Shown piece by piece: positions 1 to 64,000 of a stretch of 64,000 nucleotides of DNA. Source of the stretch: Schmidtea nova (taxonomy: Eukaryota); the NCBI GenBank assembly GCA_044892505.1, contig CM097882.1, forward strand, positions 251,844,001-251,908,000, in the 5' to 3' direction. The notes under the pieces are model-generated. The model saw only the letters and a list, made by a program, of their open reading frames with translations, made no database searches and had not been told where the DNA came from. The position numbers and the translations under genes were made by a program. Positions within the stretch are counted from its first letter, which is position 1, and every line of letters starts with the position of its first letter.

Positions 1-1161
1 TATGATTTATTATTATCATGATCATGATCATCATGATCATTGTCACGTCCTGATGTCCAAAACCACACAAGATTTATGGTCGTTCAGACTGAACTATCAA
101 TGACAACTATGTTTCAAAATGTGGTTACAAAAAGTTTGTGAGCATAAGTCTTTATATAAAATACAGAGTTTTACAAAAGAGAAATATTTTCTTATCACAA
201 ACATTTTTACTCCTGTTTTCTTATAAGTGAGAGTTCAATAGGATAGTATGGATAATTTATAACCAAAAACACGTAGAAGGTAACATTTAGAGTCAAATTA
301 ACCAAAAATACTTTGATCTCGACATACAACAAAATCGAGTTGAAGTGAAGAGAATTTGAAAATAGTAAATGTTTAAATAAAAATAAAAATAGATATTGAT
401 GATACGGCTTGCATAATCTAAATATAATTTAAAAACAGAAAAAAATTCAAAGAAAATAAACAAAAGTATAAGAACAGCCGAAACAGGAAACGACTGACTG
501 CAGAATCATAATCATGTTAGATAAAAAAGATCAGTATCGATTAAACAGCAAAAAAGAACAGGATTAAAGACAATAATTGAAATTTATAATTTAATAAAAT
601 TATGTAGTTAAAAATATATAAAATAATCGATTTTAAAAGACTAAATATCAAATGATATATGAATAGAATAGAATATTTGACAATTAAAAACTATTAAAGA
701 CTTTTAACGAATACACAAACTGAAATAAAATTTTTTAAATCTGAAATTTTTGGGAAAAAATAAATAAAGAATAAAAAGAATTAAAAATATAAATAAATAT
801 AAAATAAAATGACTAAAAAACTGAGAAGATATTATTAATCATTAAAATATAATAATGAAATTGAAAATGCACACTTGATAAAGGCTGTGGCGAAATATTG
901 TGTACAAATTTAGATAAATTTTGATCTATAATCTTAACATTATGAGAATTATTGATATTAAAATAAATAATATAATAAATAACATAAAATTAAAAAGAAA
1001 ATCTAAAAGAAATATGCAAAATATTTATAAAAAATATACAAGAAGAAATAAAATCTTATATTGAAAATACAAAAATTATTTTAATTAATACTTTAAATAC
1101 TCAAAATAAAATGAACAAATTCAAAAGAAATTTTAGTAAAATTAAAATAATTTAATTTTAG
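1..1161 (+). other. 3' part of an upstream intron, ending at acceptor ...tttaattttAG(1161)
   Basis: Very AT-rich, A-skewed sequence with stops in all frames. It ends in TTTTAG immediately before A-AAA-GGA-TCC-GTT-GTT-GCA, mirroring the 36592/36593 acceptor. The donor is not confidently located. Confidence 0.65.
6..41. repeat. Degenerate ATT/ATC/ATG trinucleotide microsatellite
   Basis: ttattattatcatgatcatgatcatcatgatcatt read directly. Confidence 0.6.
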
Positions 1162-1247
1162 AAAAGGATCCGTTGTTGCAGACACGTCAGTAGAATTTAT
1201 TTCTACATTTGCTAGTGCGAATATCACTAAGAATTATGATATAATAT
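1162..1247 (+). CDS. Exon encoding the C-terminal half of SEA domain 1 (xKGSVVADTSVEFISTFASANITKNYDII)
   Basis: GSVV motif at 1166-1177, in the same frame as array 1. 19 of the first 21 nt match the exon start at 36593, and both differences are synonymous third positions. Confidence 0.75.
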
Positions 1248-4200
1248 GTAACTTTATGGTTTAATTACAATCAAATTATAATAACTTTTAATAAGTCAAT
1301 ATAACAAACAAGCCAAATGAAGGCTCTACGGGCACATCAATCAAGTCAAGTAGCCAACCAGAATTGTCTTCGAAATCACCAGAGAAAACGAGTGAGAAAT
1401 CATCAAGTCTGAGTAGCGTCGAAAGTTCGTCAACTGTATCGTCAACATCTTCAGCAACATCAACGACTGGAACAAGAAGCAGTGAAAGTTCTACAGTAAA
1501 ACCTATCGAAAGCTCAACAAGCATTTCATCTAGTGAGAAAACAAGTGTGACAAGTTCAGAACAACCGACGACATCAAGCAGACAAACCTCGAGCTCAATA
1601 GGAAGCACTAGTCCTTCAATTGAAACGTCATCAACGCCCGTAACAGTCACATCAATCAAGTCAAGTAGCCAACCAGAATTGTCTTCGAAATCACCAGAGA
1701 AAACGAGTGAGAAATCATCAAGTCTGAGTAGCGTCGAAAGTTCGTCAACTGTATCGTCAACATCTTCAGCAACATCAACGACTGGAACAAGAAGCAGTGA
1801 AAGTTCTACAGTAAAACCTATCGAAAGCTCAACAAGCATTTCATCTAGTGAGAAAACAAGTGTGACAAGTTCAGAACAACCGACGACATCTAGCAGACAA
1901 ACCTCGAGCTCAATACGAAGCACTAGTCCTTCAATTGAAACGTCATCAACGCCCGTAACAGTCACATCAATCAAGTCAAGTAGCCAACCAGAATTGTCTT
2001 CGAAATCACCAGAGAAAACGAGTGAGAAATCATCAAGTCTGAGTAGCGTCGAAAGTTCGTCAACTGTATCGTCAACATCTTCAGCAACATCAACGACTGG
2101 AACAAGAAGCAGTGAAAGTTCTACAGTAAAACCTATCGAAAGCTCAACAAGCATTTCATCTAGTGAGAAAACAAGTGTGACAAGTTCAGAACAACCGACG
2201 ACATCAAGCAGACAAACCTCGAGCTCAATACGAAGCACTAGTCCTTCAATTGAAACGTCATCAACGCCCGTAACAGTCACATCAATCAAGTCAAGTAGCC
2301 AACCAGAATTGTCTTCGAAATCACCAGAGAAAACGAGTGAGAAATCATCAAGTCTGAGTAGCGTCGAAAGTTCGTCAACTGTATCGTCAACATCTTCAGC
2401 AACATCAACGACTGGAACAAGAAGCAGTGAAAGTTCTACAGTAAAACCTATCGAAAGCTCAACAAGCATTTCATCTAGTGAGAAAACAAGTGTGACAAGT
2501 TCAGAACAACCGACGACATCAAGCAGACAAACGTCGAGCTCAATAGGAAGCACTAGTCCTTCAATTGAAACGTCATCAACGCCCGTAACAGTCACATCAA
2601 TCAAGTCAAGTAGCCAACCAGAATTGTCTTCGAAATCACCAGAGAAAACGAGTGAGAAATCATCAAGTCTGAGTAGCGTCGAAAGTTCGTCAACTGTATC
2701 GTCAACATCTTCAGCAACATCAACGACTGGAACAAGAAGCAGTGAAAGTTCTACAGTAAAACCTATCGAAAGCTCAACAAGCATTTCATCTAGTGAGAAA
2801 ACAAGTGTGACAAGTTCAGAACAACCGACGACATCAAGCAGACAAACCTCGAGCTCAATACGAAGCACTAGTCCTTCAATTGAAACGTCATCAACGCCCG
2901 TAACAGTCACATCAATCAAGTCAAGTAGCCAACCAGAATTGTCTTCGAAATCACCAGAGAAAACGAGTGAGAAATCATCAAGTCTGATTAGCGTCGAAAG
3001 TTCGTCAACTGTATCGTCAACATCTTCAGCAACATCAACGACTGGAACAAGAAGCAGTGAAAGTTCTACAGTAAAACCTATCGAAAGCTCAACAAGCATT
3101 TCATCTAGTGAGAAAACAAGTGTGACAAGTTCAGAACAACCGACGACATCAAGCAGACAAACGTCGAGCTCAATAGGAAGCACTAGTCCTTCAATTGAAA
3201 CGTCATCAACGCCCGTAACAGTCACATCAATCAAGTCAAGTAGCCAACCAGAATTGTCTTCGAAATCACCAGAGAAAACGAGTGAGAAATCATCAAGTCT
3301 GAGTAGCGTCGAAAGTTCGTCAACTGTATCGTCAACATCTTCAGCAACATCAACGACTGGAACAAGAAGCAGTGAAAGTTCTACAGTAAAACCTATCGAA
3401 AGCTCAACAAGCATTTCATCTAGTGAGAAAACAAGTGTGACAAGTTCAGAACAACCGACGACATCAAGCAGACAAACCTCGAGCTCAATACGAAGCACTA
3501 GTCCTTCAATTGAAACGTCATCAACGCCCGTAACAGTCACATCAATCAAGTCAAGTAGCCAACCAGAATTGTCTTCGAAATCACCAGAGAAAACGAGTGA
3601 GAAATCATCAAGTCTGAGTAGCGTCGAAAGTTCGTCAACTGTATTGTCAACATCTTCAGCAACATCAACGACTGGAACAAGAAGCAGTGAAAGTTCTACA
3701 GTAAAACCTATCGAAAGCTCAACAAGCATTTCATCTAGTGAGAAAACAAGTGTGACAAGTTCAGAATCACCGACGACATCAAGCAGACAAACGTCGAGCT
3801 CAATAGGAAGCACTAGTCCTTCAATTGAAACGTCATCAACGCCCGTAACAGTCACATCAATCAAGTCAAGTAGCCAACCAGAATTGTCTTCGAAATCACC
3901 AGAGAAAACGAGTGAGAAATCATCAAGTCTGAGTAGCGTCGAAAGTTCGTCAACTGTATCGTCAACATCTTCAGCAACATCAACGACTGGAACAAGAAGC
4001 AGTGAAAGTTCTACAGTAAAACCTATCGAAAGCTCAACAAGCATTTCATCTAGTGAGAAAACAAGTGTGACAAGTTCAGAACAACCGACGACATCAAGCA
4101 GACAAACCTCGAGCTCAATAGGAAGCACTAGTCCTTCAATTGAAACGTCATCAACGCCCGTAACAGTCACATCAATCAAGTCAAGTAGCCAACCAGAATT

Positions 4201-7200
4201 GTCTTCGAAATCACCAGAGAAAACGAGTGAGAAATCATCAAGTCTGAGTAGCGTCGAAAGTTCGTCAACTGTATCGTCAACATCTTCAGCAACATCAACG
4301 ACTGGAACAAGAAGCAGTGAAAGTTCTACAGTAAAACCTATCGAAAGCTCAACAAGCATTTCATCTAGTGAGAAAACAAGTGTGACAAGTTCAGAACAAC
4401 CGACGACATCTAGCAGACAAACCTCGAGCTCAATACGAAGCACTAGTCCTTCAATTGAAACGTCATCAACGCCCGTAACAGTCACATCAATCAAGTCAAG
4501 TAGCCAACCAGAATTGTCTTCGAAATCACCAGAGAAAACGAGTGAGAAATCATCAAGTCTGAGTAGCGTCGAAAGTTCGTCAACTGTATCGTCAACATCT
4601 TCAGCAACATCAACGACTGGAACAAGAAGCAGTGAAAGTTCTACAGTAAAACCTATCGAAAGCTCAACAAGCATTTCATCTAGTGAGAAAACAAGTGTGA
4701 CAAGTTCAGAACAACCGACGACATCAAGCAGACAAACGTCGAGCTCAATAGGAAGCACTAGTCCTTCAATTGAAACGTCATCAACGCCCGTAACAGTCAC
4801 ATCAATCAAGTCAAGTAGCCAACCAGAATTGTCTTCGAAATCACCAGAGAAAACGAGTGAGAAATCATCAAGTCTGAGTAGCGTCGAAAGTTCGTCAACT
4901 GTATCGTCAACATCTTCAGCAACATCAACGACTGGAACAAGAAGCAGTGAAAGTTCTACAGTAAAACCTATCGAAAGCTCAACAAGCATTTCATCTAGTG
5001 AGAAAACAAGTGTGACAAGTTCAGAACAACCGACGACATCAAGCAGACAAACCTCGAGCTCAATACGAAGCACTAGTCCTTCAATTGAAACGTCATCAAC
5101 GCCCGTAACAGTCACATCAATCAAGTCAAGTAGCCAACCAGAATTGTCTTCGAAATCACCAGAGAAAACGAGTGAGAAATCATCAAGTCTGATTAGCGTC
5201 GAAAGTTCGTCAACTGTATCGTCAACATCTTCAGCAACATCAACGACTGGAACAAGAAGCAGTGAAAGTTCTACAGTAAAACCTATCGAAAGCTCAACAA
5301 GCATTTCATCTAGTGAGAAAACAAGTGTGACAAGTTCAGAACAACCGACGACATCAAGCAGACAAACGTCGAGCTCAATAGGAAGCACTAGTCCTTCAAT
5401 TGAAACGTCATCAACGCCCGTAACAGTCACATCAATCAAGTCAAGTAGCCAACCAGAATTGTCTTCGAAATCACCAGAGAAAACGAGTGAGAAATCATCA
5501 AGTCTGAGTAGCGTCGAAAGTTCGTCAACTGTATCGTCAACATCTTCAGCAACATCAACGACTGGAACAAGAAGCAGTGAAAGTTCTACAGTAAAACCTA
5601 TCGAAAGCTCAACAAGCATTTCATCTAGTGAGAAAACAAGTGTGACAAGTTCAGAACAACCGACGACATCAAGCAGACAAACCTCGAGCTCAATACGAAG
5701 CACTAGTCCTTCAATTGAAACGTCATCAACGCCCGTAACAGTCACATCAATCAAGTCAAGTAGCCAACCAGAATTGTCTTCGAAATCACCAGAGAAAACG
5801 AGTGAGAAATCATCAAGTCTGAGTAGCGTCGAAAGTTCGTCAACTGTATTGTCAACATCTTCAGCAACATCAACGACTGGAACAAGAAGCAGTGAAAGTT
5901 CTACAGTAAAACCTATCGAAAGCTCAACAAGCATTTCATCTAGTGAGAAAACAAGTGTGACAAGTTCAGAACAACCGACGACATCAAGCAGACAAACCTC
6001 GAGCTCAATACGAAGCACTAGTCCTTCAATTGAAACGTCATCAACGCCCGTAACAGTCACATCAATCAGGTCAAGTAGCCAACCAGAATTGTCTTCGAAA
6101 TCACCAGAGAAAACGAGTGAGAAATCATCAAGTCTGAGTAGCGTCGAAAGTTCGTCAACTGTATCGTCAACATCTTCAGCAACATCAACGACTGGAACAA
6201 GAAGCAGTGAAAGTTCTACAGTAAAACCTATCGAAAGCTCAACAAGCATTTCATCTAGTGAGAAAACAAGTGTGACAAGTTCAGAACAACCGACGACATC
6301 AAGCAGACAAACCTCGAGCTCAATAGGAAGCACTAGTCCTTCAATTGAAACGTCATCAACGCCCGTAACAGTCACATCAATCAAGTCAAGTAGCCAACCA
6401 GAATTGTCTTCGAAATCACCAGAGAAAACGAGTGAGAAATCATCAAGTCTGAGTAGCGTCGAAAGTTCGTCAACTGTATCGTCAACATCTTCAGCAACAT
6501 CAACGACTGGAACAAGAAGCAGTGAAAGTTCTACAGTAAAACCTATCGAAAGCTCAACAAGCATTTCATCTAGTGAGAAAACAAGTGTGACAAGTTCAGA
6601 ACAACCGACGACATCAAGCAGACAAACCTCGAGCTCAATAGGAAGCACTAGTCCTTCAATTGAAACGTCATCAACGCCCGTAACAGTCACATCAATCAAG
6701 TCAAGTAGCCAACCAGAATTGTCTTCGAAATCACCAGAGAAAACGAGTGAGAAATCATCAAGTCTGAGTAGCGTCGAAAGTTCGTCAACTGTATCGTCAA
6801 CATCTTCAGCAACATCAACGACTGGAACAAGAAGCAGTGAAAGTTCTACAGTAAAACCTATCGAAAGCTCAACAAGCATTTCATCTAGTGAGAAAACAAG
6901 TGTGACAAGTTCAGAACAACCGACGACATCAAGCAGACAAACCTCGAGCTCAATAGGAAGCACTAGTCCTTCAATTGAAACGTCATCAACGCCCGTAACA
7001 GTCACATCAATCAAGTCAAGTAGCCAACCAGAATTGTCTTCGAAATCACCAGAGAAAACGAGTGAGAAATCATCAAGTCTGAGTAGCGTCGAAAGTTCGT
7101 CAACTGTATCGTCAACATCTTCAGCAACATCAACGACTGGAACAAGAAGCAGTGAAAGTTCTACAGTAAAACCTATCGAAAGCTCAACAAGCATTTCATC

Positions 7201-10200
7201 TAGTGAGAAAACAAGTGTGACAAGTTCAGAACAACCGACGACATCAAGCAGACAAACCTCGAGCTCAATAGGAAGCACTAGTCCTTCAATTGAAACGTCA
7301 TCAACGCCCGTAACAGTCACATCAATCAAGTCAAGTAGCCAACCAGAATTGTCTTCGAAATCACCAGAGAAAACGAGTGAGAAATCATCAAGTCTGAGTA
7401 GCGTCGAAAGTTCGTCAACTGTATCGTCAACATCTTCAGCAACATCAACGACTGGAACAAGAAGCAGTGAAAGTTCTACAGTAAAACCTATCGAAAGCTC
7501 AACAAGCATTTCATCTAGTGAGAAAACAAGTGTGACAAGTTCAGAACAACCGACGACATCAGGCAGACAAACGTCGAGCTCAATAGGAAGCACTAGTCCT
7601 TCAATTGAAACGTCATCAACGCCCGTAACAGTCACATCAATCAAGTCAAGTAGCCAACCAGAATTGTCTTCGAAATCACCAGAGAAAACGAGTGAGAAAT
7701 CATCAAGTCTGAGTAGCGTCGAAAGTTCGTCAACTGTATCGTCAACATCTTCAGCAACATCAACGACTGGAACAAGAAGCAGTGAAAGTTCTACAGTAAA
7801 ACCTATCGAAAGCTCAACAAGCATTTCATCTAGTGAGAAAACAAGTGTGACAAGTTCAGAACAACCGACGACATCAAGCAGACAAACGTCGAGCTCAATA
7901 GGAAGCACTAGTCCTTCAATTGAAACGTCATCAACGCCCGTAACAGTCACATCAATCAAGTCAAGTAGCCAACCAGAATTGTCTTCGAAATCACCAGAGA
8001 AAACGAGTGAGAAATCATCAAGTCTGAGTAGCGTCGAAAGTTCGTCAACTGTATCGTCAACATCTTCAGCAACATCAACGACTGGAACAAGAAGCAGTGA
8101 AAGTTCTACAGTAAAACCTATCGAAAGCTCAACAAGCATTTCATCTAGTGAGAAAACAAGTGTGACAAGTTCAGAACAACCGACGACATCAAGCAGACAA
8201 ACGTCGAGCTCAATAGGAAGCACTAGTCCTTCAATTGAAACGTCATCAACGCCCGTAACAGTCACATCAATCAAGTCAAGTAGCCAACCAGAATTGTCTT
8301 CGAAATCACCAGAGAAAACGAGTGAGAAATCATCAAGTCTGAGTAGCGTCGAAAGTTCGTCAACTGTATCGTCAACATCTTCAGCAACATCAACGACTGG
8401 AACAAGAAGCAGTGAAAGTTCTACAGTAAAACCTATCGAAAGCTCAACAAGCATTTCATCTAGTGAGAAAACAAGTGTGACAAGTTCAGAACAACCGACG
8501 ACATCAAGCAGACAAACGTCGAGCTCAATAGGAAGCACTAGTCCTTCAATTGAAACGTCATCAACGCCCGTAACAGTCACATCAATCAAGTCAAGTAGCC
8601 AACCAGAATTGTCTTCGAAATCACCAGAGAAAACGAGTGAGAAATCATCAAGTCTGAGTAGCGTCGAAAGTTCGTCAACTGTATCGTCAACATCTTCAGC
8701 AACATCAACGACTGGAACAAGAAGCAGTGAAAGTTCTACAGTAAAACCTATCGAAAGCTCAACAAGCATTTCATCTAGTGAGAAAACAAGTGTGACAAGT
8801 TCAGAACAACCGACGACATCAAGCAGACAAACCTCGAGCTCAATAGGAAGCACTAGTCCTTCAATTGAAACGTCATCAACGCCCGTAACAGTCACATCAA
8901 TCAAGTCAAGTAGCCAACCAGAATTGTCTTCGAAATCACCAGAGAAAACGAGTGAGAAATCATCAAGTCTGAGTAGCGTCGAAAGTTCGTCAACTGTATT
9001 GTCAACATCTTCAGCAACATCAACGACTGGAACAAGAAGCATTGAAAGTTCTACAGTAAAACCTATCGAAAGCTCAACAAGCATTTCATCTAGTGAGAAA
9101 ACAAGTGTGACAAGTTCAGAATCACCGACGACATCAAGCAGACAAACCTCGAGCTCAATAGGAAGCACTAGTCCTTCAATTGAAACGTCATCAACGCCCG
9201 TAACAGTCACATCAATCAAGTCAAGTAGCCAACCAGAATTGTCTTCGAAATCACCAGGGAAAACGAGTGAGAAATCATCAAGTCTGATTAGCGTCGAAAG
9301 TTCGTCAACTGTATCGTCAACATCTTCAGCAACATCAACGACTGGAACAAGAAGCAGTGAAAGTTCTACAGTAAAACCTATCGAAAGCTCAACAAGCATT
9401 TCATCTAGTGAGAAAACAAGTGTGACAAGTTCAGAATCACCGACGACATCAAGCAGACAAACCTCGAGCTCAATACGAAGCACTAGTCCTTCAATTGAAA
9501 CGTCATCAACGCCCGTAACAGTCACATCAATCAAGTCAAGTAGCCAACCAGAATTGTCTTCGAAATCACCAGAGAAAACGAGTGAGAAATCATCAAGTCT
9601 GAGTAGCGTCGAAAGTTCGTCAACTGTATTGTCAACATCTTCAGCAACATCAACGACTGGAACAAGAAGCATTGAAAGTTCTACAGTAAAACCTATCGAA
9701 AGCTCAACAAGCATTTCATCTAGTGAGAAAACAAGTGTGACAAGTTCAGAATCACCGACGACATCAAGCAGACAAACCTCGAGCTCAATACGAAGCACTA
9801 GTCCTTCAATTGAAACGTCATCAACGCCCGTAACAGTCACATCAATCAAGTCAAGTAGCCAACCAGAATTGTCTTCGAAATCACCAGAGAAAACGAGTGA
9901 GAAATCATCAAGTCTGAGTAGCGTCGAAAGTTCGTCAACTGTATCGTCAACATCTTCAGCAACATCAACGACTGGAACAAGAAGCATTGAAAGTTCTACA
10001 GTAAAACCTATCGAAAGCTCAACAAGCATTTCATCTAGTGAGAAAACAAGTGTGACAAGTTCAGAATCACCGACGACATCAAGCAGACAAACGTCGAGCT
10101 CAATAGGAAGCACTAGTCCTTCAATTGAAACGTCATCAACGCCCGTAACAGTCACATCAATCAAGTCAAGTAGCCAACCAGAATTGTCTTCGAAATCACC

Positions 10201-13200
10201 AGAGAAAACGAGTGAGAAATCATCAAGTCTGAGTAGCGTCGAAAGTTCGTCAACTGTATTGTCAACATCTTCAGCAACATCAACGACTGGAACAAGAAGC
10301 AGTGAAAGTTCTACAGTAAAACCTATCGAAAGCTCAACAAGCATTTCATCTAGTGAGAAAACAAGTGTGACAAGTTCAGAACAACCGACGACATCAAGCA
10401 GACAAACCTCGAGCTCAATAGGAAGCACTAGTCCTTCAATTGAAACGTCATCAACGCCCGTAACAGTCACATCAATCAAGTCAAGTAGCCAACCAGAATT
10501 GTCTTCGAAATCACCAGAGAAAACGAGTGAGAAATCATCAAGTCTGAGTAGCGTCGAAAGTTCGTCAACTGTATCGTCAACATCTTCAGCAACATCAACG
10601 ACTGGAACAAGAAGCAGTGAAAGTTCTACAGTAAAACCTATCGAAAGCTCAACAAGCATTTCATCTAGTGAGAAAACAAGTGTGACAAGTTCAGAACAAC
10701 CGACGACATCAAGCAGACAAACCTCGAGCTCAATACGAAGCACTAGTCCTTCAATTGAAACGTCATCAACGCCCGTAACAGTCACATCAATCAAGTCAAG
10801 TAGCCAACCAGAATTGTCTTCGAAATCACCAGAGAAAACGAGTGAGAAATCATCAAGTCTGAGTAGCGTCGAAAGTTCGTCAACTGTATCGTCAACATCT
10901 TCAGCAACATCAACGACTGGAACAAGAAGCAGTGAAAGTTCTACAGTAAAACCTATCGAAAGCTCAACAAGCATTTCATCTAGTGAGAAAACAAGTGTGA
11001 CAAGTTCAGAATCACCGACGACATCAAGCAGACAAACGTCGAGCTCAATAGGAAGCACTAGTCCTTCAATTGAAACGTCATCAACGCCCGTAACAGTCAC
11101 ATCAATCAAGTCAAGTAGCCAACCAGAATTGTCTTCGAAATCACCAGAGAAAACGAGTGAGAAATCATCAAGTCTGAGTAGCGTCGAAAGTTCGTCAACT
11201 GTATTGTCAACATCTTCAGCAACATCAACGACTGGAACAAGAAGCAGTGAAAGTTCTACAGTAAAACCTATCGAAAGCTCAACAAGCATTTCATCTAGTG
11301 AGAAAACAAGTGTGACAAGTTCAGAACAACCGACGACATCAAGCAGACAAACCTCGAGCTCAATACGAAGCACTAGTCCTTCAATTGAAACGTCATCAAC
11401 GCCCGTAACAGTCACATCAATCAAGTCAAGTAGCCAACCAGAATTGTCTTCGAAATCACCAGAGAAAACGAGTGAGAAATCATCAAGTCTGAGTAGCGTC
11501 GAAAGTTCGTCAACTGTATCGTCAACATCTTCAGCAACATCAACGACTGGAACAAGAAGCAGTGAAAGTTCTACAGTAAAACCTATCGAAAGCTCAACAA
11601 GCATTTCATCTAGTGAGAAAACAAGTGTGACAAGTTCAGAACAACCGACGACATCAAGCAGACAAACCTCGAGCTCAATAGGAAGCACTAGTCCTTCAAT
11701 TGAAACGTCATCAACGCCCGTAACAGTCACATCAATCAAGTCAAGTAGCCAACCAGAATTGTCTTCGAAATCACCAGAGAAAACGAGTGAGAAATCATCA
11801 AGTCTGAGTAGCGTCGAAAGTTCGTCAACTGTATCGTCAACATCTTCAGCAACATCAACGACTGGAACAAGAAGCAGTGAAAGTTCTACAGTAAAACCTA
11901 TCGAAAGCTCAACAAGCATTTCATCTAGTGAGAAAACAAGTGTGACAAGTTCAGAACAACCGACGACATCAAGCAGACAAACCTCGAGCTCAATACGAAG
12001 CACTAGTCCTTCAATTGAAACGTCATCAACGCCCGTAACAGTCACATCAATCAAGTCAAGTAGCCAACCAGAATTGTCTTCGAAATCACCAGAGAAAACG
12101 AGTGAGAAATCATCAAGTCTGAGTAGCGTCGAAAGTTCGTCAACTGTATTGTCAACATCTTCAGCAACATCAACGACTGGAACAAGAAGCAGTGAAAGTT
12201 CTACAGTAAAACCTATCGAAAGCTCAACAAGCATTTCATCTAGTGAGAAAAAAAGTGTGACAAGTTCAGAACAACCGACGACATCAAGCAGACAAACGTC
12301 GAGCTCAATAGGAAGCACTAGTCCTTCAATTGAAACGTCATCAACGCCCGTAACAGTCACATCAATCAAGTCAAGTAGCCAACCAGAATTGTCTTCGAAA
12401 TCACCAGAGAAAACGAGTGAGAAATCATCAAGTCTGAGTAGCGTCGAAAGTTCGTCAACTGTATCGTCAACATCTTCAGCAACATCAACGACTGGAACAA
12501 GAAGCAGTAAAAGTTCTACAGTAAAACCTATCGAAAGCTCAACAAGCATTTCATCTAGTGAGAAAACAAGTGTGACAAGTTCAGAACAACTGACGACATC
12601 AAGCAGACAAACCTCGAGCTCAATACGAAGCACTAGTCCTTCAATTGAAACGTCATCAACGCCCGTAACAGTCACATCAATCAAGTCAAGTAGCCAACCA
12701 GAATTGTCTTCGAAATCACCAGAGAAAACGAGTGAGAAATCATCAAGTCTGAGTAGCGTCGAAAGTTCGTCAACTGTATTGTCAACATCTTCAGCAACAT
12801 CAACGACTGGAACAAGAAGCAGTGAAAGTTCTACAGTAAAACCTATCGAAAGCTCAACAAGCATTTCATCTAGTGAGAAAACAAGTGTGACAAGTTCAGA
12901 ACAACCGACGACATCAAGCAGACAAACGTCGAGCTCAATAGGAAGCACTAGTCCTTCAATTGAAACGTCATCAACGCCCGTAACAGTCACATCAATCAAG
13001 TCAAGTAGCCAACCAGAATTGTCTTCGAAATCACCAGAGAAAACGAGTGAGAAATCATCAAGTCTGAGTAGCGTCGAAAGTTCGTCAACTGTATTGTCAA
13101 CATCTTCAGCAACATCAACGACTGGAACAAGAAGCAGTGAAAGTTCTACAGTAAAACCTATCGAAAGCTCAACAAGCATTTCATCTAGTGAGAAAACAAG

Positions 13201-16200
13201 TGTGACAAGTTCAGAATCACCGACGACATCAAGCAGACAAACGTCGAGCTCAATACGAAGCACTAGTCCTTCAATTGAAACGTCATCAACGCCCGTAACA
13301 GTCACATCAATCAAGTCAAGTAGCCAACCAGAATTGTCTTCGAAATCACCAGAGAAAACGAGTGAGAAATCATCAAGTCTGATTAGCGTCGAAAGTTCGT
13401 CAACTGTATCGTCAACATCTTCAGCAACATCAACGACTGGAACAAGAAGCAGTGAAAGTTCTACAGTAAAACCTATCGAAAGCTCAACAAGCATTTCATC
13501 TAGTGAGAAAACAAGTGTGACACGTTCAGAATCACCGACGACATCAAGCAGACAAACCTCGAGCTCAATACGAAGCACTAGTCCTTCAATTGAAACGTCA
13601 TCAACGCCCGTAACAGTCACATCAATCAAGTCAAGTAGCCAACCAGAATTGTCTTCGAAATCACCAGAGAAAACGAGTGAGAAATCATCAAGTCTGATTA
13701 GCGTCGAAAGTTCGTCAACTGTATCGTCAACATCTTCAGCAACATCAACGACTGGAACAAGAAGCAGTGAAAGTTCTACAGTAAAACCTATCGAAAGCTC
13801 AACAAGCATTTCATCTAGTGAGAAAACAAGTGTGACAAGTTCAGAACAACCGACGACATCAAGCAGACAAACCTCGAGCTCAATACGAAGCACTAGTCCT
13901 TCAATTGAAACGTCATCAACGCCCGTAACAGTCACATCAATCAAGTCAAGTAGCCAACCAGAATTGTCTTCGAAATCACCAGAGAAAACGAGTGAGAAAT
14001 CATCAAGTCTGAGTAGCGTCGAAAGTTCGTCAACTGTATCGTCAACATCTTCAGCAACATCAACGACTGGAACAAGAAGCAGTGAAAGTTCTACAGTAAA
14101 ACCTATCGAAAGCTCAACAAGCATTTCATCTAGTGAGAAAACAAGTGTGACAAGTTCAGAACAACCGACGACATCAAGCAGACAAACCTCGAGCTCAATA
14201 CGAAGCACTAGTCCTTCAATTGAAACGTCATCAACGCCCGTAACAGTCACATCAATCAAGTCAAGTAGCCAACCAGAATTGTCTTCGAAATCACCAGAGA
14301 AAACGAGTGAGAAATCATCAAGTCTGAGTAGCGTCGAAAGTTCGTCAACTGTATTGTCAACATCTTCAGCAACATCAACGACTGGAACAAGAAGCAGTGA
14401 AAGTTCTACAGTAAAACCTATCGAAAGCTCAACAAGCATTTCATCTAGTGAGAAAACAAGTGTGACAAGTTCAGAATCACCGACGACATCAAGCAGACAA
14501 ACGTCGAGCTCAATACGAAGCACTAGTCCTTCAATTGAAACGTCATCAACGCCCGTAACAGTCACATCAATCAAGTCAAGTAGCCAACCAGAATTGTCTT
14601 CGAAATCACCAGAGAAAACGAGTGAGAAATCATCAAGTCTGATTAGCGTCGAAAGTTCGTCAACTGTATCGTCAACATCTTCAGCAACATCAACGACTGG
14701 AACAAGAAGCAGTGAAAGTTCTACAGTAAAACCTATCGAAAGCTCAACAAGCATTTCATCTAGTGAGAAAACAAGTGTGACACGTTCAGAATCACCGACG
14801 ACATCAAGCAGACAAACCTCGAGCTCAATACGAAGCACTAGTCCTTCAATTGAAACGTCATCAACGCCCGTAACAGTCACATCAATCAAGTCAAGTAGCC
14901 AACCAGAATTGTCTTCGAAATCACCAGAGAAAACGAGTGAGAAATCATCAAGTCTGATTAGCGTCGAAAGTTCGTCAACTGTATCGTCAACATCTTCAGC
15001 AACATCAACGACTGGAACAAGAAGCAGTGAAAGTTCTACAGTAAAACCTATCGAAAGCTCAACAAGCATTTCATCTAGTGAGAAAACAAGTGTGACAAGT
15101 TCAGAACAACCGACGACATCAAGCAGACAAACCTCGAGCTCAATACGAAGCACTAGTCCTTCAATTGAAACGTCATCAACGCCCGTAACAGTCACATCAA
15201 TCAAGTCAAGTAGCCAACCAGAATTGTCTTCGAAATCACCAGAGAAAACGAGTGAGAAATCATCAAGTCTGAGTAGCGTCGAAAGTTCGTCAACTGTATC
15301 GTCAACATCTTCAGCAACATCAACGACTGGAACAAGAAGCAGTGAAAGTTCTACAGTAAAACCTATCGAAAGCTCAACAAGCATTTCATCTAGTGAGAAA
15401 ACAAGTGTGACAAGTTCAGAACAACCGACGACATCAAGCAGACAAACCTCGAGCTCAATACGAAGCACTAGTCCTTCAATTGAAACGTCATCAACGCCCG
15501 TAACAGTCACATCAATCAAGTCAAGTAGCCAACCAGAATTGTCTTCGAAATCACCAGAGAAAACGAGTGAGAAATCATCAAGTCTGAGTAGCGTCGAAAG
15601 TTCGTCAACTGTATCGTCAACATCTTCAGCAACATCAACGACTGGAACAAGAAGCAGTGAAAGTTCTACAGTAAAACCTATCGAAAGCTCAACAAGCATT
15701 TCATCTAGTGAGAAAACAAGTGTGACAAGTTCAGAACAACCGACGACATCAAGCAGACAAACCTCGAGCTCAATAGGAAGCACTAGTCCTTCAATTGAAA
15801 CGTCATCAACGCCCGTAACAGTCACATCAATCAAGTCAAGTAGCCAACCAGAATTGTCTTCGAAATCACCAGAGAAAACGAGTGAGAAATCATCAAGTCT
15901 GAGTAGCGTCGAAAGTTCGTCAACTGTATCGTCAACATCTTCAGCAACATCAACGACTGGAACAAGAAGCAGTGAAAGTTCTACAGTAAAACCTATCGAA
16001 AGCTCAACAAGCATTTCATCTAGTGAGAAAACAAGTGTGACAAGTTCAGAACAACCGACGACATCAAGCAGACAAACCTCGAGCTCAATACGAAGCACTA
16101 GTCCTTCAATTGAAACGTCATCAACGCCCGTAACAGTCACATCAATCAAGTCAAGTAGCCAACCAGAATTGTCTTCGAAATCACCAGAGAAAACGAGTGA

Positions 16201-19200
16201 GAAATCATCAAGTCTGAGTAGCGTCGAAAGTTCGTCAACTGTATTGTCAACATCTTCAGCAACATCAACGACTGGAACAAGAAGCAGTGAAAGTTCTACA
16301 GTAAAACCTATCGAAAGCTCAACAAGCATTTCATCTAGTGAGAAAACAAGTGTGACAAGTTCAGAACAACCGACGACATCAAGCAGACAAACGTCGAGCT
16401 CAATAGGAAGCACTAGTCCTTCAATTGAAACGTCATCAACGCCCGTAACAGTCACATCAATCAAGTCAAGTAGCCAACCAGAATTGTCTTCGAAATCACC
16501 AGAGAAAACGAGTGAGAAATCATCAAGTCTGAGTAGCGTCGAAAGTTCGTCAACTGTATCGTCAACATCTTCAGCAACATCAACGACTGGAACAAGAAGC
16601 AGTGAAAGTTCTACAGTAAAACCTATCGAAAGCTCAACAAGCATTTCATCTAGTGAGAAAACAAGTGTGACAAGTTCAGAATCACCAACGACATCAAGCA
16701 GACAAACGTCGAGCTCAATAGGAAGCACTAGTCCTTCAATTGAAACGTCATCAACGCCCGTAACAGTCACATCAATCAAGTCAAGTAGCCAACCAGAATT
16801 GTCTTCGAAATCACCAGAGAAAACGAGTGAGAAATCATCAAGTCTGAGTAGCGTCGAAAGTTCGTCAACTGTATTGTCAACATCTTCAGCAACATCAACG
16901 ACTGGAACAAGAAGCAGTGAAAGTTCTACAGCAAAACCTATCGAAAGCTCAACAAGCATTTCATCTAGTGAGAAAACAAGTGTGACAAGTTCAGAATCAC
17001 CGACGACATCAAGCAGACAAACCTCGAGCTCAATACGAAGCACTAGTCCTTCAATTGAAACGTCATCAACGCCCGTAACAGTCACATCAATCAAGTCAAG
17101 TAGCCAACCAGAATTGTCTTCGAAATCACCAGAGAAAACGAGTGAGAAATCATCAAGTCTGAGTAGCGTCGAAAGTTCGTCAACTGTATCGTCAACATCT
17201 TCAGAAACATCAACGACTGGAACAAGAAGCAGTGAAAGTTCTACAGTAAAACCTATCGAAAGCTCAACAAGCATTTCATCTAGTGAGAAAACAAGTGAGA
17301 CAAGTTCAGAATCACCGACGACATCAAGCAGACAAACCTCGAGCTCAATACGAAGCACTAGTCCTTCAATTGAAACGTCATCAACGCCCGTAACAGTCAC
17401 ATCAATCAAGTCAAGTAGCCAACCAGAATTGTCTTCGAAATCACCAGAGAAAACGAGTGAGAAATCATCAAGTCTGAGTAGCGTCGAAAGTTCGTCAACT
17501 GTATCGTCAACATCTTCAGCAACATCAACGACTGGAACAAGAAGCAGTGAAAGTTCTACAGTAAAACCTATCGAAAGCTCAACAAGCATTTCATCTAGTG
17601 AGAAAACAAGTGTGACAAGTTCAGAACAACCGACGACATCAAGCAGACAAACGTCGAGCTCAATAGGAAGCACTAGTCCTTCAATTGAAACGTCATCAAC
17701 GCCCGTAACAGTCACATCAATCAAGTCAAGTAGCCAACCAGAATTGTCTTCGAAATCACCAGAGAAAACGAGTGAGAAATCATCAAGTCTGAGTAGCGTC
17801 GAAAGTTCGTCAACTGTATTGTCAACATCTTCAGCAACATCAACGACTGGAACAAGAAGCAGTGAAAGTTCTACAGTAAAATCTATCGAAAGCTCAACAA
17901 GCATTTCATCTAGTGAGAAAACAAGTGTGACAAGTTCAGAATCACCGACGACATCAAGCAGACAAACCTCGAGCTCAATAGGAAGCACTAGTCCTTCAAT
18001 TGAAACGTCATCAACGCCCGTAACAGTTACATCAATCAAGTCAAGTAGCCAACCAGAATTGTCTTCGAAATCACCAGAGAAAACGAGTGAGAAATCATCA
18101 AGTCTGAGTAGCGTCGAAAGTTCGTCAACTGTATCGTCAACATCTTCAGCAACATCAACGACTGGAACAAGAAGCAGTGAAAGTTCTACAGTAAAACCTA
18201 TCGAAAGCTCAACAAGCATTTCATCTAGTGAGAAAACAAGTGTGACAAGTTCAGAATCACCGACGACATCAAGCAGACAAACCTCGAGCTCAATACGAAG
18301 CACTAGTCCTTCAATTGAAACGTCATCAACGCCCGTAACAGTCACATCAATCAAGTCAAGTAGCCAACCAGAATTGTCTTCGAAATCACCAGAGAAAACG
18401 AGTGAGAAATCATCAAGTCTGAGTAGCGTCGAAAGTTCGTCATCTGTATCGTCAACATCTTCAGCAACATCAACGACTGGAACAAGAAGCAGTGAAAGTT
18501 CTACAGTAAAACCTATCGAAAGCTCAACAAGCATTTCATCTAGTGAGAAAACAAGTGTGACAAGTGCAGAATCACCGACGACATCAAGCAGACAAACCTC
18601 GAGCTCAATAGGAAGCACTAGTCCTTCAATTGAAACGTCATCAACGCCCGTAACAGTCACATCAATCAAGTCAAGTAGCCAACCAGAATTGTCTTCGAAA
18701 TCACCAGAGAAAACGAGTGAGAAATCATCAAGTCTGAGTAGCGTCGAAAGTTCGTCAACTGTATCGTCAACATCTTCAGCAACATCAACGACTGGAACAA
18801 GAAGCAGTGAAAGTTCTACAGTAAAACCTATCGAAAGCTCAACAAGCATTTCATCTAGTGAGAAAACAAGTGTGACAAGTTCAGAACAACCGACGACATC
18901 AAGCAGACAAACGTCGAGCTCAATACGAACCACTAGTCCTTCAATTGAAACGTCATCAACGCCCGTAACAGTCACATCAATCAGGTCAAGTAGCCAACCA
19001 GAATTGTCTTCGAAATCACCAGAGAAAACGAGTGAGAAATCATCAAGTCTGAGTAGCGTCGAAAGTTCGTCAACTGTATCGTCAACATCTTCAGCAACAT
19101 CAACGACTGGAACAAGAAGCAGTGAAAGTTCTACAGTAAAACCTATCGAAAGCTCAACAAGCATTTCATCTAGTGAGAAAACAAGTGTGACAAGTTCAGA

Positions 19201-22200
19201 ACAACCGACGACATCAAGCAGACAAACCTCGAGCTCAATACGAAGCACTAGTCCTTCAATTGAAACGTCATCAACGCCCGTAACAGTCACATCAATCAAG
19301 TCAAGTAGCCAACCAGAATTGTCTTCGAAATCACCAGAGAAAACGAGTGAGAAATCATCAAGTCTGAGTAGCGTCGAAAGTTCGTCAACTGTATCGTCAA
19401 CATCTTCAGCAACATCAACGACTGGAACAAGAAGCAGTGAAAGTTCTACAGTAAAACCTATCGAAAGCTCAACAAGCATTTCATCTAGTGAGAAAACAAG
19501 TGTGACAAGTTCAGAACAACCGACGACATCAAGCAGACAAACCTCGAGCTCAATACGAAGCACTAGTCCTTCAATTGAAACGTCATCAACGCCCGTAACA
19601 GTCACATCAATCAAGTCAAGTAGCCAACCAGAATTGTCTTCGAAATCACCAGAGAAAACGAGTGAGAAATCATCAAGTCTGAGTAGCGTCGAAAGTTCGT
19701 CAACTGTATTGTCAACATCTTCAGCAACATCAACGACTGGAACAAGAAGCAGTGAAAGTTCTACAGTAAAACCTATCGAAAGCTCAACAAGCATTTCATC
19801 TAGTGAGAAAACAAGTGTGACAAGTTCAGAACAACCGACGACATCAAGCAGACAAACGTCGAGCTCAATACGAAGCACTAGTCCTTCAATTGAAACGTCA
19901 TCAACGCCCGTAACAGTCACATCAATCAAGTCAAGTAGCCAACCAGAATTGTCTTCGAAATCACCAGAGAAAACGAGTGAGAAATCATCAAGTCTGAGTA
20001 GCGTCGAAAGTTCGTCAACTGTATCGTCAACATCTTCAGCAACATCAACGACTGGAACAAGAAGCAGTGAAAGTTCTACAGTAAAACCTATCGAAAGCTC
20101 AACAAGCATTTCATCTAGTGAGAAAACAAGTGTGACAAGTTCAGAACAACCGACGACATCAAGCAGACAAACGTCGAGCTCAATACGAAGCACTAGTCCT
20201 TCAATTGAAACGTCATCAACGCCCGTAACAGTCACATCAATCAAGTCAAGTAGCCAACCAGAATTGTCTTCGAAATCACCAGAGAAAACGAGTGAGAAAT
20301 CATCAAGTCTGAGTAGCGTCGAAAGTTCGTCAACTGTATTGTCAACATCTTCAGCAACATCAACGACTGGAACAAGAAGCAGTGAAAGTTCTACAGTAAA
20401 ATCTATCGAAAGCTCAACAAGCATTTCATCTAGTGAGAAAACAAGTGTGACAAGTTCAGAATCACCGACGACATCAAGCAGACAAACCTCGAGCTCAATA
20501 GGAAGCACTAGTCCTTCAATTGAAACGTCATCAACGCCCGTAACAGTTACATCAATCAAGTCAAGTAGCCAACCAGAATTGTCTTCGAAATCACCAGAGA
20601 AAACGAGTGAGAAATCATCAAGTCTGAGTAGCGTCGAAAGTTCGTCAACTGTATCGTCAACATCTTCAGCAACATCAACGACTGGAACAAGAAGCAGTGA
20701 AAGTTCTACAGTAAAACCTATCGAAAGCTCAACAAGCATTTCATCTAGTGAGAAAACAAGTGTGACAAGTTCAGAATCACCGACGACATCAAGCAGACAA
20801 ACCTCGAGCTCAATACGAAGCACTAGTCCTTCAATTGAAACGTCATCAACGCCCGTAACAGTCACATCAATCAAGTCAAGTAGCCAACCAGAATTGTCTT
20901 CGAAATCACCAGAGAAAACGAGTGAGAAATCATCAAGTCTGAGTAGCGTCGAAAGTTCGTCATCTGTATCGTCAACATCTTCAGCAACATCAACGACTGG
21001 AACAAGAAGCAGTGAAAGTTCTACAGTAAAACCTATCGAAAGCTCAACAAGCATTTCATCTAGTGAGAAAACAAGTGTGACAAGTGCAGAATCACCGACG
21101 ACATCAAGCAGACAAACCTCGAGCTCAATAGGAAGCACTAGTCCTTCAATTGAAACGTCATCAACGCCCGTAACAGTCACATCAATCAAGTCAAGTAGCC
21201 AACCAGAATTGTCTTCGAAATCACCAGAGAAAACGAGTGAGAAATCATCAAGTCTGAGTAGCGTCGAAAGTTCGTCAACTGTATCGTCAACATCTTCAGC
21301 AACATCAACGACTGGAACAAGAAGCAGTGAAAGTTCTACAGTAAAACCTATCGAAAGCTCAACAAGCATTTCATCTAGTGAGAAAACAAGTGTGACAAGT
21401 TCAGAACAACCGACGACATCAAGCAGACAAACCTCGAGCTCAATACGAAGCACTAGTCCTTCAATTGAAACGTCATCAACGCCCGTAACAGTCACATCAA
21501 TCAGGTCAAGTAGCCAACCAGAATTGTCTTCGAAATCACCAGAGAAAACGAGTGAGAAATCATCAAGTCTGAGTAGCGTCGAAAGTTCGTCAACTGTATC
21601 GTCAACATCTTCAGCAACATCAACGACTGGAACAAGAAGCAGTGAAAGTTCTACAGTAAAACCTATCGAAAGCTCAACAAGCATTTCATCTAGTGAGAAA
21701 ACAAGTGTGACAAGTTCAGAACAACCGACGACATCAAGCAGACAAACCTCGAGCTCAATACGAAGCACTAGTCCTTCAATTGAAACGTCATCAACGCCCG
21801 TAACAGTCACATCAATCAAGTCAAGTAGCCAACCAGAATTGTCTTCGAAATCACCAGAGAAAACGAGTGAGAAATCATCAAGTCTGAGTAGCGTCGAAAG
21901 TTCGTCAACTGTATCGTCAACATCTTCAGCAACATCAACGACTGGAACAAGAAGCAGTGAAAGTTCTACAGTAAAACCTATCGAAAGCTCAACAAGCATT
22001 TCATCTAGTGAGAAAACAAGTGTGACAAGTTCAGAACAACCGACGACATCAAGCAGACAAACCTCGAGCTCAATACGAAGCACTAGTCCTTCAATTGAAA
22101 CGTCATCAACGCCCGTAACAGTCACATCAATCAAGTCAAGTAGCCAACCAGAATTGTCTTCGAAATCACCAGAGAAAACGAGTGAGAAATCATCAAGTCT

Positions 22201-25200
22201 GAGTAGCGTCGAAAGTTCGTCAACTGTATTGTCAACATCTTCAGCAACATCAACGACTGGAACAAGAAGCAGTGAAAGTTCTACAGTAAAACCTATCGAA
22301 AGCTCAACAAGCATTTCATCTAGTGAGAAAACAAGTGTGACAAGTTCAGAACAACCGACGACATCAAGCAGACAAACGTCGAGCTCAATACGAACCACTA
22401 GTCCTTCAATTGAAACGTCATCAACGCCCGTAACAGTCACATCAATCAAGTCAAGTAGCCAACCAGAATTGTCTTCGAAATCACCAGAGAAAACGAGTGA
22501 GAAATCATCAAGTCTGAGTAGCGTCGAAAGTTCGTCAACTGTATTGTCAACATCTTCAGCAACATCAACGACTGGAACAAGAAGCAGTGAAAGTTCTACA
22601 GTAAAACCTATCGAAAGCTCAACAAGCATTTCATCTAGTGAGAAAACAAGTGTGACAAGTTCAGAACAACCGACGACATCAAGCAGACAAACGTCGAGCT
22701 CAATAGGAAGCACTAGTCCTTCAATTGAAACGTCATCAACGCCCGTAACAGTCACATCAATCAAGTCAAGTAGCCAACCAGAATTGTCTTCGAAATCACC
22801 AGAGAAAACGAGTGAGAAATCATCAAGTCTGATTAGCGTCGAAAGTTCGTCAACTGTATCGTCAACATCTTCAGCAACATCAACGACTGGAACAAGAAGC
22901 AGTGAAAGTTCTACAGTAAAACCTATCGAAAGCTCAACAAGCATTTCATCTAGTGAGAAAACAAGTGTGACAAGTTCAGAATCACCGACGACATCAAGCA
23001 GACAAACCTCGAGCTCAATACGAAGCACTAGTCCTTCAATTGAAACGTCATCAACGCCCGTAACAGTCACATCAATCAAGTCAAGTAGCCAACCAGAATT
23101 GTCTTCAAAATCACCAGAGAAAACGAGTGAGAAATCATCAAGTCTGATTAGCGTCGAAAGTTCGTCAACTGTATCGTCAACATCTTCAGCAACATCAACG
23201 ACTGGAACAAGAAGCAGTGAAAGTTCTACAGTAAAACCTATCGAAAGCTCAACAAGCATTTCATCTAGTGAGAAAACAAGTGTAACAAGTTCAGAACAAC
23301 CGACGACATCAAGCAGACAAACGTCGAGCTCAATAGGAAGCACTAGTCCTTCAATTGAAACGTCATCAACGCCCGTAACAGTCACATCAATCAAGTCAAG
23401 TAGCCAACCAGAATTGTCTTCGAAATCACCAGAGAAAACGAGTGAGAAATCATCAAGTCTGAGTAGCGTCGAAAGTTCGTCAACTGTATTGTCAACATCT
23501 TCAGCAACATCAACGACTGGAACAAGAAGCATTGAAAGTTCTACAGTAAAACCTATCGAAAGCTCAACAAGCATTTCATCTAGTGAGAAAACAAGTGTGA
23601 CAAGTTCAGAATCACCGACGACATCAAGCAGACAAACCTCGAGCTCAATAGGAAGCACTAGTCCTTCAATTGAAACGTCATCAACGCCCGTAACAGTCAC
23701 ATCAATCAAGTCAAGTAGCCAACCAGAATTGTCTTCGAAATCACCAGAGAAAACGAGTGAGAAATCATCAAGTCTGAGTAGCGTCGAAAGTTCGTCAACT
23801 GTATCGTCAATATCTTCAGCAACATCAACGACTGGAACAAGAAGCAGTGAAAGTTCTACAGTAAAACCTATCGAAAGCTCAACAAGCATTTCATCTAGTG
23901 AGAAAACAAGTGTGACAAGTTCAGAACAACCGACGACATCAAACAGACAAACCTCGAGCTCAATACGAAGCACTAGTCCTTCAATTGAAACGTCATCAAC
24001 GCCCGTAACAGTCACATCAATCAGGTCAAGTAGCCAACCAGAATTGTCTTCGAAATCACCAGAGAAAACGAGTGAGAAATCATCAAGTCTGAGTAGCGTC
24101 GAAAGTTCGTCAACTGTATCGTCAACATCTTCAGCAACATCAACGACTGGAACAAGAAGCAGTGAAAGTTCTACAGTAAAACCTATCGAAAGCTCAACAA
24201 GCATTTCATCTAGTGAGAAAACAAGTGTGACAAGTTCAGAACAACCGACGACATCAAGCAGACAAACCTCGAGCTCAATAGGAAGCACTAGTCCTTCAAT
24301 TGAAACGTCATCAACGCCCGTAACAGTCACATCAATCAAGTCAAGTAGCCAACCAGAATTGTCTTCGAAATCACCAGAGAAAACGAGTGAGAAATCATCA
24401 AGTCTGAGTAGCGTCGAAAGTTCGTCAACTGTATCGTCAACATCTTCAGCAACATCAACGACTGGAACAAGAAGCAGTGAAAGTTCTACAGTAAAACCTA
24501 TCGAAAGCTCAACAAGCATTTCATCTAGTGAGAAAACAAGTGTGACAAGTTCAGAACAACCGACGACATCAAGCAGACAAACCTCGAGCTCAATACGAAG
24601 CACTAGTCCTTCAATTGAAACGTCATCAACGCCCGTAACAGTCACATCAATCAAGTCAAGTAGCCAACCAGAATTGTCTTCGAAATCACCAGAGAAAACG
24701 AGTGAGAAATCATCAAGTCTGAGTAGCGTCGAAAGTTCGTCAACTGTATTGTCAACATCTTCAGCAACATCAACGACTGGAACAAGAAGCAGTGAAAGTT
24801 CTACAGTAAAACCTATCGAAAGCTCAACAAGCATTTCATCTAGTGAGAAAACAAGTGTGACAAGTTCAGAACAACCGACGACATCAAGCAGACAAACGTC
24901 GAGCTCAATAGGAAGCACTAGTCCTTCAATTGAAACGTCATCAACGCCCGTAACAGTCACATCAATCAAGTCAAGTAGCCAACCAGAATTGTCTTCGAAA
25001 TCACCAGAGAAAACGAGTGAGAAATCATCAAGTCTGAGTAGCGTCGAAAGTTCGTCAACTGTATCGTCAACATCTTCAGCAACATCAACGACTGGAACAA
25101 GAAGCAGTGAAAGTTCTACAGTAAAACCTATCGAAAGCTCAACAAGCATTTCATCTAGTGAGAAAACAAGTGTGACAAGTTCAGAACAACCGACGACATC

Positions 25201-28200
25201 AAGCAGACAAACCTCGAGCTCAATACGAAGCACTAGTCCTTCAATTGAAACGTCATCAACGCCCGTAACAGTCACATCAATCAAGTCAAGTAGCCAACCA
25301 GAATTGTCTTCGAAATCACCAGAGAAAACGAGTGAGAAATCATCAAGTCTGAGTAGCGTCGAAAGTTCGTCAACTGTATCGTCAACATCTTCAGCAACAT
25401 CAACGACTGGAACAAGAAGCAGTGAAAGTTCTACAGTAAAACCTATCGAAAGCTCAACAAGCATTTCATCTAGTGAGAAAACAAGTGTGACAAGTTCAGA
25501 ACAACCGACGACATCAAGCAGACAAACGTCGAGCTCAATAGGAAGCACTAGTCCTTCAATTGAAACGTCATCAACGCCCGTAACAGTCACATCAATCAAG
25601 TCAAGTAGCCAACCAGAATTGTCTTCGAAATCACCAGAGAAAACGAGTGAGAAATCATCAAGTCTGAGTAGCGTCGAAAGTTCGTCAACTGTATTGTCAA
25701 CATCTTCAGCAACATCAACGACTGGAACAAGAAGCATTGAAAGTTCTACAGTAAAACCTATCGAAAGCTCAACAAGCATTTCATCTAGTGAGAAAACAAG
25801 TGTGACAAGTTCAGAATCACCGACGACATCAAGCAGACAAACGTCGAGCTCAATAGGAAGCACTAGTCCTTCAATTGAAACGTCATCAACGCCCGTAACA
25901 GTCACATCAATCAAGTCAAGTAGCCAACCAGAATTGTCTTCGAAATCACCAGAGAAAACGAGTGAGAAATCATCAAGTCTGAGTAGCGTCGAAAGTTCGT
26001 CAACTGTATCGTCAACATCTTCAGCAACATCAACGACTGGAACAAGAAGCATTGAAAGTTCTACAGTAAAACCTATCGAAAGCTCAACAAGCATTTCATC
26101 TAGTGAGAAAACAAGTGTGACAAGTTCAGAATCACCGACGACATCAAGCAGACAAACGTCGAGCTCAATAGGAAGCACTAGTCCTTCAATTGAAACGTCA
26201 TCAACGCCCGTAACAGTCACATCAATCAAGTCAAGTAGCCAACCAGAATTGTCTTCGAAATCACCAGAGAAAACGAGTGAGAAATCATCAAGTCTGATTA
26301 GCGTCGAAAGTTCGTCAACTGTATCGTCAACATCTTCAGCAACATCAACGACTGGAACAAGAAGCAGTGAAAGTTCTACAGTAAAACCTATCGAAAGCTC
26401 AACAAGCATTTCATCTAGTGAGAAAACAAGTGTGACAAGTTCAGAATCACCGACGACATCAAGCAGACAAACCTCGAGCTCAATACGAAGCACTAGTCCT
26501 TCAATTGAAACGTCATCAACGCCCGTAACAGTCACATCAATCAAGTCAAGTAGCCAACCAGAATTGTCTTCGAAATCACCAGAGAAAACGAGTGAGAAAT
26601 CATCAAGTCTGAGTAGCGTCGAAAGTTCGTCAAGTGTATTGTCAACATCTTCAGCAACATCAACGACTGGAACAAGAAGCATTGAAAGTTCTACAGTAAA
26701 ACCTATCGAAAGCTCAACAAGCATTTCATCTAGTGAGAAAACAAGTGTGACAAGTTCAGAACAACCGACGACATCAAGCAGACAAACCTCGAGCTCAATA
26801 CGAAGCACTAGTCCTTCAATTGAAACGTCATCAACGCCCGTAACAGTCACATCAATCAAGTCAAGTAGCCAACCAGAATTGTCTTCGAAATCACCAGAGA
26901 AAACGAGTGAGAAATCATCAAGTCTGAGTAGCGTCGAAAGTTCGTCAACTGTATCGTCAACATCTTCAGCAACATCAACGACTGGAACAAGAAGCAGTGA
27001 AAGTTCTACAGTAAAACCTATCGAAAGCTCAACAAGCATTTCATCTAGTGAGAAAACAAGTGTGACAAGTTCAGAATCACCGACGACATCAAGCAGACAA
27101 ACGTCGAGCTCAATAGGAAGCACTAGTCCTTCAATTGAAACGTCATCAACGCCCGTAACAGTCACATCAATCAAGTCAAGTAGCCAACCAGAATTGTCTT
27201 CGAAATCACCAGAGAAAACGAGTGAGAAATCATCAAGTCTGAGTAGCGTCGAAAGTTCGTCAACTGTATCGTCAACATCTTCAGCAACATCAACGACTGG
27301 AACAAGAAGCAGTGAAAGTTCTACAGTAAAACCTATCGAAAGCTCAACAAGCATTTCATCTAGTGAGAAAACAAGTGTGACAAGTTCAGAACAACCGACG
27401 ACATCAAGCAGACAAACGTCGAGCTCAATACGAAGCACTAGTCCTTCAATTGAAACGTCATCAACGCCCGTAACAGTCACATCAATCAAGTCAAGTAGCC
27501 AACCAGAATTGTCTTCGAAATCACCAGAGAAAATGAGTGAGAAATCATCAAGTCTAAGTAGCGTCGAAAGTTCGTCATCTGTATCGTCAACATCTTCAGC
27601 AACATCAACGACTGGAACAAGAAGCAGTGAAAGTTCTACAGTAAAACCTATTGAAAGCTCAACAAGCATTTCATCTAGTGAGAAAACAAGTGTGACAAGT
27701 TCAGAACAACCGACGACATCAAGCAGACAAACCTCGAGCTCAATACGAAGCACTAGTCCTTCAATTGAAACGTCATCAACGCCCGTAACAGTCACATCAA
27801 TCAAGTCAAGTAGCCAACCAGAATTGTCTTCGAAATCACCAGAGAAAACGAGTGAGAAATCATCAAGTCTGAGTAGCGTCGAAAGTTCGTCAACTGTATT
27901 GTCAACATCTTCAGCAACATCAACGACTGGAACAAGAAGCATTGAAAGTTCTACAGTAAAACCTATCGAAAGCTCAACAAGCATTTCATCTAGTGAGAAA
28001 ACAAGTGTGACAAGTTCAGAACAACCGACGACATCAAGCAGACAAACGTCGAGCTCAATAGGAAGCACTAGTCCTTCAATTGAAACGTCATCAACGCCCG
28101 TAACAGTCACATCAATCAAGTCAAGTAGCCAACCAGAATTGTCTTCGAAATCACCAGAGAAAACGAGTGAGAAATCATCAAGTCTAAGTAGCGTCGAAAG

Positions 28201-31200
28201 TTCGTCAACTGTATTGTCAACATCTTCAGCAACATCAACGACTGGAACAAGAAGCAGTGAAAGTTCTACAGTAAAACCTATCGAAAGCTCAACAAGCATT
28301 TCATCTAGTGAAAAAACAAGTGTGACAAGTTCAGAATCACCGACGACATCAAGCAGACAAACCTCGAGCTCAATAGGAAGCACTAGTCCTTCAATTGAAA
28401 CGTCATCAACGCCCGTAACAGTCACATCAATCAAGTCAAGTAGCCAACCAGAATTGTCTTCGAAATCACCAGAGAAAACGAGTGAGAAATCATCAAGTCT
28501 GAGTAGCGTCGAAAGTTCGTCAACTGTATCGTCAACATCTTCAGCAACATCAACGACTGGAACAAGAAGCAGTGAAAGTTCTACAGTAAAACCTATCGAA
28601 AGCTCAACAAGCATTTCATCTAGTGAGAAAACAAGTGTGACAAGTTCAGAACAACCGACGACATCAAGCAGACAAACGTCGAGCTCAATAGGAAGCACTA
28701 GTCCTTCAATTGAAACGTCATCAACGCCCGTAACAGTCACATCAATCAAGTCAAGTAGCCAACCAGAATTGTCTTCGAAATCACCAGAGAAAAGGAGTGA
28801 GAAATCATCAAGTCTGAGTAGTGTCGAAAGTTCGTCAACTGTATCGTCAACATCTTCAGCAACATCAACGACTGGAACAAGAAGCAATGAAAGTTCTACA
28901 GTAAAACCTATCGAAAGCTCAACAAGCATTTCATCTAGTGAGAAAACAAGTGTGACAAGTTCAGAACAACCGACGACATCAAGCAGACAAACGTCGAGCT
29001 CAATAGGAAGCACTAGTCCTTCAATTGAAACGTCATCAACGCCCGTAACAGTCACATCAATCAAGTCAAGTAGCCAACCAGAATTGTCTTCGAAATCACC
29101 AGAGAAAACGAGTGAGAAATCATCAAGTCTGAGTAGCGTCGAAAGTTCGTCAACTGTATCGTCAACATCTTCAGCAACATCAACGACTGGAACAAGAAGC
29201 AGTGAAAGTTCTACAGTAAAACCTATCGAAAGCTCAACAAGCATTTCATCTAGTGAGAAAACAAGTGTGACAAGTTCAGAACAACCGACGACATCAAGCA
29301 GACAAACGTCGAGCTCAATAGGAAGCACTAGTCCTTCAATTGAAACGTCATCAACGCCCGTAACAGTCACATCAATCAAGTCAAGTAGCCAACCAGAATT
29401 GTCTTCGAAATCACCAGAGAAAACGAGTGAGAAATCATCAAGTCTGAGTAGCGTCGAAAGTTCGTCAACTGTATCGTCAACATCTTCAGCAACATCAACG
29501 ACTGGAACAAGAAGCAGTGAAAGTTCTACAGTAAAACCTATCGAAAGCTCAACAAGCATTTCATCTAGTGAGAAAACAAGTGTGACAAGTTCAGAATCAC
29601 CGACGACATCAAGCAGACAAACGTCGAGCTCAATAGGAAGCACTAGTCCTTCAATTGAAACGTCATCAACGCCCGTAACAGTCACATCAATCAAGTCAAG
29701 TAGCCAACCAGAATTGTCTTCGAAATCACCAGAGAAAACGAGTGAGAAATCATCAAGTCTGAGTAGCGTCGAAAGTTCGTCATCTGTATCGTCAACATCT
29801 TCAGCAACATCAACGACTGGAACAAGAAGCAGTGAAAGTTCTACAGTAAAACCTATTGAAAGCTCAACAAGCATTTCATCTAGTGAGAAAACAAGTGTGA
29901 CAAGTTCAGAACAACCGACGACATCAAGCAGACAAACCTCGAGCTCAATACGAAGCACTAGTCCTTCAATTGAAACGTCATCAACGCCCGTAACAGTCAC
30001 ATCAATCAAGTCAAGTAGCCAACCAGAATTGTCTTCGAAATCACCAGAGAAAACGAGTGAGAAATCATCAAGTCTGAGTAGCGTCGAAAGTTCGTCAACT
30101 GTATTGTCAACATCTTCAGCAACATCAACGACTGGAACAAGAAGCATTGAAAGTTCTACAGTAAAACCTATCGAAAGCTCAACAAGCATTTCATCTAGTG
30201 AGAAAACAAGTGTGACAAGTTCAGAACAACCGACGACATCAAGCAGACAAACGTCGAGCTCAATAGGAAGCACTAGTCCTTCAATTGAAACGTCATCAAC
30301 GCCCGTAACAGTCACATCAATCAAGTCAAGTAGCCAACCAGAATTGTCTTCGAAATCACCAGAGAAAACGAGTGAGAAATCATCAAGTCTAAGTAGCGTC
30401 GAAAGTTCGTCAACTGTATTGTCAACATCTTCAGCAACATCAACGACTGGAACAAGAAGCAGTGAAAGTTCTACAGTAAAACCTATCGAAAGCTCAACAA
30501 GCATTTCATCTAGTGAAAAAACAAGTGTGACAAGTTCAGAATCACCGACGACATCAAGCAGACAAACCTCGAGCTCAATAGGAAGCACTAGTCCTTCAAT
30601 TGAAACGTCATCAACGCCCGTAACAGTCACATCAATCAAGTCAAGTAGCCAACCAGAATTGTCTTCGAAATCACCAGAGAAAACGAGTGAGAAATCATCA
30701 AGTCTGAGTAGCGTCGAAAGTTCGTCAACTGTATCGTCAACATCTTCAGCAACATCAACGACTGGAACAAGAAGCAGTGAAAGTTCTACAGTAAAACCTA
30801 TCGAAAGCTCAACAAGCATTTCATCTAGTGAGAAAACAAGTGTGACAAGTTCAGAACAACCGACGACATCAAGCAGACAAACGTCGAGCTCAATAGGAAG
30901 CACTAGTCCTTCAATTGAAACGTCATCAACGCCCGTAACAGTCACATCAATCAAGTCAAGTAGCCAACCAGAATTGTCTTCGAAATCACCAGAGAAAAGG
31001 AGTGAGAAATCATCAAGTCTGAGTAGTGTCGAAAGTTCGTCAACTGTATCGTCAACATCTTCAGCAACATCAACGACTGGAACAAGAAGCAATGAAAGTT
31101 CTACAGTAAAACCTATCGAAAGCTCAACAAGCATTTCATCTAGTGAGAAAACAAGTGTGACAAGTTCAGAACAACCGACGACATCAAGCAGACAAACGTC

Positions 31201-34200
31201 GAGCTCAATAGGAAGCACTAGTCCTTCAATTGAAACGTCATCAACGCCCGTAACAGTCACATCAATCAAGTCAAGTAGCCAACCAGAATTGTCTTCGAAA
31301 TCACCAGAGAAAACGAGTGAGAAATCATCAAGTCTGAGTAGCGTCGAAAGTTCGTCAACTGTATCGTCAACATCTTCAGCAACATCAACGACTGGAACAA
31401 GAAGCAGTGAAAGTTCTACAGTAAAACCTATCGAAAGCTCAACAAGCATTTCATCTAGTGAGAAAACAAGTGTGACAAGTTCAGAACAACCGACGACATC
31501 AAGCAGACAAACGTCGAGCTCAATAGGAAGCACTAGTCCTTCAATTGAAACGTCATCAACGCCCGTAACAGTCACATCAATCAAGTCAAGTAGCCAACCA
31601 GAATTGTCTTCGAAATCACCAGAGAAAACGAGTGAGAAATCATCAAGTCTGAGTAGCGTCGAAAGTTCGTCAACTGTATCGTCAACATCTTCAGCAACAT
31701 CAACGACTGGAACAAGAAGCAGTGAAAGTTCTACAGTAAAACCTATCGAAAGCTCAACAAGCATTTCATCTAGTGAGAAAACAAGTGTGACAAGTTCAGA
31801 ATCACCGACGACATCAAGCAGACAAACGTCGAGCTCAATAGGAAGCACTAGTCCTTCAATTGAAACGTCATCAACGCCCGTAACAGTCACATCAATCAAG
31901 TCAAGTAGCCAACCAGAATTGTCTTCGAAATCACCAGAGAAAACGAGTGAGAAATCATCAAGTCTGAGTAGCGTCGAAAGTTCGTCAACTGTATCGTCAA
32001 CATCTTCAGCAACATCAACGACTGGAACAAGAAGCAGTGAAAGTTCTACAGTAAAACCTATCGAAAGCTCAACAAGCATTTCATCTAGTGAGAAAACAAG
32101 TGTGACAAGTTCAGAACAACCGACGACATCAAGCAGACAAACGTCGAGCTCAATAGGAAGCACTAGTCCTTCAATTGAAACGTCATCAACGCCCGTAACA
32201 GTCACATCAATCAAGTCAAGTAGCCAACCAGAATTGTCTTCGAAATCACCAGAGAAAACGAGTGAGAAATCATCAAGTCTGAGTAGCGTCGAAAGTTCGT
32301 CAACTGTATCGTCAACATCTTCAGCAACATCAACGACTGGAACAAGAAGCAGTGAAAGTTCTACAGTAAAACCTATCGAAAGCTCAACAAGCATTTCATC
32401 TAGTGAGAAAACAAGTGTGACAAGTTCAGAACAACCGACGACATCAAGCAGACAAACCTCGAGCTCAATACGAAGCACTAGTCCTTCAATTGAAACGTCA
32501 TCAACGCCCGTAACAGTCACATCAATCAAGTCAAGTAGCCAACCAGAATTGTCTTCGAAATCACCAGAGAAAACGAGTGAGAAATCATCAAGTCTGAGTA
32601 GCGTCGAAAGTTCGTCAACTGTATCGTCAACATCTTCAGCAACATCAACGACTGGAACAAGAAGCAGTGAAAGTTCTACAGTAAAACCTATCGAAAGCTC
32701 AACAAGCATTTCATCTAGTGAGAAAACAAGTGTGACAAGTTCAGAACAACCGACGACATCAAGCAGACAAACCTCGAGCTCAATACGAAGCACTAGTCCT
32801 TCAATTGAAACGTCATCAACGCCCGTAACAGTCACATCAATCAAGTCAAGTAGCCAACCAGAATTGTCTTCGAAATCACCAGAGAAAACGAGTGAGAAAT
32901 CATCAAGTCTGAGTAGCGTCGAAAGTTCGTCAACTGTATTGTCAACATCTTCAGCAACATCAACGACTGGAACAAGAAGCATTGAAAGTTCTACAGTAAA
33001 ACCTATCGAAAGCTCAACAAGCATTTCATCTAGTGAGAAAACAAGTGTGACAAGTTCAGAACAACCGACGACATCAAGCAGACAAACGTCGAGCTCAATA
33101 GGAAGCACTAGTCCTTCAATTGAAACGTCATCAACGCCCGTAACAGTCACATCAATCAAGTCAAGTAGCCAACCAGAATTGTCTTCGAAATCACCAGAGA
33201 AAACGAGTGAGAAATCATCAAGTCTGAGTAGCGTCGAAAGTTCGTCAACTGTATCGTCAACATCTTCAGCAACATCAACGACTGGAACAAGAAGCAGTGA
33301 AAGTTCTACAGCAAAACCTATCGAAAGCTCAACAAGCATTTCATCTAGTGAGAAAACAAGTGTGACAAGTTCAGAATCACCGACGACATCAAGCAGACAA
33401 ACCTCGAGCTCAATAGGAAGCACTAGTCCTTCAATTGAAACGTCATCAACGCCTGTAACAGTCACATCAATCAAGTCAAGTAGCCAACCAGAATTGTCTT
33501 CGAAATCACCAGAGAAAACGAGTGAGAAATCATCAAGTCTGAGTAGCGTCGAAAGTTCGTCAACTGTATCGTCAACATCTTCAGCAACATCAACGACTGG
33601 AACAAGAAGCAGTGAAAGTTCTACAGTAAAACCTATCGAAAGCTCAACAAGCATTTCATCTAGTGAGAAAACAAGTGTGACAAGTTCAGAACAACCGACG
33701 ACATCAAGCAGACAAACGTCGAGCTCAATAGGAAGCACTAGTCCTTCAATTGAAACGTCATCAACGCCCGTAACAGTCACATCAATCAAGTCAAGTAGCC
33801 AACCAGAATTGTCTTCGAAATCACCAGAGAAAACGAGTGAGAAATCATCAAGTCTGAGTAGCGTCGAAAGTTCGTCAACTGTATCGTCAACATCTTCAGC
33901 AACATCAACGACTGGAACAAGAAGCAGTGAAAGTTCTACAGTAAAACCTATCGAAAGCTCAACAAGCATTTCATCTAGTGAGAAAACAAGTGTGACAAGT
34001 TCAGAACAACCGACGACATCAAGCAGACAAACCTCGAGCTCAATAGGAAGCACTAGTCCTTCAATTGAAACGTCATCAACGCCCGTAACAGTCACATCAA
34101 TCAAGTCAAGTAGCCAACCAGAATTGTCTTCGAAATCACCAGAGAAAACGAGTGAGAAATCATCAAGTCTGAGTAGCGTCGAAAGTTCGTCAACTGTATC

Positions 34201-37200
34201 GTCAACATCTTCAGCAACATCAACGACTGGAACAAGAAGCAGTGAAAGTTCTACAGTAAAACCTATCGAAAGCTCAACAAGCATTTCATCTAGTGAGAAA
34301 ACAAGTGTGACAAGTTCAGAACAACCGACGACATCAAGCAGACAAACCTCGAGCTCAATAGGAAGCACTAGTCCTTCAATTGAAACGTCATCAACGCCCG
34401 TAACAGTCACATCAATCAAGTCAAGTAGCCAACCAGAATTGTCTTCGAAATCACCAGAGAAAACGAGTGAGAAATCATCAAGTCTGAGTAGCGTCGAAAG
34501 TTCGTCAACTGTATCGTCAACATCTTCAGCAACATCAACGACTGGAACAAGAAGCAGTGAAAGTTCTACAGTAAAACCTATCGAAAGCTCAACAAGCATT
34601 TCATCTAGTGAGAAAACAAGTGTGACAAGTTCAGAATCACCGACGACATCAAGCAGACAAACCTCGAGCTCAATAGGAAGCACTAGTCCTTCAATTGAAA
34701 CGTCATCAACGCCCGTAACAGTCACATCAATCAAGTCAAGTAGCCAACCAGAATTGTCTTCGAAATCACCAGAGAAAACGAGTGAGAAATCATCAAGTCT
34801 GAGTAGCGTCGAAAGTTCGTCAACTGTATCGTCAACATCTTCAGCAACATCAACGACTGGAACAAGAAGCAGTGAAAGTTCTACAGTAAAACCTATCGAA
34901 AGCTCAACAAGCATTTCATCTAGTGAGAAAACAAGTGTGACAAGTTCAGAACAACCGACGACATCAAGCAGACAAACGTCGAGCTCAATAGGAAGCACTA
35001 GTCCTTCAATTGAAACGTCATCAACGCCCGTAACAGTCACATCAATCAAGTCAAGTAGCCAACCAGAATTGTCTTCGAAATCACCAGAGAAAACGAGTGA
35101 GAAATCATCAAGTCTGAGTAGCGTCGAAAGTTCGTCAACTGTATCGTCAACATCTTCAGCAACATCAACGACTGGAACAAGAAGCAGTGAAAGTTCTACA
35201 GTAAAACCTATCGAAAGCTCAACAAGCATTTCATCTAGTGAGAAAACAAGTGTGACAAGTTCAGAATCACCGACGACATCAAGCAGACAAACCTCGAGCT
35301 CAATACGAAGCACTAGTCCTTCAATTGAAACGTCATCAACGCCCGTAACAGTCACATCAATCAAGTCAAGTAGCCAACCAGAATTGTCTTCGAAATCACC
35401 AGAGAAAACGAGTGAGAAATCATCAAGTCTGAGTAGCGTCGAAAGTTCGTCAACTGTATCGTCAACATCTTCAGCAACATCAACGACTGGAACAAGAAGC
35501 AGTGAAAGTTCTACAGTAAAACCTATCGAAAGCTCAACAAGCATTTCATCTAGTGAGAAAACAAGTGTGACAAGTTCAGAATCACCGACGACATCAAGCA
35601 GACAAACCTCGAGCTCAATAGGAAGCACTAGTCCTTCAATTGAAACGTCATCAACGCCCGTAACAGTCACATCAATCAAGTCAAGTAGCCAACCAGAATT
35701 GTCTTCGAAATCACCAGAGAAAACGAGTGAGAAATCATCAAGTCTGAGTAGCGTCGAAAGTTCGTCAACTTTTTCTCCTTCAAGAACCTTTGCATCGACT
35801 GGAATATATTTCATTATTGATTTTTCACAAACTTTTTCTTATACTTTATTTAATATCAGCTCTCCAGAATACAAATCTTTATCTAGTTATTTTACAAATT
35901 TCATCAAGGAAAGTCTCAATCATTTTGACTACCTCTCTGTTTTCACTTTTATTCTTTCTTTTCGGTAAGTTATTTTAATATTCTTCAAATATTTTTCAAA
36001 ATTATATGTTTTTATAAAAAACATTTATCTAAATTTTGCATCTTATATTTAACGATATTAGTTATTTTATATTGCTTGTACCCTAAAAACGTTATATACC
36101 CTCCACCTCGAAATTAAAATAGAAATAGATTGCATTATTAATTATTGTCATTTAATTTTTATCGCAGAACTAGAAATATCAAAGCTAATAAGCTACACAC
36201 ACTGACAGCGCTTGCACTTGCACTGCGATTATTTGATGAATCCATAAATTTTATAAAAATATATCTAAAATATATCTAAAATATATCTAAAATATAGGTA
36301 AAATAGGTAAAATATATCTAAGAGAAATCTTTAAAACTATTCTTTTTCAAATTTTTAGAATAGCTCTTGTTCCAGAATTCTAATTTTAAAAATAAATAAC
36401 TTCTATATTTATCCTAACTTCATAAATCTTTCAATATATTAAAGCGGTTTCTTTTCTTTTGTACCTGACTTTCTATTCGCACTGTACCATCGATGCATTA
36501 AACATTTTATATATACGTATCGATGCATTATTATTATCACAACCAATATCTAAATTACTTTAAAAATAAGAATATAAAATCATCTTATTTAGAAAAGGAT
36601 CGGTCGTTGCAGAATCCAATATAACGGTTTTATCGAGAAATTTCACACTTGTACAAGGGGAAACAATCAGAGAAATATTAAAAAGTAACAATTCAAACAT
36701 AGAGGTGTATCCAGCAACAGTAACCTATCCAACAAATTCAATAACCGTTGAAATAAAGATAACAACTGAAAATGAAAATAAAGAAACTAATAGTGCAACG
36801 AAACAAATAAGCTCAGAAATCAGAAGTACAGCTAGCACAGGAAAATCATCGGAAGTAACTTCGACCTTATCTCCATCAGGCAGATCAATTTCACAAACAT
36901 CTCCTACAATTGCCTCAGAAACCAAATCCTCTACTGGTTCAGTTCCGACTTCAAGTACTTCAGGAACGATTGAAACAAGTTCAAGTATGTCATCCACACC
37001 ATTGTCTACTGGCACGTCAGAAAGAAGCTCGACTATCAAATCATCAAGTGTATCAGAAATCAGTAGTACAGCTAGCACAGGAAAATCATCGGAAGTAACT
37101 TCGACCTTATCTCCATCAGGCACATCAATTTCACAAACATCTCCTACAATTGCCTCAGAAACCAAATCCTCTACTGGTTCAGTACCGACTTCAAGTACTT

Positions 37201-40200
37201 CAGGAACGATTGAAACAAGTTCAAGTATGTCATCCACACCATTGTCTACTGGCACGTCAGAAAGAAGCTCGACTATCAAATCATCAAGTGTATCAGAAAT
37301 CAGTAGTACAGCTAGCACAGGAAAATCATCGGAAGTAACTTCGACCTTATCTCCATCAGGCACATCAATTTCACAAACATCTCCTACAATTGCCTCAGAA
37401 ACCAAATCCTCTACTGGTTCAGTACCGACTTCAAGTACTTCAGGAACGATTGAAACAAGTTCAAGTATGTCATCCACACCATTGTCTACTGGCACGTCAG
37501 AAAGAAGCTCGACTATCAAATCATCAAGTGTATCAGAAATCAGTAGTACAGCTAGCACAGGAAAATCATCGGAAGTAACTTCGACCTTATCTCCATCAGG
37601 CACATCAATTTCACAAACATCTCCTACAATTGCCTCAGAAACCAAATCCTCTACTGGTTCAGTACCGACTTCAAGTACTTCAGGAACGATTGAAACAAGT
37701 TCAAGTATGTCATCCACACCATTGTCTACTGGCACGTCAGAAAGAAGCTCGACTATCAAATCATCAACTGTATCAGAAATCAGTAGTACAGCTATCACAG
37801 GAAAATCATCGGAAGTAACTTCGACCTTATCTCCATCAGGCACATCAATTTCACAAACATCTCCTACAATTGCCTCAGAAACCAAATCCTCTACTGGTTC
37901 AGTACCGACTTCAAGTACTTCAGGAACAATTGAAACAAGTTCAAGTATGTCATCCACACCATTGTCTACTGGCACGTCAGAAAGAAGCTCGACTATCAAA
38001 TCATCAAGTGTATCAGAAATCAGTAGTACAGCTAGCACAGGAAAATCATCGGAAGTAACTTCGACCTTATCTCCATCAGGCACATCAATTTCACAAACAT
38101 CTCCTACAATTGCCTCAGAAACCAAATCCTCTACTGGTTCAGTACCGACTTCAAGTACTTCAGGAACGATTGAAACAAGTTCAAGTATGTCATCCACACC
38201 ATTGTCTACTGTCTCGTCAGAAAGAAGCTCGACTATCAAATCATCAAGTGTATCAGAAATCAGTAGTACAGCTAGCACAGGAAAATCATCGGAAGTAACT
38301 TCGACCTTATCTCCATCAGGCACATCAATTTCACAAACATCTCCTACAATTGCCTCAGAAACCAAATCCTCTACTGGTTCAGTACCGACTTCAAGTACTT
38401 CAGGAACAATTGAAACAAGTTCAAGTATGTCATCCACACCATTGTCTACTGGCACGTCAGAAAGAAGCTCGACTATCAAATCATCAAGTGTATCAGAAAT
38501 CAGTAGTACAGCTAGCACAGGAAAATCATCGGAAGTAACTTCGACCTTATCTCCATCAGGCACATCAATTTCACAAACATCTCCTACAATTGCCTCAGAA
38601 ACCAAATCCTCTACTGGTTCAGTACCGACTTCAAGTACTTCAGGAACGATTGAAACAAGTTCAAGTATGTCATCCACACCATTGTCTACTGGCTCGTCAG
38701 AAAGAAGCTCGACTATCAAATCATCAAGTGTATCAGAAATCAGTAGTACAGCTAGCACAGGAAAATCATCGGAAGTAACTTCGACCTTATCTCCATCAGG
38801 CACATCAATTTCACAAACATCTCCTACAATTGCCTCAGAAACCAAATCCTCTACTGGTTCAGTACCGACTTCAAGTACTTCAGGAACGATTGAAACAAGT
38901 TCAAGTATGTCATCCACACCATTGTCTACTGGCACGTCAGAAAGAAGCTCGACTATCAAATCATCAAGTGTATCAGAAATCAGTAGTACAGCTAGCACAG
39001 GAAAATCATCGGAAGTAACTTCGACCTTATCTCCATCAGGCACATCAATTTCACAAACATCTCCTACAATTGCCTCAGAAACCAAATCCTCTACTGGTTC
39101 AGTACCGACTTCAAGTACTTCAGGAACGATTGAAACAAGTTCAAGTATGTCATCCACACCATTGTCTACTGGCTCGTCAGAAAGAAGCTCGACTATCAAA
39201 TCATCAAGTGTATCAGAAATCAGTAGTACAGCTAGCACAGGAAAATCATCGGAAGTAACTTCGACCTTATCTCCATCAGGCACATCAATTTCACAAACAT
39301 CTCCCACAATTGCCTCAGAAACCAAATCCTCTACTGGTTCAGTACCGACTTCAAGTACTTCAGGAACAATTGAAACAAGTTCAAGTATGTCATCCACACC
39401 ATTGTCTACTGGCACGTCAGAAAGAAGCTCGACTATCAAATCATCAAGTGTATCAGAAATCAGTAGTACAGCTAGCACAGGAAAATCATCGGAAGTAACT
39501 TCGACCTTATCTCCATCAGGCACATCAATTTCACAAACATCTCCTACAATTGCCTCAGAAACCAAATCCTCTACTGGTTCAGTACCGACTTCAAGTACTT
39601 CAGGAACGATTGAAACAAGTTCAAGTATGTCATCCACACCATTGTCTACTGGCACGTCAGAAAGAAGCTCGACTATCAAATCATCAAGTGTATCAGAAAT
39701 CAGTAGTACAGCTAGCACAGGAAAATCATCGGAAGTAACTTCGACCTTATCTCCATCAGGCACATCAATTTCACAAACATCTCCTACAATTGCCTCAGAA
39801 ACCAAATCCTCTACTGGTTCAGTACCGACTTCAAGTACTTCAGGAACGATTGAAACAAGTTCAAGTATGTCATCCACACCATTGTCTACTGGCACGTCAG
39901 AAAGAAGCTCGACTATCAAATCATCAAGTGTATCAGAAATCAGTAGTACAGCTATCACAGGAAAATCATCGGAAGTAACTTCGACCTTATCTCCATCAGG
40001 CACATCAATTTCACAAACATCTCCTACAATTGCCTCAGAAACCAAATCCTCTACTGGTTCAGTACCGACTTCAAGTACTTCAGGAACGATTGAAACAAGT
40101 TCAAGTATGTCATCCACACCATTGTCTACTGTCTCGTCAGAAAGAAGCTCGACTATCAAATCATCAAGTGTATCAGAAATCAGTAGTACAGCTAGCACAG

Positions 40201-43200
40201 GAAAATCATCAGAAGTAACTTCGACCTTATCTCCATCAGGCACATCAATTTCACAAACATCTCCTACAATTGCCTCAGAAACCAAATCCTCTACTGGTTC
40301 AGTACCGACTTCAAGTACTTCAGGAACAATTGAAACAAGTTCAAGTATGTCATCCACACCATTGTCTACTGGCACGTCAGAAAGAAGCTCGACTATCAAA
40401 TCATCAAGTGTATCAGAAATCAGTAGTACAGCTAGCACAGGAAAATCATCGGAAGTAACTTCGACCTTATCTCCATCAGGCACATCAATTTCACAAACAT
40501 CTCCCACAATTGCCTCAGAAACCAAATCCTCTACTGGTTCAGTACCGACTTCAAGTACTTCAGGAACAATTGAAACAAGTTCAAGTATGTCATCCACACC
40601 ATTGTCTACTGGCACGTCAGAAAGAAGCTCGACTATCAAATCATCAAGTGTATCAGAAATCAGTAGTACAGCTAGCACAGGAAAATCATCGGAAGTAACT
40701 TCGACCTTATCTCCATCAGGCACATCAATTTCACAAACATCTCCTACAATTGCCTCAGAAACCAAATCCTCTACTGGTTCAGTACCGACTTCAAGTACTT
40801 CAGGAACGATTGAAACAAGTTCAAGTATGTCATCCACACCATTGTCTACTGGCACGTCAGAAAGAAGCTCGACTATCAAATCATCAAGTGTATCAGAAAT
40901 CAGTAGTACAGCTAGCACAGGAAAATCATCGGAAGTAACTTCGACCTTATCTCCATCAGGCACATCAATTTCACAAACATCTCCTACAATTGCCTCAGAA
41001 ACCAAATCCTCTACTGGTTCAGTACCGACTTCAAGTACTTCAGGAACGATTGAAACAAGTTCAAGTATGTCATCCACACCATTGTCTACTGGCACGTCAG
41101 AAAGAAGCTCGACTATCAAATCATCAAGTGTATCAGAAATCAGTAGTACAGCTAGCACAGGAAAATCATCGGAAGTAACTTCGACCTTATCTCCATCAGG
41201 CACATCAATTTCACAAACATCTCCTACAATTGCCTCAGAAACCAAATCCTCTACTGGTTCAGTACCGACTTCAAGTACTTCAGGAACGATTGAAACAAGT
41301 TCAAGTATGTCATCCACACCATTGTCTACTGGCTCGTCAGAAAGAAGCTCGACTATCAAATCATCAAGTGTATCAGAAATCAGTAGTACAGCTAGCACAG
41401 GAAAATCATCGGAAGTAACTTCGACCTTATCTCCATCAGGCACATCAATTTCACAAACATCTCCCACAATTGCCTCAGAAACCAAATCCTCTACTGGTTC
41501 AGTACCGACTTCAAGTACTTCAGGAACAATTGAAACAAGTTCAAGTATGTCATCCACACCATTGTCTACTGGCACGTCAGAAAGAAGCTCGACTATCAAA
41601 TCATCAAGTGTATCAGAAATCAGTAGTACAGCTAGCACAGGAAAATCATCGGAAGTAACTTCGACCTTATCTCCATCAGGCACATCAATTTCACAAACAT
41701 CTCCTACAATTGCCTCAGAAACCAAATCCTCTACTGGTTCAGTACCGACTTCAAGTACTTCAGGAACGATTGAAACAAGTTCAAGTATGTCATCCACACC
41801 ATTGTCTACTGGCACGTCAGAAAGAAGCTCGACTATCAAATCATCAAGTGTATCAGAAATCAGTAGTACAGCTAGCACAGGAAAATCATCGGAAGTAACT
41901 TCGACCTTATCTCCATCAGGCACATCAATTTCACAAACATCTCCTACAATTGCCTCAGAAACCAAATCCTCTACTGGTTCAGTACCGACTTCAAGTACTT
42001 CAGGAACGATTGAAACAAGTTCAAGTATGTCATCCACACCATTGTCTACTGGCACGTCAGAAAGAAGCTCGACTATCAAATCATCAAGTGTATCAGAAAT
42101 CAGTAGTACAGCTATCACAGGAAAATCATCGGAAGTAACTTCGACCTTATCTCCATCAGGCACATCAATTTCACAAACATCTCCTACAATTGCCTCAGAA
42201 ACCAAATCCTCTACTGGTTCAGTACCGACTTCAAGTACTTCAGGAACGATTGAAACAAGTTCAAGTATGTCATCCACACCATTGTCTACTGTCTCGTCAG
42301 AAAGAAGCTCGACTATCAAATCATCAAGTGTATCAGAAATCAGTAGTACAGCTAGCACAGGAAAATCATCGGAAGTAACTTCGACCTTATCTCCATCAGG
42401 CACATCAATTTCACAAACATCTCCTACAATTGCCTCAGAAACCAAATCCTCTACTGGTTCAGTACCGACTTCAAGTACTTCAGGAACAATTGAAACAAGT
42501 TCAAGTATGTCATCCACACCATTGTCTACTGGCACGTCAGAAAGAAGCTCGACTATCAAATCATCAAGTGTATCAGAAATCAGTAGTACAGCTAGCACAG
42601 GAAAATCATCGGAAGTAACTTCGACCTTATCTCCATCAGGCACATCAATTTCACAAACATCTCCCACAATTGCCTCAGAAACCAAATCCTCTACTGGTTC
42701 AGTACCGACTTCAAGTACTTCAGGAACAATTGAAACAAGTTCAAGTATGTCATCCACACCATTGTCTACTGGCACGTCAGAAAGAAGCTCGACTATCAAA
42801 TCATCAAGTGTATCAGAAATCAGTAGTACAGCTAGCACAGGAAAATCATCGGAAGTAACTTCGACCTTATCTCCATCAGGCACATCAATTTCACAAACAT
42901 CTCCTACAATTGCCTCAGAAACCAAATCCTCTACTGGTTCAGTACCGACTTCAAGTACTTCAGGAACGATTGAAACAAGTTCAAGTATGTCATCCACACC
43001 ATTGTCTACTGGCACGTCAGAAAGAAGCTCGACTATCAAATCATCAAGTGTATCAGAAATCAGTAGTACAGCTAGCACAGGAAAATCATCGGAAGTAACT
43101 TCGACCTTATCTCCATCAGGCACATCAATTTCACAAACATCTCCTACAATTGCCTCAGAAACCAAATCCTCTACTGGTTCAGTACCGACTTCAAGTACTT

Positions 43201-46200
43201 CAGGAACGATTGAAACAAGTTCAAGTATGTCATCCACACCATTGTCTACTGGCACGTCAGAAAGAAGCTCGACTATCAAATCATCAAGTGTATCAGAAAT
43301 CAGTAGTACAGCTAGCACAGGAAAATCATCGGAAGTAACTTCGACCTTATCTCCATCAGGCACATCAATTTCACAAACATCTCCTACAATTGCCTCAGAA
43401 ACCAAATCCTCTACTGGTTCAGTACCAACTTCAAGTACTTCAGGAACGATTGAAACAAGTTCAAGTATGTCATCCACACCATTGTCTACTGGCACGTCAG
43501 AAAGAAGCTCGACTATCAAATCATCAAGTGTATCAGAAATCAGTAGTACAGCTAGCACAGGAAAATCATCGGAAGTAACTTCGACCTTATCTCCATCAGG
43601 CACATCAATTTCACAAACATCTCCTACAATTGCCTCAGAAACCAAATCCTCTACTGGTTCAGTACCGACTTCAAGTACTTCAGGAACGATTGAAACAAGT
43701 TCAAGTATGTCATCCACACCATTGTCTACTGGCACGTCAGAAAGAAGCTCGACTATCAAATCATCAAGTGTATCAGAAATCAGTAGTACAGCTAGCACAG
43801 GAAAATCATCGGAAGTAACTTCGACCTTATATCCATCAGGCACATCAATTTCACAAACATCTCCTACATATGCCTCAGAAACCAAATCCTCTACTGGTTC
43901 AGTACCGACTTCAAGTACTTCAGGAACGATTGAAACAAGTTCAAGTATGTCATCCACACCATTGTCTACTGGCACGTCAGAAAGAAGCTCGACTATCAAA
44001 TCATCAAGTGTATCAGAAATCAGTAGTACAGCTAGCACAGGAAAATCATCGGAAGTAACTTCGACCTTATCTCCATCAGGCACATCAATTTCACAAACAT
44101 CTCCCACAATTGCCTCAGAAACCAAATCCTCTACTGGTTCAGTACCGACTTCAAGTACTTCAGGAACGATTGAAACAAGTTCAAGTATGTCATCCACACC
44201 ATTGTCTACTGGCACGTCAGAAAGAAGCTCGACTATCAAATCATCAAGTGTATCAGAAATCAGTAGTACAGCTAGCACAGGAAAATCATCGGAAGTAACT
44301 TCGACCTTATCTCCATCAGGCACATCAATTTCACAAACATCTCCTACAATTGCCTCAGAAACCAAATCCTCTACTGGTTCAGTACCGACTTCAAGTACTT
44401 CAGGAACGATTGAAACAAGTTCAAGTATGTCATCCACACCATTGTCTACTGGCACGTCAGAAAGAAGCTCGACTATCAAATCATCAAGTGTATCAGAAAT
44501 CAGTAGTACAGCTAGCACAGGAAAATCATCGGAAGTAACTTCGACCTTATCTCCATCAGGCACATCAATTTCACAAACATCTCCTACAATTGCCTCAGAA
44601 ACCAAATCCTCTACTGGTTCAGTACCAACTTCAAGTACTTCAGGAACGATTGAAACAAGTTCAAGTATGTCATCCACACCATTGTCTACTGGCACGTCAG
44701 AAAGAAGCTCGACTATCAAATCATCAAGTGTATCAGAAATCAGTAGTACAGCTAGCACAGGAAAATCATCGGAAGTAACTTCGACCTTATCTCCATCAGG
44801 CACATCAATTTCACAAACATCTCCTACAATTGCCTCAGAAACCAAATCCTCTACTGGTTCAGTACCGACTTCAAGTACTTCAGGAACGATTGAAACAAGT
44901 TCAAGTATGTCATCCACACCATTGTCTACTGGCACGTCAGAAAGAAGCTCGACTATCAAATCATCAAGTGTATCAGAAATCAGTAGTACAGCTAGCACAG
45001 GAAAATCATCGGAAGTAACTTCGACCTTATATCCATCAGGCACATCAATTTCACAAACATCTCCTACATATGCCTCAGAAACCAAATCCTCTACTGGTTC
45101 AGTACCGACTTCAAGTACTTCAGGAACGATTGAAACAAGTTCAAGTATGTCATCCACACCATTGTCTACTGGCACGTCAGAAAGAAGCTCGACTATCAAA
45201 TCATCAAGTGTATCAGAAATCAGTAGTACAGCTAGCACAGGAAAATCATCGGAAGTAACTTCGACCTTATCTCCATCAGGCACATCAATTTCACAAACAT
45301 CTCCCACAATTGCCTCAGAAACCAAATCCTCTACTGGTTCAGTACCGACTTCAAGTACTTCAGGAACGATTGAAACAAGTTCAAGTATGTCATCCACACC
45401 ATTGTCTACTGGCACGTCAGAAAGAAGCTCGACTATCAAATCATCAAGTGTATCAGAAATCAGTAGTACAGCTAGCACAGGAAAATCATCGGAAGTAACT
45501 TCGACCTTATCTCCATCAGGCACATCAATTTCACAAACATCTCCTACAATTGCCTCAGAAACCAAATCCTCTACTGGTTCAGTACCGACTTCAAGTACTT
45601 CAGGAACGATTGAAACAAGTTCGAGTATGTCATCCACACCATTGTCTACTGGCACGTCAGAAAGAAGCTCGACTATCAAATCATCAAGTGTATCAGAAAT
45701 CAGTAGTACAGCTAGCACAGGAAAATCATCGGAAGTAACTTCGACCTTATCTCCATCAGGCACATCAATTTCACAAACATCTCCTACAATTGCCTCAGAA
45801 ACCAAATCCTCTACTGGTTCAGTACCGACTTCAAGTACTTCAGGAACGATTGAAACAAGTTCAAGTATGTCATCCACACCATTGTCTACTGGCACGTCAG
45901 AAAGAAGCTCGACTATCAAATCATCAAGTGTATCAGAAATCAGTAGTACAGCTAGCACAGGAAAATCATCGGAAGTAACTTCGACCTTATCTCCATCAGG
46001 CACATCAATTTCACAAACATCTCCTACAATTGCCTCAGAAACCAAATCCTCTACTGGTTCAGTACCGACTTCAAGTACTTCAGGAACGATTGAAACAAGT
46101 TCAAGTATGTCATCCACACCATTGTCTACTGGCACGTCAGAAAGAAGCTCGACTATCAAATCATCAAGTGTATCAGAAATCAGTAGTACAGCTAGCACAG

Positions 46201-49200
46201 GAAAATCATCGGAAGTAACTTCGACCTTATCTCCATCAGGCACATCAATTTCACAAACATCTCCTACAATTGCCTCAGAAACCAAATCCTCTACTGGTTC
46301 AGTACCGACTTCAATTACTTCAGGAACGATTGAAACAAGTTCAAGTATGTCATCCACACCATTGTCTACTGGCACGTCAGAAAGAAGCTCGACTATCAAA
46401 TCATCAAGTGTATCAGAAATCAGTAGTACAGCTAGCACAGGAAAATCATCGGAAGTAACTTCGACCTTATCTCCATCAGGCACATCAATTTCACAAACAT
46501 CTCCTACAATTGCCTCAGAAACCAAATCCTCTACTGGTTCAGTACCGACTTCAAGTACTTCAGGAACGATTGAAACAAGTTCAAGTATGTCATCCACACC
46601 ATTGTCTACTGGCACGTCAGAAAGAAGCTCGACTATCAAATCATCAAGTGTATCAGAAATCAGTAGTACAGCTAGCACAGGAAAATCATCGGAAGTAACT
46701 TCGACCTTATCTCCATCAGGCACATCAATTTCACAAACATCTCCTACAATTGCCTCAGAAACCAAATCCTCTACTGGTTCAGTACCGACTTCAAGTACTT
46801 CAGGAACGATTGAAACAAGTTCAAGTATGTCATCCACACCATTGTCTACTGGCACGTCAGAAAGAAGCTCGACTATCAAATCATCAAGTGTATCAGAAAT
46901 CAGTAGTACAGCTAGCACAGGAAAATCATCGGAAGTAACTTCGACCTTATCTCCATCAGGCACATCAATTTCACAAACATCTCCTACAATTGCCTCAGAA
47001 ACCAAATCCTCTACTGGTTCAGTACCGACTTCAATTACTTCAGGAACGATTGAAACAAGTTCAAGTATGTCATCCAAACCATTGTCTACTGGCACGTCAG
47101 AAAGAAGCTCGACTATCAAATCATCAAGTGTATCAGAAATCAGTAGTACAGCTAGCACAGGAAAATCATCGGAAGTAACTTCGACCTTATCTCCATCAGG
47201 CACATCAATTTCACAAACATCTCCTACAATTGCCTCAGAAACCAAATCCTCTACTGGTTCAGTACCGACTTCAAGTACTTCAGGAACGATTGAAACAAGT
47301 TCAAGTATGTCATCCACACCATTGTCTACTGGCACGTCAGAAAGAAGCTCGACTATCAAATCATCAAGTGTATCAGAAATCAGTAGTACAGCTAACACAG
47401 GAAAATCATCGGAAGTAACTTCGACCTTATCTCCATCAGGCACATCAATTTCACAAACATCTCCTACAATTGCCTCAGAAACCAAATCCTCTACTGGTTC
47501 AGTACCGACTTCAAGTACTTCAGGAACGATTGAAACAAGTTCAAGTATGTCATCCACACCATTGTCTACTGGCACGTCAGAAAGAAGCTCGACTATCAAA
47601 TCATCAAGTGTATCAGAAATCAGTAGTAGAGCTAGCACAGGAAAATCATCGGAAGTAACTTCGACCTTATCTCCATCAGGCACATCAATTTCACAAACAT
47701 CTCCTACAATTGCCTCAGAAACCAAATCCTCTACTGGTTCAGTACCGACTTCAAGTACTTCAGGAACCATTGAAACAAGTTCAAGTATGTCATCCACACC
47801 ATTGTCTACTGGCACGTCAGAAAGAAGCTCGACTATCAAATCATCAAGTGTATCAGAAACCAGTAGTACAGCTAGCACAGGAAAATCATCGGAAGTAACT
47901 TCGACCTTATCTCCATCAGGCACATCAATTTCACAAACATCTCCTACAATTGCCTCAGAAACCAAATCCTCTACTGGTTCAGTACCGACTTCAAGTACTT
48001 CAGGAACGATTGAAACAAGTTCAAGTATGTCATCCACACCATTGTCTACTGGCACGTCAGAAAGAAGCTCGACTATCAAATCATCAAGTGTATCAGAAAT
48101 CAGTAGTACAGCTAGCACAGGAAAATCATCGGAAGTAACTTCGACCTTATCTCCATCAGGCACATCAATTTCACAAACATCTCCTACAATTGCCTCAGAA
48201 ACCAAATCCTCTACTGGTTCAGTACCGACTTCAAGTACTTCAGGAACGATTGAAACAAGTTCAAGTATGTCATCCACACCATTGTCTACTGGCACGTCAG
48301 AAAGAAGCTCGACTATCAAATCATCAAGTGTATCAGAAATCAGTAGTACAGCTAGCACAGGAAAATCATCGGAAGTAACTTCGACCTTATCTCCATCAGG
48401 CACATCAATTTCACAAACATCTCCTACAATTGCCTCAGAAACCAAATCCTCTACTGGTTCAGTACCGACTTCAAGTACTTCAGGAACGATTGAAACAAGT
48501 TCAAGTATGTCATCCACACCATTGTCTACTGGCACGTCAGAAAGAAGCTCGACTATCAAATCATCAAGTGTATCAGAAATCAGTAGTACAGCTAGCACAG
48601 GAAAATCATCGGAAGTAACTTCGACCTTATCTCCATCAGGCACATCAATTTCACAAACATCTCCTACAATTGCCTCAGAAACCAAATCCTCTACTGGTTC
48701 AGTACCGACTTCAAGTACTTCAGGAACGATTGAAACAAGTTCAAGTATGTCATCCACACCATTGTCTACTGGCACGTCAGAAAGAAGCTCGACTATCAAA
48801 TCATCAAGTGTATCAGAAATCAGTAGTACAGCTAGCACAGGAAAATCATCGGAAGTAACTTCGACCTTATCTCCATCAGGCACATCAATTTCACAAACAT
48901 CTCCTACAATTGCCTCAGAAACCAAATCCTCTACTGGTTCAGTACCGACTTCAAGTACTTCAGGAACGATTGAAACAAGTTCAAGTATGTCATCCACACC
49001 ATTGTCTACTGGCACGTCAGAAAGAAGCTCGACTATCAAATCATCAAGTGTATCAGAAATCAGTAGTACAGCTAGCACAGGAAAATCATCGGAAGTAACT
49101 TCGACCTTATCTCCATCAGGCACATCAATTTCACAAACATCTCCTACAATTGCCTCAGAAACCAAATCCTCTACTGGTTCAGTACCGACTTCAAGTACTT

Positions 49201-52200
49201 CAGGAACGATTGAAACAAGTTCAAGTATGTCATCCACACCATTGTCTACTGGCACGTCAGAAAGAAGCTCGACTATCAAATCATCAAGTGTATCAGAAAT
49301 CAGTAGTACAGCTAGCACAGGAAAATCATCGGAAGTAACTTCGACCTTATCTCCATCAGGCACATCAATTTCACAAACATCTCCTACAATTGCCTCAGAA
49401 ACCAAATCCTCTACTGGTTCAGTACCGACTTCAAGTACTTCAGGAACGATTGAAACAAGTTCAAGTATGTCATCCACACCATTGTCTACTGGCACGTCAG
49501 AAAGAAGCTCGACTATCAAATCATCAAGTGTATCAGAAATCAGTAGTACAGCTAGCACAGGAAAATCATCGGAAGTAACTTCGACCTTATCTCCATCAGG
49601 CACATCAATTTCACAAACATCTCCTACAATTGCCTCAGAAACCAAATCCTCTACTGGTTCAGTACCGACTTCAAGTACTTCAGGAACGATTGAAACAAGT
49701 TCAAGTATGTCATCCACACCATTGTCTACTGGCACGTCAGAAAGAAGCTCGACTATCAAATCATCAAGTGTATCAGAAATCAGTAGTACAGCTAGCACAG
49801 GAAAATCATCGGAAGTAACTTCGACCTTATCTCCATCAGGCACATCAATTTCACAAACATCTCCTACAATTGCCTCAGAAACCAAATCCTCTACTGGTTC
49901 AGTACCGACTTCAAGTACTTCAGGAACGATTGAAACAAGTTCAAGTATGTCATCCACACCATTGTCTACTGGCACGTCAGAAAGAAGCTCGACTATCAAA
50001 TCATCAAGTGTATCAGAAATCAGTAGTACAGCTAGCACAGGAAAATCATCGGAAGTAACTTCGACCTTATCTCCATCAGGCACATCAATTTCACAAACAT
50101 CTCCTACAATTGCCTCAGAAACCAAATCCTCTACTGGTTCAGTACCGACTTCAAGTACTTCAGGAACGATTGAAACAAGTTCAAGTATGTCATCCACACC
50201 ATTGTCTACTGGCACGTCAGAAAGAAGCTCGACTATCAAATCATCAAGTGTATCAGAAATCAGTAGTACAGCTAGCACAGGAAAATCATCGGAAGTAACT
50301 TCGACCTTATCTCCATCAGGCACATCAATTTCACAAACATCTCCTACAATTGCCTCAGAAACCAAATCCTCTACTGGTTCAGTACCGACTTCAAGTACTT
50401 CAGGAACGATTGAAACAAGTTCAAGTATGTCATCCACACCATTGTCTACTGGCACGTCAGAAAGAAGCTCGACTATCAAATCATCAAGTGTATCAGAAAT
50501 CAGTAGTACAGCTAGCACAGGAAAATCATCGGAAGTAACTTCGACCTTATCTCCATCAGGCACATCAATTTCACAAACATCTCCTACAATTGCCTCAGAA
50601 ACCAAATCCTCTACTGGTTCAGTACCGACTTCAAGTACTTCAGGAACGATTGAAACAAGTTCAAGTATGTCATCCACACCATTGTCTACTGGCACGTCAG
50701 AAAGAAGCTCGACTATCAAATCATCAAGTGTATCAGAAATCAGTAGTACAGCTAGCACAGGAAAATCATCGGAAGTAACTTCGACCTTATCTCCATCAGG
50801 CACATCAATTTCACAAACATCTCCTACAATTGCCTCAGAAACCAAATCCTCTACTGGTTCAGTACCGACTTCAAGTACTTCAGGAACGATTGAAACAAGT
50901 TCAAGTATGTCATCCACACCATTGTCTACTGGCACGTCAGAAAGAAGCTCGACTATCAAATCATCAAGTGTATCAGAAATCAGTAGTACAGCTAGCACAG
51001 GAAAATCATCGGAAGTAACTTCGACCTTATCTCCATCAGGCACATCAATTTCACAAACATCTCCTACAATTGCCTCAGAAACCAAATCCTCTACTGGTTC
51101 AGTACCGACTTCAAGTACTTCAGGAACGATTGAAACAAGTTCAAGTATGTCATCCACACCATTGTCTACTGGCACGTCAGAAAGAAGCTCGACTATCAAA
51201 TCATCAAGTGTATCAGAAATCAGTAGTACAGCTAGCACAGGAAAATCATCGGAAGTAACTTCGACCTTATCTCCATCAGGCACATCAATTTCACAAACAT
51301 CTCCTACAATTGCCTCAGAAACCAAATCCTCTACTGGTTCAGTACCGACTTCAAGTACTTCAGGAACGATTGAAACAAGTTCAAGTATGTCATCCACACC
51401 ATTGTCTACTGGCACGTCAGAAAGAAGCTCGACTATCAAATCATCAAGTGTATCAGAAATCAGTAGTACAGCTAGCACAGGAAAATCATCGGAAGTAACT
51501 TCGACCTTATCTCCATCAGGCACATCAATTTCACAAACATCTCCTACAATTGCCTCAGAAACCAAATCCTCTACTGGTTCAGTACCGACTTCAAGTACTT
51601 CAGGAACGATTGAAACAAGTTCAAGTATGTCATCCACACCATTGTCTACTGGCACGTCAGAAAGAAGCTCGACTATCAAATCATCAAGTGTATCAGAAAT
51701 CAGTAGTACAGCTAGCACAGGAAAATCATCGGAAGTAACTTCGACCTTATCTCCATCAGGCACATCAATTTCACAAACATCTCCTACAATTGCCTCAGAA
51801 ACCAAATCCTCTACTGGTTCAGTACCGACTTCAAGTACTTCAGGAACGATTGAAACAAGTTCAAGTATGTCATCCACACCATTGTCTACTGGCACGTCAG
51901 AAAGAAGCTCGACTATCAAATCATCAAGTGTATCAGAAATCAGTAGTACAGCTAGCACAGGAAAATCATCGGAAGTAACTTCGACCTTATCTCCATCAGG
52001 CACATCAATTTCACAAACATCTCCTACAATTGCCTCAGAAACCAAATCCTCTACTGGTTCAGTACCGACTTCAAGTACTTCAGGAACGATTGAAACAAGT
52101 TCAAGTATGTCATCCACACCATTGTCTACTGGCACGTCAGAAAGAAGCTCGACTATCAAATCATCAAGTGTATCAGAAATCAGTAGTACAGCTAGCACAG

Positions 52201-55200
52201 GAAAATCATCGGAAGTAACTTCGACCTTATCTCCATCAGGCACATCAATTTCACAAACATCTCCTACAATTGCCTCAGAAACCAAATCCTCTACTGGTTC
52301 AGTACCGACTTCAAGTACTTCAGGAACGATTGAAACAAGTTCAAGTATGTCATCCACACCATTGTCTACTGGCACGTCAGAAAGAAGCTCGACTATCAAA
52401 TCATCAAGTGTATCAGAAATCAGTAGTACAGCTAGCACAGGAAAATCATCGGAAGTAACTTCGACCTTATCTCCATCAGGCACATCAATTTCACAAACAT
52501 CTCCTACAATTGCCTCAGAAACCAAATCCTCTACTGGTTCAGTACCGACTTCAAGTACTTCAGGAACGATTGAAACAAGTTCAAGTATGTCATCCACACC
52601 ATTGTCTACTGGCACGTCAGAAAGAAGCTCGACTATCAAATCATCAAGTGTATCAGAAATCAGTAGTACAGCTAGCACAGGAAAATCATCGGAAGTAACT
52701 TCGACCTTATCTCCATCAGGCACATCAATTTCACAAACATCTCCTACAATTGCCTCAGAAACCAAATCCTCTACTGGTTCAGTACCGACTTCAAGTACTT
52801 CAGGAACGATTGAAACAAGTTCAAGTATGTCATCCACACCATTGTCTACTGGCACGTCAGAAAGAAGCTCGACTATCAAATCATCAAGTGTATCAGAAAT
52901 CAGTAGTACAGCTAGCACAGGAAAATCATCGGAAGTAACTTCGACCTTATCTCCATCAGGCACATCAATTTCACAAACATCTCCTACAATTGCCTCAGAA
53001 ACCAAATCCTCTACTGGTTCAGTACCGACTTCAAGTACTTCAGGAACGATTGAAACAAGTTCAAGTATGTCATCCACACCATTGTCTACTGGCACGTCAG
53101 AAAGAAGCTCGACTATCAAATCATCAAGTGTATCAGAAATCAGTAGTACAGCTAGCACAGGAAAATCATCGGAAGTAACTTCGACCTTATCTCCATCAGG
53201 CACATCAATTTCACAAACATCTCCTACAATTGCCTCAGAAACCAAATCCTCTACTGGTTCAGTACCGACTTCAAGTACTTCAGGAACGATTGAAACAAGT
53301 TCAAGTATGTCATCCACACCATTGTCTACTGGCACGTCAGAAAGAAGCTCGACTATCAAATCATCAAGTGTATCAGAAATCAGTAGTACAGCTAGCACAG
53401 GAAAATCATCGGAAGTAACTTCGACCTTATCTCCATCAGGCACATCAATTTCACAAACATCTCCTACAATTGCCTCAGAAACCAAATCCTCTACTGGTTC
53501 AGTACCGACTTCAAGTACTTCAGGAACGATTGAAACAAGTTCAAGTATGTCATCCACACCATTGTCTACTGGCACGTCAGAAAGAAGCTCGACTATCAAA
53601 TCATCAAGTGTATCAGAAATCAGTAGTACAGCTAGCACAGGAAAATCATCGGAAGTAACTTCGACCTTATCTCCATCAGGCACATCAATTTCACAAACAT
53701 CTCCTACAATTGCCTCAGAAACCAAATCCTCTACTGGTTCAGTACCGACTTCAAGTACTTCAGGAACGATTGAAACAAGTTCAAGTATGTCATCCACACC
53801 ATTGTCTACTGGCACGTCAGAAAGAAGCTCGACTATCAAATCATCAAGTGTATCAGAAATCAGTAGTACAGCTAGCACAGGAAAATCATCGGAAGTAACT
53901 TCGACCTTATCTCCATCAGGCACATCAATTTCACAAACATCTCCTACAATTGCCTCAGAAACCAAATCCTCTACTGGTTCAGTACCGACTTCAAGTACTT
54001 CAGGAACGATTGAAACAAGTTCAAGTATGTCATCCACACCATTGTCTACTGGCACGTCAGAAAGAAGCTCGACTATCAAATCATCAAGTGTATCAGAAAT
54101 CAGTAGTACAGCTAGCACAGGAAAATCATCGGAAGTAACTTCGACCTTATCTCCATCAGGCACATCAATTTCACAAACATCTCCTACAATTGCCTCAGAA
54201 ACCAAATCCTCTACTGGTTCAGTACCGACTTCAAGTACTTCAGGAACGATTGAAACAAGTTCAAGTATGTCATCCACACCATTGTCTACTGGCACGTCAG
54301 AAAGAAGCTCGACTATCAAATCATCAAGTGTATCAGAAATCAGTAGTACAGCTAGCACAGGAAAATCATCGGAAGTAACTTCGACCTTATCTCCATCAGG
54401 CACATCAATTTCACAAACATCTCCTACAATTGCCTCAGAAACCAAATCCTCTACTGGTTCAGTACCGACTTCAAGTACTTCAGGAACGATTGAAACAAGT
54501 TCAAGTATGTCATCCACACCATTGTCTACTGGCACGTCAGAAAGAAGCTCGACTATCAAATCATCAAGTGTATCAGAAATCAGTAGTACAGCTAGCACAG
54601 GAAAATCATCGGAAGTAACTTCGACCTTATCTCCATCAGGCACATCAATTTCACAAACATCTCCTACAATTGCCTCAGAAACCAAATCCTCTACTGGTTC
54701 AGTACCGACTTCAAGTACTTCAGGAACGATTGAAACAAGTTCAAGTATGTCATCCACACCATTGTCTACTGGCACGTCAGAAAGAAGCTCGACTATCAAA
54801 TCATCAAGTGTATCAGAAATCAGTAGTACAGCTAGCACAGGAAAATCATCGGAAGTAACTTCGACCTTATCTCCATCAGGCACATCAATTTCACAAACAT
54901 CTCCTACAATTGCCTCAGAAACCAAATCCTCTACTGGTTCAGTACCGACTTCAAGTACTTCAGGAACGATTGAAACAAGTTCAAGTATGTCATCCACACC
55001 ATTGTCTACTGGCACGTCAGAAAGAAGCTCGACTATCAAATCATCAAGTGTATCAGAAATCAGTAGTACAGCTAGCACAGGAAAATCATCGGAAGTAACT
55101 TCGACCTTATCTCCATCAGGCACATCAATTTCACAAACATCTCCTACAATTGCCTCAGAAACCAAATCCTCTACTGGTTCAGTACCGACTTCAAGTACTT

Positions 55201-58200
55201 CAGGAACGATTGAAACAAGTTCAAGTATGTCATCCACACCATTGTCTACTGGCACGTCAGAAAGAAGCTCGACTATCAAATCATCAAGTGTATCAGAAAT
55301 CAGTAGTACAGCTAGCACAGGAAAATCATCGGAAGTAACTTCGACCTTATCTCCATCAGGCACATCAATTTCACAAACATCTCCTACAATTGCCTCAGAA
55401 ACCAAATCCTCTACTGGTTCAGTACCGACTTCAAGTACTTCAGGAACGATTGAAACAAGTTCAAGTATGTCATCCACACCATTGTCTACTGGCACGTCAG
55501 AAAGAAGCTCGACTATCAAATCATCAAGTGTATCAGAAATCAGTAGTACAGCTAGCACAGGAAAATCATCGGAAGTAACTTCGACCTTATCTCCATCAGG
55601 CACATCAATTTCACAAACATCTCCTACAATTGCCTCAGAAACCAAATCCTCTACTGGTTCAGTACCGACTTCAAGTACTTCAGGAACGATTGAAACAAGT
55701 TCAAGTATGTCATCCACACCATTGTCTACTGGCACGTCAGAAAGAAGCTCGACTATCAAATCATCAAGTGTATCAGAAATCAGTAGTACAGCTAGCACAG
55801 GAAAATCATCGGAAGTAACTTCGACCTTATCTCCATCAGGCACATCAATTTCACAAACATCTCCTACAATTGCCTCAGAAACCAAATCCTCTACTGGTTC
55901 AGTACCGACTTCAAGTACTTCAGGAACGATTGAAACAAGTTCAAGTATGTCATCCACACCATTGTCTACTGGCACGTCAGAAAGAAGCTCGACTATCAAA
56001 TCATCAAGTGTATCAGAAATCAGTAGTACAGCTAGCACAGGAAAATCATCGGAAGTAACTTCGACCTTATCTCCATCAGGCACATCAATTTCACAAACAT
56101 CTCCTACAATTGCCTCAGAAACCAAATCCTCTACTGGTTCAGTACCGACTTCAAGTACTTCAGGAACGATTGAAACAAGTTCAAGTATGTCATCCACACC
56201 ATTGTCTACTGGCACGTCAGAAAGAAGCTCGACTATCAAATCATCAAGTGTATCAGAAATCAGTAGTACAGCTAGCACAGGAAAATCATCGGAAGTAACT
56301 TCGACCTTATCTCCATCAGGCACATCAATTTCACAAACATCTCCTACAATTGCCTCAGAAACCAAATCCTCTACTGGTTCAGTACCGACTTCAAGTACTT
56401 CAGGAACGATTGAAACAAGTTCAAGTATGTCATCCACACCATTGTCTACTGGCACGTCAGAAAGAAGCTCGACTATCAAATCATCAAGTGTATCAGAAAT
56501 CAGTAGTACAGCTAGCACAGGAAAATCATCGGAAGTAACTTCGACCTTATCTCCATCAGGCACATCAATTTCACAAACATCTCCTACAATTGCCTCAGAA
56601 ACCAAATCCTCTACTGGTTCAGTACCGACTTCAAGTACTTCAGGAACGATTGAAACAAGTTCAAGTATGTCATCCACACCATTGTCTACTGGCACGTCAG
56701 AAAGAAGCTCGACTATCAAATCATCAAGTGTATCAGAAATCAGTAGTACAGCTAGCACAGGAAAATCATCGGAAGTAACTTCGACCTTATCTCCATCAGG
56801 CACATCAATTTCACAAACATCTCCTACAATTGCCTCAGAAACCAAATCCTCTACTGGTTCAGTACCGACTTCAAGTACTTCAGGAACGATTGAAACAAGT
56901 TCAAGTATGTCATCCACACCATTGTCTACTGGCACGTCAGAAAGAAGCTCGACTATCAAATCATCAAGTGTATCAGAAATCAGTAGTACAGCTAGCACAG
57001 GAAAATCATCGGAAGTAACTTCGACCTTATCTCCATCAGGCACATCAATTTCACAAACATCTCCTACAATTGCCTCAGAAACCAAATCCTCTACTGGTTC
57101 AGTACCGACTTCAAGTACTTCAGGAACGATTGAAACAAGTTCAAGTATGTCATCCACACCATTGTCTACTGGCACGTCAGAAAGAAGCTCGACTATCAAA
57201 TCATCAAGTGTATCAGAAATCAGTAGTACAGCTAGCACAGGAAAATCATCGGAAGTAACTTCGACCTTATCTCCATCAGGCACATCAATTTCACAAACAT
57301 CTCCTACAATTGCCTCAGAAACCAAATCCTCTACTGGTTCAGTACCGACTTCAAGTACTTCAGGAACGATTGAAACAAGTTCAAGTATGTCATCCACACC
57401 ATTGTCTACTGGCACGTCAGAAAGAAGCTCGACTATCAAATCATCAAGTGTATCAGAAATCAGTAGTACAGCTAGCACAGGAAAATCATCGGAAGTAACT
57501 TCGACCTTATCTCCATCAGGCACATCAATTTCACAAACATCTCCTACAATTGCCTCAGAAACCAAATCCTCTACTGGTTCAGTACCGACTTCAAGTACTT
57601 CAGGAACGATTGAAACAAGTTCAAGTATGTCATCCACACCATTGTCTACTGGCACGTCAGAAAGAAGCTCGACTATCAAATCATCAAGTGTATCAGAAAT
57701 CAGTAGTACAGCTAGCACAGGAAAATCATCGGAAGTAACTTCGACCTTATCTCCATCAGGCACATCAATTTCACAAACATCTCCTACAATTGCCTCAGAA
57801 ACCAAATCCTCTACTGGTTCAGTACCGACTTCAAGTACTTCAGGAACGATTGAAACAAGTTCAAGTATGTCATCCACACCATTGTCTACTGGCACGTCAG
57901 AAAGAAGCTCGACTATCAAATCATCAAGTGTATCAGAAATCAGTAGTACAGCTAGCACAGGAAAATCATCGGAAGTAACTTCGACCTTATCTCCATCAGG
58001 CACATCAATTTCACAAACATCTCCTACAATTGCCTCAGAAACCAAATCCTCTACTGGTTCAGTACCGACTTCAAGTACTTCAGGAACGATTGAAACAAGT
58101 TCAAGTATGTCATCCACACCATTGTCTACTGGCACGTCAGAAAGAAGCTCGACTATCAAATCATCAAGTGTATCAGAAATCAGTAGTACAGCTAGCACAG

Positions 58201-61200
58201 GAAAATCATCGGAAGTAACTTCGACCTTATCTCCATCAGGCACATCAATTTCACAAACATCTCCTACAATTGCCTCAGAAACCAAATCCTCTACTGGTTC
58301 AGTACCGACTTCAAGTACTTCAGGAACGATTGAAACAAGTTCAAGTATGTCATCCACACCATTGTCTACTGGCACGTCAGAAAGAAGCTCGACTATCAAA
58401 TCATCAAGTGTATCAGAAATCAGTAGTACAGCTAGCACAGGAAAATCATCGGAAGTAACTTCGACCTTATCTCCATCAGGCACATCAATTTCACAAACAT
58501 CTCCTACAATTGCCTCAGAAACCAAATCCTCTACTGGTTCAGTACCGACTTCAAGTACTTCAGGAACGATTGAAACAAGTTCAAGTATGTCATCCACACC
58601 ATTGTCTACTGGCACGTCAGAAAGAAGCTCGACTATCAAATCATCAAGTGTATCAGAAATCAGTAGTACAGCTAGCACAGGAAAATCATCGGAAGTAACT
58701 TCGACCTTATCTCCATCAGGCACATCAATTTCACAAACATCTCCTACAATTGCCTCAGAAACCAAATCCTCTACTGGTTCAGTACCGACTTCAAGTACTT
58801 CAGGAACGATTGAAACAAGTTCAAGTATGTCATCCACACCATTGTCTACTGGCACGTCAGAAAGAAGCTCGACTATCAAATCATCAAGTGTATCAGAAAT
58901 CAGTAGTACAGCTAGCACAGGAAAATCATCGGAAGTAACTTCGACCTTATCTCCATCAGGCACATCAATTTCACAAACATCTCCTACAATTGCCTCAGAA
59001 ACCAAATCCTCTACTGGTTCAGTACCGACTTCAAGTACTTCAGGAACGATTGAAACAAGTTCAAGTATGTCATCCACACCATTGTCTACTGGCACGTCAG
59101 AAAGAAGCTCGACTATCAAATCATCAAGTGTATCAGAAATCAGTAGTACAGCTAGCACAGGAAAATCATCGGAAGTAACTTCGACCTTATCTCCATCAGG
59201 CACATCAATTTCACAAACATCTCCTACAATTGCCTCAGAAACCAAATCCTCTACTGGTTCAGTACCGACTTCAAGTACTTCAGGAACGATTGAAACAAGT
59301 TCAAGTATGTCATCCACACCATTGTCTACTGGCACGTCAGAAAGAAGCTCGACTATCAAATCATCAAGTGTATCAGAAATCAGTAGTACAGCTAGCACAG
59401 GAAAATCATCGGAAGTAACTTCGACCTTATCTCCATCAGGCACATCAATTTCACAAACATCTCCTACAATTGCCTCAGAAACCAAATCCTCTACTGGTTC
59501 AGTACCGACTTCAAGTACTTCAGGAACGATTGAAACAAGTTCAAGTATGTCATCCACACCATTGTCTACTGGCACGTCAGAAAGAAGCTCGACTATCAAA
59601 TCATCAAGTGTATCAGAAATCAGTAGTACAGCTAGCACAGGAAAATCATCGGAAGTAACTTCGACCTTATCTCCATCAGGCACATCAATTTCACAAACAT
59701 CTCCTACAATTGCCTCAGAAACCAAATCCTCTACTGGTTCAGTACCGACTTCAAGTACTTCAGGAACGATTGAAACAAGTTCAAGTATGTCATCCACACC
59801 ATTGTCTACTGGCACGTCAGAAAGAAGCTCGACTATCAAATCATCAAGTGTATCAGAAATCAGTAGTACAGCTAGCACAGGAAAATCATCGGAAGTAACT
59901 TCGACCTTATCTCCATCAGGCACATCAATTTCACAAACATCTCCTACAATTGCCTCAGAAACCAAATCCTCTACTGGTTCAGTACCGACTTCAAGTACTT
60001 CAGGAACGATTGAAACAAGTTCAAGTATGTCATCCACACCATTGTCTACTGGCACGTCAGAAAGAAGCTCGACTATCAAATCATCAAGTGTATCAGAAAT
60101 CAGTAGTACAGCTAGCACAGGAAAATCATCGGAAGTAACTTCGACCTTATCTCCATCAGGCACATCAATTTCACAAACATCTCCTACAATTGCCTCAGAA
60201 ACCGAATCCTCTTCTGGTTCAGTACCGACTTCAAGTACTTCAGGAACGATTGAAACAAGTTCAAGTATGTCATCCACACCATTGTCTACTGGCACGTCAG
60301 AAAGAAGCTCGACTATCAAATCATCAAGTGTATCAGAAATCAGTAGTACAGCTAGCACAGGAAAATCATCGGAAGTAACTTCGACCTTATCTCCATCAGG
60401 CACATCAATTTCACAAACATCTCCTACAATTGCCTCAGAAACCGAATCCTCTTCTGGTTCAGTACCGACTTCAAGTACTTCAGGAACGATTGAAACAAGT
60501 TCAAGTATGTCATCCACACCATTGTCTACTGGCACGTCAGAAAGAAGCTCGACTATCAAATCATCAAGTGTATCAGAAATCAGTAGTACAGCTAGCACAG
60601 GAAAATCATCGGAAGTAACTTCGACCTTATCTCCATCAGGCACATCAATTTCACAAACATCTCCTACAATTGCCTCAGAAACCAAATCCTCTACTGGTTC
60701 AGTACCGACTTCAAGTACTTCAGGAACGATTGAAACAAGTTCAAGTATGTCATCCACACCATTGTCTACTGGCACGTCAGAAAGAAGCTCGACTATCAAA
60801 TCATCAAGTGTATCAGAAATCAGTAGTACAGCTAGCACAGGAAAATCATCGGAAGTAACTTCGACCTTATCTCCATCAGGCACATCAATTTCACAAACAT
60901 CTCCTACAATTGCCTCAGAAACCAAATCCTCTACTGGTTCAGTACCGACTTCAAGTACTTCAGGAACGATTGAAACAAGTTCAAGTATGTCATCCACACC
61001 ATTGTCTACTGGCACGTCAGAAAGAAGCTCGACTATCAAATCATCAAGTGTATCAGAAATCAGTAGTACAGCTAGCACAGGAAAATCATCGGAAGTAACT
61101 TCGACCTTATCTCCATCAGGCACATCAATTTCACAAACATCTCCTACAATTGCCTCAGAAACCAAATCCTCTACTGGTTCAGTACCGACTTCAAGTACTT

Positions 61201-64000
61201 CAGGAACGATTGAAACAAGTTCAAGTATGTCATCCACACCATTGTCTACTGGCACGTCAGAAAGAAGCTCGACTATCAAATCATCAAGTGTATCAGAAAT
61301 CAGTAGTACAGCTAGCACAGGAAAATCATCGGAAGTAACTTCGACCTTATCTCCATCAGGCACATCAATTTCACAAACATCTCCTACAATTGCCTCAGAA
61401 ACCAAATCCTCTACTGGTTCAGTACCGACTTCAAGTACTTCAGGAACGATTGAAACAAGTTCAAGTATGTCATCCACACCATTGTCTACTGGCACGTCAG
61501 AAAGAAGCTCGACTATCAAATCATCAAGTGTATCAGAAATCAGTAGTACAGCTAGCACAGGAAAATCATCGGAAGTAACTTCGACCTTATCTCCATCAGG
61601 CACATCAATTTCACAAACATCTCCTACAATTGCCTCAGAAACCAAATCCTCTACTGGTTCAGTACCGACTTCAAGTACTTCAGGAACGATTGAAACAAGT
61701 TCAAGTATGTCATCCACACCATTGTCTACTGGCACGTCAGAAAGAAGCTCGACTATCAAATCATCAAGTGTATCAGAAATCAGTAGTACAGCTAGCACAG
61801 GAAAATCATCGGAAGTAACTTCGACCTTATCTCCATCAGGCACATCAATTTCACAAACATCTCCTACAATTGCCTCAGAAACCAAATCCTCTACTGGTTC
61901 AGTACCGACTTCAAGTACTTCAGGAACGATTGAAACAAGTTCAAGTATGTCATCCACACCATTGTCTACTGGCACGTCAGAAAGAAGCTCGACTATCAAA
62001 TCATCAAGTGTATCAGAAATCAGTAGTACAGCTAGCACAGGAAAATCATCGGAAGTAACTTCGACCTTATCTCCATCAGGCACATCAATTTCACAAACAT
62101 CTCCTACAATTGCCTCAGAAACCAAATCCTCTACTGGTTCAGTACCGACTTCAAGTACTTCAGGAACGATTGAAACAAGTTCAAGTATGTCATCCACACC
62201 ATTGTCTACTGGCACGTCAGAAAGAAGCTCGACTATCAAATCATCAAGTGTATCAGAAATCAGTAGTACAGCTAGCACAGGAAAATCATCGGAAGTAACT
62301 TCGACCTTATCTCCATCAGGCACATCAATTTCACAAACATCTCCTACAATTGCCTCAGAAACCAAATCCTCTACTGGTTCAGTACCGACTTCAAGTACTT
62401 CAGGAACGATTGAAACAAGTTCAAGTATGTCATCCACACCATTGTCTACTGGCACGTCAGAAAGAAGCTCGACTATCAAATCATCAAGTGTATCAGAAAT
62501 CAGTAGTACAGCTAGCACAGGAAAATCATCGGAAGTAACTTCGACCTTATCTCCATCAGGCACATCAATTTCACAAACATCTCCTACAATTGCCTCAGAA
62601 ACCAAATCCTCTACTGGTTCAGTACCGACTTCAAGTACTTCAGGAACGATTGAAACAAGTTCAAGTATGTCATCCACACCATTGTCTACTGGCACGTCAG
62701 AAAGAAGCTCGACTATCAAATCATCAAGTGTATCAGAAATCAGTAGTACAGCTAGCACAGGAAAATCATCGGAAGTAACTTCGACCTTATCTCCATCAGG
62801 CACATCAATTTCACAAACATCTCCTACAATTGCCTCAGAAACCAAATCCTCTACTGGTTCAGTACCGACTTCAAGTACTTCAGGAACGATTGAAACAAGT
62901 TCAAGTATGTCATCCACACCATTGTCTACTGGCACGTCAGAAAGAAGCTCGACTATCAAATCATCAAGTGTATCAGAAATCAGTAGTACAGCTAGCACAG
63001 GAAAATCATCGGAAGTAACTTCGACCTTATCTCCATCAGGCACATCAATTTCACAAACATCTCCTACAATTGCCTCAGAAACCAAATCCTCTACTGGTTC
63101 AGTACCGACTTCAAGTACTTCAGGAACGATTGAAACAAGTTCAAGTATGTCATCCACACCATTGTCTACTGGCACGTCAGAAAGAAGCTCGACTATCAAA
63201 TCATCAAGTGTATCAGAAATCAGTAGTACAGCTAGCACAGGAAAATCATCGGAAGTAACTTCGACCTTATCTCCATCAGGCACATCAATTTCACAAACAT
63301 CTCCTACAATTGCCTCAGAAACCAAATCCTCTACTGGTTCAGTACCGACTTCAAGTACTTCAGGAACGATTGAAACAAGTTCAAGTATGTCATCCACACC
63401 ATTGTCTACTGGCACGTCAGAAAGAAGCTCGACTATCAAATCATCAAGTGTATCAGAAATCAGTAGTACAGCTAGCACAGGAAAATCATCGGAAGTAACT
63501 TCGACCTTATCTCCATCAGGCACATCAATTTCACAAACATCTCCTACAATTGCCTCAGAAACCAAATCCTCTACTGGTTCAGTACCGACTTCAAGTACTT
63601 CAGGAACGATTGAAACAAGTTCAAGTATGTCATCCACACCATTGTCTACTGGCACGTCAGAAAGAAGCTCGACTATCAAATCATCAAGTGTATCAGAAAT
63701 CAGTAGTACAGCTAGCACAGGAAAATCATCGGAAGTAACTTCGACCTTATCTCCATCAGGCACATCAATTTCACAAACATCTCCTACAATTGCCTCAGAA
63801 ACCAAATCCTCTACTGGTTCAGTACCGACTTCAAGTACTTCAGGAACGATTGAAACAAGTTCAAGTATGTCATCCACACCATTGTCTACTGGCACGTCAG
63901 AAAGAAGCTCGACTATCAAATCATCAAGTGTATCAGAAATCAGTAGTACAGCTAGCACAGGAAAATCATCGGAAGTAACTTCGACCTTATCTCCATCAGG
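1162..64000 (+). CDS. Partial multi-exon gene for a giant SEA-domain mucin-like glycoprotein; model join(1162..1247,1296..35964,36593..>64000), about 20,720 codons, start and stop outside the window
   Basis: The frame stays continuous across GT-AG junctions. Two S/T-rich tandem arrays are separated by a SEA-like domain with GSVVA. There is no initiator or signal peptide and no terminal stop in the window. The 1248-1295 junction is the weakest part of the model. Confidence 0.85.
1248..1295 (+). other. Putative 48-nt phase-1 intron (GTAACT...ttttaatAAG)
   Basis: Removing it deletes three in-frame TAA codons (1262, 1289, 1292) and keeps the frame (DII-F-NITNKPNEGSTG). It has only 8 G/C in 48 nt. 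The acceptor is weak, and an alternative in-frame pair 1259..1312 exists. Confidence 0.5.
1296..35964 (+). CDS. Giant exon (about 34.7 kb): PTS array 1 plus the N-terminal half of SEA domain 2
   Basis: The frame is open from 1295 to the donor CG|GTAAGT at 35964/35965. The track ORF 1364..35968 is this frame, but its start is an internal TTG and its TAA lies inside the donor. Confidence 0.9.
1333..35770 (+). repeat. Coding tandem array 1: 315-bp unit x 109.3, peptide TSIKSSSQPELSSKSPEKTSEKSSSLSSVESSSTVSSTSSATSTTGTRSSESSTVKPIESSTSISSSEKTSVTSSEQPTTSSRQTSSSI(G/R)STSPSIETSSTPVTV
   Basis: cacatcaatcaag occurs at 1333, 1648 and on to 35668 (=1333+109x315), so there is no net indel. The unit has 44 Ser and 19 Thr in 105 aa. 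Confidence 0.99.
35965..36592 (+). other. 628-nt phase-2 intron
   Basis: Consensus donor GTAAGT and acceptor cttatttAG, AT-rich. Splicing gives CG+A=Arg and rebuilds the FRKGSVVA motif in frame with array 2. Confidence 0.92.
36256..36319. repeat. Intronic 11-bp minisatellite (aaaatatatct), about 6 copies, two of them variant (aaaatataggt, aaaataggt)
   Basis: Read directly from the sequence. Confidence 0.9.
36593..64000 (+). CDS. Giant exon (>27.4 kb, runs off the window): C-half of SEA domain 2, a 27-aa linker and PTS array 2
   Basis: The frame starting AAA(36594) GGA TCG GTC GTT GCA has no stop up to 64000. It is absent from the ORF track, probably because it has no stop in the window. Confidence 0.9.
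36813..64000 (+). repeat. Coding tandem array 2: 240-bp unit x >=113, peptide SEISSTASTGKSSEVTSTLSPSGTSISQTSPTIASETKSSTGSVPTSSTSGTIETSSSMSSTPLSTGTSERSSTIKSSSV
   Basis: tcagaaatcag occurs at 36813, 37053 and onward, and the register is exact to the window end. The unit has 31 Ser and 17 Thr in 80 aa. Confidence 0.99.

Follow-up and report, generated by a model that had tools for sequence, protein, structure and literature searches.

The 64,000-nt stretch of Schmidtea nova DNA that was analysed (the window) probably lies inside a single, very large protein-coding gene on the + strand, and this gene would encode a mucin-like modular glycoprotein. In each module of the product, one SEA domain would precede a giant tandem array rich in Ser and Thr. 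With the introns removed, positions 1298 to 64000 gave 20,691 codons without a stop, corresponding to a polypeptide of 2.05 MDa, and both arrays, together with the SEA exons, are likely to make up a single spliced frame that stays open for about 20,700 codons across predicted junctions. The first-pass annotation had reported about 20,700 aa encoded in the window, two different arrays of about 11,500 and more than 9,000 aa, splice sites at 35964/36593 and a gene open at both window ends, and all of this was borne out: both arrays were recovered by Tandem Repeats Finder, a consensus donor and acceptor were found at these two positions, and the 5' and 3' gene ends both lie outside the window, with its 3' edge falling inside array 2. 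The features are listed in the table.

Table. Features of the predicted giant mucin-like gene in the 64,000-nt window.
Feature	Position	Strand	Description
Intron, 3' part	1..1161	+	GC 20.9%; TTTTAG at 1156-1161
SEA module 1, C-terminal piece, 28 codons	1162..1247	+	Starts KGSVVA
Candidate 48-nt mini-intron	1248..1295	+	GTAACT...AATAAG; contains all three TAA codons
Linker to array 1	1296..1332	+	Short; in frame with array 1
Array 1	1333-35770	+	315-bp unit, 109.3 copies (Tandem Repeats Finder)
SEA module 2, N-terminal half	35771..35964	+	In frame with array 1; ends at donor CG/GTAAGT
Intron, 628 nt	35965..36592	+	Consensus donor/acceptor; GC 22.6%
SEA module 2, C-terminal half (KGSVVAES...) + linker	36593..36812	+	In frame with array 2
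Array 2	36813-64000	+	240-bp unit, 113.3 copies; continues past window end (Tandem Repeats Finder)

Array 1 encoded a 105-aa Ser/Thr-rich repeat of about 11,480 aa in all, within a + strand ORF of 11,534 aa (1364..35968), and array 2 encoded an 80-aa Ser/Thr-rich repeat of at least 9,060 aa, whose frame was open to the window end. The units were very similar to each other, with 98% matches in array 1, 99% in array 2 and 0% indels in both (Tandem Repeats Finder). Both consensus units contained 60% Ser+Thr and 5-6% Pro, and the whole spliced product was composed of 40% Ser, 19% Thr and 5.4% Pro. Mucins are marked by long Ser/Thr/Pro-rich tandem repeats, along with dense O-glycosylation and a signal peptide for the secretory pathway. 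Such repeats were present in both arrays, the Pro content being low compared with a classical PTS region. Homology between the 315-bp and the 240-bp units did not rise above shuffled controls, and no Pfam match was obtained with array units alone. Cys was absent across the 20,691 aa and no VWD match was revealed by Pfam; the VWD-C8-TIL arrangement of gel-forming mucins, with Cys-rich VWD regions flanking the PTS region, was not found within the window, which does not reach either end of the gene.

Both array periods were multiples of three, 0 indels occurred in 222 units, and about 62 kb could be read in the array/SEA frame without one frameshift or stop. The 37 distinct variants of array 1 included 0 stops, with about 2.3 expected. 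The minus strand was open over equal lengths (11,508 and 9,077 aa), therefore the open frame alone proves nothing, and it was the SEA match, together with the splice signals described below, that settled the + strand and its frame. The minus-strand reading was rejected, with units rich in Asp, Val, Leu and Glu; its one Pfam match above the cut-off (Gasdermin, 25.4 bits) was summed from three identical short stretches and spanned 42 of the 240 profile positions. Synonymous and non-synonymous variants numbered 11 and 26 within array 1, and 7 and 16 within array 2, both near the neutral expectation. Within-array variation showed no sign of selection, and the open frame may reflect recent homogenisation.

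Array 1 read in frame into 64 unique codons up to the donor at 35964|35965 (CG/GTAAGT), and the acceptor at 36592|36593 was TTATTTAG/A. This 628-nt intron interrupts a codon between its second and third bases, one codon 5' of the G-S site. The spliced peptide matched Pfam SEA (PF01390) at E 2.2e-5 and 25.0 bits over profile positions 11-100 of 106, in agreement with the SEA domain proposed earlier at this junction, with a score 1.4 bits below the gathering cut-off of 26.4 bits. Neither unspliced half gave a Pfam match, so the SEA domain is complete only across the 628-nt intron. Judged from its sequence, what lies between the arrays is a SEA domain, interrupted by an intron one codon ahead of the Gly-Ser site, and it was the only complete SEA within the window. 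Its junction region was present in four DNA runs of one study, none of them RNA. A very improbable alternative is that at least two transcription units exist, with transcripts ending in the 628-nt intron and array 2 belonging to another gene or isoform. The unspliced frame does meet a TAA at 35966, directly after the donor, and the intron contains four AATAAA/ATTAAA-like hexamers, for which chance would account at 23% GC; against such an ending stand the SEA domain that needs both exons, the exon at 36593 with no Met ahead of array 2 and no signal peptide, and the recurrence of the identical exon boundary at 1162.

With the exon of the N-terminal half, phmmer against 1.84 billion proteins gave two multi-SEA proteins as the best two matches, a 10-SEA fish protein (E 3.8e-11) and a 4-SEA sturgeon protein (E 2.9e-7). 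A profile search retrieved 124 proteins, nearly all with PF01390, the best of which was named IMPG1. BLASTP alignments to four of them (IMPG1-type SEA) crossed the splice junction, with FRKGSVV conserved. Identity to SEA module 2 was 32% over 104 columns for Poecilia IMPG1 and 39% over 83 columns for a sturgeon protein (BLASTP), and both alignments ran through FR(K/N)GSV. Word-indexed protein searches with the SEA N-half region and with the SEA C-half plus array 2 found no close relatives, the ESM Atlas look-up with the SEA C-half gave no usable match, and a phmmer search of PDB sequences with the spliced peptide gave no SEA, only noise at E >=0.1. Against ten fish SEA domains, hhalign found a match of 31 columns only, at a probability of 21%.

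The SEA fold is an alpha/beta fold with the order strand-helix-strand-strand-helix-strand, and the hairpin that joins strands 2 and 3 carries its Gly-Ser site. Two AlphaFold2 models of SEA module 2 were of low confidence (mean pLDDT 50.8 and 50.5). The second contained helices at 29-46 and 85-92 and strands at 54-62 and 65-73 with a turn at K-G between them, which is the expected SEA order of elements, with the C-terminal half below pLDDT 50. Foldseek of the model (mean pLDDT about 50) against PDB gave no match.

Upstream of 1162 the longest stop-free stretch on the + strand was at most 53 codons. At this boundary the split-codon phase was identical to that at 36593, and the acceptor with the first 28 nt matched module 2 at 26/28, both differences being synonymous. 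Beyond the acceptor and KGSVVA the two modules were unalignable, and similarity of their SEA C-halves did not exceed shuffled controls. The shared exon boundary and KGSVVA motif point to at least one more module upstream, and the SEA N-terminal exon of module 1 lies upstream of the window start.

Three in-frame TAA codons (1262, 1289 and 1292) were found between the module 1 piece and array 1, and they would be removed only by the candidate mini-intron, whose excision (1248-1295) restored the array 1 frame. Its GC content was 16.7%, which is intron-like compared with 31-42% in the flanking exons, and its signals were weak, with a GTAACT donor and an AAG acceptor. Its length is within the 45-85 bp at which short introns of planarians peak (PMC13594981). 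The array-1 frame contained a single Met, therefore translation must start upstream. If the TAA codons at 1262-1294 were real stops, the gene would be broken or truncated: the upstream protein would end at 1262, and array 1, the SEA domain and array 2 would be untranslated or recently dead, with frames still open because the repeats are young and homogenised. The three stops, the weak mini-intron signals, the absence of a selection signal among within-array variants and the equally open minus strand would all be in line with such a broken gene, which is nevertheless unlikely in view of the 62 kb free of frameshift or stop, the intact second SEA with its consensus splice sites, and a motif conserved through synonymous changes. 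The stop-bearing 48 nt itself also argues for splicing, since it combines intron-like GC and planarian-typical size (PMC13594981) with GT..AG in the sole frame-restoring register.

The motif in both SEA modules was G-S-V-V-A, and between modules 1 and 2 it was kept with synonymous DNA changes only. Self-cleaving SEA domains follow the rule G-S-x-x-V, where x is V or I (PMC9478142); in the planarian motif Gly, the Ser nucleophile and V-V were present, and the fifth residue was Ala, not Val.

In array 2, 83 of the 113 units were identical. The first 47 units were marked by variants, and among the last 66 units 64 were identical, forming a near-perfect repeat of about 15.8 kb that reaches the window end; because of this run, the copy number and assembled length of array 2 are uncertain. 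Array 1 contained 45 distinct unit types, with interspersed variants and ordered multi-unit block duplications. The gene could thus be real while its size is a product of assembly, with repeats longer than the reads over- or under-extended and the figures of 11,500 and 9,000 aa unreliable. The many identical units of array 2, above all the run at the window end, favour this view, which we consider rather unlikely overall, as the unit types, variants and blocks of array 1 allow unique read placement, and the variant-marked first 47 units of array 2 likewise speak against it.

The predicted one-gene product was compared with known SEA-bearing proteins. The best sequence matches of SEA module 2 were IMPG1/IMPG2 (SPACR/SPACRCAN), vertebrate interphotoreceptor matrix proteoglycans, which are alike in their layout of SEA, mucin-like segment and SEA, and in which SEA-2 cuts itself (PMC9478142). 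In IMPG proteins (89-138 kDa) a single short mucin-like segment precedes the EGF domains, and IMPG2 also has a membrane anchor, whereas the planarian segments measure about 11,500 and over 9,000 aa and no EGF or anchor was visible within the window. The planarian motif ends in Ala and the IMPG-type motif in Val, and the likeness extends over a single domain at 32-39% identity.

MUC16 (CA125), a giant mucin of about 14,500 aa, begins its SEA part after a very long region rich in Ser and Thr; there, numerous SEA domains take turns with O-glycosylated linkers, in SEA-containing repeats of 156 aa. Its inter-SEA linkers are tens of residues long and most of its SEA domains are without the cleavage motif, whereas each inter-SEA segment of the planarian gene is of giant-mucin size and G-S-V-V is retained in both visible modules. 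In MUC1, MUC3, MUC12, MUC13, MUC17 and the cnidarian mucin1-like proteins, too, a SEA comes after a Ser/Thr-rich tandem array, and in these proteins it is self-cleaving; invertebrate SEA-bearing mucin-like proteins have been described in a sea anemone (PMC9080433). Membrane mucins of the MUC1 type have one SEA adjoining the membrane, with a transmembrane segment and a cytoplasmic tail next to it, while in the planarian gene the SEA stands between two arrays. The top match of the N-half exon was XP_034533091.1, a 'FLO11-like' multi-SEA protein of fish, 1,602 aa long, whose ten Pfam SEA domains are joined by short Thr/Pro linkers of about 25-40 aa; it differs in that the similarity is restricted to the N-terminal SEA motif and in that its SEA domains are without the G-S site.

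The first-pass annotation had proposed a separate mucin class with SEA domains interleaved with the arrays. The interleaving holds for the one complete SEA between the arrays, while at 1162 only the 28-codon C-terminal piece was found. The separate class could not be kept, as SEA and mucin-like segments also take turns in MUC16 and IMPG1/IMPG2, and the best matches were of the IMPG-type SEA. What is new here is the scale of the segments between SEA domains, the SEA/mucin alternation being already known.

If translated, the arrays would receive dense O-glycosylation in the secretory pathway and stretch out as rods. With roughly 0.25 nm per residue, each would be about 2-3 micrometres long. Each SEA would fold in the endoplasmic reticulum. 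It may also cleave itself at the Gly-Ser bond, and the cut halves would then remain together non-covalently, giving a chain of megadalton rods. In MUC1-type SEA domains the halves stay non-covalently bound after self-cleavage and part under force (PMC12191488), and by analogy the links of the planarian product may part under mechanical load. A 'break-away chain' mucin, in which a product of well over 20,000 residues with several self-cleaving SEA domains becomes a series of non-covalently joined, megadalton, micrometre-long glycan rods with shear-parting links, is put forward tentatively, as a possibility that we would not yet favour. If true, it would place a mechanical fuse at regular intervals in planarian mucus or the surface coat. 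That the protein serves in surface or secreted mucus is a guess that draws on the biology of the animal.

Planarians need mucus to glide, adhere and defend themselves. Should the gene be expressed as predicted, its SEA domains would be set apart by mucin segments of 9,000-11,500 residues, a scale undescribed for MUC16 or IMPG, and the product would count as one of the largest proteins of animals. It would also offer a natural system for the role of repeated, possibly self-cleaving SEA links in a polymer as compared with a membrane. From planarians, mucin-like genes have so far been reported only of the VWD type (PMC7117911), and a SEA-type giant mucin, if true, would fill a gap beside them. 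Such genes are easily missed in annotations because single exons consist of 27-35 kb of near-perfect repeat.

Two blocks of tandem repeats were delimited by Tandem Repeats Finder (see the table), with a GC content of 42% within them versus 21-29% elsewhere in the window. Array 1 corresponds to about 11,480 aa and array 2 to at least 9,060 aa, which agrees with the arrays of about 11,500 and more than 9,000 aa described in the first-pass annotation. On the plus strand each consensus unit had a single open frame, encoding a 105-aa repeat in array 1 and an 80-aa repeat in array 2, both with 60% Ser+Thr and 5-6% Pro. The minus strand was also open, with Asp/Val/Leu/Glu-rich ORFs of 11,508 aa (1288-35814) and 9,077 aa (36725-63958), so the open frame is a property of the repeat and alone is no evidence of a gene. 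A Pfam Gasdermin match on the minus strand (25.4 bits, just over the cut-off), covering three units of the second ORF, was the sum of three short identical stretches; such an artefact could lead automatic annotation astray.

Tandem repeat arrays in the window (Tandem Repeats Finder)
Feature	Coordinates	Period (bp)	Copies	Matches	Indels
Array 1	1333-35770	315	109.3	98%	0
Array 2	36813-64000	240	113.3	99%	0

Past the end of array 1, its frame carried on through 64 unique codons to a consensus donor (CG/GTAAGT), where the exon ended at 35964. Then 628 AT-rich bases and an acceptor (TTATTTAG/A) were followed by an exon starting at 36593, which encoded KGSVVAES... and ran unbroken and in frame with array 2. 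No Pfam family was matched by either exon half separately, while the spliced junction peptide matched SEA (PF01390) in a single stretch over profile positions 11-100 of 106 (E 2.2e-5), its 25.0 bits being slightly below the gathering score of 26.4. With the exon of the N-terminal half alone, phmmer against 1.84 billion representative proteins gave as its best match (E 3.8e-11) a wrasse protein in which Pfam SEA occurs ten times; the second (E 2.9e-7) was from a sturgeon and has four SEA domains. Of the 124 proteins retrieved by a profile search, almost all contained PF01390, and the top one bore the name interphotoreceptor matrix proteoglycan 1. When the spliced peptide was compared with these proteins by BLASTP, 70 matches were obtained, including four alignments spanning the exon junction; those to the sturgeon protein P0002 and to Poecilia IMPG1 (P0006) included a shared FR(K/N)GSV motif. 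Because of these homology results, the plus strand is read as the coding strand and the domain between the arrays, as earlier claimed, is assigned to SEA; the splice joining 35964 to 36593 is very likely genuine. Structure prediction gave no added support, as two AlphaFold2 models of the SEA peptide had pLDDT of about 50 each; in the second, a turn at K-G joined two strands into the expected hairpin, but the C-terminal half of the model was unreliable, and a Foldseek search with the predicted model gave no match.

The SEA domain is complete only across the intron, and the exon at 36593 had neither a Met ahead of array 2 nor a signal peptide, so the two arrays would share one reading frame. The spliced frame (1298-64000) comprised 20,691 codons with no stop, in keeping with the proposed minimum of about 20,700 aa, and would give a polypeptide of 2.05 MDa with no Cys. 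Only one Met was found in the frame of array 1 (at 27533), so this array could be translated solely from upstream. Seven N-glycosylation sequons only were present in the spliced frame. In four runs from one study, none recorded as RNA, 74-89% of the words sampled from 35500-37050 were present, including the intron. The locus is real as sequence and is probably a genuine gene.

At the left edge, the acceptor and the first 28 nt of the 36593 exon recurred at 1162, with 26 of 28 positions identical and both differences synonymous. The module boundary is therefore conserved, and the exon for the N-terminal half of this upstream SEA (module 1) would lie beyond the window; by analogy, a further array may be located there. 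The earlier idea of an interleaved SEA series stood for the domain between the arrays and for the recurring acceptor and KGSVVA. The two modules could not be aligned in the introns before or the coding sequence after this stretch. Conservation between 1156-1189 and 36587-36620 was sharply local, confined to the acceptor and KGSVVA, the putative cleavage-site codons. After 28 codons of the module 1 exon, three in-frame TAA were met (1262, 1289 and 1292), and excision of a 48-nt GT..AG interval (1248-1295) eliminated all three and regained the frame. This candidate mini-intron had an intron-like GC content of 16.7% (31-42% in the flanking exons), and planarian genes have a prominent intron class of 45-85 bp (PMC13594981). 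Its splice signals were weak (GTAACT donor and AAG acceptor), so that its removal is inferred. A short ATCATG-type microsatellite-like run was seen in the presumed intron at the window start (1-45).

Membrane mucins typically carry SEA beside their mucin arrays, and in MUC16 SEA alternates with mucin-like segments. The same alternation was reported for IMPG1/2 (PMC9478142), so a beads-on-a-string mucin class of its own, as first proposed, could not be maintained. SEA-bearing mucin-like proteins also occur in invertebrates, such as a sea anemone (PMC9080433). The planarian literature describes VWD-type mucin-like genes only (PMC7117911). The present locus differs from known SEA/mucin proteins in the size of its inter-SEA segments (about 11,480 aa for array 1, at least 9,060 aa for array 2), its Ser-rich and Pro-poor composition and its host; the ten SEA domains of the wrasse protein, in contrast, are separated by short linkers. 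No close relative was found in the protein collections searched.

MUC1-type SEA cuts itself between Gly and Ser while folding in the endoplasmic reticulum, and its halves remain non-covalently bound until the link separates under mechanical stress (PMC12191488). IMPG1 and IMPG2 are cleaved at the SEA-2 domain, and the published motif is GSxxV, where x is V or I (PMC9478142). Both predicted modules carried GSVVA, so Gly-Ser self-cleavage is plausible from the retained Gly and Ser nucleophile, though the fifth residue differs. Cleavage, if it takes place, would yield a chain in which separable SEA joints link rods of about 1.1 MDa each, counting only the protein mass. The protein may be O-glycosylated and secreted, with a possible role in mucus.

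When cut in register, the 113 units of array 2 fell into 20 types, with 83 identical. In its last part (48093-64000), 64 of the final 66 units were identical, and this near-perfect stretch of 240-bp repeat extends over about 15.8 kb to the window end, which makes the copy number uncertain without longer reads. The variants of array 2 were 7 synonymous and 16 non-synonymous, and those of array 1 were 11 synonymous and 26 non-synonymous with no stops, versus about 2.3 stops expected. No selection signal was detected in the variation within either array, and the arrays are young or homogenised. The 109 units of array 1 comprised 45 distinct types, each with 0-5 differences from the consensus, and ordered duplications of 4-7-unit blocks were observed, which make its assembly credible. 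They suggest that the array expanded through unequal exchange, several units at a time. At about units 38-45 a 4-unit block was present twice, and at about units 85-97 a 7-unit block was repeated, six of the seven unit types keeping their order.

What the first reader, a model, noticed from the sequence alone, without database searches (positions are those of the whole stretch)
1162..36613. Symmetric split-SEA cassette: a phase-2/phase-2 module that can be duplicated or skipped while rebuilding a complete SEA
Seen: both modules start at the same point in the SEA fold (AG|A-AAA-GGA-TCN-GTN-GTT-GCA-GA, 19/21 nt identical, only synonymous differences). The first module ends in a phase-2 donor after ILSF-CG. 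The module is therefore [SEA C-half + PTS array + SEA N-half]. Inference: the gene grew by duplicating this cassette, and each copy then amplified its own repeat. Skipping 1162-35964 would remove about 11,600 aa in frame and produce a chimeric but complete SEA, giving a splice-controlled length switch.
Basis: partly seen in the sequence, partly recalled or inferred. Interest (0 to 1): 0.75.

Follow-up and report, generated by a model that had tools for sequence, protein, structure and literature searches.

The report
Giant mucin gene with intron-split SEA domains
The window holds the core of a predicted membrane-anchored mucin of about 26,000 residues whose three small SEA domains are each cut by the same inherited intron, so the giant sugar-bearing exons can be duplicated in frame, but nothing yet shows they are skipped.

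Summary
Both modules start AG|A AAA GGA TCN GTN GTT GCA GA (19/21 nt) at 1162 and 36593. Module 1 ends ...ILSF-CG|GTAAGT at 35964.

- The upstream exon, 8.3 kb before 1162, follows a signal-peptide exon, is a SEA N-half and ends CG|GTGAGT in phase 2.
- Array 2 runs to window-equivalent 79,300 and ends in a third N-half, TC|GTAAGT in phase 2. A 42-nt intron, (S)SGSIKV, a transmembrane helix and a tail follow.

The predicted protein is signal peptide-SEA1-PTS1-SEA2-PTS2-SEA3-TM, about 26,083 codons.

The phase symmetry is not special to this gene. Nine other SEA domains of the same genome carry the same phase-2 intron in the codon two residues before G|S. The cassette is therefore a by-product of an inherited intra-domain intron.

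Cassette-register duplication is compatible with the data but unproven. The N-halves are at most 26% identical, and the two repeat units are unrelated.

The splice switch has no evidence.

The scan noted a similar giant SEA/PTS mucin 175.6 Mb downstream in this genome (s1-385605).

Verdict: a new, extreme member of the SEA-type transmembrane mucins. Interest is modest.

The parts
1..1161 (+). Last 1,161 nt of an intron of about 8.3 kb. Its donor (CG|GTGAGT, phase 2) lies 7,146 nt upstream of the window, at the end of the SEA1 N-half exon. Positions 33-272 are an interspersed repeat.
   Evidence: AT-rich (29% GC), stops in all frames, acceptor ttttag at 1156-1161.
1162..1247 (+). Exon with the SEA1 C-half start: the split codon CG|A, then KGSVVADTSVEFISTFASANITKNYDII. 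Phase-2 acceptor.
   Evidence: The end at 1247 assumes the 48-nt mini-intron; it would be 1258 under the 54-nt model.
1248..1295 (+). Inferred mini-intron (GTAACT...AATAAG, 48 nt) that removes three in-frame TAA codons. The alternative is 1259-1312 (54 nt). Removing 1248-1312 (65 nt) would break the frame.
   Evidence: Intron sizes of 42-52 nt are typical of this gene family. No RNA confirmation.
1296..35770 (+). Short linker plus PTS array 1: 109 units of 315 nt (105 aa; 42% Ser, 18% Thr), 44 distinct unit sequences, with local higher-order duplications.
35771..35964 (+). SEA2 N-half (FSPSRTF...LFNISSPEYKSL...FTFILSF plus CG of the split Arg codon), in the same exon as array 1. A phase-2 donor GTAAGT follows.
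   Evidence: Best library hits are N-halves of Pfam-verified SEA domains, in register with NF-R-N-GSVIV. Language-model features are nearest SEA clusters.
35965..36592 (+). 628-nt phase-2 intron inside SEA2.
36593..36812 (+). SEA2 C-half: A of the split Arg codon, then KGSVVAESNITVLSRNFTLVQGETIREIL...EVYPATVTY and a short linker.
   Evidence: Identified by the G|S motif, the intron position and context. No significant sequence match of its own.
36813..64000 (+). PTS array 2, 240-nt units (80 aa). It continues beyond the window to 176 units. The exon ends at window-equivalent 79,300 in the SEA3 N-half with a phase-2 donor TC|GTAAGT.

Best explanation
The window is the middle of one very large gene for a type-I membrane-tethered, SEA-type mucin.

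Predicted layout: signal peptide - SEA1 - PTS rod 1 (about 11,500 aa) - SEA2 - PTS rod 2 (about 14,100 aa) - SEA3 - transmembrane helix - cytoplasmic tail of about 66 aa. The total is about 26,083 codons.

Each SEA domain is interrupted by the same phase-2 intron. It lies in the codon two residues before the Gly-Ser self-cleavage site. This genome's SEA domains share that position generally, so it was inherited and not built for this gene.

Because the intron sits inside the domain, every exon block between two SEA introns is 'C-half + PTS + N-half' and is 2-2 symmetric. Tandem duplication of SEA plus PTS units therefore stays in frame, whatever the breakpoints within the introns. Afterwards each PTS array expanded and homogenised on its own by unequal exchange; the two unit sequences are unrelated.

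Inferred from established SEA biology: each SEA cleaves itself at G|S and stays non-covalently associated. The mature protein would then be a chain of four polypeptides whose ends lie two residues from the exon-block borders, and the SEA joints would act as force-sensitive break points.

Shown: the sequence, the phases, the motifs, and the family-wide intron.
Inferred: expression, the mini-intron, cleavage, and constitutive inclusion of both giant exons.
For: Gene model
- Exon 1 reads MIRRNLILVLFLLVFEG. Exon 2 ends ...IRISIDNI-CG|GTGAGT.
- Acceptors at 1162 and 36593 and the donor at 35964.
- Array 2 ends ...ILQF-TC|GTAAGT. A 42-nt intron follows, then A TCT GGT TCG ATT AAA GTA, a TM segment WAYYVIGVCVFIVLVALVVMFCQ, a tail and a stop.

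SEA identity
- N0 is similar to paralog N-halves, z 5-10.5.
- N-half profiles put solved SEA domains at the top of the PDB. A1 gives ADGRF1 SEA N-fragment 8hc0_B at E 0.0064 and MUC1 6bsb_A at E 1.2. A3 gives 8hc0_B at E 0.026 and 1ivz_A at E 0.13. From my own knowledge, 1ivz is the mouse MUC16 SEA domain.
- Language-model neighbours of N0 and N1 are SEA clusters, scores 0.90 and 0.88.
- N1's two best hits among 1.84 billion proteins are multi-SEA proteins with Pfam SEA at 380.7 and 120 bits. N1 aligns to the N-half, and ...NF-R-N-GSVIV follows in register with ILSF-R|K-GSVVA.

Family-wide intron
- L036, L038 and L042-L048 all have a phase-2 donor, an intron of about 50 nt, and then x-G-S-[VI].
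- L025 and L030 show the donor only.

Independent arrays
- The two repeat units are unrelated, z 0.7.
Against:
- The runs that hold the stretch are of unknown type. Their 75-88% word share could come from array words alone, since 73% of the query was array.
- Pfam SEA does not reach threshold on any single half.
- N2, C1, C2 and C3 have no significant similarity of their own beyond the G-S motif.
- N1's library E-values (3.8e-11, 2.9e-7) are inflated by summing near-identical repeats. Single domains score only 8-16 bits, and three bacterial repeat proteins also scored.
- An open frame across near-identical repeats is weak evidence of selection. Variant sites are 11 synonymous to 25 non-synonymous, close to the random expectation.
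- Array 2 has about 125 consecutive identical units, so its assembled length is uncertain.
Confidence: 0.75

Rival explanations
1. Cassette-register duplication. A single exon block [C-half + PTS + N-half] was duplicated with breakpoints in the two intra-SEA introns, giving modules 1 and 2. Each copy then amplified its own repeat.
For: This register predicts C1 like C2 and N1 like N2, with N0 and C3 as outsiders. C1 and C2 share KGSVVA[D/E] (19/21 nt), while C3 reads SGSIKV. N1 and N2 pair in the tree at 78/94 support and 26% identity, whereas N0 groups with paralogs elsewhere. Nearly identical (87-98%) SEA N-halves with near-identical introns in the 427-Mb cluster show that such units do duplicate in this genome.
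Against: N1 versus N2 is not significant pairwise (z 0.8). C1 versus C2 is not significant once the motif is removed (z -0.2). The repeat units are unrelated. Intron flanks show no similarity. Long-branch attraction of the two most divergent N-halves could explain the pairing (branch lengths 5.25 and 0.87). The register of an old tandem duplication cannot be recovered from these data.
Confidence: 0.3
2. Splice-controlled length switch. Regulated skipping of module 1, of module 2, or of both yields shorter isoforms with a chimeric SEA, down to a signal peptide-SEA-TM protein.
For: All three donors are phase 2 and all three acceptors start with the third codon base A, so every combination is in frame. 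A review reports that MUC1 has many isoforms through exon skipping and intron retention (PMC8328826).
Against: No junction evidence. Skipping module 1 needs two exons skipped together, because exon 1162-1247 alone is 86 nt and not symmetric. The upstream donor would have to bypass an acceptor 8.3 kb away for one 44 kb away. The chimeric halves are no more than 15-26% identical to the native partners. There is no unusual intron-to-intron complementarity that could loop the cassette out: runs of 14 and 16 nt against shuffle maxima of 16 and 19. The symmetry is explained by the inherited intron without any switch.
Confidence: 0.07
3. The internal 'SEA2' and 'SEA3' are not SEA folds. They would be short non-repetitive linkers that happen to carry G-S-V/I after an intron.
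For: Pfam and PDB find nothing with single halves. N2 and C1-C3 are not significant against paralog profiles.
Against: The intron falls in exactly the family-typical codon and phase in all three. N1 aligns in register to Pfam-verified SEA N-halves, including a block LFNxSSPEY[KR]SL that is identical at 10 of 11 positions. Language-model neighbours are SEA clusters. SEA3 sits next to the TM helix, as in known SEA mucins.
Confidence: 0.08
4. Assembly artefact. The array lengths, or even the two-module contiguity, result from mis-assembly of near-perfect repeats.
For: 143 of 176 units of array 2 are identical, about 125 of them in a row. That is roughly 30 kb of perfect repeat.
Against: Array 1 has 44 unit types with an ordered local structure typical of real arrays. 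Both arrays keep exact period and frame. The unique junctions (N1, the intron, C2) are ordinary single-copy sequence. The cassette borders do not depend on copy number.
Confidence: 0.1

Closest known systems
MUC16 (CA125), vertebrate multi-SEA transmembrane mucin
   Same: A giant membrane-tethered mucin with several SEA domains alternating with Ser/Thr-rich stretches. The repeat unit is spread over several exons: each 156-aa repeat is encoded by five exons (PMC3431878). The SEA domains are therefore split by introns and the units were duplicated in tandem.
   Different: Here there are only three SEA domains but two enormous single-exon PTS rods (34.7 and 42.7 kb), against about 60 short SEA repeats. 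All three SEAs here keep G-S, whereas that review says a cleavage-type motif has been confirmed in only one MUC16 SEA. No sequence orthology was detected.
MUC1
   Same: Signal peptide, tandem-repeat PTS array, SEA with a G|SVVV-type site next to the TM helix, and a short tail. Many isoforms are reported through exon skipping and intron retention (PMC8328826). That is the precedent for a length switch.
   Different: MUC1 has one SEA and one array. According to that review the cleavage site lies within exon 4 rather than two residues after an exon junction. No isoform evidence exists here.
Paralogous giant SEA/PTS mucin cluster of the same genome (C1: 426.4-428.0 Mb; earlier finding s1-385605)
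   Same: The same phase-2 intron in the codon two residues before G|S, the same x-G-S-V-[IQ]-[AV] start of the next exon, and introns of about 50 nt.
   Different: There the N-half sits in a short exon of its own (open frames of 85-94 aa) and the copies are 87-98% identical, so the duplications are recent. Here the N-halves are fused to the PTS exons and are highly diverged.
SEA domain of adhesion GPCR ADGRF1 (PDB 8hc0) and a sturgeon-assembly SEA-EGF protein (P0002)
   Same: The best solved-structure match of the N-half profile. P0002 is the best in-register natural sequence for N1 followed by the G|S motif.
   Different: P0002's gene has no intron at this position. One exon reads LLPYLQ...NFRNGSVIVN, and its intron lies earlier, after ...ENTF. 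The intron position is therefore not universal to SEA domains.
Symmetric-phase exon modules of exon shuffling (classically 1-1 modules; my own knowledge)
   Same: A block with equal phases at both borders can be duplicated, inserted or skipped in frame.
   Different: The classic modules are whole domains bounded by phase-1 introns. Here the borders lie inside a domain and are phase 2, so the block carries two half-domains.

Membership tests
SEA domain (Pfam PF01390) | Match to the family profile above the curated cut-off (26.4 bits) | tested here: inconclusive
   Only single exon halves could be scanned, and none matched at E up to 10. Paralog N-half exons reach 17.9-19.8 bits in the genome scan. 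N1's two best library relatives carry PF01390 at 380.7 and 120 bits.
SEA domain (Pfam PF01390) | G|S-[VI]-[VI]-type self-cleavage motif after the second strand | tested here: met
   The three domains read R-K-G-S-V-V-A, R-K-G-S-V-V-A and S-S-G-S-I-K-V. Cleavage itself was not tested.
SEA domain (Pfam PF01390) | N-terminal half homologous to known SEA N-halves | tested here: met
   Met for N0 and N1. N0: z 5-10.5 to paralogs, whose profile puts 8hc0_B and 1ivz_A on top. N1: in-register alignment to P0002's Pfam SEA. Not met for N2 on its own: profile score 2.1 bits, reached or exceeded by 171 of 2000 shuffles.
SEA domain (Pfam PF01390) | Alpha/beta sandwich fold of about 100-120 residues | not testable with these tools
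   It needs the spliced sequence. The joined step was left out.
SEA-type transmembrane mucin | Signal peptide, large Ser/Thr/Pro-rich tandem-repeat domain, SEA next to a single TM helix, cytoplasmic tail | tested here: met
   Signal-like exon MIRRNLILVLFLLVFEG. Arrays with about 60% Ser+Thr. SEA3 C-half, then a 23-residue hydrophobic segment, then a basic stop-transfer LRRYNARNRQ and a stop. All are read from sequence. No signal-peptide or TM predictor was available.
MUC16 orthologue | Detectable sequence orthology or a shared repeat unit | tested here: not met
   Only a marginal profile hit to the 1ivz SEA (E 0.13). No significant library hits other than two remote multi-SEA proteins.
Alternatively spliced symmetric cassette | Equal intron phase on both sides | tested here: met
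   Phase 2 at 1162, 35964, 36593 and 79300.
Alternatively spliced symmetric cassette | Observed transcripts with and without the cassette | not testable with these tools

The most novel reading that the evidence does not exclude
The intra-SEA phase-2 intron is used as a universal joint. By pairing any SEA N-half donor with any downstream C-half acceptor, the animal would make mucin isoforms from about 0.3 kb to 78 kb of coding sequence from one gene. That would be a glycocalyx-height switch with chimeric but functional SEA domains, and the same mechanism would operate across the whole SEA-mucin family of this genome.
Probability: 0.06. Interest if true: 0.7.

Novelty: new member of a known kind. 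Interest (0 to 1): 0.35.

Why it matters
If the model is right, this is one of the largest predicted animal proteins (about 26,000 residues). Its exons of 34.7 and 42.7 kb would be among the longest coding exons described.

The exon blocks coincide, to within two residues, with the polypeptide chains that SEA self-cleavage would release. This gives a simple picture of how SEA mucins grow: an inherited intra-domain intron keeps any SEA+PTS duplication in frame.

It also gives a clean, cheap test for isoform switching, because only skipped transcripts give short RT-PCR products. Without RNA data the switch remains a paper possibility, and the symmetry itself is an expected consequence of a conserved intron.

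Tried and rejected
- Pfam on single halves: nothing.
- phmmer of N1 and N2 against the PDB, and the C-half profile A2 against the PDB: nothing meaningful.
- Genome-wide Pfam SEA scan: mostly retrotransposon false positives. Only L025 and L030 were useful.
- Word search with the SEA2 C-half: no hit.
- A possible decayed N-half exon 320-430 nt upstream of the window (tblastn E 1.3): rejected. Its nucleotide score of 27 is no better than other windows of the intron, which average 21.4 and reach 26.
- Relatedness of the two repeat units: none, z 0.7.
- Selection signal in array variants: none. There are 11 synonymous and 25 non-synonymous sites against 0.25 and 0.69 expected.
- Intron-to-intron complementarity that could loop out module 1: not above shuffles.
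A second call beside them was stopped by the cap.
- Literature: no paper in the held library links the SEA domain with intron phase or position, or with planarian mucins.
- Left out by instruction: joining N-half and C-half exons into a spliced protein for Pfam, structure prediction or trees. All searches were done exon by exon, by reference.

Full report
**Where the window lies**

The window is G000:C1:251844001-251908000 (+) of a 1.25-Gb, AT-rich assembly dominated by three very large contigs. I fetched 60 kb upstream and 80 kb downstream. Below, coordinates outside 1-64000 are 'window-equivalent'.

**Observation**

- At 1162 and at 36593 an exon starts after an AG with A AAA GGA TCN GTN GTT GCA GA. 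That is 19/21 nt, with two synonymous differences. Both read (R)KGSVVA[D/E].
- The first module ends ...FTFILSF-CG|GTAAGT at 35964, a phase-2 donor.
- Between these borders lie a 315-nt x 109 array (1333-35770) and the start of a 240-nt array (36813 onwards).
- Module 1 is in fact two exons. Three in-frame TAA codons need a mini-intron, either 1248-1295 (48 nt) or 1259-1312 (54 nt). Removing 1248-1312 would break the frame.
- With the 48-nt model, module 1 is 11,585 codons and module 2 is 14,236 codons (arithmetic).

Downstream.
- The frame opened at 36594 runs 14,236 codons to 79300.
- It ends in a non-repetitive stretch ...FFVSFVIISNNFSPDYLDLKSE...YNILQF, followed by TC|GTAAGT in phase 2.
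- After a 42-nt intron the next exon starts A TCT GGT TCG ATT AAA GTA, which reads (S)SGSIKV.
- Then come a 23-residue hydrophobic segment, a basic stop-transfer sequence, a tail and a stop at about 79932.

Upstream.
- I scanned all GT donors for phase-2 open frames of at least 45 codons. This found one exon ending ...NLKIIRISIDNI-CG|GTGAGT, 7,146 nt before the window.
- It is preceded by a 78-nt intron and by an exon reading MIRRNLILVLFLLVFEG, which looks like a signal peptide.

Both predictions therefore held. The gene reads signal peptide-SEA1-PTS1-SEA2-PTS2-SEA3-TM-tail, about 26,083 codons over 87.5 kb.

**Are these SEA halves?**

Single halves give nothing in Pfam or in plain PDB searches. 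The evidence is indirect but it converges.

1. The exon-2 N-half (N0) is clearly related to N-half exons elsewhere in the genome, with z 5-10.5 against shuffles.
2. Profiles of these N-halves put solved SEA domains on top of 177,635 PDB sequences.
   - A1: the ADGRF1 SEA N-fragment 8hc0_B at E 0.0064, and MUC1 6bsb_A at E 1.2.
   - A3, built without N1 and N2: 8hc0_B at E 0.026 and 1ivz_A at E 0.13. From my own knowledge, 1ivz_A is the mouse MUC16 SEA.
3. Language-model neighbours of N0 and N1 are SEA clusters, scores 0.90 and 0.88, the latter with 172 shared features.
4. An exhaustive search with N1 found five proteins at E up to 0.001.
   - The best two are multi-SEA proteins: P0001 with ten Pfam SEA domains, and P0002 with four.
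   - In P0002 the alignment runs ...LFNKSSPEYRSL...LEILNF-R-N-GSVIV against ...LFNISSPEYKSL...FTFILSF-R|K-GSVVA. The part of the motif encoded after the intron, which was not in the query, therefore follows in register.

Caveats.
- The library E-values (3.8e-11 and 2.9e-7) sum near-identical repeats. Single domains score 8-16 bits, and three bacterial repeat proteins also scored.
- N2 and all three C-halves have no significant similarity of their own beyond G-S. They are assigned by motif, intron position and context.

**The key reinterpretation**

A profile of N-halves found further N-half exons in the genome, clustered at C1:426.4-428.0 Mb and 197 Mb.
- In all nine paralogous domains where I could read both sides (L036, L038, L042-L048), the N-half ends with two extra bases before GT (GA, AC, CG or TC). 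An intron of about 50 nt follows, and the next exon starts N NNN GGN AGY/TCN GTN, that is x-G-S-[VI].
- Two more domains (L025, L030) show the same kind of donor.
- So the phase-2 intron in the codon two residues before G|S is a family trait of this genome's SEA domains.
- It is not universal. The gene of P0002 reads through this point in one exon and has its intron earlier.

Given such an intron, any gene with successive SEA domains automatically has 2-2 symmetric 'C-half + linker + N-half' exon blocks. Any tandem duplication of SEA plus PTS is in frame.

My reads of its SEA exons agree. They also show recent unit duplication there: N-halves are 87-98% identical and their introns are nearly identical.

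**Duplication register**

The cassette model predicts C1 like C2 and N1 like N2. Both trends are present but weak.
- C1 versus C2 is significant only through the 7-residue motif: z 4.7 with it and -0.2 without.
- N1 and N2 pair at 78/94 support on long branches, and their pairwise z is 0.8.
- The two repeat units are unrelated, z 0.7. That fits independent amplification but says nothing about a common origin.

I rate the specific register at about 0.3.

**The arrays**

- Array 1 has 44 unit types with local higher-order copies, as real arrays do.
- Array 2 has 143 identical units out of 176, about 125 of them consecutive. Its assembled length should be treated with caution.
- Variant sites show no clear purifying selection.
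- An open frame across near-identical copies is weak evidence of constraint. The better evidence for a live gene is the intact unique parts with consensus splice sites.

**The splice switch**

On paper every donor-acceptor combination is in frame. I could not test it.
Nothing was laid, and the cap stopped a second call beside them.
- The runs that hold the stretch (X19-X22) are of unknown type. Their 75-88% word share can be explained by array words alone.

Arguments against a switch, all inferential:
- The symmetry needs no such explanation.
- Module 1 would require two exons to be skipped together.
- The upstream donor would have to bypass an acceptor 8.3 kb away in favour of one 44 kb away.
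- Chimeric SEA halves are no more than 15-26% identical to the native partners.
- There is no unusual complementarity between the flanking introns.

Precedent exists in MUC1, for which a review reports many isoforms through exon skipping and intron retention (PMC8328826).

**How it probably works**

This part is inferred from known SEA biology. Each SEA cleaves at G|S during folding and stays associated. The mature molecule would then be four chains: N0; C1-PTS1-N1; C2-PTS2-N2; and C3-TM-tail. Their ends lie two residues from the exon-block borders, and the three SEA joints would serve as force-sensitive release points of a very tall glycocalyx element.

**Comparison and verdict**

The closest known layout is MUC16, which has several SEA domains and repeat units of five exons each (PMC3431878). 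MUC1 is the next closest. I found no paper in the held library on SEA intron positions.

This is a new and extreme member of the SEA-type transmembrane mucins. The 'cassette' is best seen as a by-product of an inherited intron, and the length switch is unsupported.

Noticed in passing
window 36593-64000 and on to window-equivalent 79300: If it is one exon as the open frame suggests, it is 42,708 nt (14,236 codons). The preceding exon is 34,669 nt. Both would be among the longest coding exons known, and the predicted protein has about 26,083 residues.
   Followed up: partly
window about 48000-64000, continuing to about 78500: About 125 consecutive, perfectly identical 240-nt units (143 of 176 identical overall). 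This is either a very recent expansion or an assembler's estimate of copy number.
   Followed up: partly
window 33-272: Interspersed repeat of about 240 nt inside the 8.3-kb intron. The first look gave 2,180 candidates in the genome, and 39 other copies were scored at 74-78% identity on all three large contigs.
   Followed up: no
window 1288-35814 (-) and 36725-63958 (-): The reverse strand of both arrays is also open (11,508 and 9,077 codons). This is most likely a by-product of repeating a unit that lacks reverse-frame stops, not a second gene.
   Followed up: no
about 53.5-54.1 kb upstream of the window (L013/L014): A 207-codon open frame with a WD-repeat-like sequence (...SLRFSPDGKMLLLSG...RLYVWRV...). 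It is presumably an exon of the neighbouring gene on the same strand.
   Followed up: no
G000:C1:426.45-427.96 Mb and 197.39 Mb (L036, L038, L042-L048): A cluster of SEA N-half exons on both strands, some 87-98% identical and with near-identical introns of about 50 nt. This shows recent unit duplication in one or more other giant mucin genes.
   Followed up: partly
L049 (gene of P0002, sturgeon assembly record flagged UNVERIFIED_CONTAM): The locus is 33% GC. The exon encoding the SEA N-part occurs three times at 99% identity (29865, 38617, 48410), about 9-10 kb apart. This is another SEA-containing gene with repeated multi-kb units.
   Followed up: no
about 44.4-44.6 kb upstream of the window: Three open frames spaced 128 nt apart share the same text (QNLSNRTF.SRTSFVMVFTCKRF...). 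This is a short tandem repeat of about 128 nt in intergenic DNA.
   Followed up: no
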